A stretch of 46,907 bases of DNA from a virus. Lineage: Duplodnaviria > Caudoviricetes. The stretch lies in IMG/VR virus record IMGVR_UViG_3300048575_000380, positions 1 through 46,907 of that record, one strand, 5' to 3'. The notes beneath the pieces were generated by a model. That model did no database searches, had not been told where the DNA came from, and saw only the letters and a list, made by a program, of their open reading frames with translations. The position numbers were made by a program, and so were the translations under genes. The first letter of the stretch is position 1; each line of letters opens with the position of its first letter. Below, piece after piece: positions 1 to 46,907 of this stretch.

Positions 1-219
1 GTGCGCGGCGCGGTGGACGACGCGGTGCGCGGCGCGGTGCGCGGCGCGGTGGACGACGCGGTGCGCGGCGCGGTGGGCGGCGCGGTGGACGACGCGGTGC
101 GCGGCGCGGTGCGCGGCGCGGTGGACGACGCGGTGCGCGGCGCGGTGGGCGGCGCGGTGGACGGCGCGGTGGGCGGCGCGGTGGACGGCGCGGTGCGCGG
201 CGCGGTGCGCGGCGCGGTG
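1..219 (+). repeat. 12-bp tandem repeat GCGGTG(C/G)(G/A)CG(G/A)C encoding AV-RG/DD/GG/DG
   Basis: About 18 consecutive units are directly visible. Confidence 0.95.
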
Positions 220-1014
220 CGGCAAGCTATTGCCGAGGTCATCCGGCGAGGCTGGAACGACTACATCGGCGGTCAGTTTTGGGCTGGAGGCTGGTGGTGG
301 GGCGGCGCCTACACCAGCTTCTTCCGCGAAGTGTGCAATCTCGACCTCGCAGGCGATCTGTGGAAACGTGGCCTGGCGTACGAGGCAACGATCGAAGCTG
401 CCTGCTGGTGGTATCCCCACCGCGACTTCCTGATTGTCTGCGAGCGGCCGACTGTCATCCACCGCGAGTTCGCAACCGCTGAGCGCCGGCGCGGCTGGGG
501 CTCGCATCGGCTGCACTGCGCCGACGGCCCTGCCGTGGCCTGGGCTGACGGGTGGGGCGTCTATGCGGTTCACGGCGTGCAGATCCCATTCTGGCGCCGA
601 CACATCGTCGAGCAGCCGGAGACGATCACCATCGCCGAGATCGAGGCCGAGACCAACGCCGAAATCAGGCGGGTGATGATCGACCGCTACGGTCCGGTGC
701 GCTACGTCGCGGACAGTGGGTCGATCATCGTCGAAGAGCTGCCGGCTGATCACCCGATCGTCGGCCTGCGTTCCGGCCGCTTGCTGCGCAAGGAAGTGCC
801 CGACGACGAACCGATCGTCTACGCCGATCTGCTCAACAGCACGCCAGAACCTGACGGCACGACGAAGCGCTACATGCTGCGCGTCGATCCGAATGCTTAC
901 GGCGGTGAAGCTGGGCGCTGCGTTCACGCGGCAGCCGCCAGCACCTGGCGCAACGCCGATGGCTCGCTGGCCTACAAGGCGTGGCGCGACTACGTGCCGG
1001 CGGCGGAGAGCTGA
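1..1014 (+). CDS. DUF6745-like phage protein with N-terminal tetrapeptide repeats (probably 5'-truncated)
   Basis: WWYP...CERP...RLHCADGPAVAWADGWGVYAVHGV...NAEIRRVMI motifs; starts inside a repeat at the window edge. Confidence 0.8.
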   Translation: MRGAVDDAVRGAVRGAVDDAVRGAVGGAVDDAVRGAVRGAVDDAVRGAVGGAVDGAVGGAVDGAVRGAVRGAVRQAIAEVIRRGWNDYIGGQFWAGGWWWGGAYTSFFREVCNLDLAGDLWKRGLAYEATIEAACWWYPHRDFLIVCERPTVIHREFATAERRRGWGSHRLHCADGPAVAWADGWGVYAVHGVQIPFWRRHIVEQPETITIAEIEAETNAEIRRVMIDRYGPVRYVADSGSIIVEELPADHPIVGLRSGRLLRKEVPDDEPIVYADLLNSTPEPDGTTKRYMLRVDPNAYGGEAGRCVHAAAASTWRNADGSLAYKAWRDYVPAAES

Positions 1015-1017
1015 GAC

Positions 1018-1287
1018 ATGACCGCCGCCGGCACTCACGCGCAGATTGCTCGGGCGCAGTCGCGCTACGACGCGCTGCTGCCGCCGGACGACGACGGCCC
1101 GCTCGCGCAGCCGCCGCTGGGCGACATCGTGCACATCCCCTACGCCGGCGCGCTGTGGACCTGCGCTGCCGATCGGGACGGCCTGTACGGCGCCCGCATC
1201 GACGGGCAGTGGTTCGACATCACCTACGCGCTCGGCGAGCGGCTGGCGGCCGATCTGTGGGCCGCGTGGCAGGGCTTGGAGGACTGA
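1018..1287 (+). CDS. Hypothetical protein (89 aa)
   Basis: ATG 3 nt after the upstream stop; GC3-rich codons; protein-like composition. Confidence 0.7.
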   Translation: MTAAGTHAQIARAQSRYDALLPPDDDGPLAQPPLGDIVHIPYAGALWTCAADRDGLYGARIDGQWFDITYALGERLAADLWAAWQGLED

Positions 1288-1288
1288 C

Positions 1289-1408
1289 GTGGACCGAGAG
1301 CTTCCCGAAGGCTTCGGGATCTGCCTGCTGTGGGTGCTGCTGGGCGTGCCTGCTGTCGTCGCGCTGGTGGGCTTCGTCGCGGGGCTGATCGCGGGGCTCG
1401 CGTCGTGA
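1289..1408 (+). CDS. Small membrane protein (39 aa)
   Basis: GGAGG upstream of GTG; one hydrophobic segment; stop overlaps the next GTG. Confidence 0.55.
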   Translation: MDRELPEGFGICLLWVLLGVPAVVALVGFVAGLIAGLAS

Positions 1409-1518
1409 GCCGCCGCGCCGAGCAACGCCCTGCCCGCGAGGGCCTGACTTGGGATGACGTCGTGATCCTGGTCGCGCTCGTGGGGTTCCTGCTGGCTGTG
1501 CACTGGGGGCTGCTGTGA
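1405..1518 (+). CDS. Small membrane protein (37 aa)
   Basis: GTGA overlaps at both ends; hydrophobic C-terminal helix VVILVALVGFLLAVHWGLL. Confidence 0.55.
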   Translation: MSRRAEQRPAREGLTWDDVVILVALVGFLLAVHWGLL

Positions 1519-2360
1519 ACGCGCCGGACGCCATCACGCTGGGCCTGGTGCGCGACCTGCCGGCCGAGCGCTACCACGCGATCCCGGCGATGTCGGCTGG
1601 CGGCCTGAAGCGCATGCGGCAGAGCCCGGCGCACTTCTACGGTCTGCAACTGGACCCGGCGCGGCCGCCAGCCACGACGACGCCAGCCATGGCCGCTGGC
1701 ACACTCTTCCACACCGCGCTGTTTGAGCCCGAGGCCATCGACGATCGATACGTATTGCGGCCCGACGGCATTGACCTGCGCACGAAGGAGGGCAAGGCCT
1801 GGGCCGCCACCTGCGCCGGCCGCACGATCGTCACGCACGCCGAATGGTCCGCTGCCAGCACGCAGGCCGCCAACGTGCTCGCCCTGCCCGACGTGGCCGC
1901 GCTGATGGCCGACGGCTACGGCGAGGCCTCGGCCTTCTGGCTCGACGACGACACCGGCGAGTTGTGCAAGTGCCGGCCCGACTGGACCAGCCCGGTCGGC
2001 GACGGCGTGATCCTCGTCGACGGCAAGAGCTGCCAGGACGCCAGCGCCGACGGCTTCGGCCGTGCCATCTGGAATTACGGCTATCACCTGCAGGCCGCGT
2101 GGTACAGCGACGGCTTCGAGGCCGCCACCGGCCTGCAGGTGCACGGCTTCGTCTTCGCGGCTGTCGAGTCGGCATGGCCGCACGCGGCCGCCGCCTACAT
2201 GCTCGGCGACGACGTGCTCGATCGCGCGCGCCGCGAGAACCGCCGCCTGCTCAACCTCTACGCCGAGTGCAAGCGCACCGGCGTGTGGCCCGGCTACGGC
2301 CACGGCATCCAGCTCATCAACCTGCCCGCCTGGGCGCAGCGTCAACTGGAGAACGCATGA
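1515..2360 (+). CDS. PD-(D/E)XK exonuclease, RecE/ExoVIII-like (DUF3799-type)
   Basis: YH...MSAGGLK, GTLFHTALFEP, E.SAFW.D, CKCRPD, LVDGKS, YHLQAAWY motifs. Confidence 0.88.
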   Translation: MNAPDAITLGLVRDLPAERYHAIPAMSAGGLKRMRQSPAHFYGLQLDPARPPATTTPAMAAGTLFHTALFEPEAIDDRYVLRPDGIDLRTKEGKAWAATCAGRTIVTHAEWSAASTQAANVLALPDVAALMADGYGEASAFWLDDDTGELCKCRPDWTSPVGDGVILVDGKSCQDASADGFGRAIWNYGYHLQAAWYSDGFEAATGLQVHGFVFAAVESAWPHAAAAYMLGDDVLDRARRENRRLLNLYAECKRTGVWPGYGHGIQLINLPAWAQRQLENA

Positions 2361-3448
2361 ATCAGCTCGTCGCTCGCAACGAGTTCGCCAACGAACTCGC
2401 GCTGCCCGACACCGCATCCACCGCCGTCGCGGCGCAGGCGAAGGCGCTTGTCGAGGCCCGCTACATCATGGCTCTGCGCCGGCCACGAGACATGGACGTG
2501 GTGCGCGAGAAGATGCTCAAGGAATGCTCGCGGCCGTCGTTCGCCGCGGTGGCGCGCTACACCAAGCCCATCGGGAAGGACAAGACCAAATGGCCGTCCG
2601 GCCCGTCGATCCGCTTCGCCGAGGCCGCGGTGCGCAACATGACGAACGTGACCGTCGAGACGATGACCGTCTACGACGATCGCGAGAAGCGCATCGTGCG
2701 CGTGACCGTCACCGACCTGGAGGCCAACGTGCCGTACAGCCAGGACGTGACCATCGCCAAGACCATCGAGCGCCGGCAGAAGAAGGACGGCGACACGGTG
2801 ATCAGCACGCGGACCAACAGCTACGGCGATCTGCTGTACATCCTGGAGGCGACCGACGACGACATCATCAACAAGCAGCAGGCGCTGATCAGCAAGGCCA
2901 TCCGTACGCTCGGCATGCGCCTCATCCCCGGCGACATCGTTGATGAGTGCATGGACCAGGTGCTGGTCACGCAGGCCAACGCGGACGCCCAGGACCCGGA
3001 CGCCGCCAAGCGCAAGTTGTTCGACGCCTTCGCGGCCCTCGGTGTGCGCGCCGAGCAGATCAAGGAATTCCTGGGCCACGACGCTGCGTCGCTGTCGCCG
3101 AAGGAGCTGCAGGACCTGCGCTCGCTGTACGCGGCCATCCGCGACGGCGAGGCCACTTGGCGCGACGTTATGGACCAGCGCGCCGCGGCGGCCGAGAACA
3201 AGACCGCCAGTCTCGACGCCGTTCGCGCCGCGACCGCAGCGAAGAAGGCCGCGAAGGCCCCGCCACCACCCGCTGCGCCGCAGTTCGACGTGGCCGCCAC
3301 CATCGCCAAGATCAACGCCGCGACCAACCGCGAGACGCTGGCGCTGATGGCAGACGAGTTTCGAGATGTGGCCGACGACGACGTGCGGCTGCAGCTCCTG
3401 CAGGCGTACGACGCACGCGATGCCGAGTTGGCTGGGGGCGACGACTGA
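2357..3448 (+). CDS. Putative single-strand annealing recombinase (363 aa)
   Basis: ATGA-coupled to the exonuclease; globular N-domain (RRPRD...SIRFAE...VTDLE...SKAIR), Ala/Pro linker and small helical C-domain. Function is inferred from position and architecture. Confidence 0.6.
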   Translation: MNQLVARNEFANELALPDTASTAVAAQAKALVEARYIMALRRPRDMDVVREKMLKECSRPSFAAVARYTKPIGKDKTKWPSGPSIRFAEAAVRNMTNVTVETMTVYDDREKRIVRVTVTDLEANVPYSQDVTIAKTIERRQKKDGDTVISTRTNSYGDLLYILEATDDDIINKQQALISKAIRTLGMRLIPGDIVDECMDQVLVTQANADAQDPDAAKRKLFDAFAALGVRAEQIKEFLGHDAASLSPKELQDLRSLYAAIRDGEATWRDVMDQRAAAAENKTASLDAVRAATAAKKAAKAPPPPAAPQFDVAATIAKINAATNRETLALMADEFRDVADDDVRLQLLQAYDARDAELAGGDD

Positions 3449-3678
3449 TGGCCGCGCAGACCCGCGTCTACCTGGTGTCGCCGAACCGCCCGGATTGCGA
3501 GCAGGCGCCGGTAAAGCGGCGGCTTGTGCGCGCCACGCACCCGGCCCATGCACTGCGCCACGTCGCCGACGGCGAGTACCGCGTGGCCGTGGCCTCGCAG
3601 GACGATCTGATCGCCTTGCTGAGCGACGGCGTAGCGGTCGAGGACATCGGGCACGAACAGCAGGAGCTTCCCACATGA
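3448..3678 (+). CDS. Hypothetical protein (76 aa)
   Basis: TGATG overlap; MAAQTRVYLV...RLVRATHPAHALRHVA. Confidence 0.75.
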   Translation: MAAQTRVYLVSPNRPDCEQAPVKRRLVRATHPAHALRHVADGEYRVAVASQDDLIALLSDGVAVEDIGHEQQELPT

Positions 3679-3878
3679 CCCCGCTCGCCGAGCAGGCCGC
3701 GCTGTACGCGGCCGAGCGGGCTCTGCCCAACACCGGCGAACGCGCGCTGCTGGCGCGGGCCTTCATGGCGGGCGTCCTGGCGGCCGCGATGTCGCCGGCC
3801 TCGCGCGATCAGCTCAAGGCCGAGTGCCTGCAGTTCGGCCGCGCCATCGGCTCGGCCGCCGAGAGGGCGCAAGCATGA
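3675..3878 (+). CDS. Hypothetical protein (67 aa)
   Basis: AGGAG upstream; ATGA overlaps at both ends. Confidence 0.7.
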   Translation: MTPLAEQAALYAAERALPNTGERALLARAFMAGVLAAAMSPASRDQLKAECLQFGRAIGSAAERAQA

Positions 3879-4060
3879 CGACGCTCAACACCATGGTCAA
3901 GCGCGTCTCTGGCCTGCAGGGAACGCACGATGTAAGCGACTGGGAAGACGAATTCATTGCCTCCATCGTCGAGAAGACCCGCGGCGGCGACGACACCAGC
4001 CGACTCTCGGAGAAGCAGATCGAGGTGCTGGAGCGGATCTTTCGCAAGCACTTTGCATAA
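3875..4060 (+). CDS. Hypothetical protein (61 aa)
   Basis: ATGA overlap; SDWEDEFIASI...LSEKQIEVLERIF looks like a conserved small phage protein. Confidence 0.75.
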   Translation: MTTLNTMVKRVSGLQGTHDVSDWEDEFIASIVEKTRGGDDTSRLSEKQIEVLERIFRKHFA

Positions 4061-4144
4061 CTCTTCAACGCAATGGCCGGAAGCTCTGCGTTGCGGCCGG
4101 GCCGCTGCACCACTCCCCCACCACGCGCAAAGGAGCGCATCACA

Positions 4145-4438
4145 ATGATCAAACCCACCATCGGCCGCCGCGTCTGGTACTGACCCAACGGCACGACCGC
4201 GGTCGGCGACAAGCCGTTCGCCATCATCGACCCTGCCGTTCCGCTCGACGCCGGCATCGTCTACGTCTGGAGCGACCGCGGGGTCAACCTCGATGTCGCC
4301 GACCACTACGGCTACCACCACAGCGCGTCCAGCGTGACGCTGGTGCAAGAGGGCGATCCCGTGCCGACCGTCGGCGCCTACGCCACCTGGATGCCGTACC
4401 AGATGAGCGCGGCCAAGAAGGAAGCGGCCGCCACCTGA
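4145..4438 (+). pseudogene. Conserved phage gene interrupted by an in-frame TGA at 4181-4183
   Basis: AAGGAG upstream; reads MIKPTIGRRVWY*PNG...VNLDVAD...SSVTLVQ...WMPYQ with typical codon usage on both sides of the stop; absent from the ORF track. Confidence 0.8.
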
Positions 4439-4480
4439 TCAACGGGGCGGCCACATGGCGGGATCCGCTGACCTCACGAG

Positions 4481-4765
4481 GTGCAGCCGAAGAAGGACAT
4501 CGTGCCCGACGAAGACCCGGCCCTCGCCGGCTGGGAGCACGTGAGCGTCAGCCTGCCGACCCGCTGCCCGACCTGGGCCGAGATGGCCTTCATCAAGTCG
4601 GTGTTCTGGGACGCCGACGACACCGTGGTGCAGTACCACCCGCCGGAGTCGGAGTACGTCAACAACCACCCCTTCTGCCTGCACCTGTGGCGGCCGATCG
4701 AGAAGCAGATCCCGCTGCCGCCCTCGATCCTGGTGGGGTTCAGGGATGCGGGGGTGATCGCGTAG
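4481..4765 (+). CDS. DUF7694-like phage protein; start uncertain, possibly N-truncated
   Basis: GWEHVSVS...PTWAEM..IK..FW...QYHP..SEYVNNHPFCLHLW motif. Confidence 0.7.
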   Translation: MQPKKDIVPDEDPALAGWEHVSVSLPTRCPTWAEMAFIKSVFWDADDTVVQYHPPESEYVNNHPFCLHLWRPIEKQIPLPPSILVGFRDAGVIA

Positions 4766-5102
4766 GGTCGCCAGGCGTGACGAATGCGCATCGCCAGATC
4801 TGCACGTACTCGGTGACACGCAGTTCCGGCGCGGGCCCGGTGCTCAACTCGACGCCGGAGATCGTCAGCGTTTGACCATCGACGCCGATCATGCGCACAT
4901 CGAAGATTGGCAGAACAACGTCGACCAGCATGCCGGCAACACCATGCGGCCGCCGAAGATGTGCCTCGAGGATCGGTCGACGTAAGCTCGTTTGCCCGTC
5001 GCCCTCGGGCTTGATGAGCAGGTCGCCTTCGATCGGATCCTCGAGCTCCGACGGGCGCAGTCGCAGGCCCTTGCGTCGCAAGCGAGTCAGTTTGCACCAC
5101 AT
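4740..5102 (-). CDS. Hypothetical protein (120 aa) on the opposite strand
   Basis: Protein-like sequence (LPIFDVRMI...ISGVE...EYVQIWRC); -10-like TACCCT 6 nt before the ATG. Confidence 0.7.
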   Translation of the reverse strand: MWCKLTRLRRKGLRLRPSELEDPIEGDLLIKPEGDGQTSLRRPILEAHLRRPHGVAGMLVDVVLPIFDVRMIGVDGQTLTISGVELSTGPAPELRVTEYVQIWRCAFVTPGDPTRSPPHP

Positions 5103-5141
5103 TCGGCAAGGGTAGCGCGCTGTCCGCGCTGCGGCTACACT
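5103..5141. promoter_or_regulatory. Candidate divergent promoters: -10 TACCCT (minus, 5109-5114) and -10 TACACT (plus, 5136-5141)
   Basis: Both hexamers match TAnnnT; no convincing -35 element for either. Confidence 0.4.
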
Positions 5142-5147
5142 CCCGCC

Positions 5148-5267
5148 GCCCGAGCAGGAATCCGTGGCCGGGCGACTCCGACGAGGCGGCGTGGCCGCCC
5201 TTCAGCCAGCGCATCTTGCGCTTGATCGCGGTCCCGACCCGCGCAGCCTTCGATGGCTGAACTCGTC
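5148..5267 (+). ncRNA. Candidate structured non-coding or leader RNA upstream of the lysis genes
   Basis: Nested stems: GACGAG 5180-85/CTCGTC 5262-67 and TTCAGCCA 5201-08/TGGCTGAA 5254-61, with hairpins at 5185-99, 5209-21 and 5227-43. Confidence 0.5.
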
Positions 5268-5280
5268 CCTACGAAACGTT

Positions 5281-5309
5281 GAGCCCGCCGCGTGCGGGCT
5301 CTTTGCTTT
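5281..5309 (+). terminator. Intrinsic terminator
   Basis: GAGCCCGC-CGCGT-GCGGGCTC followed by TTTGCTTT. Confidence 0.75.
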
Positions 5310-5319
5310 GGGCGGTGCC

Positions 5320-5607
5320 GTGCGCGAAACCATCCATGTCACCCGCCTGACGTGGTGGGAGTACCGCGGCCGCGGTGAAGCCGAACACGACGGCGTGACC
5401 GTCATGCTGCGCAGCCGGCCGCCGGTGCTGCGTCACATCAGGGCGATCGCCGAGCTGTGCTACGTGCCTGGGTCCGGAGTGCGGTACGTGCAGGAAGAGG
5501 GCCAGCAGCGCCGCGACCTGCAGCCCGGTGAGTCCTCGGAGCTGTTGCTGTGGCTGCAGCACCTTGCGGTGGTCGCGCGCGAAGCCGCGGAACAGGATCG
5601 ACGATGA
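5320..5607 (+). CDS. Hypothetical protein (about 95 aa)
   Basis: GTG just after the terminator; stop overlaps the holin ATG. Confidence 0.6.
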   Translation: MRETIHVTRLTWWEYRGRGEAEHDGVTVMLRSRPPVLRHIRAIAELCYVPGSGVRYVQEEGQQRRDLQPGESSELLLWLQHLAVVAREAAEQDRR

Positions 5608-5858
5608 AAACAGAGGCCCATGACATCGTGATCGAGGCGGCCAAGGCCTCACCTGGCGTCGTGCTGGCCAGCCTTACGCTGAACGATGTGGTAGCCCTTG
5701 CCTCTATCGGGTACATCCTGCTGTCGGCCCTGTACTTGCTCCGCAAGTGGTGGCGCGAAGAAACCGAGTGGGGGATCAAGCTCAAGCGCTGGGCTGAACG
5801 CCACGGGCTGCGCCGTAGCGCCCCGATCCCGCTGGACGACGTAGGACAGGACGACTGA
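5604..5858 (+). CDS. Holin
   Basis: 84 aa; AAKASP...LTLNDVVALASIGYILL hydrophobic segment and charged C-terminus; directly before the endolysin. Confidence 0.75.
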   Translation: MKTEAHDIVIEAAKASPGVVLASLTLNDVVALASIGYILLSALYLLRKWWREETEWGIKLKRWAERHGLRRSAPIPLDDVGQDD

Positions 5859-6331
5859 TGCCCTCGCCGCAGCGAACCGCGGCTGTCGTGGCCGCCGCCA
5901 TCGCCATCGCCGCGCCGGCCGAAGGGCTGCGGCAGTGGGCCTACCGCGACCCCCCAGGGATCCTGACGGTGTGCCGCGGCCACACGGGCCCCGACGTACG
6001 GGCTGACCGCCTCTACCCGCTTGCCGAGTGCGATGCGCTCATGGACAAGGACATGCGCGCGGCCGTCGCCACCGTAGAGCGCTGCGCTCCGGGCCTACCG
6101 GAACCGGTGCTGGTCGCGTTCGCCGATGCGGTCTTCAACATCGGCCCCACGATCGCCTGCGACCGCACGCGCAGTACCGCCGCAAGGCTGCTAGCCGCCA
6201 AGCGGATACGCGAGGCCTGCGACCAACTGCTGCGGTGGGACAAAGCCAGCGTGGCCGGGGTGTTGGTCACGTTGCCGGGCCTGACGAAGCGCCGCGCGAC
6301 CGAGCGGGAACGATGTCTCCAGGGGGTGTGA
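5858..6331 (+). CDS. Endolysin, GH24 lysozyme with a possible SAR signal
   Basis: EG-x-AYRD-x-G-x-TVC-x-GHT catalytic region, FNIG, GLTKRR; Ala-rich weakly hydrophobic N-terminus. Confidence 0.92.
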   Translation: MPSPQRTAAVVAAAIAIAAPAEGLRQWAYRDPPGILTVCRGHTGPDVRADRLYPLAECDALMDKDMRAAVATVERCAPGLPEPVLVAFADAVFNIGPTIACDRTRSTAARLLAAKRIREACDQLLRWDKASVAGVLVTLPGLTKRRATERERCLQGV

Positions 6332-6723
6332 TGGGCTTGCTCTCCCCCATCTTGCGCAACGGCTCGGATGGCCGCCTCACCTGGTGGTGCCCGGGCTGCG
6401 GTCACGCGCACTCGATCCAGACCGGCGCCGGCGCCGGTCCACGCTGGACGTGGAATGGCAACGCCGAGCGGCCGACTTTCAGCCCAAGCGTATTGGTGTG
6501 GTGGGAGGAACCGGCGAACCTCGGCGACATCGAAGCTCTCCGGCGGGACATCGCGGACGCCCAGCTACGCGGCGAAGGCGCCAAGATCCCGATGGCGCCG
6601 AAGCGGTGCCACAGCTTCGTGATCGACGGCCAGATGCAGATGCTCAGTGACTGCACGCACGCGCTGGCCGGGCAGACCGTACCGATTCCGCCGTGGCCGC
6701 AGGCCGAGTGGAGGGACGGATGA
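6331..6723 (+). CDS. DUF6527-like putative Zn-binding protein (130 aa)
   Basis: WCPGCGHAH, WTWNG..ERPTFSPSVL, CHSFV.DG....LSDCTH.LAGQTV; TGATG-coupled. Confidence 0.75.
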   Translation: MGLLSPILRNGSDGRLTWWCPGCGHAHSIQTGAGAGPRWTWNGNAERPTFSPSVLVWWEEPANLGDIEALRRDIADAQLRGEGAKIPMAPKRCHSFVIDGQMQMLSDCTHALAGQTVPIPPWPQAEWRDG

Positions 6724-7226
6724 TCAACCCCTTACTCATCGCGCTGGCCGGCGGGCTCGCCCTAGGGGCCTGGGGCGGCTACGAGATGCGCAGCGTACAG
6801 GCAGAGCGGAGCCTGGCGGTGCTGCGTGCTGAGCACGCGCAAGCTGTGGCCGTGGCCGCCAGCGCCGCGCAGACCGCTGAGCGAGCGGCACGCACCGAGG
6901 AACAGCGCCGCGTCATTGCGGCACAGGAGATTGCCGATGCCGCTCAAACCCGCCTGGACCGTGTTCAGGCCGACGCTGATCGCGCTCGCCGCGTCGCTGT
7001 CGGCTTGCGCGACGCCGCCGCAGCCGCTGCCGCCCGTTGCAGTGCAGCCTCCGGCAATCCCGCCGCTGCCCAGGCAAGCGCGGCAGCCGCCGGCCCCGGC
7101 CTGGTGCTCGCCGACGTGTTCGTCAGCAGTGCGGACCGATCTGTCGAGCTGGCGGAAGCGTTTGACCTCGCCCACGCAGCAGGCCTCGCCTGCGAGCGCG
7201 CCTATGACGCCTTGAACCCGAAATGA
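6720..7226 (+). CDS. Rz: i-spanin (Rz-like)
   Basis: N-terminal TM helix, Ala-rich coiled coil, C-terminal GLACERAYD. Confidence 0.85.
   Translation: MINPLLIALAGGLALGAWGGYEMRSVQAERSLAVLRAEHAQAVAVAASAAQTAERAARTEEQRRVIAAQEIADAAQTRLDRVQADADRARRVAVGLRDAAAAAAARCSAASGNPAAAQASAAAAGPGLVLADVFVSSADRSVELAEAFDLAHAAGLACERAYDALNPK
6937..7215 (+). CDS. Rz1: o-spanin lipoprotein (Rz1-like) nested in the +1 frame
   Basis: AGGAGA before the ATG at 6937; signal peptide with lipobox LSAC; Pro-rich mature part. Confidence 0.85.
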   Translation: MPLKPAWTVFRPTLIALAASLSACATPPQPLPPVAVQPPAIPPLPRQARQPPAPAWCSPTCSSAVRTDLSSWRKRLTSPTQQASPASAPMTP

Positions 7227-7402
7227 GCCGCCCTGAAAGCAAGAACCCCGGGGTGATCGGCCCCGGGGTCTGCCAGCGCTTCGAGCGGGCGGCACGTTAT
7301 CCCCTCAAGCCGCCACCGGTGACCCGGGCCGCTAAGCCCTTCTGCGTGCGAACACGCGGGTTTCGCTCTGTGGGCGCGAATGTAGCGAAACAGCGACATG
7401 AG

Positions 7403-7705
7403 CGCAACTTTTGAAAGTTACGGGCTGGTGCTCTGATGGCGAAGCGTCCGACCACAGAGGACTGGCAGGCTGCTCGCGACCGCTGGGAAGCGGACCCGCA
7501 GGAAACCTTCGAGTCCATCAGCGAGATGATGGGCGTCTCTCGGGCCGCCGTGTCGAAGAAGGCCAGGAATCCGGCCGATCCGTGGGTGCGCGCGAAGGGT
7601 CTGCGCGAACTGGCGGAGAAGGCTCATCAGCGTGCTGACGAGCGGGAAGTTACGGCGAAAGTTACGCGGTCAGACCCGAAAGTTACGCGCGAAACTTCAA
7701 AAAAA
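7403..7705 (+). repeat. Cluster of GAAAGTTACG motifs (candidate pac/terminase-binding site)
   Basis: Copies at 7413-22, 7645-54 (GGAAGTTACG), 7657-66 and 7678-87; inverted degenerate copies at 7403-11 and 7690-98; A7 run at 7699-7705. Confidence 0.6.
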
Positions 7706-8023
7706 GGAGCCGAGGACGCCGCGGTCGACATTCGCGCCGACGTGCTGGAGCGGCACCGCGCCGACTGGTCGCAGCACCGCGCGCTGTTCGCGCTGCAGTC
7801 GATCTCGGGCGACTTCGACGCCGGCAAGACCGCGAAGATCAGCGCCGAGATGCTGACCCTGCGCCAGCGCGGGGAGCGTGCGGCCTACGGCCTGGACATC
7901 GAGGCGCTGCCCGAGAGCGCCGCCGGCCGCGAACTCTCCGACGTGGAGCGCGCGGCCCGCCTCGCGTCGATCGTCGATGCCGCGCGCCGGCGCCGCGAGC
8001 AGCAGGAGCCCGCGGGCGGATGA
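7436..8023 (+). CDS. terS: Terminase small subunit
   Basis: N-terminal HTH (SISEMMGVSRAAVSKKA) and RQRGERAAYGLD; overlaps terL. Confidence 0.75.
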   Translation: MAKRPTTEDWQAARDRWEADPQETFESISEMMGVSRAAVSKKARNPADPWVRAKGLRELAEKAHQRADEREVTAKVTRSDPKVTRETSKKGAEDAAVDIRADVLERHRADWSQHRALFALQSISGDFDAGKTAKISAEMLTLRQRGERAAYGLDIEALPESAAGRELSDVERAARLASIVDAARRRREQQEPAGG

Positions 8024-9600
8024 CCTCCGTCATCGAGCAGGTCAGCGCGCAGGACCTGCTGGAACTCCTGCCGTACCTGAGCGAGGCGGAGCGGGAGGAA
8101 TTGGATCGGCTGCTGACCGTGGGCGCCCCACGCTGGGTGCCGCAGGTCGGGCCGCAAACGATGGCGCTGGAGAGCCAGGCCGACATCCTGTTCTACGGCG
8201 GCTCGGCGGGCGGCGGCAAGACGGATCTGCTGTGCGGCCTGGCCTGCCAGCACCACGAGAAGTCCATCATCTTCCGCCGGCAGTCGGTGCAGCTCGTGGG
8301 CATCGAGGAGCGGCTGACCGAGATCCTGGGCGGTCGCGACGGCTACAACGGCCAGGACTCGATCTGGCGGCTACCGAATGAGCCCGGGCTGGCCCAAGGT
8401 CGGACGCTTGAGCTGGGCAGCGTGAAAGAGCCAGGCGACTGGGCCAAGTACCAAGGCCGGCCGCACGACTTCATCGGCTTCGACGAGATCACGCACTTCC
8501 TGGAAATGCAGGTGCGCCAGCTCATGGGCTGGAAGCGCACCGGCAAGGTGGGTGTGAGGCAGCGGGTGGTGATGGCCGGCAACCCTCCGACCGACTCCGA
8601 CGGCGAGTGGGTGATCCGCTTCTTCGCGCCGTGGCTGGACCCGGATCACGCGAACCCGGCCAAGCCCGGCGAACTGCGCTGGTTCGTGTCGGACGCCGAC
8701 GGCAAGGATCAGGAGGTCCCGAACAGCCGCCCGGTGAAGGTCGGCAGCAAGTGGGTGCAGCCGCACTCGCGCACCTTCATCCCGAGCGCGGTGCGCGACA
8801 ACGTGTTCCTGATGGCGACCGGCTACGAGGCGACGCTGGACGCGCTGCCCGAGCCGTTCCGCTCGCAGATGCGCGACGGCTCGTTCACCGCCGGCCGCAT
8901 GGACGAGGTGAACCAGGTCATCCCGACGGCGTGGATCAAGGCGGCGCAGGCGCGCTGGCTGCCGCGGCCGGTCGAGAAGGGCGTGATGACCGCGATGGGC
9001 TTCGACCCGGCGCGCGGTGGCGATGACCGCTCGGCGATCTCGCGGCGGCACGGGAACTGGTTCGACGAATTGCTGTCGGTGCCCGGCGCTGCGACGAAAG
9101 ACGGTCCCGAGGCCGCAGCATTTGCAATCCAGCACGTGCGCGACGGCGCGCCGATCCCGCTGGACGCGATCGGCATCGGATCGAGCGTGCTGGACTACTG
9201 CAACAGCGCCGGGCTGAACGTGTGGCCCGTCGTGTCCAGCGACGGCACCACGGCCACCGACAAATCGGGCCGGCTGAACATGCGCAACCTGCGCGCCCTC
9301 ATGTACTGGCGCCTGCGCGAGGCGATGGACCCGACGAACGATGACGCGATCGCGCTGCCGCCCGACGACGAACTGCGCGCCGACCTGGCTGCGCAGCGCT
9401 TCAAGCTGGTGACGATGGGCAAGCGGTCGGCGGTGCTGCTGCTGCCCAAGGACCAGATCCGCGAAGTGCTCGGCCGCAGCCCCGACAAGGGCGATGCCGT
9501 GGCGATGACCTTCCTCGATGGCCTGCCTGCGCCCCAGCAGCGCGAACAGGCCCGCGCCTTCCGCAACCGCTCACGCATCACCGACTGGAGAGCTGCCTGA
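8020..9600 (+). CDS. terL: Terminase large subunit
   Basis: Walker A GGSAGGGKT, Walker B FIGFDE, coupling motif AGNPP, nuclease motifs GFDPARGGDD and SPDKGDA. Confidence 0.95.
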   Translation: MTSVIEQVSAQDLLELLPYLSEAEREELDRLLTVGAPRWVPQVGPQTMALESQADILFYGGSAGGGKTDLLCGLACQHHEKSIIFRRQSVQLVGIEERLTEILGGRDGYNGQDSIWRLPNEPGLAQGRTLELGSVKEPGDWAKYQGRPHDFIGFDEITHFLEMQVRQLMGWKRTGKVGVRQRVVMAGNPPTDSDGEWVIRFFAPWLDPDHANPAKPGELRWFVSDADGKDQEVPNSRPVKVGSKWVQPHSRTFIPSAVRDNVFLMATGYEATLDALPEPFRSQMRDGSFTAGRMDEVNQVIPTAWIKAAQARWLPRPVEKGVMTAMGFDPARGGDDRSAISRRHGNWFDELLSVPGAATKDGPEAAAFAIQHVRDGAPIPLDAIGIGSSVLDYCNSAGLNVWPVVSSDGTTATDKSGRLNMRNLRALMYWRLREAMDPTNDDAIALPPDDELRADLAAQRFKLVTMGKRSAVLLLPKDQIREVLGRSPDKGDAVAMTFLDGLPAPQQREQARAFRNRSRITDWRAA

Positions 9601-11714
9601 TGCAGATCATCCAAAGCCCGCGCGAGCCCAAGCCGGCGCGCATGGACTGGCACAAGCAGGAGCGCAAGCTCGTGGCCGACGGTGCCATGGACTATGCCGA
9701 CCTGGAGGCGCTGATCCGTGACGCGGAGAACGAGCCCGACTGGCGCCGCGAGGCCGACACGAACGCGGCCTACTACGACGGCTACCAGGCCACGCAGGAG
9801 CAGAAGCGCTTGGAGCGCGAGGGCCAGCCACTGATCGTGGTGAACCTGATCAGCCGCACCGTCAACACGATGCTCGGCAACGAGGCCAAGGGCCGGGTGA
9901 ACTGGAAGGTGTCGGCCGACTCCGAGGACGAGTACGGCGAAGTGGCCGATGCGCTGCAGGTGAAGCTGATCCAAGCACAGCGCGAAACCTACGCCGACAT
10001 GGCGATCAGCGAGGCCTACGGCAGCCAGACGAAGGCCGGCATCGGATGGATCGAGGTCAGCCGCGTGGCCGACCCGTTCGCCAAGCTGCGCTACCGCATC
10101 AAGCCCGTGCACCGCAACGAAATCTGGTGGGACTGGCGCGCGAAAGAACTGGATCTTGGCGACGCCCGCTGGCTGCTGCGCAAGCAGTGGCACGACCTGG
10201 ACGATCTGCAGGCGCTGATGCCCGAGTACCGCGAACTGTTTCGCATGTACCAGGGCGCGAAGTTTGGCGCGACCAACCTGTTCAGCGAGGTGATCAACGC
10301 CAGCGACATGCTGCGCCACGCCACGGCGGTGCGCCAGGCTTTCCGAGTCGCCAGCGACGAATGGTTGGATTCGAGCAGGGCGCGCATCGCCACCTACGAA
10401 GTCTGGTACCGCGTCTACAAGTCCGTGGTGGCGATCATGCTGTCCGATGGGCCGGCGGTGGAGTTCGATGCCAAGAATCCGGCGCACCAGGAGGCCGTGC
10501 GCCGCGGCCTGGGCAAGCTGATCAGGGCGCCCAAGCGCGTGCTTCGGCAGGCGCTGTTCGTTGGCCCGCATCGACTGTTCGACGAAGAGGCGAAGCAGGA
10601 TCGCCTCCCGTACATCCCGTTCTGGGCTTTCCGTGACGACCAGGACCGCAGTCCCTACAGCATGGTCAGCGGCATGCGCTACCCGCAGGACGAGTACAAC
10701 GCTCGCCGCTCGCGCTTGATGTGGCTGCTGCAGGCGGCGCAAGTGATCGTCGAAGAAGACGCGCTCTCGACCCAGTACAACAACCTGTACGACCTGGCGC
10801 GCGAGCTGCGCCGCCCGGACGCGATGGTGGTCCTGAACGGCAGCCGCAAGCGCGAAAAGGCGCTGGACATCGGCCGCCACGTCGAGCTGCCGCAAGAACA
10901 GGTGACGGTGATGAGCGACGCCCGCAACCTGATCATGGAGCAACCCGGCGTCTCCGAATCGATGATGGGCAACAAGGTGCCCGGCGTCACAGCGGGCGTG
11001 GCCTTCAACTCGCTGGTCAACCAGTCGAACATTGCCATTGGCGACCACGACGACAACTACCGTTTTGCCCGCCGCGCGGTCGGCGAGGCGCTGATGGACT
11101 TGATCATCGAGGACTGCAATCGGCCTCGCATGCAGATCAAGGTCGGCAGCGGACGCGATCAGCGCGTGGTGGTCCTCAACGACATCGACGAGAACGGCAA
11201 CGTGGTGCGCAACGCGGTGGCCGATGCAGCGCTGAATGTTGCGTTGGACGAGGCCCCGAGCACGCCGGCCTACAAGATGCAGCAGCGCCAGGACATTGCC
11301 CAGGTGCTGCAGGTGGCAGGCACGAACCCGGACGTGCAGGCCGTGATGATCCCGGCCTTCATCGAAGCGACCGATCTGCCCAACCGCGAAAGCGATGCCC
11401 GGTGGCTGCGCCAGCGCTTCGGCGTGCCGCAGCCCGGCGACCGCGAGGGCCAGAAGAAGGCCGATGCCGCGCGCGAGCAGGCCGCCCAGCAGCAGGCACA
11501 GCAGCAGCAGCAGGCTTTGCGGGTGGAACTGGCCGAGAAGCAGGCCAGCGCCGAGCAGAAGCACTCGGCCGCCGGGCTGAACCAGGCTCGCACGATGCAG
11601 ATCGTGCAGCAGACCCGCGCCGCAGCGATGGCTCCGGCCGACGCGGCCAACGACGAAGACCGCCTGATCGACCAGGCGATGGCCGAGGCCGGCGCGCCGC
11701 GCCGACAGGCCTGA
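9600..11714 (+). CDS. Portal protein (P22/933W-type)
   Basis: 704 aa after terL; YYDGYQ, VNLISRTVNTMLGNE, YIPFW, PQDEYNARRS; Gln-rich C-terminal helix. Confidence 0.9.
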   Translation: MQIIQSPREPKPARMDWHKQERKLVADGAMDYADLEALIRDAENEPDWRREADTNAAYYDGYQATQEQKRLEREGQPLIVVNLISRTVNTMLGNEAKGRVNWKVSADSEDEYGEVADALQVKLIQAQRETYADMAISEAYGSQTKAGIGWIEVSRVADPFAKLRYRIKPVHRNEIWWDWRAKELDLGDARWLLRKQWHDLDDLQALMPEYRELFRMYQGAKFGATNLFSEVINASDMLRHATAVRQAFRVASDEWLDSSRARIATYEVWYRVYKSVVAIMLSDGPAVEFDAKNPAHQEAVRRGLGKLIRAPKRVLRQALFVGPHRLFDEEAKQDRLPYIPFWAFRDDQDRSPYSMVSGMRYPQDEYNARRSRLMWLLQAAQVIVEEDALSTQYNNLYDLARELRRPDAMVVLNGSRKREKALDIGRHVELPQEQVTVMSDARNLIMEQPGVSESMMGNKVPGVTAGVAFNSLVNQSNIAIGDHDDNYRFARRAVGEALMDLIIEDCNRPRMQIKVGSGRDQRVVVLNDIDENGNVVRNAVADAALNVALDEAPSTPAYKMQQRQDIAQVLQVAGTNPDVQAVMIPAFIEATDLPNRESDARWLRQRFGVPQPGDREGQKKADAAREQAAQQQAQQQQQALRVELAEKQASAEQKHSAAGLNQARTMQIVQQTRAAAMAPADAANDEDRLIDQAMAEAGAPRRQA

Positions 11715-11829
11715 CCGAATCGCCCGCGCAGGCGCCGGCCCTGCGCGCGGTGTAGCAGCCGGCAAACCTTTTCGAGCCCATCGGCATCGCTGCCGCTGGT
11801 GGGCCCGTACCCCTGGCAGTGCTCGACAC

Positions 11830-11866
11830 AAGGCCCCGCGGCTCACGCCCGGGGCCTTTGTCGTTT
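11830..11866 (+). terminator. Terminator-like hairpin between portal and scaffold
   Basis: AAGGCCCCG...CGGGGCCTT followed by TGTCGTTT. Confidence 0.55.
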
Positions 11867-11897
11867 CGGCCCGGCGAACCGGGAAAGGCCCTGACCC

Positions 11898-12905
11898 GTG
11901 ACCACTGAAACCGAGACCCAAGTCCCCCAACCGACGCAGGAAGAACTGCTTGGCGCGACGACGCCCGAAGCCATCGCCAGCCTCATGGCGAAGTACGACG
12001 GTGCGCCGAAAGAGGGTGTTACGGAGACCGTGGAGCCGCCGGCTCCCGCGGCCGCCGAAGGTGCAGCGCCCGGCACCACGCCCGAGCAGGAACAACCCGC
12101 AGGCATCGCCACGAAGTCCGGTACGGGCGTGCTCCCGTACCACGTCCTCCAGCAGTCGCGCGACGCCGAACGGCAAGCGCGGCAGCGGGCTACCACGGCA
12201 GAACAGGAGCGCGACGACGCGCTGCAGAAGCTCAACGCGCTGCAGGGCAAGGCCGTTCCCGACGAACTGCTGACGACGGCCAAGGACATGACCGAGGCCG
12301 AACTCAACGACCTCCAGTACATCAACCCGAAAGCGCACAGGGCCGTGATGCTGGCGCGCGACCTAGCTGCACCCGCAGCCACGGCCGCGCCTACACCGAC
12401 GGCAGCCGCTCCGGCCGCGCCCGCCGCCACGCAGCCTGCCCCGCAGGCAGAGCAGACGGACGAGCAGCTGGCTGCGCATGACGAAGCCGTGGCCGCCCTC
12501 AACGGGCGGACGCTGCTGAGCCGTCTTGCGCAATCGGGTGGTGCGATCTGGGACAAGGCGATTGAGTTCGATGCCGCACTGCGCATGGACCCGACATGGG
12601 CCCAGAAGTCGATGGCGGACAGGTTCGCAGAAGTGGAACAGCGCATCGCCAAGGAACTTGGCGTATCGCTCCCGGGAGGGGCCCAGCCCAGCGCTCCCGC
12701 TCCAGCACCGGCCACCGCGCCGGCGCCGAAGCCGGAGATCCAGAGCTTCAGGCCCAACACCTCCAGCGATCTCGTCAGCGGTGCGCCGCCCAGTGCGGGC
12801 GACGGCATCTCCGCTGACGCCGACCCGATGGCGCTCATGCGCCGCTTCTCGTCGATGACCAACGAACAGATTCAGGCGCAAGTGCGCCGATCTCTCGGCG
12901 GCTGA
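11898..12905 (+). CDS. Scaffolding protein
   Basis: Between portal and capsid; acidic, Pro/Ala-rich, with coiled coil and a GVLPYHVL motif. Confidence 0.75.
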   Translation: MTTETETQVPQPTQEELLGATTPEAIASLMAKYDGAPKEGVTETVEPPAPAAAEGAAPGTTPEQEQPAGIATKSGTGVLPYHVLQQSRDAERQARQRATTAEQERDDALQKLNALQGKAVPDELLTTAKDMTEAELNDLQYINPKAHRAVMLARDLAAPAATAAPTPTAAAPAAPAATQPAPQAEQTDEQLAAHDEAVAALNGRTLLSRLAQSGGAIWDKAIEFDAALRMDPTWAQKSMADRFAEVEQRIAKELGVSLPGGAQPSAPAPAPATAPAPKPEIQSFRPNTSSDLVSGAPPSAGDGISADADPMALMRRFSSMTNEQIQAQVRRSLGG

Positions 12906-12941
12906 CGCAGGTGGTGGGCCCCGATCAACGGGTGAACCCAC

Positions 12942-14240
12942 ATGTCCGGTACCAACGTCGCGGCCAACTCGCCGCAGGCAAACAAACTTCTCAGCGTGGC
13001 CTTGTTCGCGCAAGCGGTCAAGGAGCCATCTCCCCTCAACAACCTGGTCGGCAACGCGCCGACGCAAAGCATGGCCGAGGGCGTGCTGCGCCAGCAGTCG
13101 TCCGAGCACATGCCGATCGTGCAGGTCATGGACCTGGCGAAGACCGCTGGCGACAAGGTGACGGTCGACGCCATCAACGTTGTCAAGGGCCGCCCGATCA
13201 TGGGTGACCGCAATGCCGAGGGCAAGGGCGCGAAGATGGACTTCGCGTCGCAGGAAATCCGCATCGACATGGCCACCGTGCCGATCGACGCCGGCGGCAA
13301 GATGAGCCAGAAGCGCACGTACCACGACCTCGTGTCGCTGGCCACGGCTCAACTTCGGGGCCTGATGCCGCGCCTGGCGTGGCAGCGCTGCCTGGTCCAG
13401 ATGTCTGGCGCCCGCGGTGTGCAGGACGGCCAGGACTGGGCGCTGCCGCTTGACAGCGACGCCGAGTTCGGCGAGATGGTCATCAACGCATTGCAGGCTC
13501 CGACCTACAACCGGCACTACGTGATCGACGGCGCGGACCTGCTGCAAGGCGGCGCGAATCTGAACGCGATCGACACCGCCGACAACTGGAAGCTCGCGCA
13601 CATCGATCGCCTGGCGGCGCTGTGGGACGAGATGCCCACGCGGATGAGCCCCATCCGCATCCCGGGCGATCCGGTGGCGATGGACGATCCGATCAAGGGC
13701 GTGCTGTTCCTGGACCCGCTGGCCTACGACGCGCTGTTGAACGACACCACGTCGGGCTACAACATCCGCGAGTTCCAGAAGAACGGCCTGGAGCGTGCGA
13801 GCTACGGCTCGCTGCGCCAGCACCCGTTGTTCGCGGGCTCGCCGATCTTTTGGAACGGGGTGCTGGTGCGCAAGATCAGCCACGCGATCCGCTTCAACCC
13901 GAACACCACGGTGAAGCACGTGACGGCGGCCAACCGGCTGACCGCCACGGAGACCGATGTGACGATCGCCAACTTCGCTGCCACGCACCAGGTGTCGCGG
14001 GCGATCTTCATGGGTGCACAGGGGCTGGCCCAGTGCCTCGGAACGAATCGAACGTCTGGCGTGCCGTACTCGCTGCTGGAGAACACCTACAACTTCGGCC
14101 GCAGCACGGAGATGGCCGGCGAAATGATCGGGGGCGAGGCAAAGCTGCGCTTCAAGCTCTACAACGCCGACGGCAACTTGGAGCCGACCGACTTCGGCGT
14201 GATGGTCATCGACTCGACGATCAAGAAGATCGCCGCCTGA
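12942..14240 (+). CDS. Major capsid protein (DUF4043 / 933W-F116 type)
   Basis: QANKLLSVALF, PIVQVMDLAKTAGDKV, GGKMSQKRT, HPLFAG, DFGVMVID. Confidence 0.9.
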   Translation: MSGTNVAANSPQANKLLSVALFAQAVKEPSPLNNLVGNAPTQSMAEGVLRQQSSEHMPIVQVMDLAKTAGDKVTVDAINVVKGRPIMGDRNAEGKGAKMDFASQEIRIDMATVPIDAGGKMSQKRTYHDLVSLATAQLRGLMPRLAWQRCLVQMSGARGVQDGQDWALPLDSDAEFGEMVINALQAPTYNRHYVIDGADLLQGGANLNAIDTADNWKLAHIDRLAALWDEMPTRMSPIRIPGDPVAMDDPIKGVLFLDPLAYDALLNDTTSGYNIREFQKNGLERASYGSLRQHPLFAGSPIFWNGVLVRKISHAIRFNPNTTVKHVTAANRLTATETDVTIANFAATHQVSRAIFMGAQGLAQCLGTNRTSGVPYSLLENTYNFGRSTEMAGEMIGGEAKLRFKLYNADGNLEPTDFGVMVIDSTIKKIAA

Positions 14241-14245
14241 TGACG

Positions 14246-14265
14246 GGCAGGGCGCAAGCCCTGCC
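14246..14265 (+). other. GCAA-tetraloop hairpin just after the capsid stop
   Basis: GGCAGGGC-GCAA-GCCCTGCC; no U-tract, so more likely an mRNA-stability element than a terminator. Confidence 0.55.
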
Positions 14266-14291
14266 GCTCCATCGAACACGAAAGGATCAAC

Positions 14292-14780
14292 ATGACTACC
14301 TACTCCGGCCGCAAGGCCACCTTGCCGGGCCACATGCAGGCTTTCGGCAACCTGAGCGGCTTCTACGACACCGTGGACATCCCGGCCGCGCTGACCACGA
14401 ACGACGAGGTGCGCGCGCTGCGGGTTCCGGCCGGCAACACGATCTGCGGCTTGCAGTTCTTCACCGGCGACCTCGACACCGGCTCCAACACGCTGACCGT
14501 GAACGTGGGCTGGAAGTCGGTCAGTGGCGACGCAATCACGGTGCGCACGCCCAGCGGCAGCTCCACTGCCGCGAGCAACGCGACGGCGTTCGGCGCGGCC
14601 CTGACGGACTTCCAGACCGCATCGACCGTGGGCGGCGCCGGCAAGAAGCTCGCCTTCGAGCCGATCTCGTTCAACGACGACGTGTGGATCACGCTGGTGC
14701 CGGCGGCCAATGCCAACGCGATGGCCGCGGCCAAGACGGTGACCACGTTCGCCGAGACGATCGTCGACGGCATCAAGTGA
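14292..14780 (+). CDS. Putative capsid decoration/cement protein
   Basis: AAGGA RBS; beta-rich 162 aa directly after the capsid gene. Confidence 0.6.
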   Translation: MTTYSGRKATLPGHMQAFGNLSGFYDTVDIPAALTTNDEVRALRVPAGNTICGLQFFTGDLDTGSNTLTVNVGWKSVSGDAITVRTPSGSSTAASNATAFGAALTDFQTASTVGGAGKKLAFEPISFNDDVWITLVPAANANAMAAAKTVTTFAETIVDGIK

Positions 14781-14822
14781 GGTTGTCTCCTCTGCGGTTT
14801 TGACAAGGGGCCGCAGTTGCCT

Positions 14823-14856
14823 GAGGGGCCGGTCTTCGGATCGGCCCCTCGCTTTT
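14823..14856 (+). terminator. Intrinsic terminator with UUCG loop
   Basis: GAGGGGCCGGTC-TTCG-GATCGGCCCCTC followed by GCTTTT. Confidence 0.75.
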
Positions 14857-14869
14857 CCGGAGCGAGAAC

Positions 14870-15256
14870 ATGATCAAGGTTCGATACGTCGGCCTGAAGG
14901 AACGGCGCGCCGACACCGTGGCCGGTACCGGCACCGTCTGGATCGGGCATGGCGACGTGCAGGACGTGCCCGATGCCGCTTGGCCCAAGCTGTCCAAGCA
15001 CCCGGACATCTGGGAGCGCGTGGATGCCGATGTCGGGCTGGAGAGCGTGAAGGTGCCCGAGGCGCCGCCCACGAAGGTGCCCAGCCGCTTCGCCCTGCAG
15101 CATGCTGACGGCAGCGTGCTGGACCTGGCCGACCTCGATGACGACGCGCTGAAGCAGTTCGTCGTCGACCACGGCCTGGAGAAGGTGGACCTGCGCAAGA
15201 AGGGCGACGCCCGGCGCGAGGCCATCTTCGCCGAGGTGCAGGCGGCCAAGGGCTGA
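14870..15256 (+). CDS. Conserved head-module hypothetical protein
   Basis: GGAG RBS; YVG.K..RADTVAGTG.VW...KHPDIW and a small helical C-domain. Confidence 0.75.
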   Translation: MIKVRYVGLKERRADTVAGTGTVWIGHGDVQDVPDAAWPKLSKHPDIWERVDADVGLESVKVPEAPPTKVPSRFALQHADGSVLDLADLDDDALKQFVVDHGLEKVDLRKKGDARREAIFAEVQAAKG

Positions 15257-15336
15257 CCCATGGGCGCGCTGTCCCGGCTGGCGCGCACCAGTTGTTTTGA
15301 CCAGCCGGGATGGCCTTGCGAGGCCGGAAGGAACTT

Positions 15337-15717
15337 ATGAGCCAAGAGACCTCTGAATTCCGGGTGCGCCCGGTGAACCGGTTCGTGCTGACGCACTACC
15401 AGAGTGATGCCAACGCCGGCAGCGTGCGAACCATCGGTGAGTTTCCGAATGCTGAATTGGCGAACGAAGTGGCAGCCGCCATGCGCGGCAAGGCGTTGCC
15501 ACGGTCGGCGCCGCAGTCGTTCCCGCTGGGCCTCCAGGCCCCCAATACCGAGTTCGCCATTGTCGGCAACAGCCTCGGCGACGAAGCGACGATCGTGCAC
15601 TACGCTTACGGTGAGGCGGAGGCCACTGAGCGCAAGGCGCAATGCGAAGCGACGTTCGGCGGGGTGTTCACCGTGTACTCGCGTCAGCGAGAGGTCGCCG
15701 GGCCAATCTGCGTATGA
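15337..15717 (+). CDS. Hypothetical protein (126 aa)
   Basis: GAAGGA before the ATG; ATGA overlap with the next gene. Confidence 0.65.
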   Translation: MSQETSEFRVRPVNRFVLTHYQSDANAGSVRTIGEFPNAELANEVAAAMRGKALPRSAPQSFPLGLQAPNTEFAIVGNSLGDEATIVHYAYGEAEATERKAQCEATFGGVFTVYSRQREVAGPICV

Positions 15718-16163
15718 CGACTATTGCCTGGGACGGCAGGACATTGGCTGCCGACCGCTGCTCATGGAGCGGTGCCGCTCGCCGCAGAGTGTGCAAGGTG
15801 TTCAAGCTCAAGGCTGCCGATGGCTCGCGCTTTCTCATCGCCTTCGCCGGCAACGGCAGCTTTGCGCTGGCCGTGCTCGCATGGATGCGCGGAGAGCGCG
15901 AGCGGCCCGACCCGCTTGCGTTCCTCAAGCCGGATGAGCTGAACAACCAATGCGCGCTGGTCATTGATGAGCAGCGGCGCATCTGGCAGCTCGGAAACGA
16001 GCTTTGGTACTCGCGGATGCGTGAGCGTGTCTATGCCTTCGGTGGCGGCCAGGACTTCGCATGGGGCGCGCTTGAGGCGGGCGCCTCGGCGCGGCACGCG
16101 GTCGAGATCGCCATGAAGCGCAGCGACTACGCGGGGCTCGGCGTGGACGTGGTGAGTTTCTAG
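15714..16163 (+). CDS. Ntn-hydrolase (HslV/proteasome-beta-like) protein
   Basis: N-terminal MTTIAWDG.TLAAD and AFGGG..FA.GALEAGASA..AVEIA...D motifs. Confidence 0.75.
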   Translation: MTTIAWDGRTLAADRCSWSGAARRRVCKVFKLKAADGSRFLIAFAGNGSFALAVLAWMRGERERPDPLAFLKPDELNNQCALVIDEQRRIWQLGNELWYSRMRERVYAFGGGQDFAWGALEAGASARHAVEIAMKRSDYAGLGVDVVSF

Positions 16164-16171
16164 GAGAAGGA

Positions 16172-16831
16172 ATGCCAATCACCGGCAGCGACATCGTGGG
16201 CCGCGCGATCACGAAGGCGAACGATGTCGACCAGACCTACTGGGGCGCGGCCGAGTCGCTGAAGTGGGTGAACGACGCGCAGCGGGCCGTGGTGAGCGAG
16301 CTGCCCAAGGCCGGCGCGACGATGGCCCAGCCCATGCTGCAGGCGGGCTCCCGGCAGACGCTGGCCGGGCTGTCGCTGGCCCGCGGCATCGAGGTCGTCG
16401 ACCTGGTGTGCAACGTGGTCGGCGCGGCGCGCTCGACGCCGATCCACCGCACCTCCCGCGCCTGGCTGGACGACAACCTGCCGAACTGGCACGCGGACAC
16501 GTCGGGCCCGGTCGAATACTGGACCTTCGACGAACGCGATCCTTCGGCCTTCTACGTCTGGCCGAACAACGGCGGCAAGGTCGAGCTGATCTACGCCGCC
16601 CCGCCGGCGGACCTGGCGGCCATCGGCGACCCGATCGGCCTGAACGACATCTACGCCGAGGCCATGCAGAACTACGTGCTGTTCTGCTACTTCAGCAAGG
16701 ACATCACCAAGCTCAAGAGCGCGCAGTACGCGCAGCAGTACTACTCGCTGTTCCTGGCCTGCCTGGGCAAGCGCGGGCAGTCGGTGGACCTGACCTCGGC
16801 TGCCGGCAAGGCCAAGGAGGTTGGGCAATGA
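16172..16831 (+). CDS. Head-tail adaptor (DUF6682-like)
   Basis: AGGAGAAGG RBS; W...ESLKWVNDAQR, LD...PNWH, FYVWP, YVLF..FSKD. Confidence 0.75.
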   Translation: MPITGSDIVGRAITKANDVDQTYWGAAESLKWVNDAQRAVVSELPKAGATMAQPMLQAGSRQTLAGLSLARGIEVVDLVCNVVGAARSTPIHRTSRAWLDDNLPNWHADTSGPVEYWTFDERDPSAFYVWPNNGGKVELIYAAPPADLAAIGDPIGLNDIYAEAMQNYVLFCYFSKDITKLKSAQYAQQYYSLFLACLGKRGQSVDLTSAAGKAKEVGQ

Positions 16832-17457
16832 TCGTCGACCCGGCCCTGTTCGTGACCTGGGCGCAGATGCGGCCGGCGGTGCTGGCCCGCGCCTCGGAGT
16901 GCCCGTCGTTCCTGCTGGACAACGCGATGCGGCGCGCGGCGCGCGAGTTCTTCAAGGTCTCGCGGGTCTGGCGCACGGAACGCAACGTGCTGCTGACCAC
17001 GGCCGCGGCCACCTTGGCCTACCCGTTCACCGCGCCGACCGAGGCCCAACTCGCCTCCGTGCAGTCGGCCTGGCTCGGCGGCCGGGAAATGCACGTTGCG
17101 CTGCCGGGCGACGAAGACGTGGGCCCGGACGACACCGACTGCCCGCGCATCGGCGCGCGCGAGCCCGACACGCTGTACCTGACGCACGAGCCGGATGCCG
17201 TGGGCGTGGACGTGGTAGGCGTGGCGGCGCTGATGCCTGCCGCCGCGGCCACAGGCATCCCAGCCGAGGCCTGGAGCGGCTGGTACCACGCGCTGAGCTG
17301 CGGTGCGGCCTCGTTCCTGGTCACCGAGCCGAACAAGCCGTGGTCCAACCCGAACGCGCAGGTCTGGCTGCGCCGCGAGTTCGATGACGGCATCACCCAG
17401 GCCAGCATGTCCGCCGGCCCGACCCGCCGGCGCAGCTTGAGGATGCAGCCGCTGTGA
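16828..17457 (+). CDS. Second adaptor / tail-associated protein (209 aa)
   Basis: ATGA overlap; CP..LLD.A.R.AAREFF..SRVWR and PNKPWSNP motifs. Confidence 0.7.
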   Translation: MIVDPALFVTWAQMRPAVLARASECPSFLLDNAMRRAAREFFKVSRVWRTERNVLLTTAAATLAYPFTAPTEAQLASVQSAWLGGREMHVALPGDEDVGPDDTDCPRIGAREPDTLYLTHEPDAVGVDVVGVAALMPAAAATGIPAEAWSGWYHALSCGAASFLVTEPNKPWSNPNAQVWLRREFDDGITQASMSAGPTRRRSLRMQPL

Positions 17458-17660
17458 CGCTGGTGTTCGACGATCAGGTGTTCCTGGCCGCGAACATCAG
17501 CGACAACGAGAAAATGATCGAGCAGGAGGGCGTCGGCGTCGATGCCGTCAACCTCGACACGCGCTACGACGACTTCCGCGGCATCGCCAGCGCGGCCTGG
17601 TGCCACCGCCTGTTGTCCACGGCGCCACTGCCGGTCCTGACCTCGGAAGCCTACTGGTGA
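17454..17660 (+). CDS. 68-aa paralog of the N-terminus of the next gene (nozzle N-terminal-like peptide)
   Basis: GTGA-coupled on both sides; shares TL..DQVFL...G.GV.A.NLDTR..DFRG...H.L.S...P.LTS..Y with the 17657 gene. Confidence 0.65.
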   Translation: MTLVFDDQVFLAANISDNEKMIEQEGVGVDAVNLDTRYDDFRGIASAAWCHRLLSTAPLPVLTSEAYW

Positions 17661-18217
17661 CGCTGCTGGTCGGCGATCAGGTGTTCCTGGGCTCGATCGA
17701 GGCCAAGAACCGCAAGAAGTTGCCGCTGGGCATCGGCGTGTACGCCGAGAACTTGGACACCCGGCGCAAGGACTTCAGGGGCCTGAGGGCCGCGACGCAC
17801 GTGCACACGCTGGTCAGCGAGACGGGACCGCTGCTGACCTCGCTGATCTACCCGCTGGAGTTTGGCGACGGCTTCAACGCGTCGAGCGACCTGCAGGAAG
17901 GCGACCTGTCGGAGGCGGCGGGCTCGATCAATGTCTCGACGGCGCTGGTGGCCGGCACGCTGGACGTGGTGATCGCCTATCAGACGCTCAAGGCCGAGGT
18001 TGAGGGGATCGATGTTTCGACGGACCTGGCGACCGGCGATCTGGTAACCGTCATCGCCTACCAGCAGATCAAGGCGGATCCCGATGGGATCGATGTTTCG
18101 ACGGACCTTGTGTCGGGCGACCTCACGACGGTCATCTCGTACGTGACGCACCGCGACCCGGCGGACGACGAAGGCGTCGACGTATCAACGGCCCTTGTGG
18201 GCGGGACACTCTCATGA
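17657..18217 (+). CDS. Tail protein: nozzle-like N-terminus fused to four G(I/V)(D/N)VST.L..G.L repeats (186 aa)
   Basis: GTG at 17657 overlaps the upstream stop; repeats of about 27-29 aa are visible. Confidence 0.7.
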   Translation: MTLLVGDQVFLGSIEAKNRKKLPLGIGVYAENLDTRRKDFRGLRAATHVHTLVSETGPLLTSLIYPLEFGDGFNASSDLQEGDLSEAAGSINVSTALVAGTLDVVIAYQTLKAEVEGIDVSTDLATGDLVTVIAYQQIKADPDGIDVSTDLVSGDLTTVISYVTHRDPADDEGVDVSTALVGGTLS

Positions 18218-20010
18218 ACGCGATTCAAATGCCCAAGGCCACGTTCGGCGGCCGCAAGAGGCTGCTGTTGCGCCGGCATGGCGAACTCATCTGGGACTCC
18301 GGGTGGACCGACAACCTGCTCACCAACGCTGGACTCAACGCCATGGGCCAGAGCGTCGAACTGCTGCGTTACTGCATGGTCGGCACGGGGAACGCCACGC
18401 CGGCCGTGACCGACACGACGCTGCAGGCGCAGATCGCAGTTAAGGATGGCGCCACGTCGTCATCGAGTGGCGTCGAGACTGCCGCCCCGCGGTTCGGCTG
18501 GGTGCGCAAGACGTTCGTGTTTCCACAAGGCGCTGTCGTCGGCAACCTCAATGAGGTCGGGGTCGGCTGGACATCGACAAGCGTGGCCTCGCGCTCGCTC
18601 ATCTCCCCGACGAAGAGCGTGATCGCGATCGACCAGCTCACCGTCATCTACGAGCTGCGGATGTACGTGCCGACCGGCAACTTCACCGGCTCGGTGACGA
18701 TCGGCGCGCGGACGTACAACTACACGATCAGAGCGTTCAACGCAGACGACGGCGACTATGGCGGCGCGGCATTTCAGTCCGGGTGGGCACCGAGAGTGGC
18801 GGTTCTGGGCGCGGGCGCGCGGGTGTGGAATGGCTACGGTGCTACGGTCTATGGCGCCCCTGCGGCCGTTCAGTCCAATGTCGGTCTGCCGCTGCCGATC
18901 AGGATGACGGATGGCGGCAACAGTTCTCCAGTTGACGGCGGCAACACCATGGGAACGGCGTCGAACGCCGCCTACGTCGACAACTCGCTGAGCTGTTCGT
19001 TCACGGTTTCGGCGGGCACCGGCAATTCCAACATTCGCGGCGGACTGGTGTGGATCCAGCAGACCAGCGGCACCGCGCAGAGCCTCAACGGCCTGACGGC
19101 TGGCGGCGGCCTCTTCGTTGCCGTCGGCGCAAGCGGCGTGATCCTCACGACGCCGGCCAATGAGACCATCATCGGGCAGGTGTGGACCTCGCGCACCTCC
19201 GGTGTGGCGACGGCGCTGAACGGCGTGGTCTACGGCGGCGGCCTCTTCGTTGCCGTCGGTGCTGGCGGCGTGATCCTCACCAGCCCCGATGCGATCACTT
19301 GGACATCTCGGACCAGCGGGACCGCGGCTAACCTCAATGGCGTGGTCTATGGTGGCGGGCTGTACGTCATCGTGGGCGCTGGCGGCGTCATCCTCACGAG
19401 TCCCGACGGCACGACGTGGACCTCTCGAACCAGCGGCACGGCGAACGACCTGCGCGCCGTGACCTACGGCGGAGCGGGCGGCGTCTATCTCGCGGTCGGC
19501 AACACCGGCACGATCCTGTCCAGCGGCGACGCCACGACGTGGGCCACGCGCACTTCGGGGACTTCGGCCAACTTGGTTTCAGCCGGCTTCCGCAACGACA
19601 TCTACCTTGTGGGGGGTGACACGAACGCCGTGCGCGTGAGCGTTGATGGAACCTCATGGGCGGCCTATGCGCTCGGGATCTCGGTGGCGCTGAATGGGTT
19701 CACGGGCATCAACGGCCGCATCTTCGCGTCGGCGACGCCGAGCGGTTACGCATTCCAGAGCGTAGACGGCACGAGCTGGACTTACGTGGCCCACGGCTAT
19801 GGCAGCAACGCGATCGCGAGCGCGGCCGATGTGATCGTGTCGGTGGGTGCAAGCGGTTCGATCGCGGCTGCGAGCGGCGGCGGTGTCATGGGCTTCTTCT
19901 ATTCCGGCATCTTCGGCAGTTATCAGTGCGTGCTCGACGGCGTGATCCCGAAGGACAACACGAAGAACCTCTCGCTGACGATCACGCAGTCCTGGGCTCG
20001 GAGGCCGTGA
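18214..20010 (+). CDS. Tail fibre / receptor-binding protein with an inserted beta-propeller
   Basis: W.DNLLTNAGL..YC.VGTG..TP..TDT.L N-domain; about 39-aa WTSRTSG...LNGV.YGGGLFVAVG..GVILTS repeats; C-terminal IPKD...SWAR. Confidence 0.8.
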   Translation: MNAIQMPKATFGGRKRLLLRRHGELIWDSGWTDNLLTNAGLNAMGQSVELLRYCMVGTGNATPAVTDTTLQAQIAVKDGATSSSSGVETAAPRFGWVRKTFVFPQGAVVGNLNEVGVGWTSTSVASRSLISPTKSVIAIDQLTVIYELRMYVPTGNFTGSVTIGARTYNYTIRAFNADDGDYGGAAFQSGWAPRVAVLGAGARVWNGYGATVYGAPAAVQSNVGLPLPIRMTDGGNSSPVDGGNTMGTASNAAYVDNSLSCSFTVSAGTGNSNIRGGLVWIQQTSGTAQSLNGLTAGGGLFVAVGASGVILTTPANETIIGQVWTSRTSGVATALNGVVYGGGLFVAVGAGGVILTSPDAITWTSRTSGTAANLNGVVYGGGLYVIVGAGGVILTSPDGTTWTSRTSGTANDLRAVTYGGAGGVYLAVGNTGTILSSGDATTWATRTSGTSANLVSAGFRNDIYLVGGDTNAVRVSVDGTSWAAYALGISVALNGFTGINGRIFASATPSGYAFQSVDGTSWTYVAHGYGSNAIASAADVIVSVGASGSIAAASGGGVMGFFYSGIFGSYQCVLDGVIPKDNTKNLSLTITQSWARRP

Positions 20011-20011
20011 C

Positions 20012-22087
20012 GTGGCGATGCCGCTGAATCAGTTCTCGCCCGACGCGGTGCCGGGCGCGTACTTGTCGCCGGATGGTCGCGCACGGTCATCGCTGATGGT
20101 GGACTACGAGCTGGGCGGCGTGGCGATCGGCGATCCGTCGCAGGGCCTGCAGGTGCGCGTGTGGGAGGCTCGCGCCGGCGCTGGCTTCATCGAGGTGCGG
20201 CCGGAATCTGGTGGCGCGTGGACCGCGGTGACAGGCGGGGCCAGCATCACCGAGATCTCCTTCTCGTTCGACCAGAACATGCGCCCGACGGTGGCCTACA
20301 TGGACGGCGGCGTCGCCAAGCACTACTGGTACAACGCGCTGACGGCCTCGTGGACTACGTCGGAGTACCCAGGCGCCACGTCCCCGGTCGTGCTGCTCGA
20401 CGACAAGCGGGACTGGCAGAGCGCGACGAGTGACGTGCTGCTGTTCTACCTGAAGGCCGGCCGCGTGATGCACCGCGTGCAGCGCGAGCGCTTCATGAAC
20501 GAGTACGACCTGGCAGCCGTGCCCGCCGGCAAGACCCGGATCGTGCGCTGTGGCATGACGGACGTGGGCCGGATCCAGCTCGAGTTCGGCGGTGACCCCG
20601 GCCCCGGTGAGACCGTGGGCGGCGCGCTGGTGCAGCAGAACTGGATCTACCGCATGGGCCGCGAGACGCCCAGCGACACGCAATGGTGGCTGTCGAGCGA
20701 GCACGATGGGGACGCGGCGCGTTCGCTGCTGGCCAGCGACCCTGACGAGCGGACCTACATCACCGGCGCCGGGTTCTCCAAGCCGGTTTACACCGACAAC
20801 ACCTTCCTGACCACGCCGCCATTCCCGAGCGGCAGCTACCAGCTTGGCATCCCGGCACCGGACGCCGGGATGGCCGTGGCGGTGCCAGACCCCACGGAGA
20901 CAGACCTCGTAGAGACGCGGGCCTACGTCAGCACCTTCGTGCGCGCGAACGGCGACGAAGGTCCCCCAGGGGAGGCCGTGATCGTGAGCTGCGCCGGTGC
21001 CGTCGCGGCCAGCATCAGCGGGCTGCCGGCCGTACCGGGCGGGAACTTCAGCAACATCGACCGGCGCCGCATCTACGTCAGCACCGGCGGCGACTTTCAG
21101 CGTGTGGCCGAGGTGAGCGTGGCCTCGACCACTGCCACCGACGACGGCACGACGCGCGGCGCGATCCTGCAGACCGGCGGATCCACCAGCAAGCCGGCTT
21201 GGCTGGAGCCGCCCGACGACGGCAAGGGCATCATCGAGCTGTGGGCCGGCATGCACGGCATGTGGCGCGGCAAGCAGTACATGACCTGCGTGCCCTACAA
21301 CCCGCACGGCTGGCCGTCGGAGTACCGGCGCCAGGTGCCGGACACCATCGTCGGCTCGGCAAAGTTCGGGCAGAACTGGGTGCTGGCGACCACGGGCATT
21401 CCGCGCTCGGTGACGGGCACTTCTCCTTCGGCGATGGTGGACTCGCCGATCTACTCCAGCCAGTCGTGCGTCAGCAAGCGCAGCGTGGTCGGCGTGGGTC
21501 ACGGGGTGTGCTGGGCCGGCCCGAAGGGGCTGAGCTACTACGGCCAGCGCGGCAGCTTCATGATGACCGAAGGCATCCTGACGCTGGAACAGTGGGAAGC
21601 GTTGATGCCCGAGACGCTGATCGGCGCGCACTGGGGCGCGTGGTACGTCGGCTTCTACAACGACGGTACCAAGCGAGCCGGCCTCATGATCAACACGCTC
21701 GACCCCAAGGGCGTGATCTGGCTGACGCAGGGCGCCTACGCGATCTTCAACGACCTGATCAACGGCGCGCTGTACCTGCTGGCAGAGGACAACGAGATCC
21801 TGAAGTGGGACACGGGCACGATCCTGCAGGCCACCTTCAAGAGCAAGGTCAAGCGCCACCCGCGCGCCACCAATCCGGGCGCAGCGCGCATCGTCGCCAC
21901 CGAGTACCCGGTGGAGTTCAGCCTGTGGGCTGACGGGCAGATCAAGGTCAACGCCAAAGTGGTCGGCAGCGACGATGCCTTCCGGCTGCCCAGCGGCTAC
22001 ACGGCCGAGGAGTTCCAGTACCAGATCCGGGGCGCCGGCCCGGCCGAGGGCGTGTTTGTCGGCGAGGAGATGGTCGACCTGCCATGA
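20012..22087 (+). CDS. Chimeric tail protein: DYELGG-type domain fused to the tail nozzle body
   Basis: N-terminal ~200 aa DYELGG.AIGDPSQGL...FDQNMRP; then IYRMGR...ERTYITG...LGIPAP...ETRAY...PHGWP.EY...SCVSKRS...FRLPSGY, typical of podovirus nozzle/stabilisation proteins. Confidence 0.7.
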   Translation: MAMPLNQFSPDAVPGAYLSPDGRARSSLMVDYELGGVAIGDPSQGLQVRVWEARAGAGFIEVRPESGGAWTAVTGGASITEISFSFDQNMRPTVAYMDGGVAKHYWYNALTASWTTSEYPGATSPVVLLDDKRDWQSATSDVLLFYLKAGRVMHRVQRERFMNEYDLAAVPAGKTRIVRCGMTDVGRIQLEFGGDPGPGETVGGALVQQNWIYRMGRETPSDTQWWLSSEHDGDAARSLLASDPDERTYITGAGFSKPVYTDNTFLTTPPFPSGSYQLGIPAPDAGMAVAVPDPTETDLVETRAYVSTFVRANGDEGPPGEAVIVSCAGAVAASISGLPAVPGGNFSNIDRRRIYVSTGGDFQRVAEVSVASTTATDDGTTRGAILQTGGSTSKPAWLEPPDDGKGIIELWAGMHGMWRGKQYMTCVPYNPHGWPSEYRRQVPDTIVGSAKFGQNWVLATTGIPRSVTGTSPSAMVDSPIYSSQSCVSKRSVVGVGHGVCWAGPKGLSYYGQRGSFMMTEGILTLEQWEALMPETLIGAHWGAWYVGFYNDGTKRAGLMINTLDPKGVIWLTQGAYAIFNDLINGALYLLAEDNEILKWDTGTILQATFKSKVKRHPRATNPGAARIVATEYPVEFSLWADGQIKVNAKVVGSDDAFRLPSGYTAEEFQYQIRGAGPAEGVFVGEEMVDLP

Positions 22088-23799
22088 CGACCTACTTCGG
22101 GGGCGAGCAGGTCTCGGAACTGGCGGCGCTGCCGCCCAACGCCGGGATCGACGAGATCCGCGAGTACCTGCTTCGCATGCACCAGTGGGTGCGAGCACGC
22201 GAGCCGGTGGGCGCCGGCGATTCGTTGTCGAAGTTCGTTCTGCGCGGCGAGCTGGTGAAGCTGGGGCTGGTGGCATACGAGTCGGGCGTGGCGGGCGCGG
22301 GCAATGCCTCGATCGCGCTGACGAAGATCGTCGTCACCGGCGGCGGTGGAGGCGGCGGTGCGGCGGCCGTGTTGCCGGCCATGGACCTGACGGCCTCGGG
22401 CGCGGAGTTCGCCTTCCCCAGCGTTGGCAGCACCACCAGCACCAGCCCGGCGATCCTGTTCACGGCCAGCCTGACGCTGGTGGCCGGGCGGGTGCGGTTC
22501 CACGCGGAAGCCTTCGGCGCCGACCATCGATCGCTGGGCTCCATCACCCTGACCGGCGTGTCGGCCACGTCGGCCACGCTGACCCCGGCGAACTTCGTGG
22601 GCGGCATGGGCACCAGCGTGCGCTACGTGCGCGTGACGGCGGCGCTGGGCGATCTGCGCAAGACGGCCATCGCCTACCGCAGCGACGCAGGTGACAAGGC
22701 GCTGATCCTGGACTTGACCCGCACCTGGCAACTGGTGCCGGCGGCCGGCGACGGCAGCAGCGGGGACTTCGGCGACGTGGGCGCGCTGGTGACGATGAAG
22801 CGCGGCGCGGCCGACGAGACGGCGGCGTGGTCCTTCGCCATGGTGGCGGACGGCTGCGCGGCGACCCTGAACAACGGCCCGGGCCCGGTGACGGGCGCGG
22901 CGCAGGTGGCGCTGTCGGTGCACGCGATGGCTGCCGACGTGGCGACGGTGAAGATCACGGCCACGCGGGCCGGCAACCCGGCGCAGTCGGTGGTCTTCCA
23001 CGCAGTGCGCGCGAGCCTGGGGGCCACGTCCGGCCTGCAGGTGGCCGAGGACGATCAGGACACGGTGCAGCTTCAGGTCGGGAAGCTGACGGTCTGCACG
23101 AGCGCATCTGATGTCGTCGCCACGCTGCCGCCAGCCACTGTGCCGGCCGGCTCGGTCGCGGGCGTGTTGTTCACGAACAGCTCGCTCTTGAACGAGGTCG
23201 ACCCCGGCGGGCAATTGCTGGACGAATCCACCGACAGCCAGGTGGTGGACCCCAGGGGCCGAGCGTTGACGTTCATCCGCCTCGGCGCCGCGTTTGGGTG
23301 GATCACCGTCCAGAACCACGGCGACTTCATCAGCGAGGCCTCCGCCAGCGTGGCCGGTGAAGTGGTGGTGTTCTCCGGCACCTCGGGCAAGCGCGGTACG
23401 CGCGCGACCGGCACCGGCTTCGCCAAGCTGACGGACGGCGTGCTGAGCACCGATGACGCTGCGACGGTGCGCAGCGATCTCGGCGAACGGGTGGTGGAGC
23501 TTGAGGACGGCGCCACGATCGACGTGGACGCGGCCCTCGCCAACAGCTTCCGCGTGACGCTGGGCGGCAACTGCACCTTGGCCGACCCGACGAACCTGCA
23601 CGACGGGCAGGTGCTGTACCTGCGCATCCAGCAAGACGGCACCGGATCGCGCACGCTGAGTTTTGGCGGCATGTACATGTTCGAGGGCGGCGTGGCGCCC
23701 ACGCTCTCGACCGCGGCCGGCGCGATGGACTTCATGGTCTGCCAGTACGACGCGGCGGACGACACGCTGATGTGCTTCCTGCTAGCGGCAATGGGATAG
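22084..23799 (+). CDS. Tail fibre/spike-like protein (571 aa)
   Basis: Follows the nozzle; Gly linker, beta-rich domains, C-terminal FRVTLGGN.TL..PTN...QQDGTGSRTL.F domain. Confidence 0.65.
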   Translation: MTTYFGGEQVSELAALPPNAGIDEIREYLLRMHQWVRAREPVGAGDSLSKFVLRGELVKLGLVAYESGVAGAGNASIALTKIVVTGGGGGGGAAAVLPAMDLTASGAEFAFPSVGSTTSTSPAILFTASLTLVAGRVRFHAEAFGADHRSLGSITLTGVSATSATLTPANFVGGMGTSVRYVRVTAALGDLRKTAIAYRSDAGDKALILDLTRTWQLVPAAGDGSSGDFGDVGALVTMKRGAADETAAWSFAMVADGCAATLNNGPGPVTGAAQVALSVHAMAADVATVKITATRAGNPAQSVVFHAVRASLGATSGLQVAEDDQDTVQLQVGKLTVCTSASDVVATLPPATVPAGSVAGVLFTNSSLLNEVDPGGQLLDESTDSQVVDPRGRALTFIRLGAAFGWITVQNHGDFISEASASVAGEVVVFSGTSGKRGTRATGTGFAKLTDGVLSTDDAATVRSDLGERVVELEDGATIDVDAALANSFRVTLGGNCTLADPTNLHDGQVLYLRIQQDGTGSRTLSFGGMYMFEGGVAPTLSTAAGAMDFMVCQYDAADDTLMCFLLAAMG

Positions 23800-23808
23800 G
23801 AGATCCGC

Positions 23809-25458
23809 ATGGCAATCAACACCAACCCCTTGCTTCCGTTCGAGCAAGACCTGTCGCCCGAGTTGCTGCAGCAGCTCTACGCGCTGACCAACGGGTGGCA
23901 GCCGGGGCAGGAAGCGCCAGGGGGCTACGAGGGTGAGTCCGGTTACCAGGCGGGCAAGCCGATCTGGAGCATGCCAGGCCAGTTCGGGCCCACGATCGAG
24001 TGGAAGCCCAACCAAGTGCAGGTCGGCACCGGCGACTCGACGAACTGGATCGACGATCCGTCCGGTGCTGGGGGGTGGACGATCTCCCAACCGCGGAACG
24101 TCAGTACTTGGGGCGGCAACGACGTTGCCGGCGCCTGGGACGCCCAAGGCAAGTGGCAGGGGTGGAACTCCGGCGCGACGGATGCGCGAGGGTTGGCCCG
24201 CTTGGCAGCCGCAAGCGCCGGCGCGTATTTTGGCGGCCAGGCGCTGGCGGGTGCTGGGGCCAGTGCTGGCGCAGCCGCGACCGGCGGCATGTCGGCATCG
24301 GAGCAGATCGCGTTCCTGGCTGCCAACGGGATGTCCGACGCCCAGATCATCGCCGCCTATCCGGAATTGGCCGCGGCGGGCGGTCTGACGGGCGTAACTG
24401 GCGGCGCCGCGGCTGCAGCAGGAGTAGGGCTTGGCGATGCCGCCAAGGCCGCCGGCAGCGCGGGAACTACCACTGGAACTGGTAGCACTGGCAGCAGCCT
24501 GTTCCAAGTCGGCGGCACACCTGTCACCGCGAGCGACTTGGCCAAGCTTGGTTCAGCCGCGGTCGGCGTGGCAGGCGCCGCCGGCGCCGTGTCCAGCGCC
24601 AGCCAGTCGACCGACACCTCGAAGTACGACCAGCTCTTCCAGAACCTGCTGACCGAGCAGCAGAAGATCAGCGGCCGCGGTGACGACCAGTGGGGCAATT
24701 ATCTCAGCACCTTCCGGCCGATCGAACAGAAGATGGCCGCGTCGGCGCTGAACTACGACACGCCGCAGCGCCGCGAGATGGCCGCCCAGCAGGCCATGGG
24801 CCAGGTGGCGAGCAGCTTCGACCAGCAGCGCCAGCAGGCCAATGAAGAGGCCATCCGCTACGGCATGGACCCGACGACGATCACGGCCATGGGCAACGCC
24901 AACCGGCTGGAAGAGGCCAAGGCCCAGGCCGGCGCGGCCAACACCGCCAGGACCAACGTCGAGAACAAGGGCTTGGAACTGGTGAGCAACGCGGCCAACT
25001 ACGGCCGCAACCTGGTGAACAGCAGCACGCAGCAGTCCAGCGTTGCCACCGGCACTGCGGGCACGGCGGCCGGGATCGCCAACTCGCAGGCCCAGATCGC
25101 CGCACAGAACCAGGCGAACAAGACCTCGATGTACAGCGACCTGCTGAACGCAGGGCTGACCGCCTACGGCATGTTCTCGTCGAGCAGAAAAACCAAGCAC
25201 GTCGGCAAGCGCGTGGAAGGTCTGGCTGCGATCAAGGCCATCGAGAAGTCGCCGGCCAATCACTGGCGCTACCGCGAGGGCGAGGGCGACGGCAACACCA
25301 AGGACCGCATGGGCCCAATGGCCGAGGACCTGGCGAAGGTGGCGCCGCAGGTCAGCGATGGCCGCACGGTGGATGGGCTAGCCCTGATCGGCCTGCAGCA
25401 CGCGGCCATCGGCAACTTGTCCAAGCGCGTGAAGCAACTTGAGAAAGAGGTGGCGTGA
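23809..25458 (+). CDS. Putative DNA-ejection protein with a C-terminal peptidase S74-like (intramolecular chaperone) domain
   Basis: AGGAG RBS; Gly/Ala/Gln-rich body; SSRKTK...WRY...GPMAEDL followed by a coiled coil. Confidence 0.7.
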   Translation: MAINTNPLLPFEQDLSPELLQQLYALTNGWQPGQEAPGGYEGESGYQAGKPIWSMPGQFGPTIEWKPNQVQVGTGDSTNWIDDPSGAGGWTISQPRNVSTWGGNDVAGAWDAQGKWQGWNSGATDARGLARLAAASAGAYFGGQALAGAGASAGAAATGGMSASEQIAFLAANGMSDAQIIAAYPELAAAGGLTGVTGGAAAAAGVGLGDAAKAAGSAGTTTGTGSTGSSLFQVGGTPVTASDLAKLGSAAVGVAGAAGAVSSASQSTDTSKYDQLFQNLLTEQQKISGRGDDQWGNYLSTFRPIEQKMAASALNYDTPQRREMAAQQAMGQVASSFDQQRQQANEEAIRYGMDPTTITAMGNANRLEEAKAQAGAANTARTNVENKGLELVSNAANYGRNLVNSSTQQSSVATGTAGTAAGIANSQAQIAAQNQANKTSMYSDLLNAGLTAYGMFSSSRKTKHVGKRVEGLAAIKAIEKSPANHWRYREGEGDGNTKDRMGPMAEDLAKVAPQVSDGRTVDGLALIGLQHAAIGNLSKRVKQLEKEVA

Positions 25459-26591
25459 TGGCCGGGATCGGGCTCACTAATGCGCTGCTGGGCTACCAGC
25501 AGGGGGTTGCTTGGAAGCAGCAGCAGGAAGAGATCGCGCGTCAGCGCGCGCAGCGCGAGGCCTTCGAGGCCGCCAACCGCGAGGGGCTTTCCGTCATCGA
25601 TCGGGCCAAGGAGCGCTGGGCAGCGGCCGGTGCGCCGGGCCAATTCAAGCCGGACGATGCGCTGATGTTTGAGGCCGCCGAGACCCGCGGCACGGCGTTG
25701 GCCAAAGCTGGCTTGTGGGACCAATTCATGTCCAACCAAGCCCAAGTGGCGCCGATGCGCCTGAAGGCGAGGGCGCAAGCGCTGCAGGAATACGACATGA
25801 CCGGCGACGCCGACAAGTTCATGCGCTCGATCTACCCCACCATGTCGGGCGGCAAGCGCATCGTCGGCAGCGAGCAGGTGGAGGGAGCCGATGCCGTCGC
25901 AGGCTTGGCAGCGATCCCGACGAAGACCACCTTCAAGTTCGACGACGGTACGACGCAGACCTTCACGAACGAGCAGATGCGCCAGCTCTACGGCCGCGTG
26001 AAGGCCTCGCTGGTGGACCCAGCGACCTCTGCCAGGAACGAGGCGCTGATGCAGATGGAGGAACTGAAGGCCCGTCTGGGGGCGCAGAAGGAAGCGCAGA
26101 TCGCGCAGGTCAAGGGCGAAGAGGCGCGCAAGACCGAAGACCTGAAGGGCGCAAACGCCCGAGGTCTTGAAGCCGTGAGGTTCGGCTACAACCAACAGAT
26201 TCACGGCATGGACAACGCCAGCCGCGAAAGGGCTGCCGCCGGCAACAATGCCGCCACCCTCGGCGCGGCAAACATTGGCGCTCAGTCCCGCTTGCAGGCC
26301 GCCACCATCAGGGCCGGTGAAGGCAAAGGCGGCACCGACAAGCGTGTCAAGTCGTTCAAGGACATCCACGATCAGGTCACCCGCATCATCGGCATGCCGC
26401 AGCAGGGCCTGATGGGCGGCAACAAGGTGTCCGACGAGCAAACCTTGCTGATTGCCAAGGGCGCGCAAGCCGTGATGAGCGATGATCCGAACATCGACGT
26501 TGGGACGGCCATCCAGAAGTCGATCGCCGAATGGAAGAAGCGCGGCGGCAAGCCGCGGCCAGTGCCGTTCGGGCAAACGCTTTCCGACTGA
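25458..26591 (+). CDS. Putative DNA-ejection / internal virion protein
   Basis: TGATG overlap; helical Ala/Gln/Lys-rich sequence in the ejection-gene position. Confidence 0.65.
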   Translation: MAGIGLTNALLGYQQGVAWKQQQEEIARQRAQREAFEAANREGLSVIDRAKERWAAAGAPGQFKPDDALMFEAAETRGTALAKAGLWDQFMSNQAQVAPMRLKARAQALQEYDMTGDADKFMRSIYPTMSGGKRIVGSEQVEGADAVAGLAAIPTKTTFKFDDGTTQTFTNEQMRQLYGRVKASLVDPATSARNEALMQMEELKARLGAQKEAQIAQVKGEEARKTEDLKGANARGLEAVRFGYNQQIHGMDNASRERAAAGNNAATLGAANIGAQSRLQAATIRAGEGKGGTDKRVKSFKDIHDQVTRIIGMPQQGLMGGNKVSDEQTLLIAKGAQAVMSDDPNIDVGTAIQKSIAEWKKRGGKPRPVPFGQTLSD

Positions 26592-26594
26592 GCG

Positions 26595-29500
26595 ATGGCC
26601 GTCGATTGGGACCAGATCTTCGGCGACCCAAAGCTCGGGTCGCCGCAGGAGGCGCCTGAGGCCGCGGCGGTTGCGGCACCGACGTCTCCGCGGTACGCCC
26701 CGGCGCCGAAGACGCAAACCGAAGCCGCTGCGCGGCTGGCCGAGGTGGCCGATGCGGAAGAGGACATCCGGGCCTGGGCCGAGAGCAAGCGGCTGAAGAA
26801 GGGTGGGGAGAAGTCGGCATCTGCGCCGGGTGGCGGCCCGGGCGATGCCGCCCCCAAGCCTGAGCGCAAGGCTGGGCGTGGGGTCAACTGGGATGAGATC
26901 TTCGGCCCCGAGCAAGCGCCGGCGCCGCCGCCTCCGGCGGCGCCAGGACTGCTGGAACGTGCGGGCACCTGGCTGCGCGAGAAAGCCACGTTGCCGATGC
27001 CTGATGCGTCGCACGTGACGGCAGAGCAGGCGCAGGGAATGCTGCCGGACGAAAGCGCAGGAACTGCGTCGCCGGCCGATCAGTCGGAGCCTGAGCAGCA
27101 GACGATCACCCGCGCCAGGGACCCGCGCTCGTTCGGCACGCAGCCAGACCGTCGTGCGCGCGATGCCTTCGCGGCGAGTGACCCGCGGCGCGTGGATCGC
27201 CCGCTGACGGCGGCCGAGATGCTGCAGCAGCCGGACCCGGACATCGGCCGGCGCGTGCTGGCCGAGCGGTTGCAGGAGAGCCAGTCACCCGAGCGTCAGG
27301 CGCGCGAGCGGGCGGAGGCCATCGCTGCTGAGCGGCGCCCGCAAGAGGCCAAGCCGCTGGAATGGACCAACCGCCAGATGGAGGATCTGCGGGCCGGCGT
27401 GAAGAACCCGGCGGCGCGCGGCGTTGTCTCTGGCGTCGCGGAACTCGGCAAGGTCGGCACCGGCGCGGTTCGCCTGGCGGCCGATCTGTTTGGTGCGGAT
27501 GCGGTTGCCCAGTTCGCCGCTGGTGCGGAGAAGAAGGCGGAGGCCACCAGCAACGGCGCGATGCAGGACCTGAAGGGCAACGACAAGCTGGTGGCCGAGG
27601 TGTTCTCGTCCATCACGAACTCGCTGCCGTCGTTGGCATTGGGCGTTGCCGGCGGGGGGGCGCTGCGCACGCTGTTCGCGCAGTCGGCGCTGCAGGAGTA
27701 CGGCGCCGGCCGCGATGCTGGCTTCGGCATCGGTGAGTCCGCGACCCGCGCCGGCATCATGGGCCTGGCCGAGGCCGCCGGCGAGAAGTTCGGCTTCGGC
27801 GAGCAGATCAAGCTGCTGAAGTCGGTGACCAAAGGCTTGCCGTCCGGCGAGATGGCCAAGGTCTTCGGCGAGATGCTGGTCAAGGAGGTGCCGGGCGAAC
27901 AGCTCACCACCCTGATGCAGACGTTGGCCGACAAGCTGGGGCCGGCCGCGCTGAAACCGGACGCCACTATGGCCGACTACCTGGAAGCGGCCGGCCAGAC
28001 GCTGAAGGTGACGCTGGGCCAGAGCCTGGTGATGGGCGGCGGCCCGGCGGCGCTGAATGGCGCGCGCCACGCGGCGGCGCGGGCCGATCAAGTCAGCGGC
28101 ATGTCGACGCCACAGATCATCGGCCAGATCGAGGGCGGGCTGCGAGCGCGCGAGCTGGCGAGCTTCATGGAGCCCGGGTCGAACACCGCGCCGACCGAGG
28201 CTCGCGCCGGCGCGCTCAAGCGCTTCGACGAACTGGCCGCGGCCTTCGGCATCAACCCGAAGGCGGTGGCGCGCGCGAAGGAAGCGGTCAACGGCATGCC
28301 GGCCGGCGACGTGCCGGGGTTCCTGGCGAAGCTGGCCGACTCGCTGTCGCAGAAGGGCCTGGTCGCCAAGCCGATCGACGCCGAGGGCATGCGCGGCCTG
28401 CAGGCGGCTGTGGCGCCGGAAGCTGAGGCGGGGGCCGACCAGGCGGTGGAAGAACCTGCAACGCCAGCGGCCGCTCCCGCTGCGCCGGCCGCCCAGGACT
28501 TCACCGGCCTGGACGAGACCATCGACCGCGCTGCGCACGAAGCGGCCACCAGCCCGCTGAACGATCGGGCCGAGCCGACCGACGCCCAGAAGGAGGCAGG
28601 GAACTACGCCAAGGGGCACGTCCGCATCAGCGGCATGGACGTGAGCATCGAGAACCCGAAGGGGTCGGTGCGGCGCAGCAAGGCCGACGAGGCGCAGCCG
28701 TGGGAAGTGCGCATGCCGGCGCACTACGGCTACATCCGCGGCAGCACCGGCTCCGACGGTGACCACGTGGACCTGTTCATCGGCGACAAGGGCGACAACG
28801 GCTCGTTCTGGGTCATCAACCAGAACAAGCCCGACTGGTCCTTCGACGAGCACAAGGTCGTCACCGGCGTCGACACCGCGGCAGAGGCCATCGAGGTCTA
28901 CCGCAGGAGCTTCGCCGACGGCTACGGCGACAAGCTGATCGGCTCCGTGTCGCAGCGCATGGATGCCGCGCAGATCAAGGCGATGTTGCCCGAGATGGGC
29001 AAGGCCGCGCCCGTCCACACCCCGAAGGCGACTGATGACCTGCAACAGCCTGACGTGGCAGTTCCTGCCGCGGTACCTGCAGGAACCCCTGCTGTTGGGC
29101 GTGATCAGCCAGGCGGAAGCAGCCGAACTGTGGGACCTGGCGCTGCTGAGCACGTCGCAGTGGATCCTGCCGCCGCCGCGCCTGCAGCCGGCCCTGCGCC
29201 GCATGCAACTGCTGCGGATGTGGGCGCCCGAGACGAAGCACTGACCCGCCCACTCGGCAAAGTCGGCCGCACGCCCAGCGCTGCCGAACCTGTCGAACTG
29301 CGCACCAACACCGACGGCACGCTGACGCCCTACCTCGGCAAGACGCCGATGCTGGACTTCGACAGCGGCGAGCCGATCGTGATCCCGGCCGGCGCGACCG
29401 ATGCGCAAGCGGTGGAGGCGATCCGCCAGGCCGGCGCCGTCAGCAGCCGGAGCAAGTTCTTCGGCGTTCAAGAGTCAACATCCGCCCCGGCCCCTGGCGA

Positions 29501-29633
29501 ATCCGTGGTGCAAGGGCAAATCGGGGTCGGTGAAGCCGGGCCCGGGGCGGACACCAAGAAGCCGGTGGGCGTGCAGGCCGTCGAGCGTCGCGTCACCTCG
29601 CTGAAGGCGCTGCTGCAGTGCCTGATGGCATGA
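26595..29633 (+). CDS. Polyvalent virion protein with an inorganic-pyrophosphatase-like (InPase) domain (1012 aa)
   Basis: PTDAQKEAGNYAKGH...IENPKGS.R...HYGYI.G..G.DGDHVD.F.G...FDEHKV (about 28570-28900); repeated V(D/N)WD(Q/E)IFG near the N-terminus. Confidence 0.8.
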   Translation: MAVDWDQIFGDPKLGSPQEAPEAAAVAAPTSPRYAPAPKTQTEAAARLAEVADAEEDIRAWAESKRLKKGGEKSASAPGGGPGDAAPKPERKAGRGVNWDEIFGPEQAPAPPPPAAPGLLERAGTWLREKATLPMPDASHVTAEQAQGMLPDESAGTASPADQSEPEQQTITRARDPRSFGTQPDRRARDAFAASDPRRVDRPLTAAEMLQQPDPDIGRRVLAERLQESQSPERQARERAEAIAAERRPQEAKPLEWTNRQMEDLRAGVKNPAARGVVSGVAELGKVGTGAVRLAADLFGADAVAQFAAGAEKKAEATSNGAMQDLKGNDKLVAEVFSSITNSLPSLALGVAGGGALRTLFAQSALQEYGAGRDAGFGIGESATRAGIMGLAEAAGEKFGFGEQIKLLKSVTKGLPSGEMAKVFGEMLVKEVPGEQLTTLMQTLADKLGPAALKPDATMADYLEAAGQTLKVTLGQSLVMGGGPAALNGARHAAARADQVSGMSTPQIIGQIEGGLRARELASFMEPGSNTAPTEARAGALKRFDELAAAFGINPKAVARAKEAVNGMPAGDVPGFLAKLADSLSQKGLVAKPIDAEGMRGLQAAVAPEAEAGADQAVEEPATPAAAPAAPAAQDFTGLDETIDRAAHEAATSPLNDRAEPTDAQKEAGNYAKGHVRISGMDVSIENPKGSVRRSKADEAQPWEVRMPAHYGYIRGSTGSDGDHVDLFIGDKGDNGSFWVINQNKPDWSFDEHKVVTGVDTAAEAIEVYRRSFADGYGDKLIGSVSQRMDAAQIKAMLPEMGKAAPVHTPKATDDLQQPDVAVPAAVPAGTPAVGRDQPGGSSRTVGPGAAEHVAVDPAAAAPAAGPAPHATAADVGARDEALTRPLGKVGRTPSAAEPVELRTNTDGTLTPYLGKTPMLDFDSGEPIVIPAGATDAQAVEAIRQAGAVSSRSKFFGVQESTSAPAPGESVVQGQIGVGEAGPGADTKKPVGVQAVERRVTSLKALLQCLMA
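29035..29244 (+). CDS. Nested +1-frame gene (69 aa) inside the 1012-aa gene
   Basis: GAAGG before the ATG; 64 of 69 codons end in G/C while the host frame becomes A/T-ending and low-complexity. Confidence 0.7.
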   Translation: MTCNSLTWQFLPRYLQEPLLLGVISQAEAAELWDLALLSTSQWILPPPRLQPALRRMQLLRMWAPETKH

Positions 29634-29953
29634 AGCCCGAACTGGTCGAGCTGGCCGAGAGCATCGAAGCCAGCCTCGCGGCCATCGCTGAGAAGCTGGA
29701 CATCGCAGCCACCGCGGAAGCGGCCCTCGGCGAATTGCTCGAACTGCTGCAGGCCCGCAAGGGCATCGACCTGTCTCCGCTGGTGGCTGCGGTGCGCGAG
29801 TGCGCGCCAGTGGTCACAGTGAACGTGCCGCCGGCCCCGCAGCCGGTGGTGCAAGTCCTCCCCGCGCCCGCACAGGGCGAGTGGGAGATCACCCGCCCGG
29901 GTTCGTATGGTCAGGCTGATGTGGTGCTGGCCAGGATCAAGAGGATTGCATGA
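29630..29953 (+). CDS. Hypothetical protein (107 aa)
   Basis: ATGA overlaps; helical N-terminus and a PVVTVNVPPAP motif. Confidence 0.7.
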   Translation: MKPELVELAESIEASLAAIAEKLDIAATAEAALGELLELLQARKGIDLSPLVAAVRECAPVVTVNVPPAPQPVVQVLPAPAQGEWEITRPGSYGQADVVLARIKRIA

Positions 29954-31272
29954 CTGCCACCATTGAACAACTCGCCGCGCTGGACTCGATCAAGTCGGCG
30001 GCGCAAGCCGTGCTCAGCGCAGAGTCGACTCTGCGCGCGAGCTTGACTGCCGAACCTGCGCCGGCTCCGAGTCCTGCACCCGCGCCTTCTCCGGCTCCGA
30101 GCCCGGCGCCCGCACCCGCACCCGCCCCGACCCCAACGCCAACCGGGGCCATCGTGTGGACCAAAGGCGCCAGCACCGACCCAAGCTTGGCCCCCGCCTC
30201 CACACCTGGCCAGCCCATTGTGATGATCCTGCATGGCAGTGGCGGCGGCCCGATCCCTGACGGCGATCGGGTCGGGGATTGGTGGGTCGGCGAATGCTCA
30301 GGGGACCTGAAGTTCGACGCCGGTCCGCAAAGCCAGATGTACATGGCGGTGACGCTGGGTGGTGACCACATGCGGCTGCGCCCGAACGACCGCCAACAGC
30401 GCGCCGACGGGCAATGGCTGCAGTCACAGTGGTCCGGGTGGTCTAACGGCGACGGCGTGCTGAACCTATACACGGACCGCCGACTGGTCAAGATGCTGCA
30501 GACGATCGCCGAGCGCTACCCGCAGGGCGACACCAACAACATCCAAGTGTCCGGCCAAAGCATGGGCGGCTGGGCCGCTGCGCGTCTGGCTGTGCGCCAT
30601 GGTGACCTGCTGACCGCGTGTTTCGCCTGGCAGCCGCGGTGGCGGTCGGCGTCCGCGGTCGGCCTGCTGGAGATCGTGGACTGGCCTGGCGGTGGCGCGA
30701 CGCGAATGCCGTTTGACGCGGCGCCTACGCTGGCGGCAGCGGACGGCGGAGGCCCTGCGCTCGGGTACTTCGACAACATCGCCGGCATCCTCGATCCGAC
30801 GCGCGTGATCCCGTGGATCGGCTTCGCCATCGGCGCCAATGACCAGTACGTGCCTTGGGTCGACACGCTGCAGGCGCACGATGCCTTGCGCGCCATGAAG
30901 CGGCCTTTCGCTTTCGCGTGGAACCAGGGAGATCACGGCACGCCGCCGAGCATGCAAGAGATCGAGACCAGCTACGCGCTGGACCGCACGATGTTCCGCA
31001 AGGGCGTCCCCTACCTGAGCGGCAGCTCGCGTGACAAGGATCCGCACGTAGACCCGGCGGGCGGCGTCAACCTGGGCTTCTACTGGCGCAACGTTGTCGA
31101 GACCGCGACGAGCTGGTCTTGCCAGCTCACAAACACCAAGGGCGCGACCACGGTGACCGTGGAGCCGTGCAGCACGTTGTTCCCGCGCGGCGTTCGCTCG
31201 GCCGATCCGGTCGCTGCCAAGACGGTGACGACGGTGCCCGGAAGTTGGGTCACGGTGAGCTTCACGGCATGA
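29950..31272 (+). CDS. Alpha/beta-hydrolase (esterase-like) with N-terminal helix and Pro-Ala linker
   Basis: ILHGSGG, nucleophile elbow GQSMGG, candidate Asp (GANDQ) and His (QGDH). Confidence 0.75.
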   Translation: MTATIEQLAALDSIKSAAQAVLSAESTLRASLTAEPAPAPSPAPAPSPAPSPAPAPAPAPTPTPTGAIVWTKGASTDPSLAPASTPGQPIVMILHGSGGGPIPDGDRVGDWWVGECSGDLKFDAGPQSQMYMAVTLGGDHMRLRPNDRQQRADGQWLQSQWSGWSNGDGVLNLYTDRRLVKMLQTIAERYPQGDTNNIQVSGQSMGGWAAARLAVRHGDLLTACFAWQPRWRSASAVGLLEIVDWPGGGATRMPFDAAPTLAAADGGGPALGYFDNIAGILDPTRVIPWIGFAIGANDQYVPWVDTLQAHDALRAMKRPFAFAWNQGDHGTPPSMQEIETSYALDRTMFRKGVPYLSGSSRDKDPHVDPAGGVNLGFYWRNVVETATSWSCQLTNTKGATTVTVEPCSTLFPRGVRSADPVAAKTVTTVPGSWVTVSFTA

Positions 31273-33386
31273 GCACCACCACCGATCTCTACGCGGCACT
31301 CGTCGCCGCGACGGAGACTCTGCACGCCACGGCCGTCGGCGCGCGCCAAGTGCTGCTCGCGACGACAGAGCCGACTCCGGAACCGGAGCCTGACCCTGTC
31401 GTCGATCCGCCGGCCCCCGTTGCGCCGACGCTGCCCACGACTCGGATCCTCGATTACCGCCGCATCGTGATGTTCCGCGAGTGGTCCTGGGGCGACGCTT
31501 ACGACCGTGAGGAAAAGCCCATCATCGCCACCGGCCCGACGCTCAAGCTCACGCTGGCTGCCGCAAGCCAGGGGCGTGATGACGGGCAAGGGTGGTACCC
31601 GAAGACGAGCACGCGATCTTTCGAAGCGGCGCAGTACCAGATCACAAGCAATGGAGCGGTAGTCGGGTCCGTGTCTCCGGCTGCTGGATCGGTCTATGCC
31701 GACGTGACGCTCAACACCGCGGCCATGGACCCCGGCTGGCATCTGCTGGACATCGAGGGCAGCGATGAGTCGATGATCCCGCTGGCTGTGTACGTCCAGC
31801 GAGCGGACTACACGCCGGACCGCATGCTGATCGTGCAAGCGACCTACGGGGTCTACTCGCATCATTGGGGGCAGGTGTCGTGGGCGTGGGTGCCGATGCA
31901 GCGCACGCCGACCAGCGTGCCTTACGTGCTGCGCGCCGCGGCGCCGTTTTCGGATCTGCGGTACCGGAAGACGTTGGTCGAGTTCGAGGTCGTGCCGTGG
32001 CGCCACCACGACGACTACCGGCCGCGCCTGACGAACGGCGTGGTCCACGGCTCGAACACGCAGTCCTACTACTGGTATGACCTGGCCAGCAGCCGCTACC
32101 CGTCGCTGCCGTGCCTTGACGGTCCTCGCGGCGTCGGCACGCTCAGCGCCCCGATGCACATCCAGATCGGGCGCAACGGCGGGCTGTACGTGTGCACGTC
32201 ATGGAGCCTGGTGCACATCGATCCCAAGGGCACGTTGAAAACCTTGCTCGGATGGCGTCACACCGCCCCGGCCGGGCTTCCGATCCCGGCCACCGACGCG
32301 ACGCGCAAGGCCACTTGCGAGCTGGTCGGTGACTGGTCTGCTATCGCCGAAGCTGACCGCGGTCCGCACGAGCTGTGGGGGATGGCCTGGCGGCCGTCCA
32401 CCGTTGTGATCGACGAGTCGGCCGCGCCCATGCTGAACGGCGACAACGGGATGGAGAAGCCCCACATCGTTGGGCCACAGGCGTTCCTTGCCGACAGCCA
32501 GGGCAATCGCATCCTGCGCGCGAAGTTCGACCCCCGCAGCCACGACACGCCGGCCAAGATCACGGTGCTGGCGACGGGGCAGGACTACTGGGACGTGGCC
32601 TGCGGGCCCGACGACACGATCTACGCATCGGAGCGCGGGGCCGACCGCGTGGTGGTGCTGGACCCCGACACTGGCGCCGTGCGCGACGTGCTGTTGCAGG
32701 GACAGCCAGGGTTGGCGACGATCGCTCAGGGCCGCTTGCCTCGCTTGCTGTGCACGCTGGAGCAAGCGCAGGCGCAGCCCGTTCTGAGGCCTGAAGGCCT
32801 GTACCTGCTCGACGACTGGCTTTACGTGGCATCGAGCGCGATGAGGCAGGTGCTGCGCGTCAATGTCAAGACGCGCGAACGGCAGGTTGTTGTCGCAGCG
32901 GCCTACTGGACCGACGGTGTGCCGTTCTACAAGATCGCGGTGAGCGACGGCGGCTTCGGGCCGCGCGGCACTGTGTTCCTTCAGAGCTGGAGCGTGCGCA
33001 ACCAGGGCCGGCCACTGGCATACCTGCCCGATGGGTCAGACTGGCGCTACGTGGCCAACGACGCGAAGTCGTCGGACCCAGCGACGTACGGGCCTGGACT
33101 GCCCTGGCGCACGGTTGACTATGGCTCCGCCTGCGCGGTGGGTCAGGGGCGGCTTGTACACGGCGGGTCCAGCGAGGGCATTTGGTCGATCGAGGCCGCG
33201 CAGCCGAGCGATCAGGTCGTCACCGAGAAGCGCTGGACGGCCGCGTCAGGTGCATACGCCGATGCTGATCTCGTGCTTACGCATGGGCAGGGCGGGTTTT
33301 CGCACTTCTATTCGACACCGCCGTGGGGCGTCAGCGCCGCGGTGGGCGACTACTTGGCCATGCATGGCCACCGGCAGGAGGTTTAA
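31269..33386 (+). CDS. Large beta-propeller (NHL-like) protein with N-terminal helix and Pro-rich linker (705 aa)
   Basis: Blade-like repeats: FLADSQGNRI, WDVACGPDDTIYASERGADRV, PEGLYLLDDWLYVASS. Confidence 0.65.
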   Translation: MSTTTDLYAALVAATETLHATAVGARQVLLATTEPTPEPEPDPVVDPPAPVAPTLPTTRILDYRRIVMFREWSWGDAYDREEKPIIATGPTLKLTLAAASQGRDDGQGWYPKTSTRSFEAAQYQITSNGAVVGSVSPAAGSVYADVTLNTAAMDPGWHLLDIEGSDESMIPLAVYVQRADYTPDRMLIVQATYGVYSHHWGQVSWAWVPMQRTPTSVPYVLRAAAPFSDLRYRKTLVEFEVVPWRHHDDYRPRLTNGVVHGSNTQSYYWYDLASSRYPSLPCLDGPRGVGTLSAPMHIQIGRNGGLYVCTSWSLVHIDPKGTLKTLLGWRHTAPAGLPIPATDATRKATCELVGDWSAIAEADRGPHELWGMAWRPSTVVIDESAAPMLNGDNGMEKPHIVGPQAFLADSQGNRILRAKFDPRSHDTPAKITVLATGQDYWDVACGPDDTIYASERGADRVVVLDPDTGAVRDVLLQGQPGLATIAQGRLPRLLCTLEQAQAQPVLRPEGLYLLDDWLYVASSAMRQVLRVNVKTRERQVVVAAAYWTDGVPFYKIAVSDGGFGPRGTVFLQSWSVRNQGRPLAYLPDGSDWRYVANDAKSSDPATYGPGLPWRTVDYGSACAVGQGRLVHGGSSEGIWSIEAAQPSDQVVTEKRWTAASGAYADADLVLTHGQGGFSHFYSTPPWGVSAAVGDYLAMHGHRQEV

Positions 33387-33389
33387 GGC

Positions 33390-33815
33390 ATGGCCAACAG
33401 CAACACCAACACCACCGCGGTTGCATTCGGTGGTACCTCTACGATGTCGACCCCGAAGGGGTTGAGCAGCACCAACCGCTTCATCTTCGACGCCATCACT
33501 GTTCACGCCGATGCAGTGTCCGCGGCTTTGACCGTGACACTTGACAACCAGGGCACACCAGCCAGCGGCGACTATGTGGATCTGCAGATCGCGTGGTCGG
33601 CGGATGGCACGAGTTTCGACTCCGACGAACACGCCATGTACTTGCCGCGCATGGACACCTTCGGCACCAACGATCCAGGCGAAGATCCGTGCACGCGGAC
33701 ATTCACTCTTCACGTAAGTGGCAAGCAGAAGTTCAAACTGCTGGCAAAGGCCAACCAAGGTGGAACGCGCACCGTCAACCTCAGCGCGATCTATAACGAA
33801 CATCGCATGGCTTGA
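33390..33815 (+). CDS. Hypothetical beta-sandwich virion-like protein (141 aa)
   Basis: AGGAGG RBS; beta-rich sequence. Confidence 0.7.
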   Translation: MANSNTNTTAVAFGGTSTMSTPKGLSSTNRFIFDAITVHADAVSAALTVTLDNQGTPASGDYVDLQIAWSADGTSFDSDEHAMYLPRMDTFGTNDPGEDPCTRTFTLHVSGKQKFKLLAKANQGGTRTVNLSAIYNEHRMA

Positions 33816-33818
33816 TCC

Positions 33819-34592
33819 ATGACGATACGATATTCCCCCTCGAAGTGGGACCAGCAGCCGCCGGCCGAGTGGGAATCGCTGAACGCCAGCTTGCCGGCAC
33901 CGACAGCGGTCTTCAGATCGACCGGCAACCAGCAGCTGGCGCGCGGGGTTGGAATCGCGTCGTCCTCATACATCAACTGCAGCCGGACTAATACCGCCGC
34001 GGGGACTGCAGTCAAAGTTGCCGGCGCAAGCGGCGACGGGATTCAGCACACCTTCGTCGAGTCCATCGCGCGCAAGGACTGGGCCATAGCAGCAGTCGTC
34101 CGCATTGACAGCATCGCTGCCAATGGAACTATTTTCGGCTTGAATGGATTGCTACAGGTTCGCGTTACGACCGGCGGTCAGATTGAGATGCTGAACGAAG
34201 GCAACTTCTCAATGGCGACCAGTTCGTTCGCTGGCTACGGTGCCGGGCAAGTGCGATGTTTCGTCGTGCGGGGCGTTACGGGCGGCCCGGTAACTTGTTA
34301 TGAAGGTGGATTGCTGCGTGCCAGTTATGCGCCCGAACTGGACATCGGGGTCGTTGACAAGTTCATCACCTTTGGCCGACGCGGCGGCGCGAGCGAAGCG
34401 CTCAATGGAGCGATTGTCGACGCGGCCTTCTGGGGCCGTGAGATTCCGAGCGCGGGCCAGTGCGCAGAGGTCTCCGGCGATTTCTATGGTCGACTATTCG
34501 CTCTTGACCTCCCGCGGGTTGTGTCGAACGTCGCTGCTGCGACCTTGTTCCGTCGAACCCTTTCGAACCGCGTAGGAAGCAGAAATGTTTGA
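33819..34592 (+). CDS. LamG/concanavalin-A-like lectin-domain protein
   Basis: WAIAAVVR...YEGG...FGRR...LNGAIVDAAFWGREI pattern; visibly lower GC3 than its neighbours. Confidence 0.6.
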   Translation: MTIRYSPSKWDQQPPAEWESLNASLPAPTAVFRSTGNQQLARGVGIASSSYINCSRTNTAAGTAVKVAGASGDGIQHTFVESIARKDWAIAAVVRIDSIAANGTIFGLNGLLQVRVTTGGQIEMLNEGNFSMATSSFAGYGAGQVRCFVVRGVTGGPVTCYEGGLLRASYAPELDIGVVDKFITFGRRGGASEALNGAIVDAAFWGREIPSAGQCAEVSGDFYGRLFALDLPRVVSNVAAATLFRRTLSNRVGSRNV

Positions 34593-36315
34593 AGGCACCC
34601 TCAAGCAATCAACGGCCGTGACCGTCACGGTGCTGATGATCTCCAGCGCCGATCACATTGCCGGCAAGACCGGGCTGTCTGGCGGCCTGACGGTCTATGC
34701 GAGCAAAGCCGGCGGCGCGCCTGCTGCCATCACTCCAACCGTGACCGAGTTGGATGCTACGAACATGCCGGGCTTGTACTCGCTGGCTCTCACGACGACG
34801 CATACAAACACGCTGGGTGAACTCGCGATCAGGGTGTCTGGGTCCGGAGCCGATCCGACTGATGTCAAGTGGCAGATCTCGGCTCGGCTGAATGATGACC
34901 TGACCTACCCAACCATCAGCGGTCGATCGTTGGCGGTGGACGCGACTGGCCTAGCGGACGCCAACGTCGTCAAGGTGGGCCCATCGGGCGCCGGCACTGC
35001 TCAAACGGCGCGCGACATCGGTGCATCGGTGTTGCTCAGCAGCGGTACTGGCGCCGGTCAGATCAGCTTGAGCAGCGGTCTCGTTACCCTGGCGCCAGTG
35101 ACACACACCGGCGCGACGATCCCAACGGTTGCCACGCTCACTGGCCACACGGCGCAGACGGGAGACGCCTTTGCGCGGCTGGGTGCGCCCGCTGGTGCCT
35201 CGGTCTCGGCTGATGTTGCGGCCGTCAACGCCAGGGCCACGGACATCCAGGCGCGCCTGCCGGCGGCGCTGGTGAGCGGCAAGATCGACGCCAGCGTCAG
35301 CGCGCTGGCGTCGGGGCTGGATCTCACGGCGACGATGAAAGCCAGCGTCAATGCCGAGGCCGACGCGGCACTGTCTGACGTTGGCCTCACGACGACGATC
35401 ACCGGGCGCATCGACGCGGCCGTGAGCACGCGGCTTTCCGCGGCCGGCTACACCGCGCCCGACAACGCCACGATCAACGCAATCGCTGGCTACGTGGACA
35501 CGGAAGTAGCGTCCATCAAAGCCGTCACCGACAAGCTGGACACCACGCTGGAGGCCGACGGCGGGGTCTACCGGCTGACAGCCAACGCCCTTGAGCAGGC
35601 ACCGACCGGCGGTGGCGCGAGCGCGGCGACGATCGCGGCGGCGGTGTGGGATGAGGCGATCAGCGACCACCTCGGCGCAGGCAGCGCCGGCGCGTCGTTG
35701 AATGCGGCCGGCTCCGCTGGCGACCCGTGGACCACGACACTGCCGGGCTCCTACTCCGCCGGCCAGGCCGGCCACATCATCGGCACGAACCTGAACGCCA
35801 CGATCAGCAGCCGCTTGGCCAGCGGTGGCTACACGGCGCCGCTCGACGCCTCCGGCACCAGGTCGGCGCTCGGGCTTGCGGCGGCGAATCTCGACACGCA
35901 GCTCTCTGCAATCAGCAGCAAGACCACGAACCTGCCAAGCGATCCAGCCGATGCTTCGGACATCGCCGCGTCGTTCTCAACGGTCAACAGCTCGCTGTCC
36001 ACCATCGCCGGCTACATCGACACCGAGGTCTCTGCGATCAAGGCAAAGACCGACCTGATCCCCACGAGCCCGGCCGCCACCGGCGATGTGCCGAGCGCGG
36101 CCGCGAATGCTGCGGCATTGCTAGGCACCGCGGTTGAAGGGTCGGTCACCGTCGTGCAGTCGCTGCGACTCGCCAATGCGGCGCTGGGCGGCAAGGCCTC
36201 GGGGCTGGACACGACGAATCCGAAGTACCGCGACCTGGCGGACACCAAGGATCGCCTCGATGCCGTTGTCGACGCCAATGGCAACCGCACTGCGGTGACG
36301 CGCGACCTGAGCTGA
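34585..36315 (+). CDS. Repetitive fibre-like virion protein (576 aa)
   Basis: Ig-like N-domain (GKTGL...ELDATNMPGLY); duplicated IAGY(V/I)DTEV..IKA.TD and (T/S)RL...GYTAP blocks; C-terminal AALGGKASG...RDLADTKDR...DANGNRTAV. Confidence 0.7.
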   Translation: MFEGTLKQSTAVTVTVLMISSADHIAGKTGLSGGLTVYASKAGGAPAAITPTVTELDATNMPGLYSLALTTTHTNTLGELAIRVSGSGADPTDVKWQISARLNDDLTYPTISGRSLAVDATGLADANVVKVGPSGAGTAQTARDIGASVLLSSGTGAGQISLSSGLVTLAPVTHTGATIPTVATLTGHTAQTGDAFARLGAPAGASVSADVAAVNARATDIQARLPAALVSGKIDASVSALASGLDLTATMKASVNAEADAALSDVGLTTTITGRIDAAVSTRLSAAGYTAPDNATINAIAGYVDTEVASIKAVTDKLDTTLEADGGVYRLTANALEQAPTGGGASAATIAAAVWDEAISDHLGAGSAGASLNAAGSAGDPWTTTLPGSYSAGQAGHIIGTNLNATISSRLASGGYTAPLDASGTRSALGLAAANLDTQLSAISSKTTNLPSDPADASDIAASFSTVNSSLSTIAGYIDTEVSAIKAKTDLIPTSPAATGDVPSAAANAAALLGTAVEGSVTVVQSLRLANAALGGKASGLDTTNPKYRDLADTKDRLDAVVDANGNRTAVTRDLS

Positions 36316-36319
36316 AGCC

Positions 36320-36655
36320 GTGTTCGGCCGCACCTACTTCGGCGGACAGTACTTCGGCCCGGGTTACTTCGGGGGCGGCTCCGACACCGCTGCCCCGGGC
36401 GCCAGTGCCGCGCAGATCTGGGCCTATGTGCTGCCGAATGGCCTCACTGCCGGGCAGAACGTAGTTGGCATCTATTCGATGCTGCAGACCCTGCTGGGCG
36501 CACCGTGCCCGTCGGCTGACGACAACGCGGCCGCGGTGTTAGCTGCCTTGAGCGGCACCGAAATCCCGGTCAACGTGCTGAAGATGAACAGCGCGCCGGT
36601 GATCGGCACCGGCGCCGAAGCGGACCCCTGGAGGGGCGTGGGTGTTTCACCCTAA
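36320..36655 (+). CDS. Hypothetical protein with FGxxY repeats (111 aa)
   Basis: MFGRTYFGGQYFGPGYFGG; starts 4 nt after the upstream stop. Confidence 0.65.
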   Translation: MFGRTYFGGQYFGPGYFGGGSDTAAPGASAAQIWAYVLPNGLTAGQNVVGIYSMLQTLLGAPCPSADDNAAAVLAALSGTEIPVNVLKMNSAPVIGTGAEADPWRGVGVSP

Positions 36656-36833
36656 GAGCTTCAAGCCGGCCTCGTTCTCGCCGACGAGCTGGCGCTTCCC
36701 GCGCGACGTTGAGCCCCCGGCGCCCCCGACAGGCGGTGCCGACGACGGGCCACGCCGGCGCACCGACTTCACCGACGACGAGCTGATCGAGATCGCCGTC
36801 GCCATGATCATGAGCGGAGTGCTCGATGGCTAG
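36642..36833 (+). CDS. Hypothetical protein with FxPxS repeats (63 aa)
   Basis: GGAGG upstream; MFHPKSFKPASFSPTSW...DDELIEIAVAMIMSG; overlaps both neighbours. Confidence 0.65.
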   Translation: MFHPKSFKPASFSPTSWRFPRDVEPPAPPTGGADDGPRRRTDFTDDELIEIAVAMIMSGVLDG

Positions 36834-39800
36834 TTTCACCGCGTGCCTGAAGAAGGTATCCCTCGACCCTGCGGACAAGGCCGAGGTGATGGCCCGAGCG
36901 CGCCGGCATCGTGCCGACGGCGTGGCGCCGAGCGAAGCCGCAAAGCGCGCCGTGCGCGACCTGATCATCGAACTGCGCGGAGTGCAGCGGGAGGCCAAAC
37001 TGGCCGCGTCGCCAGCCGCGTCGCCTGCACCAAGTCCTGCCGCACCCACCGAGCGCAGGCACCCGAGCACCGTGATGGGCTCGCGCCTGCTGGCCGTGGT
37101 CAGCCGCCGCCTGGGCGGGCTGGATCCCGCCTGGCTGTCGGAGTTCAGCACCCGCTTCGAGACTGCCCGCAAGGGCAAGGACGGCCGCCCGGTGGTGCAA
37201 TGGCGCAATCCGATGGTGCCCGGCATCGGCAAGCTGTTCCGCCAGGGCGGGACGCAGGACCTGCAGCGCATCGCCGAGGTGATGGAGGAAGAGGGCTTCC
37301 TCTCGCCCGGCACCGTCGACGCGGATGCGAAGGCAGCCGGCGAGCAGGCAAAGGCGCTGATCCAGAAGGCGCTGAACCGCGAGGAAGTAAAGAGTCTTGA
37401 CGAGCAGGCCGCCGAGGCGCAAACCGCGCAGGATGCCGAACGACAGGCGTACTATGAGGGCCTGGACGCCGAGGCGGCGCGCGAAGCCGAAGCCGAGCGC
37501 GAGGCCATCATGGCCGAGTCGGAGGCCAAGGTCGATGGCATCGATCATTTGGCCGACGACGACATGGTGCCGTGGGAGCTTGCCGAGCCCTCGTCGCTGC
37601 AGCAGACCGCCGACTTCCTGGGCATCACCATCGAGGAACTGCGCCGTGAACAAGGACTACAAGGACCGCTTCGCCAAGATGAGCAAGCCGCAGCAGGAGG
37701 TGGTGAAAGCGATCGCGCGCATGCCGGTCGAGCAGCGCAGCCGCCTCCTGAAGCTCGAAGCGCTGCGCCGCAACGTGGACCTGAAGACGGGCAAGAAGCA
37801 CGAGGACTGACCCTCGAAGCGCAGACGCCGGCCGACCTCGAGGCCAAGGCCGAGCGCGAAGCGGCCGGCACCGCTGCTGAACAGGCCCGCCGCAAGGTTG
37901 ACCAGCAGCGGCTGCAGCGGCAAGCCGACGAGCGCGACACCCGCGCACGTGTCGACCAGACGGTCGGCGACTTCCAGTTGGGCCAGTCGGCCGAGCAGCA
38001 GCTTTCCGGCACGAACGACCTGTTCGAAGCCAAGCCCAACACCATCTTCACCGAGGACGCGGCCGAGAAGGCCCGCGCGATCCTGCGGCGCAAGCTGGGC
38101 CAGATCAACAGCGGCATCGACCCCGAGCTGGTGCAGGCCGGCATCACGCTGGCGGGCTACCACATCGAGCGCGGGGCCCGCAGCTTCGCGGCCTACGCCC
38201 GGGCCATGCTGGCCGACATGGGCGAGCTGGTGCGGCCCTACCTCAAGAGCTGGTACATGGCCGCGAAGTACGACCCGCGGCTGTCCGGCATGGAGGGCAC
38301 GAGCGGCGCCGCCGAGGTGGAGGCCGCGGACATCAACACCATCCCGGCGCAGAATGCCGCCCAGGAGACCCCCGATGTACCAGGTGCCCACCCCGATCTG
38401 GAACGAGATCGCCAGAACGCAGGAACTGGCAACGCCGCTGTGGAAGGCGCTGTTCCCGGCGAAGAACCTGCAGGCGGCGCTTCAGCCGCTGGAGGCCGAG
38501 ATGGCAGCAGCGGGCGCGGACGACCGGACGATCAGGGCGTTTCTGATGGTGGCACCGTGCTACCACGAGAACCTGGCGATCAGCCGGTTCATCGAGCAGA
38601 CCGGGCGGACGGACCTGCGGAGTTCCCTGCCCGAACTGGCGACGGCCACCGAAGCGACGACCCTGGCTTCGAGCGACCTGCGACTGGACCACGCCCAACA
38701 GGACAAGCTGCGCAACCTGCTGCTGGCCTACCGAACGAAGAGCGCGCCGCCGCCCAACGAGCCGCCGAGCGAATCGCCCCGGTAGCGGGCGACCTCGCCA
38801 ACATCCGCGCCACGCTGCCCTACCTGCTGCCCGGCCAGCAGGAGGACGTGCACAAGGCCGAGACGCGGCACCTGCTGCCCGGGGGCTACGGCTACCTGCT
38901 GACCAACGGCACCGGCACGGGCAAGACCTTCTCCGGCCTGGGCACGATCAAGCGCTTCCAGCGCGAGGGCAAGACGGACACGCTGATCGTCGTGCCCGAC
39001 GAGAAGATCATGGCCGACTGGGTGGCCTCCGGGCTGCCGATGGGCCTGACCATCACGCCGCTGAAGGACACGAAGGACGGCGGCGCCGGCATCACGATCA
39101 CGACCTACGCCAACCTGGGGCAGAACCTGGAGTTGGCGCGCCGGAAGTGGGACTTGATCGTGCCCGACGAGGCGCACCAGTTGATGCAGGGCGCCGACGG
39201 CGAAGGCACGCTGGCGATCGACGCGCTGCGCGCGATCAGCATGCACCCGCGCGGCTCGATCACGCGGTTCCGGATGCTGCACCACGACGAGCTGCAGCGT
39301 CAGCGCATCCTGAACGAGCGCCTGGAGGGCAACACCCGGATCCTGAACAACCCCGACACCATGGACCAGGTGCTGGCGGACGTGCGGGCCGAGAACGCGA
39401 AGCTGGACGCCGAACTGACGGCGCTGGCCGACAAGCTGGCGGCGGCCAGGAAGGCCGTGCAGGCCGAGGTGGAGGCGGCCCAGGGCGCCGGCCGCACGCG
39501 CGTGCTGGCGCTGTCGGCCACGCCTTTCGCCTACGAGAAGACGATCGACTGGGCCGAGGGCTACCTGTTCAGCTACGGGGAGCCGTCGACCGAGGGCCGC
39601 TCCTACAACCGCGGCGATGCGCGCGAGCAGTTCTTCGTGCAGCACTTCGGCTACCGCATGCGGAACAACAAGCTGACCGAGCCCGACGCCGGCGTGGACC
39701 GCGGCCTGATGCAGCGGCAGTTCAACACCTGGCTCAAGCGCGAAGGGGCGCTGTCCGGCCGCATGCTGGAGGTGGACGCGGACTACGACCGCCGCTTCGT

Positions 39801-42800
39801 GATGGTGGACTCGGCCGTCGGCAACCAGATCGACCAGGCCATCGAGTTCATCAACGACCAGCGCAAGGCCTTCGACGAGGCGCAGCCGAAGGACCAGCAG
39901 GCGCCCAACGGCTGGGCCTTCCTGGTCGGCGACCTGAACGAGGCCCTGTACGGCAAGCTGGGCCACCTGACCCGGCGCTACCTGCTGGAGGCGATCAAGG
40001 CCAAGGAGGTGATCCCGCACATCCGGGAGCACCTGGCCCTGGGCCGCAAGGTGGTGGTGTTCCACGACTTCAAGAAGGGCGGGGCGGTCAACCCCTTCGC
40101 CTTTGCCGAGCGCACGCTGCCGCCGCGCGGGCAGACGGAGATGGGCCCCGAGGACTACGCCAAGGCGCAGGCCGACGTGGCTGCCCACAACGAGGCGGTG
40201 CGCGCCTTCCGCGAGCGGTTCCCGGACCTGGCCGGCGGGGATCTGCTGAACGAGCTGATCCCGCCGGTGGAGCGCTTCAAGCGCGAGTTCCCCGACGTGC
40301 TGCTGATCAACGGCGACGAGAAGAAGGCCGACCTGCTGGCGCGGTACCAGCGCTTCCAGAGCGACGAGGCAGGCCCGACCATTGCGTTGGTGCAGTCCGA
40401 CAAGAACAAGGGCTGGAGCGGCCACGACACCACGGGCAAGCACCAGCGGGTGCTGTTCAACCTGGGCTTGCCGACGCAGCCGACCAAGACCATCCAGCAG
40501 GAGGGCCGGATCTACCGCACGGGCCAGGTCAGCAACGCCATGTTCCGCTACCTGAACACCGGCACGAACTGGGAGCGCTGGGCCTTCGCGCAGACCATCG
40601 CCGAGCGCGCCAGCGCGGCGGAGAACCTGGGCATGGGCGAGTCAGCCCGGGCGCTGAAGGACGCCTACATCGCGGCCTTCGAGGAAAGCGGCGACTTCCG
40701 CGCCGGGCACGAAGGCGAGGGCACCGGCGGCAAGGCCCGCGACGCGCTGGCGAACAACGCGCTGACGGACTACGACCGGGCCAAGTCGTTCTACTTCGGC
40801 ACGCAGAAGAAGGACGCCCGCACCAAGGCGCAGGAGGGCAAGGACTACTTCGCCACCCCGGAGCCCCTGGGCCTGAAGATGGCCGAATGGGCCGACGTGC
40901 GCGCCGGCGAAGACGCACTGGAGCCCAGCGCCGGCCACGGGGCCATCGCGCGCTGGCTGCCGGAAACTGCCAGCCGCACGGCCATCGAGCCCAGCAACGC
41001 GCTGGGCTCGCGCCTGGCGCTGGTGTTCGACGGCAAGATCGTCCGCGGCGAGTTCGAGGGCCACAACGTCGTCAACAAGTACGACGCGATCGTCATGAAC
41101 CCGCCGTTCGGCACGGGCGGCAAGACCGCGATCGAGCACCTGGAGAAGGCGGCCACGCACCTGCGCGACGGCGGGCGCATCGTGGCGCTGATCCCCACGG
41201 GGCCGGCGGCGGACAAGCGCTTCGAGCAGTGGTTCCACGGGGAACAGGAGCGCCCGGTCAAGCCGCTGGGCATCGTGACGCTGGACGGCCGGCAGACGCC
41301 GATCTACAAGGGCGACACGGTGACCAGCCGCGCGGCTTGGGCGCCCGAGGGCGTGGTGACCGGCTGGCGCGACGGCGCGCCGCTGGTGAAGGCGTCGGCA
41401 CCGGAGTTCCGCGGCGCCGGTGCTTCGCTGGTAGCCGAGCCGGCGATCCTGTCGGTGCAGCCTACCGGCACGCGCACCGAGAAGTTCAGCGCGACCGAAG
41501 GCCTGCACCTGGTGGCCGACATCAAGCTGCCGGCGGTGACGTTCGAACGCGCCGGCACCAAGGTGGCGACGCGGGTGGTGGTGATCGAGAAGCCGGGCAG
41601 GGACCGCCAGGCGCCGCAGCAGGTGAACCGCGATCTGAGCGACATCGACACCATCGGCGGCTTGTTCGACGCGCTGGAGCCGATGACGCTGGCGCCGCGG
41701 GCGAAGCCGGCGCAGCCGGTGGCGGCCCGGGTCGAGAAGGTGCCGGAGCGGGCCCAGGCGCAGGCCGCGAGCGCCGACCTGGCGCACCAGCAGGGCATCA
41801 AGCTGGTGGAGCACACCACCGCCAAGGGCAAGCTGCTGAAGGGGGTAATCCGCAAGAACCTGACCCGGCAGCAGGCCGAGCAGGTGGACCCCTACACCTT
41901 CCGCAAGGACGGCGGCTTCTTCATCCGGGCCGAGCACCTGCCCAAGCTGCAGGAGCAGTTCCCCGCCGATCAACCTCTGCTGTCGCGTGCCGCCGACGCG
42001 GCCCGCGGCATGCCGGCGCAGGACCTGCGGCGGATGGTGGACCGCGTGTCCGCCGGGTGGCGCGATGGCGGCCCGACGGTGACGGTCGTCACCACGGTGC
42101 AGGACCTGCCTCCGGCCATCGTCAACGCCCTGCGCAGCAAGAACGCCTTGGGCAACACCCGCGGCTTACGCCTGCCAGATGGCCGCGTCTACCTGGTAGC
42201 GGACAGGTTCAACAGCATGGCCGAGGCCCAGGCGGTGCTGTTCCACGAGGTCTACGGCCACGAGGGCCTGCGGGCTTTCCTGGGCGACGAGTACATCACC
42301 ACGATGGCGCTGCTGCGCGCGGCGAACCCGAAGCTGCGCGGCGAGGCCGAGGCTTGGTTCAGGGACAACGGCCGGGACGAGATCGCGGCGCGCGTGGCCC
42401 GCGGGATGTCGCAGAAGGAGGCGGAGGCCGTCGTTCGGGCCATCGCTGTCGAAGAGGCGCTGTCCGATCGTGCCGGCGACAACCCGCCGCCGAATGCGTG
42501 GAAGACGCTGATGTCCCGGCTGCAGGCTGCGCTGCGCAAGCGCGGACTGGGCTGGATCGCTGACAAGCTGGAGTCGATGACCGAGGCCGAAACGCACGCG
42601 GTGCTGATGGGCGCGCGGCGGGCGATCGACAAGCAGCAGGGCGATCTGCCCGGCTGGCTGCAGGACGGGCTGCTGCGCTCGACCGACCCCAACACGCCGG
42701 CCGACACGGTGCGCGCGTTCCGCGACACCGAGCGGGCCTACGGCGGCCGCGCCGCCCATGCGCAGGCGCTGGCCGCGGGCCGGACCCGGCTTCCCTACAG

Positions 42801-45800
42801 CCAGTGGGTGCAGGTGCGCACGCCGGCGTTCAAGGCGTGGTTCGGGGATTGGGAGGCGGCGCGGGCGCAGGATCGGCTGGACGCGATGGCGCCAGTGGCG
42901 CTGGCGCTGCCCGAGCACTTGCGTGGCGCGTCCCTGGTGCAGTTGCGCGATGCGGTGAAGGCCCGCCTGGATGCCATGGCGGATGCCAACACCACGGCTC
43001 ACCACCCGGTGCTGGGCGAGGTGGGCTTCAGCAAGGGCAACAACAAGAAAGCCGTCAGCACGTCGGCCACGCCGGAGAAGCTGCAGGCGGCGCATGAGAT
43101 CGTGTCCGTGATCGAATCGGGCATCCACGCCGCGAGTGCGCTCAGCACCGCGCCGAACGAAGCCCCGCACGGGGTGACCTATCACACGCTGGCAACGAAG
43201 GTGGAAGCCTTCGGGCGGGAGTTCGTGGCGCTGGTGACGGTGAAGCAGACGCCGAACGGGCAGCGCTTCTACAACAACATCGCCGTGCAGCCTGCCAATG
43301 AGAAAGCCCCAGCGGCATATCCGGGGGACCGTGCACCCGGAGATGTCGGTTCCGCCGCGGCCTTCGCTGGGGCAGACGGCAGTGTGCTACCGGCCATGCG
43401 TCGCGTCAACCCGGAGACCGTCTCCAAGGCCACTGACCCCGCCACCGGCGAGCCGCGGGTGATGTTCCACGGCACCGGCGCGGACTTCGACCGCTTCAAG
43501 GGCAAGCAGGCCGAGGCCATCTTCCTGACTGACGAGCCGATCTTCGCGCAGGCCTACGCCGACACCTCGGCCAAGTGGATGCAGCACCGTGAACAGGACG
43601 GTGCGGCGCGGATCATGCCGATGTTCGCCAGCGCCAAGAGCCCGTTCGACTACCAGAACGCCAAGCATCGCGCGCGCGTCATCGAGATCGCCTTGGCGCA
43701 GAACGGCGGCAAGAACGGTGCCGGCGAAACGGTCATCGCCAACGACGATGGCACCCCGAGCTTGTGGTCGGCGCCGGTCATAGAGTCGGGCCTGACCGAG
43801 CCAGCCGGCGACGGAAACTGGCTGCTGGTGGAACAGCCGTGGATGCAGGACGCCATCAAGGCCGCCGGCTTCGACGCCTTCTACGTCAGCGAGAGCGGCT
43901 TCAAGAACCTGGCCCTGTACGAGTCGGCGCAGGTGAAATCGGCGGTGGGCAACCGCGGCACCTTCGACCCGAACGAGGCCAGCATCCTGCTGAGCCGCAA
44001 GCCCCCGGCCGACCCGGTGCTCGCCAGCGCCATGCGCAAGGCCGGCATCAACGGCCGGCCGACGCTGCGCGGCAAGGTCAGCCGCTTCCTGACGCGCTGG
44101 CGCGACCTGACACGCGACCGCAAGGCACTGGCCGACGAGGTGCGGCAGGGCACGCTGGACCAGTTCTACGGCATCCAGCGCGCGGTGCGCTCCGAGCTGG
44201 GCAACCTGCCGATGGAGCAGGACCCCTACATCACGGCCCGCCTGGCGAACGGCGGCGCCAGCTCGGTGATGCGGGGCCTGCTGCTGCACGGCCAAGCCAA
44301 GTGGGCGGCCAACGGCCAGCATCTGGAGAAGATCGACGGCACCCAAGGCCTGCTGGACATCCTGAAGCCGCTGGGCGACGACCTGGACCACTTCTTCGGC
44401 TGGATGGTGGGCAACCGCGCCGCGCGGCTGAAGGCCGAGGGCCGCGAGAACAACCTGAGTGACGCCGAGATCAAGGCGTTGCAGGCCCTGGCGACGCCCG
44501 AGCGCCTGGCGAAGTTCCAGCAGGCAGCCCAGCAGTACGCCCAGTTCAAGCGCAGCGTGCTCGACGTGGCGCAGGAGGCCGGCCTGATCGACCCGGAAGG
44601 CCGCAAGGCCTGGGACCACGCCGACTACATCCCGTTCTACCGCGAGATCGACGCCAAGGCGGTGTTCTCGCCCACCGGGCACAAGGGGTTGGCCGGGCAG
44701 TCGTCTGGCATTCGCACCCTCAAGGGCGGCGAGTCGATGCTCAACGACCCGATGGAGAACCTGCTGATGAACTTCAGCCGGTTGATCGATGCCAGCCTGA
44801 AGAACAACGCGATCCGCAAGACCATCTACGCGCTGGAGAACCAGTCCGACCTGGTGGAGCGCGTGGGCTACGACATGGCCCCGGCCCTGGTGCCGCGCAG
44901 CCAGGTGGAGACCATGTTGAGGAAGGCCGGCACGCCCGAGGCGGTGCTGCAGGCCATGCCGGCGGACGTGTTCGATGGTATCGGCAAGATGTGGGCGATC
45001 AGGGCCCCGAGCGACCCAGACGTGGTGCGCGTGATGATGGGCGGCAAGCCGGTCTTCTTCCGCGTGCACGACCCGCTGCTGCTGCGCTCGCTGACGAGCT
45101 TCGTGCCCTACGACTTCCCGATGTCGTCGGTGTTCCGAGGCGCCCGGAGGCTGCTGACGGCCATGGTGACCAGCACGCCGGAGTTCATGGCGCGCAACTG
45201 GATCCGCGACTCGCTGGCTGCGCAGGCGATCACGAACACGCCATTCAACCCGCTGGAGTCGGTCAAGGGCATCTGGAAGGCCTACAAGGAGAACCAGGCC
45301 TACGAGGCGATGCTGTTCGCCGGCGCGAGCTTCCAGTCCGGCAACGTGAACGCGGGCGACCCCCAGGGCACGGCCGTCGGCATGCGCCGCGCGCTGCGAG
45401 AGCGCGGTTTCGACGCCAGCTCGATCGACTCGTTCATGGGCTCGATCATCGACAACACGGCCCGGGGTTGGGAGAAGTACCGCGAGGTCGGCGAGGCGGT
45501 CGAGAACGCCAACCGCAACGCCATCTACGAGGCCGCGGTGGGGTCGGGCAAGAGCGCCACCGCGGCTGCGTTCGAGGCCAAGGACTTGATGGACTTCAAC
45601 CTGCGCGGGGACTGGGCCGGGTACCAGATCCTGGCGGACGTGCTGCCGTTCTTCAATGCGCGCGTGCAGGGCCTGTACCGGCTGGGCCGCGCGGACCCGA
45701 AGCGGCTGATGGCCGTGGGCATGCTGATGACCGCGGCCACCGCGATGCTGGCCTTGGCAAACGCCGGCGAGGACTGGTACGAACGCCTGCCCGACTGGGA

Positions 45801-46677
45801 CAAGGACACCTTCTGGCACGTGAAGGTGGGCGGCGTTCACCTCCGCATCCCGAAGCCCTTCGAGCTGGGCGTGCTGTTCGCCACGCTGCCGGAGCGGATC
45901 GCCCGCGGCGTCTTGGGCTACGACTCGGCCAAGAAGACGATCTCGCGCGTCTACTCCAACGTGCGCGACCAGCTCTCCATCAACCCGATGCCGCAGGCCA
46001 TCCGGCCGGCCACAGAGGCCTGGGCCAACTGGGACAGCTTCCGCGGCCGGCCGATCGAGAACATGGCCGACGAGGGCCTAAGCCCGCACGCCCGGTTCGA
46101 TGCGCGGACCTCCGACACCATGCGCGTGCTCGCCAACGCGGCCCCGTCGGTGACGGACTGGGCTGGCCTGAGCCCGAAGAAGCTGGAGTTCCTGATCAAC
46201 GGCTACTTCGGCACGGTCGGCATGTACGCGATGGGGGTCTCCGACGCCATGGTGCGCTCGATCGAGGGCCGGCCAGCGCGGCCCGCCTGGCGCATGGACG
46301 ACATCCCGGTGATCCGCGCCTTCTACGCCGAGGACCCGCCCAAGGCCACCGTCTTCGAGAGCGACATCTACCAGATGCGCGGCGAGGTCGAGAAGATCAT
46401 GAAGGAGTTCAGGAAGGGCGCGCAGAGCCGCATCCCGTCCGAGCAGCAGGCCGCCAAGGACCTGCTGACCAAGGAGAGCGACAAGATCAAAGCCTACGGC
46501 ATCGTGGTCGGCGTCGCCAAGCAGGTCTCGAGCATCAACAAGCGGATCAGCGACATCTACCTGGACCCGAACCTCGACGCCGGCCAGAAGCGGGTGGAGG
46601 TGGACAAGCTGCTGACGAAGAAGGCCGCCATCGCGCAGCAGGCGGCGCAGAACCCATCGGTGCGTGCCGTGTTCTAG
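36826..46677 (+). CDS. Giant polyvalent (DarB-like) protein, 3283 aa: SF2 helicase, N6-adenine MTase, metallopeptidase, LPD3-like, ART-like and LPD38-like domains
   Basis: GTGTGKT, DEAH, LSATP, QQEGRIYR; LEPSAGHG and MNPPF; HEVYGH; QWVQVRTPAFKAWFGDW; MFHGT...IFLTD...QVKSAVGNRGTFD; PDWDKDTFW...IPKPFELG. Confidence 0.9.
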   Translation: MASFTACLKKVSLDPADKAEVMARARRHRADGVAPSEAAKRAVRDLIIELRGVQREAKLAASPAASPAPSPAAPTERRHPSTVMGSRLLAVVSRRLGGLDPAWLSEFSTRFETARKGKDGRPVVQWRNPMVPGIGKLFRQGGTQDLQRIAEVMEEEGFLSPGTVDADAKAAGEQAKALIQKALNREEVKSLDEQAAEAQTAQDAERQAYYEGLDAEAAREAEAEREAIMAESEAKVDGIDHLADDDMVPWELAEPSSLQQTADFLGITIEELRREQGLQGPLRQDEQAAAGGGESDRAHAGRAAQPPPEARSAAPQRGPEDGQEARGLTLEAQTPADLEAKAEREAAGTAAEQARRKVDQQRLQRQADERDTRARVDQTVGDFQLGQSAEQQLSGTNDLFEAKPNTIFTEDAAEKARAILRRKLGQINSGIDPELVQAGITLAGYHIERGARSFAAYARAMLADMGELVRPYLKSWYMAAKYDPRLSGMEGTSGAAEVEAADINTIPAQNAAQETPDVPGAHPDLERDRQNAGTGNAAVEGAVPGEEPAGGASAAGGRDGSSGRGRPDDQGVSDGGTVLPREPGDQPVHRADRADGPAEFPARTGDGHRSDDPGFERPATGPRPTGQAAQPAAGLPNEERAAAQRAAERIAPVAGDLANIRATLPYLLPGQQEDVHKAETRHLLPGGYGYLLTNGTGTGKTFSGLGTIKRFQREGKTDTLIVVPDEKIMADWVASGLPMGLTITPLKDTKDGGAGITITTYANLGQNLELARRKWDLIVPDEAHQLMQGADGEGTLAIDALRAISMHPRGSITRFRMLHHDELQRQRILNERLEGNTRILNNPDTMDQVLADVRAENAKLDAELTALADKLAAARKAVQAEVEAAQGAGRTRVLALSATPFAYEKTIDWAEGYLFSYGEPSTEGRSYNRGDAREQFFVQHFGYRMRNNKLTEPDAGVDRGLMQRQFNTWLKREGALSGRMLEVDADYDRRFVMVDSAVGNQIDQAIEFINDQRKAFDEAQPKDQQAPNGWAFLVGDLNEALYGKLGHLTRRYLLEAIKAKEVIPHIREHLALGRKVVVFHDFKKGGAVNPFAFAERTLPPRGQTEMGPEDYAKAQADVAAHNEAVRAFRERFPDLAGGDLLNELIPPVERFKREFPDVLLINGDEKKADLLARYQRFQSDEAGPTIALVQSDKNKGWSGHDTTGKHQRVLFNLGLPTQPTKTIQQEGRIYRTGQVSNAMFRYLNTGTNWERWAFAQTIAERASAAENLGMGESARALKDAYIAAFEESGDFRAGHEGEGTGGKARDALANNALTDYDRAKSFYFGTQKKDARTKAQEGKDYFATPEPLGLKMAEWADVRAGEDALEPSAGHGAIARWLPETASRTAIEPSNALGSRLALVFDGKIVRGEFEGHNVVNKYDAIVMNPPFGTGGKTAIEHLEKAATHLRDGGRIVALIPTGPAADKRFEQWFHGEQERPVKPLGIVTLDGRQTPIYKGDTVTSRAAWAPEGVVTGWRDGAPLVKASAPEFRGAGASLVAEPAILSVQPTGTRTEKFSATEGLHLVADIKLPAVTFERAGTKVATRVVVIEKPGRDRQAPQQVNRDLSDIDTIGGLFDALEPMTLAPRAKPAQPVAARVEKVPERAQAQAASADLAHQQGIKLVEHTTAKGKLLKGVIRKNLTRQQAEQVDPYTFRKDGGFFIRAEHLPKLQEQFPADQPLLSRAADAARGMPAQDLRRMVDRVSAGWRDGGPTVTVVTTVQDLPPAIVNALRSKNALGNTRGLRLPDGRVYLVADRFNSMAEAQAVLFHEVYGHEGLRAFLGDEYITTMALLRAANPKLRGEAEAWFRDNGRDEIAARVARGMSQKEAEAVVRAIAVEEALSDRAGDNPPPNAWKTLMSRLQAALRKRGLGWIADKLESMTEAETHAVLMGARRAIDKQQGDLPGWLQDGLLRSTDPNTPADTVRAFRDTERAYGGRAAHAQALAAGRTRLPYSQWVQVRTPAFKAWFGDWEAARAQDRLDAMAPVALALPEHLRGASLVQLRDAVKARLDAMADANTTAHHPVLGEVGFSKGNNKKAVSTSATPEKLQAAHEIVSVIESGIHAASALSTAPNEAPHGVTYHTLATKVEAFGREFVALVTVKQTPNGQRFYNNIAVQPANEKAPAAYPGDRAPGDVGSAAAFAGADGSVLPAMRRVNPETVSKATDPATGEPRVMFHGTGADFDRFKGKQAEAIFLTDEPIFAQAYADTSAKWMQHREQDGAARIMPMFASAKSPFDYQNAKHRARVIEIALAQNGGKNGAGETVIANDDGTPSLWSAPVIESGLTEPAGDGNWLLVEQPWMQDAIKAAGFDAFYVSESGFKNLALYESAQVKSAVGNRGTFDPNEASILLSRKPPADPVLASAMRKAGINGRPTLRGKVSRFLTRWRDLTRDRKALADEVRQGTLDQFYGIQRAVRSELGNLPMEQDPYITARLANGGASSVMRGLLLHGQAKWAANGQHLEKIDGTQGLLDILKPLGDDLDHFFGWMVGNRAARLKAEGRENNLSDAEIKALQALATPERLAKFQQAAQQYAQFKRSVLDVAQEAGLIDPEGRKAWDHADYIPFYREIDAKAVFSPTGHKGLAGQSSGIRTLKGGESMLNDPMENLLMNFSRLIDASLKNNAIRKTIYALENQSDLVERVGYDMAPALVPRSQVETMLRKAGTPEAVLQAMPADVFDGIGKMWAIRAPSDPDVVRVMMGGKPVFFRVHDPLLLRSLTSFVPYDFPMSSVFRGARRLLTAMVTSTPEFMARNWIRDSLAAQAITNTPFNPLESVKGIWKAYKENQAYEAMLFAGASFQSGNVNAGDPQGTAVGMRRALRERGFDASSIDSFMGSIIDNTARGWEKYREVGEAVENANRNAIYEAAVGSGKSATAAAFEAKDLMDFNLRGDWAGYQILADVLPFFNARVQGLYRLGRADPKRLMAVGMLMTAATAMLALANAGEDWYERLPDWDKDTFWHVKVGGVHLRIPKPFELGVLFATLPERIARGVLGYDSAKKTISRVYSNVRDQLSINPMPQAIRPATEAWANWDSFRGRPIENMADEGLSPHARFDARTSDTMRVLANAAPSVTDWAGLSPKKLEFLINGYFGTVGMYAMGVSDAMVRSIEGRPARPAWRMDDIPVIRAFYAEDPPKATVFESDIYQMRGEVEKIMKEFRKGAQSRIPSEQQAAKDLLTKESDKIKAYGIVVGVAKQVSSINKRISDIYLDPNLDAGQKRVEVDKLLTKKAAIAQQAAQNPSVRAVF
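37646..37810 (+). CDS. Nested +1-frame gene (54 aa, basic, helical) inside the giant gene
   Basis: GAGGA before the GTG; 52 of 54 codons end in G/C; host frame is A/T-ending there. Confidence 0.7.
   Translation: MNKDYKDRFAKMSKPQQEVVKAIARMPVEQRSRLLKLEALRRNVDLKTGKKHED
38375..38785 (+). CDS. Nested +1-frame gene (136 aa) inside the giant gene
   Basis: AGGAGA 6 nt before the ATG; globular-looking MYQVPTPIWNEIART...; GC3-rich, while the host frame is a G/R/P/D-rich linker. Confidence 0.78.
   Translation: MYQVPTPIWNEIARTQELATPLWKALFPAKNLQAALQPLEAEMAAAGADDRTIRAFLMVAPCYHENLAISRFIEQTGRTDLRSSLPELATATEATTLASSDLRLDHAQQDKLRNLLLAYRTKSAPPPNEPPSESPR
43298..43390 (-). ncRNA. Candidate small antisense RNA embedded in the giant gene
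   Basis: Perfect 9-bp inverted repeat 43306-14/43365-73 enclosing a hairpin at 43316-45; on the minus strand it is preceded by CACACT (43381-86) and followed by TTTCT. Confidence 0.45.
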
Positions 46678-46907
46678 CCCTGGAGTGCGCGGCCGATGGC
46701 CTGCCAGATGAACTGCACGATCACCATGCCGGCGCCGATGGCGCCCAGGATGATCATGAAGGCGATGAAGCCTTCGTCACTGCGCAGGCCCGAGCGGTCG
46801 TAGACCCAGCAGCCGGCCAGGATCAGCAGCAGGCCCAGGGCGATGCCGGGCGTTGCCAGCAGCAGCACGCCTGGGATGAAGAGGGCGAGGGAGAGGGCCA
46901 GGCGCAT
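46674..46907 (-). CDS. Small multi-pass membrane protein (77 aa), convergent with the giant gene
   Basis: 2-3 hydrophobic segments; stop codons overlap in CTAG; the start lies at the window edge. Confidence 0.65.
   Translation of the reverse strand: MRLALSLALFIPGVLLLATPGIALGLLLILAGCWVYDRSGLRSDEGFIAFMIILGAIGAGMVIVQFIWQAIGRALQG

Follow-up and report, generated by a model that had tools for sequence, protein, structure and literature searches.

A widespread, unannotated second layer of small +1-frame genes within polyvalent phage genes, and its putative function

Polyvalent phage genes carry an unannotated second layer of small genes, which on the evidence of sequence comparison is real and widespread and for which a putative function can be proposed. 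The layer was recognised in a 46.9-kb phage contig of 68% GC (the window, 46,907 nucleotides, is the whole record), in which three small genes, n1, n2 and n3, lie in the +1 frame of two host genes, h1 and h2 (Table 1). Comparison with related sequences established the nesting, the conservation, the selection acting in the nested frame, the open and unconstrained state of the host frame, and the strict pairing of n3 with one type of helicase. We regard all three as conserved nested genes and tentatively favour the reading in which n3 is a binding partner that would keep the helicase-methyltransferase folded and inactive, in the cell that makes it, until packaging.

Table 1. Coordinates of the host genes, nested genes and related features in the window
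Feature	Position	Strand	Description
Rz-like spanin gene with nested Rz1	Rz 6720-7226; Rz1 6937-7215	+	Rz1 in +1, with SD; phrog_312, phrog_11621
h1	26595-29633	+	1012-aa polyvalent-type gene, host of n1; PHROG matches to DarB-like and virion proteins
n1	29035-29244	+	69-aa nested gene in +1 of h1; codon score 40
h2	36826-46677	+	3283-aa polyvalent gene, host of n2 and n3; phrog_10691 (E 0), phrog_5143
n2	37646-37810	+	54-aa basic helical nested gene in +1 of h2, GTG start, 230 nt before domain X; codon score 53
Domain X	38038-38325	+	unnamed conserved helical domain of h2 between n2 and n3
SD of n3 (AGGAG)	38363-38367	+	from the sequence
n3	38375-38785	+	136-aa nested gene in +1 of h2, all-helical conserved family; codon score 64
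Helicase and methyltransferase	38878-41217	+	ResIII/Helicase_C_4-like, aa 685-1262, then methyltransferase, aa about 1327-1464; Pfam, PHROG

The host genes

The late genes of the window, as assigned by Pfam and PHROG, encode terminase, a P22-like portal, capsid, tail and internal virion proteins, and h1 and h2 are located among them, downstream of the terminase, portal, capsid, internal virion and tail genes, with which they share a strand. Both encode single polypeptides with a varied set of enzymatic and LPD domains, among them the InPase domain of h1 (aa 663-779, nt 28581-28931; Pfam PF18823, E 3e-41) and the helicase, methyltransferase, LPD3, ART-PolyVal and LPD38 domains detected by Pfam in h2; on sequence they fit the typical polyvalent or DarB-like class, as far as it is set out in the available part of PMC5512222. 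Virion association was demonstrated by mass spectrometry only for a relative, JC1 gp69 (PMC9144972, available part). Orthology of h2 with P1 DarB was rejected, because the P1-type module of methyltransferase followed by SNF2 is absent and the helicase of h2 is different and placed first; the match between the two proteins is confined to 114 aa of the methyltransferase (E 0.004). For domain X only weak winged-helix-like matches were obtained (the HMM covers aa 409-504, counted in the stop-to-stop frame), and the structure search with VIA gave Z up to 5.7 (rmsd 2.4, 57 aligned), which is not distinct from background.

The InPase and helicase parts form a single gene in most relatives; in the window they are separate, as h1 and h2, with nine unrelated genes between them (29618-36833). 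These nine genes gave no Pfam or PHROG match except a weak one to laminin-G, and no nested ORF with a positive codon score was detected in this region.

Three nested ORFs with inverted codon usage

The 106 nested ORFs of 24 window genes, 69 of them in +1 and 37 in +2, were scored by codon log-likelihood; n1, n2 and n3 are the three clear codon-usage outliers, the next real row scoring -4 and the sole row above them (1875-2360) being a gene-boundary artefact. The phase of the three-frame GC plot flips exactly over the three ORFs, with nested third-position GC of 0.91 for n1, 0.95 for n2 and 0.88 for n3; starts and stops are intact, and each ORF has an SD-like site (AAGG, GAGG and AGGAG, respectively). 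The initial annotation, which had reported three +1 ORFs with SD-like sites bracketing an inversion of codon bias, was therefore right in coordinates as well as in these properties. The whole of n2 and most of n3 are matched without indels by contigs from the public runs X1, X2 and X4 (run X1 may be the source sample), and no paired compensating frameshifts are seen in these contigs. Searches of Pfam, PHROG and PADLOC gave no match for any of the three.

The Rz/Rz1 pair of the same contig had been put forward as an internal positive control. The arrangement is indeed the same, Rz1 being nested in +1 with an SD, but its codon score is -12, without inversion of codon bias, and thus the pair serves as a control for nesting only.

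Conservation of and selection on n3

Judged from its conservation, n3 is a real gene family. Matches were found in 8 of the 50,697 GenBank phage records, representing six phages of Pseudomonas, Serratia, Ruegeria, Vibrio and Klebsiella at 34-40% identity, in each case overlapped by an annotated giant gene and themselves unannotated in all six regions fetched. A profile search yielded 585 clusters at 50% identity, the best 150 of which were inspected. In the first set of 61 entries (60 spanned by the host ORF, L048 being cut; L001 duplicates L010), ATG stands at the aligned n3 start in 61/61, in every case in the +1 frame of a long ORF. Three genome samples, about 1200 genomes altogether, added two clear n3 matches, both nested as judged from the translations, together with two weak matches outside the family.

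Selection was analysed on 55 distinct n3 sequences, leaving out the duplicate L001 and the truncated L048. Of the 1485 pairs, 1484 show greater protein identity when translated in the nested frame than in that of the host, although pairs and lineages are related and the pair counts are not independent. For the 156 pairs at or above 60% identity, which fall into four bins, pN/pS is 0.35-0.53 in the nested frame versus 1.27-1.72 in the host frame, and the adjacent helicase, used as a control, gives the mirror image of this pattern. After frame-blind DNA alignment, 113 of 121 pairs had changed mostly at the wobble position of the nested frame. Purifying selection thus acts on the +1 frame of the homologues, which has stayed open, and the host frame drifts, the reverse of what would be seen for a +1 frame filling with stops under host-only selection. 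The description of the host frame as open and of low complexity was likewise borne out: over the n3 homologues its residues are rich in G, A, R, D, S and P and nearly free of aromatics, and no stop was observed where a total of 255 would be expected under synonymous recoding, indicating that the host read-through itself is maintained.

An SD core is present at 41 of the 55 n3 starts as compared with 397 of 4506 other +1 ATGs (9%), and in 10 loci an in-frame stop stands directly before the n3 ATG. The family is kept in the AT-richer Vibrio phages, in which the host GC3 is 0.39. In the same way as an Rz1-type embedded gene, n3 is a whole conserved ORF in +1 with its own start and SD. The AlphaFold model predicts an eight-helix domain (pLDDT 93, pTM 0.85), for which neither Foldseek (PDB, BFVD) nor VIA gave a significant fold match (best Z 4.9, within background) and the ESM Atlas search no usable match.

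n1 and n2

Both n1 and n2 are nested with conserved homologues, fewer in number than those of n3. For n1, database homologues were found at 70% (P0019) and 55% (P0020) identity and nested homologues in L008 and L058; with an n1 profile that took in members aligned by eye from Parlo, ZX1, PEp14, GP4 and Bcep22, the nested copy of L074, which had been held out, was found at E 3e-15, and the per-frame test gave an equivocal 10 of 21 pairs. For n2, nested homologues were detected in L010, L011 and L012, and the nested score exceeds that of the host frame in 6/6 pairs. The tblastn search of n1 and n2 against GenBank phages gave no homologue, and one chance match. That the apparent linkers are shadows of real small genes, as originally suggested, is established for n3, has good support in the case of n2 and is likely for n1.

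Histidine, a C-terminal residue preferred by Lon (PMC11986505, available part), is the last residue in 9 of the 11 aligned n1 members; n1 may be short-lived, which is a guess from this residue.

Pairing of n3 with the helicase and with domain X

The 109 n3 matches represent 85 distinct copies, of which 78 are nested before the same type of helicase, 6 are free-standing and 1 is truncated. The Walker A motif follows the n3 stop after 34-65 residues in 55/55 cases. With the helicase as query the same 8 phage records were obtained as with n3, while domain X as query returned 71 records. In the plasmid collection 5 helicase matches were found and 4 were fetched, 3 of these with nested n3 and the fourth carrying a free-standing Aquimarina helicase without n3; a helicase-seeded viral scan returned one already known contig only. 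Over 31 loci the pairwise identity of n3 correlates with that of the helicase with rho 0.62 and with that of X with rho 0.32, a correlation with the helicase that could be explained by physical linkage alone.

Of 61 hosts, 54 have an X-type domain ahead of n3 (X in 37, X2 in 9 and X3 in 8), X2 resembling X weakly (probability 53%) and X3 not significantly. The remaining 7 hosts lack any upstream X-type domain. Domain X is also absent from two further Acinetobacter loci (L110, 2173-6183; L112, 2029-5859), which are short helicase-methyltransferase genes of about 1300 aa with a divergent nested n3.

Fusions and free-standing copies of n3

Among 41 n3 proteins longer than 150 aa, 9 (7 clusters) are fusions with X or with either of two variant domains found ahead of n3 in other hosts, while a helicase match was found in 0/41. 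Five of the nine (P0116, P0083, P0084, P0098 and P0171) have the opposite order to the phage gene, so that a single frameshift cannot be their origin; X2-n3 fusions in phage order are P0072, from a Bradyrhizobium chromosome, P0128 and P0118. An n2-like piece occurs in 3 long n3 proteins, at the C-terminus in P0116 and P0083 (49% identical). The monomer model of P0116, made from an unpaired alignment, has confident modules but a pTM of 0.52, with no evidence of packing between them, and gave no significant match in the fold searches (Foldseek, VIA); Pfam and PADLOC detected nothing on the fusions scanned, and no DNA context was found for P0116 or P0083.

The signals for the partner of n3 diverge, in that the fusions indicate X and the co-occurrence indicates the helicase. 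The proposal that the nested proteins are cognate partners of the adjacent domains is supported in part: the helicase co-occurrence speaks for it in n3 and the X fusions in n3 and n2, but n1 follows the InPase domain in only 3 of 19 InPase loci and was rejected as its partner as a rule.

The helicase is lacking at 4 of 10 genome and 2 of 26 metagenome n3 loci, which give the six free-standing copies. One of them (L070) adjoins a type III restriction-modification pair, a Gp49/HTH pair and an integrase; another (L073) adjoins MazEF; the copy of L079 belongs to a satellite-like element, adjacent to a tRNA-like site, that also carries a Toprim primase and DUF3987, and it immediately follows a short ORF with an n2 likeness seen by eye only. 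No new free-standing copy was found in the three samples of about 1200 further genomes. The free-standing copies may be inhibitors that have become domesticated or simply remnants of prophages left in insertion hotspots, two origins that six cases with no control cannot separate. In L072 a second small ORF (2078-2278) lies downstream of the free-standing n3, and the same fragment also holds a polyvalent-derived gene.

Further nested families in polyvalent genes

At 60 loci, 104 of 1486 +1 ORFs scored above 3 as compared with 0 of 377 +2 ORFs, at least 2 of the 104 being boundary artefacts, and the high-scoring +1 ORFs form further families beyond n1-n3. A nested +1 gene of 50-53 aa, whose stop abuts the n3 ATG and which thereby forms a two-gene nested operon, was identified in L014 (3881-4042) and in L020, L022, L024-L029 and L038. 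Another nested family occurs at varying host positions (L004, 11461-11613; L045, 14138-14284; L050, 14174-14344; L056, 14090-14245; L061, 17895-18098; L062, 17914-18123), and its members are fused to n3 in P0118 and P0099.

Of the 71 records ascertained by domain X, 8 phages were fetched; all lack n3 and carry a P1-DarB-like module, and in 7 of the 8, Bcep22 gp75 included, a different nested family occupies the linker before that module. TnpV (PF14198) is a weak match for the gene in this slot in 4 of the 7, i.e., PEp14, Itty13, PBC5 and Bcep22 (E 4e-4 to 0.045, below the curated cut-off). No nested candidate was found in P1 darB itself (best score -14). Bcep22 gp75 (L063), a reference gene of the DarB-like kind, carries two unannotated nested +1 ORFs, 9580-9744 and 11359-11682, one n1-like and one TnpV-like. 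In PBC5 the giant gene is split (L061, 11069-11645), orf33 ending with the TnpV-like ORF in frame, while in Atu_ph08 it is continuous; the split is either a real frameshift or a sequencing error.

Comparison with known nested genes

Nested +1 genes as such are already known, i.e., Rz1 and the HNH insertions of the ShiLan type. Rz1 within Rz, known from lambdoid and Bcep22-like phages (PMC9144972, available part), resembles n1-n3 in being a small gene wholly inside another, in +1 and with its own SD; the products of such a pair are thought to act together, and gene callers miss the nested member. The genes described here differ in that the overlapped part of the host is an unconstrained linker and in that several unrelated families reside in one giant gene. 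They are not spanins, for which no Pfam or PHROG match was found in n1-n3, whereas the true Rz1 does match. In ShiLan and Pacc40, HNH genes are inserted out of frame in phage methylase genes and the host frame stays open as a loop (PMC11855218, available part), a likeness to the present case in both respects. In contrast to this patchy kind of insertion, n3 accompanies the helicase in 8/8 phage records, and ShiLan-type homing endonucleases were rejected as the identity of n1-n3, which gave no HNH match in Pfam or PHROG. No similarity was detected between n3 and PF14198 or the TnpV-like nested family (probability 0.3%), and n3 is not a TnpV.

In P1, Ulx is an accessory factor of DarB. Both Ulx and n3 are small proteins encoded beside antirestriction cargo, but Ulx is encoded by a separate gene downstream of darB whereas n3 is nested, and homology was rejected at the level of sequence, a profile compared with one sequence giving a probability of 0.3%.

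No description of a nested layer in polyvalent or DarB genes was found in the literature available to search, supplements aside. A term search of the available part of PMC5512222, on polyvalent proteins, returned no overlapping or nested genes or TnpV, and the Parlo announcement mentions embedded genes for spanins only (PMC6606913).

Proposed role of the nested proteins and alternative explanations

The nested genes are likely absorbed partner genes of the cargo, encoding putative inhibitors or chaperones. The small genes would be the older layer, engulfed when flanking genes fused via read-through in the -1 frame: the codon usage of the nested frame is typical, which suggests that the nested layer is the older one and that the linker arose by read-through at fusion, and absorption by this route fits the codon usage. 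We suppose that n1-n3 share a late mRNA with the cargo and each begin translation at an SD of their own, an arrangement that would make partner and cargo inseparable by recombination. The contact sites of the n3 and n2 products on the cargo would lie near domain X and the helicase, and n1 belongs to this layer with a looser placement; the partner would then be left behind at packaging or injection, and the enzyme would become active only in the next host.

That the nested ORFs are chance open frames or paired assembly frameshifts is hardly conceivable. High GC does leave many long off-frame ORFs, but n3 is conserved in AT-richer Vibrio phages, high scores are confined to the +1 frame, and the selection pattern together with the indel-free contigs has already refuted this origin for n3. 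It is also very improbable that the +1 frames are alternative C-termini of a shortened cargo made by +1 ribosomal frameshifting, without initiation of their own. Such joins can exist, as the phage-order X2-n3 fusions show, and orf33 of PBC5 ends in just this manner; against it stand the conserved ATG at the homology boundary, the enrichment of SD cores, and the in-frame stop directly before the n3 ATG.

Two readings that grant the genes their own products deserve more weight. The nested proteins might, in functional analogy with P1 Ulx, be adaptors for packaging or ejection, which bind X and load or release the cargo without inhibiting it. This appears rather unlikely, even if the recurrent fusions of n3 with X-type domains and the late-gene location agree with it, as does the requirement of P1 antirestriction for accessory proteins including Ulx, none of which was found in JC1 (PMC9144972, available part). 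n3 tracks the type of helicase rather than X, it lacks sequence similarity to Ulx, and an adaptor role accounts less easily for the free-standing n3 copies of bacterial islands. Alternatively, the linkers might be disposable sites that house independent small effectors (for example for host takeover or exclusion) for the sake of space, with no tie to the neighbouring domains. We hold this to be unlikely as a general account: n1 and the family of L004 11461-11613 change their host positions and free-standing n3 copies exist, but the position of n3 is fixed in 78 copies, the nested family swaps with the enzyme type, and the order-reversed fusions join n3 to X. It is more plausible for n1 than for n3.

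In a further reading, polyvalent genes might carry inseparable +1 safety catches, one family per enzyme module, which bacteria and satellites have stolen. The free-standing n3, the cassettes of an n2-like ORF and n3 and the n3-X-n2 fusions would then be decoy inhibitors that disarm the injected antirestriction helicase-methyltransferase and re-expose the phage to neighbouring restriction systems. This extension is speculative and on present evidence improbable; the free-standing n3 copies are candidates for a new anti-phage function. Widely annotated genes of Parlo, Skulduggery, ZX1, Bcep22 and PEp14 hide conserved families that the databases omit, and thus studies of DarB-like cargo have missed likely accessory factors. 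Deleting or recoding polyvalent 'linkers' would remove genes; since each small gene can be removed without change in the host protein, nesting offers an unusually clean test. It suggests both how multi-enzyme cargo is built, by read-through across partner genes, and how the cargo may stay quiet before injection.

Other reading frames

Two nested +1 ORFs of about 150 aa, in L009 (8240-8695) and L056 (7133-7597), are presumably HNH endonuclease-like from a motif that we recognised, with the host frame open; neither gave an HNH match in Pfam, and they are possibly ShiLan-like elements inside polyvalent genes. In Itty13 (MW460249; L068, 6864-19199) antisense ORFs are annotated over a DarB-like sense frame of 4112 codons. 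The window itself contains an ORF of 281 aa (1515-2360), which by its motif we take to be phage exonuclease-like and which overlaps the over-extended 5′ part of the ORF called at 1844-3448.

Follow-up and report, generated by a model that had tools for sequence, protein, structure and literature searches.

A 136-aa gene is nested in the +1 frame of a giant phage gene

The window analyzed here, the whole 46,907-nucleotide stretch of IMG/VR record IMGVR_UViG_3300048575_000380, is a provirus record that is 74% complete. One of its genes (the host gene) encodes a giant protein and contains a second, far shorter gene in another reading frame. The relevant features are:

8020-23799, + strand: virion morphogenesis module (terminase, portal, major head, tail fibre, internal virion protein)
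36826-46677, + strand: host gene, encoding a 3,283-aa DarB-like large polyvalent protein (Pfam matches and motifs)
37646-37810, + strand: second nested +1 ORF, 54 aa, with a GTG start, GAGGA upstream, and relatives in two other loci
38363-38368, + strand: Shine-Dalgarno (SD)-like AGGAGA, 6 nt before the nested ATG; SD enriched among relatives
38375-38785, + strand: nested 136-aa gene, with a conserved core of about residues 1-118 and a predicted eight-helix fold
38377-38724, + strand: host-frame linker across the nested gene, rich in Gly, Ala, Asp, Ser and Arg and predicted to be disordered
38791-40800 (end approximate), + strand: SF2 helicase-like module in the host frame (ResIII match, motifs)
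40860-41250 (bounds approximate), + strand: adenine methyltransferase core in the host frame (EPSAGHG at 40921, NPPF at 41098)

The host protein contains an SF2 helicase, adenine methyltransferase motifs, an HEXXH motif, LPD3, ART-PolyVal and LPD38, and the matches to LPD38, ART-PolyVal, LPD3 and ResIII are all above the Pfam cut-offs. Since it combines multiple LPD and enzyme domains in a single, very long polypeptide, it is by definition a large polyvalent protein. The helicase motifs are Walker A (GTGTGKT, from 38908), DEAH (39166), SATP (39514) and QQEGR (40495), and there is a weak match to a Strawberry-notch C-terminal domain (Helicase_C_4, 22.7 bits versus a Pfam cut-off of 30.5). Because the morphogenesis module lies upstream on the same strand, the host gene can be assigned to the provirus's late structural region. 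A second large protein, encoded at 26595-29633, partly matches DarB-like PHROG profiles (residues ~616-809), and these profiles are the ones matched by other giant virion proteins. Between LPD3 and ART-PolyVal (43246-43366) the codon bias of the host gene dips briefly, and no other frame clearly takes over.

The nested gene is an ORF from ATG to TAG that lies in the +1 frame of the host ORF, across host residues 517-654. The first-pass annotation had described an AGGAGA and ATG, a helical product containing PIWNEIART, LWKALF and IRAFLMVAPCYHENLAISRFIE, and an end about 120 nt before the Walker A motif. All of these were borne out: the SD-like sequence and the three peptide stretches are present, the fold is predicted to be all-helical, and the Walker A motif begins 123 nt past the nested stop. 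That annotation had also called the host frame here disordered filler, and modeling agreed. In a host-frame model of 400 aa from 38008 (34 aligned sequences), pLDDT was below 50 at residues 124-239, corresponding to about 38377-38724, with confidently folded parts on either side.

Codon signal and translation start of the nested gene

By every sequence test, 38375-38785 is a real gene. A codon-usage score trained on the phage's own genes flipped to the +1 frame at only two places, the 38375-38785 ORF and 37606-37850, and favored the host frame elsewhere along the host gene; the flip at the nested ORF exceeds chance. Host-frame GC3 was mostly 0.85-1.0, compared with 0.47-0.53 over the 136-aa ORF and 0.35-0.53 across both flipped regions (the 136-aa ORF and 37646-37810). 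The +1 frame is open 5' of the ATG to at least 37898 (188 codons in the window), yet the +1 codon signal begins at the ATG.

The nested gene appears to have its own translation start, as indicated by the conserved Met1, the enrichment of SD sequences, and the upstream in-frame stops. Of the aligned relatives, 96% retain Met1. The nested ATG has an SD core in front of it in 34 of 47 non-redundant loci, compared with 70 of 803 out-of-frame ATGs within the helicase and 133 of 971 +1-frame ATGs upstream. A +1 stop lies immediately 5' of the ATG in 6 of the 47 loci, which argues against entry by frameshift, and within 10 codons or fewer in 17. That the +1 frame is reached by ribosomal frameshifting, or is not translated at all, would suit the long open stretch upstream of the ATG in the window, and a GC-rich host linker can leave the +1 frame open by chance. 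Set against the conserved start, the stops, the SD enrichment and the frame-specific conservation described below, this explanation is hardly credible.

We found no sigma-70-like promoter in 36300-39200 (a weak test at 69% GC), and nothing unusual in the predicted RNA fold around the nested start (z -1.5). In an Acinetobacter-type relative (L159), contigs of four RNA runs span the region, with level and start not readable from them; in three raw-read runs no reads fell on the region, and the fourth run is probably DNA.

Selection on both frames

Comparison among relatives indicates that the nested frame and the host frame are both under selection. We used 47 loci, the window included, whose nested proteins are less than 90% identical, after dropping five loci in which the host frame is not fully open. 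Nested-frame identity averaged 40%, against 24% for the host frame across the identical stretch of DNA, and the nested frame was the more similar in 1081 of 1081 pairs, with the alignment built on the nested protein and so leaning its way. Conservation at the three codon positions of the nested frame was 0.51, 0.59 and 0.45, lowest at the third, and the same bases encode 32% hydrophobic residues in the nested frame versus 11.5% in the host frame.

When nested codons were resampled synonymously, 189 host-frame stops were expected in the 47 loci and none was observed, in a set that had been chosen for an open host frame. This deficit stands because only three of the four helicase-less loci that were dropped have host-frame stops (4 stops in total). 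In the window alone the open host frame was not significant (P 0.40), so the evidence for host-frame openness comes from the relatives.

A widespread family with a predicted helical fold

The relatives point to a widespread, unannotated gene in a new protein family tied to a phage helicase module. A word-indexed search gave 18 relatives at E≤0.01, and an exhaustive search gave at least 277 clusters (50% identity) at E≤0.001; members are 121-143 aa. Homologs thus exist in the +1 frame; their absence, together with the lack of a translation signal, was what the first-pass annotation had named as grounds for giving up the gene. The nested protein had no match in Pfam, PHROGs or NCBIfam, the ESM Atlas search returned no family match, and the best hit among sequences of solved structures had an E value of 0.076. 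The absence of so widespread a folded family from Pfam, PHROG and NCBIfam may be explained by its being hidden in a linker.

AlphaFold2 (132 sequences) predicted eight helices over residues 6-118 with a mean pLDDT of 95, and an unstructured tail. Foldseek with this model found nothing at E≤0.001 in PDB or BFVD, and the best VIA-align match had a Z of 4.8 (rmsd 4.2, 88 residues aligned); missing structural matches are no proof of a new fold. The polar residues N10, E65 and E93 are nearly invariant. The family is mildly acidic (median net charge -2), which does not suggest DNA mimicry. There were no longer fused forms among 7,999 candidates, a weak test.

The nested gene keeps a conserved place beside the helicase

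The nested gene was found directly before the helicase in nearly all loci, whichever of the two was used for the search. The locus sets share contigs, so the counts below overlap and are neither independent nor additive. The small protein as query led to 63 loci (53 viral, 10 from genomes). In 58 of these it is nested +1 in an open host ORF and the helicase follows at once; one of the others is cut by a contig end (host frame open) and four are bacterial bins without the helicase. Metagenome loci gave 24 of 26 nested before the helicase and two without helicase. Searching with the helicase first, we found the nested gene in 20 of 20 loci and, in a further search, in 79 of the best 80 of 547 loci, always in +1. 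Eight GenBank phage records hold the full helicase-methyltransferase and the same eight hold the small gene, which is unannotated in the five of these phage records examined (Skulduggery, ZX1, 45A6, Vibrio 1.232.O and Parlo). In Skulduggery, a phage that grows on Pseudomonas fluorescens SBW25, it begins at position 33577 of NC_070827.

This association persists as the surroundings change. The nested gene tracks the helicase through host lengths from ~1,240 aa to more than 5,000 aa, and is retained in five loci in which other sequence is inserted between it and the helicase (gaps of 261-963 nt). The first-pass annotation had asked whether homologs always sit 5' of this helicase. They do in 79 of the best 80 of 547 loci, nested in +1, but "always" does not hold: one locus (L151, a 20-kb record, 33% complete) has a fused, full-length helicase match and no nested gene, and 20 standalone enzymes, described below, have none within 3.5 kb. 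We sought, as the ancestral arrangement, a separate small gene directly before a separately started helicase and did not find one; a candidate, L223, was rejected since its apparent separation is a frameshift in a GA run.

Several loci differ in the form of the enzyme. Acinetobacter-type loci (L159:2053-5883, L155:2047-5757, L170 and L172) have a short helicase-methyltransferase of ~1,240-1,340 aa together with the nested gene, and a ddrB-ParB gene precedes the enzyme in both such loci that were scanned. In L036 (helicase from ~8420) and P0270 the helicase is split by an insert of ~350-400 aa, possibly an intein; a 1,255-aa standalone relative carries Pfam PF14528.

Loci in which the nested gene or the helicase is missing

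The helicase-methyltransferase also exists as a standalone form of ~850 aa, from Bacteroidota where the source is named. Aligning with this enzyme, we found 66 viral loci, 46 of them fused and 20 standalone (2 partial). The nested gene is in 46 of 46 fused forms (45 cleanly nested, one with a GA-run frameshift just after it), and no member of the family lies within 3.5 kb of any of the 20 standalone forms or anywhere along an Aquimarina plasmid that carries the standalone enzyme. The standalone enzymes retain the helicase-methyltransferase motifs. We scanned 13 of their neighbors, and ten match Pfam, including DnaB (3), SSB, RusA, PcfJ and PcfK; the scanned neighborhoods are replication-type regions, not virion modules. 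In a quick tree of 45 helicases, a branch with support 75 separates the 13 standalone rows from the rest, and a fused form is their neighbor. The tree suggests that absence of the nested gene in this clade is one event, of uncertain direction since the root is not known. The standalone forms come from low-GC genomes, in which a diverged partner could escape detection. The clade comprises L203-L221, L234 and L236, all ~850-aa helicase-methyltransferases on low-GC viral contigs, with replication-gene neighbors where tested.

Conversely, an intact nested gene occurs without the helicase in six loci, four in bacterial genome bins and two in metagenomes. The cognate helicase was not found in any of the four bins, which are incomplete, and in three of them the host frame has stops. 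One of these orphans adjoins a type III restriction-modification pair and another a PemK/MazF gene near tRNA-Leu; the third is close to tRNA-Pro, and the fourth follows a host-gene remnant. They may be decayed prophages or retained genes. The orphan at L054:8001-8393 ends 64 nt from the convergent type III restriction-modification pair, and the host gene upstream of it is frameshifted; the one that adjoins PemK/MazF near tRNA-Leu (L057) is flanked by three 35-nt hairpin-like repeats (115-149, 180-214 and 861-895).

Comparison with known systems

The host protein resembles the P1 DarB polyvalent dyad (PMC5512222) in being a giant multidomain protein with an SF2 helicase and a TP...NPPF adenine methyltransferase in a structural module. 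It is not a canonical DarB, because the domain order is reversed. The canonical dyad is an LPD36-methyltransferase followed by an SF2 helicase, whereas here the helicase (38908-40495) precedes the methyltransferase (40921-41098) and there is no Pfam LPD36 match. The same source describes DarB as a head protein guarding DNA that has been injected, and proposes this DNA as the target of the methylase-helicase pair (PMC5512222). Mass spectrometry has found a DarB-like protein of phage JC1 associated with virions (PMC9144972), and the Parlo homolog of our host protein is annotated as DarB-like (PMC6606913). By analogy with canonical DarB, and from its gene context, the host protein would likewise be packaged and protect against restriction. 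The nested gene is not described in the available part of the DarB account (PMC5512222), and the available texts on Parlo (PMC6606913) and ZX1 (PMC9505181) cover the giant protein with no mention of an inner gene. We found no published report of the nested gene in the literature searched, which was mostly without subscription papers (for example, that on the Bcep22 genome) and supplements.

The products of Rz and Rz1 work together. The arrangement described here is like that of Rz1 in Rz (spanins; PMC9144972 and PMC10269572), a whole phage gene inside another on the same strand. As in embedded genes of the Rz1 type, a whole ORF lies in the other frame of a longer ORF, with what appear to be its own start and selection on both frames. 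However, Rz1 is a short lipoprotein encoded in a small lysis gene, whereas the nested product is a globular helical protein of 121-143 aa inside a 10-kb gene, and the host frame across it is merely linker.

In Bacillus subtilis, comS inside srfAB is an out-of-frame internal gene with its own start. So is GndA within gnd of E. coli, an out-of-frame product that acts on the host-frame protein Gnd (bioRxiv 10.64898/2026.10.22.760973); the nested protein may act on its host-frame protein in the same way. GndA and comS are microproteins, in contrast to a folded domain conserved across many phage lineages.

The P1 Dar accessory proteins Ulx and DdrA are also small proteins encoded near a giant antirestriction protein, but they come from separate genes and have no profile similarity to the nested family. 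The hhalign probability was 0.1% for each (single-sequence templates) and the nested protein had no PHROG match, indicating that the nested protein is neither Ulx nor DdrA.

Proposed function of the nested protein

The data fit an inhibitor, a chaperone, and a loading factor alike. The reading we favor, at a little less than an even chance, is that the small protein is dedicated to the helicase module as a partner, binding it in the producer cell and keeping it folded and off until packaging. By analogy with DarB and from gene context, the giant protein would be packed into the head and then injected. The small protein would be made by internal initiation on the same late mRNA, tying its supply to that of the giant protein, and would be left behind at packaging, with the helicase-methyltransferase active only on injected DNA. 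Nesting would hold partner and enzyme on one cassette during the shuffling of polyvalent domains. Of the two frames, that of the small gene is probably the more ancient, the host linker being a read-through of it.

A regulator or partner of the helicase-methyltransferase module had been proposed at the outset. The tie between a real nested gene and the module held (79 of the best 80 of 547 loci); binding or regulation of the module is what we infer from the linkage to the helicase and the absence beside standalone copies. A protein required when the enzyme is synthesized for packaging, and expendable when it is made from a replication region, is what one would expect of a partner keeping the helicase folded and inactive in the producing cell. 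We attempted to predict a complex of the nested protein (132 rows) with the 820-aa helicase-methyltransferase (42 rows), and obtained scores of 0.00, 0.67 and 0.00, which we count neither for nor against binding.

The same distribution, with fused forms in structural modules and without standalone forms among replication genes, would be produced by a capsid-loading adaptor like the P1 Dar accessory proteins, one that helps the giant protein into the head irrespective of activity. P1 antirestriction needs DdrA, DdrB, Hdf and Ulx, with no homologs found in Bcep22-like phages (PMC9144972), and ddrB-ParB genes adjoin the short Acinetobacter-type forms. However, the nested gene follows the helicase and not the N-terminus or the capsid genes, the packaging signal of P1 DarB lies within its first 30 residues (PMC9024508), and Ulx and DdrA do not match the family, so that we consider an adaptor unlikely. 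A fixed position is also expected from physical linkage alone, and an older, unrelated small gene could have been engulfed by in-frame fusion of upstream sequence to the helicase gene and held there by that linkage. The nested frame is indeed conserved and folded while the host frame is low-complexity filler, intact copies exist without helicase in the six loci, and the 41 other short +1 candidates in 51 host ORFs (below) mean that engulfment may be common. This passive origin seems quite unlikely to us, since flanking polyvalent domains shuffle freely while the gene remains beside helicases that are 34-68% identical, and no locus has the gene standing separately elsewhere in the phage genome.

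The orphan copies raise the idea of a product made in the lysogen to inhibit the helicase-methyltransferase that related phages bring in on injection (superinfection exclusion), with the bacterial orphans serving as an anti-anti-restriction defence. The four intact bacterial copies without a cognate helicase, the host-frame stops in three of those bins, and the settings beside the restriction-modification pair, PemK/MazF and the tRNA genes are in line with it. We nevertheless find it distinctly improbable, given that no sigma-70-like promoter was found in 36300-39200, weak as that test is, and that the orphans may stem from prophages that decayed recently, in bins that are incomplete. Near-perfect co-occurrence with the fused enzyme and the nearly invariant N10, E65 and E93 are what one would expect of an obligatory, co-packaged subunit needed for activity on injected DNA; such a subunit is very improbable, because standalone enzymes retain their motifs with no family member nearby and L151 has no nested gene.

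The nested gene bears on how DarB-like proteins are restrained before packaging and on which accessory proteins Bcep22-like phages use instead of those of P1. What is annotated as a single giant gene holds two or three genes at the least. The nested gene can be removed leaving the giant protein unchanged, and the cultured phage Skulduggery offers a direct test.

Other nested ORFs in giant genes

When 51 host ORFs were scanned blind for codon signal, the family gene was recovered in 40 of them and 41 further short nested ORFs turned up, all in +1 and in at least seven small families. These short extra ORFs had no consistent cognate downstream domain. Acidic linkers can yield +1 SD-like words and ATGs by chance, and weak short ORFs may be noise. 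In Bcep22 gp75 (NC_005262; L199:12338-12661, host codons 1463-1570) we found an unannotated 107-aa +1 ORF with a strong SD, which sits 5' of the methyltransferase motif and is unrelated to the main nested family; a scan of P1 darB found no nested ORF.

The main nested gene also suggests that what looks like a disordered linker in a polyvalent protein is in some cases the by-product of a gene in a different frame. A broader proposal, doubtful though not far-fetched, is that giant injected proteins hide regulators in +1 linkers. Each enzyme module would have a cognate nested inhibitor or chaperone 5' of it, the main family serving the helicase and others serving modules in the DarB order (such as the 107-aa ORF of Bcep22 gp75), and bacteria would keep orphans to disarm phages.

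Smaller ORFs recur in several loci. The 54-aa ORF at 37646-37810 in the window gave the strongest codon signal of the blind scan; its product is basic and helical-looking, with relatives in L004 and L005. A family of ~50-aa +1 ORFs (L038:12120-12284, L043:12174-12344, L049:12090-12245 and L066:7461-7613) occupies two different positions in the host genes, and Bcep22 gp75 has a weaker 54-aa +1 ORF at host codons 870-924. In four loci (L007:3881-4042, L015:7851-8000, L017:7845-8000 and L022:7842-8000) a short basic +1 ORF has its stop abutting the ATG of the main nested gene, and the two form a two-gene nested run.
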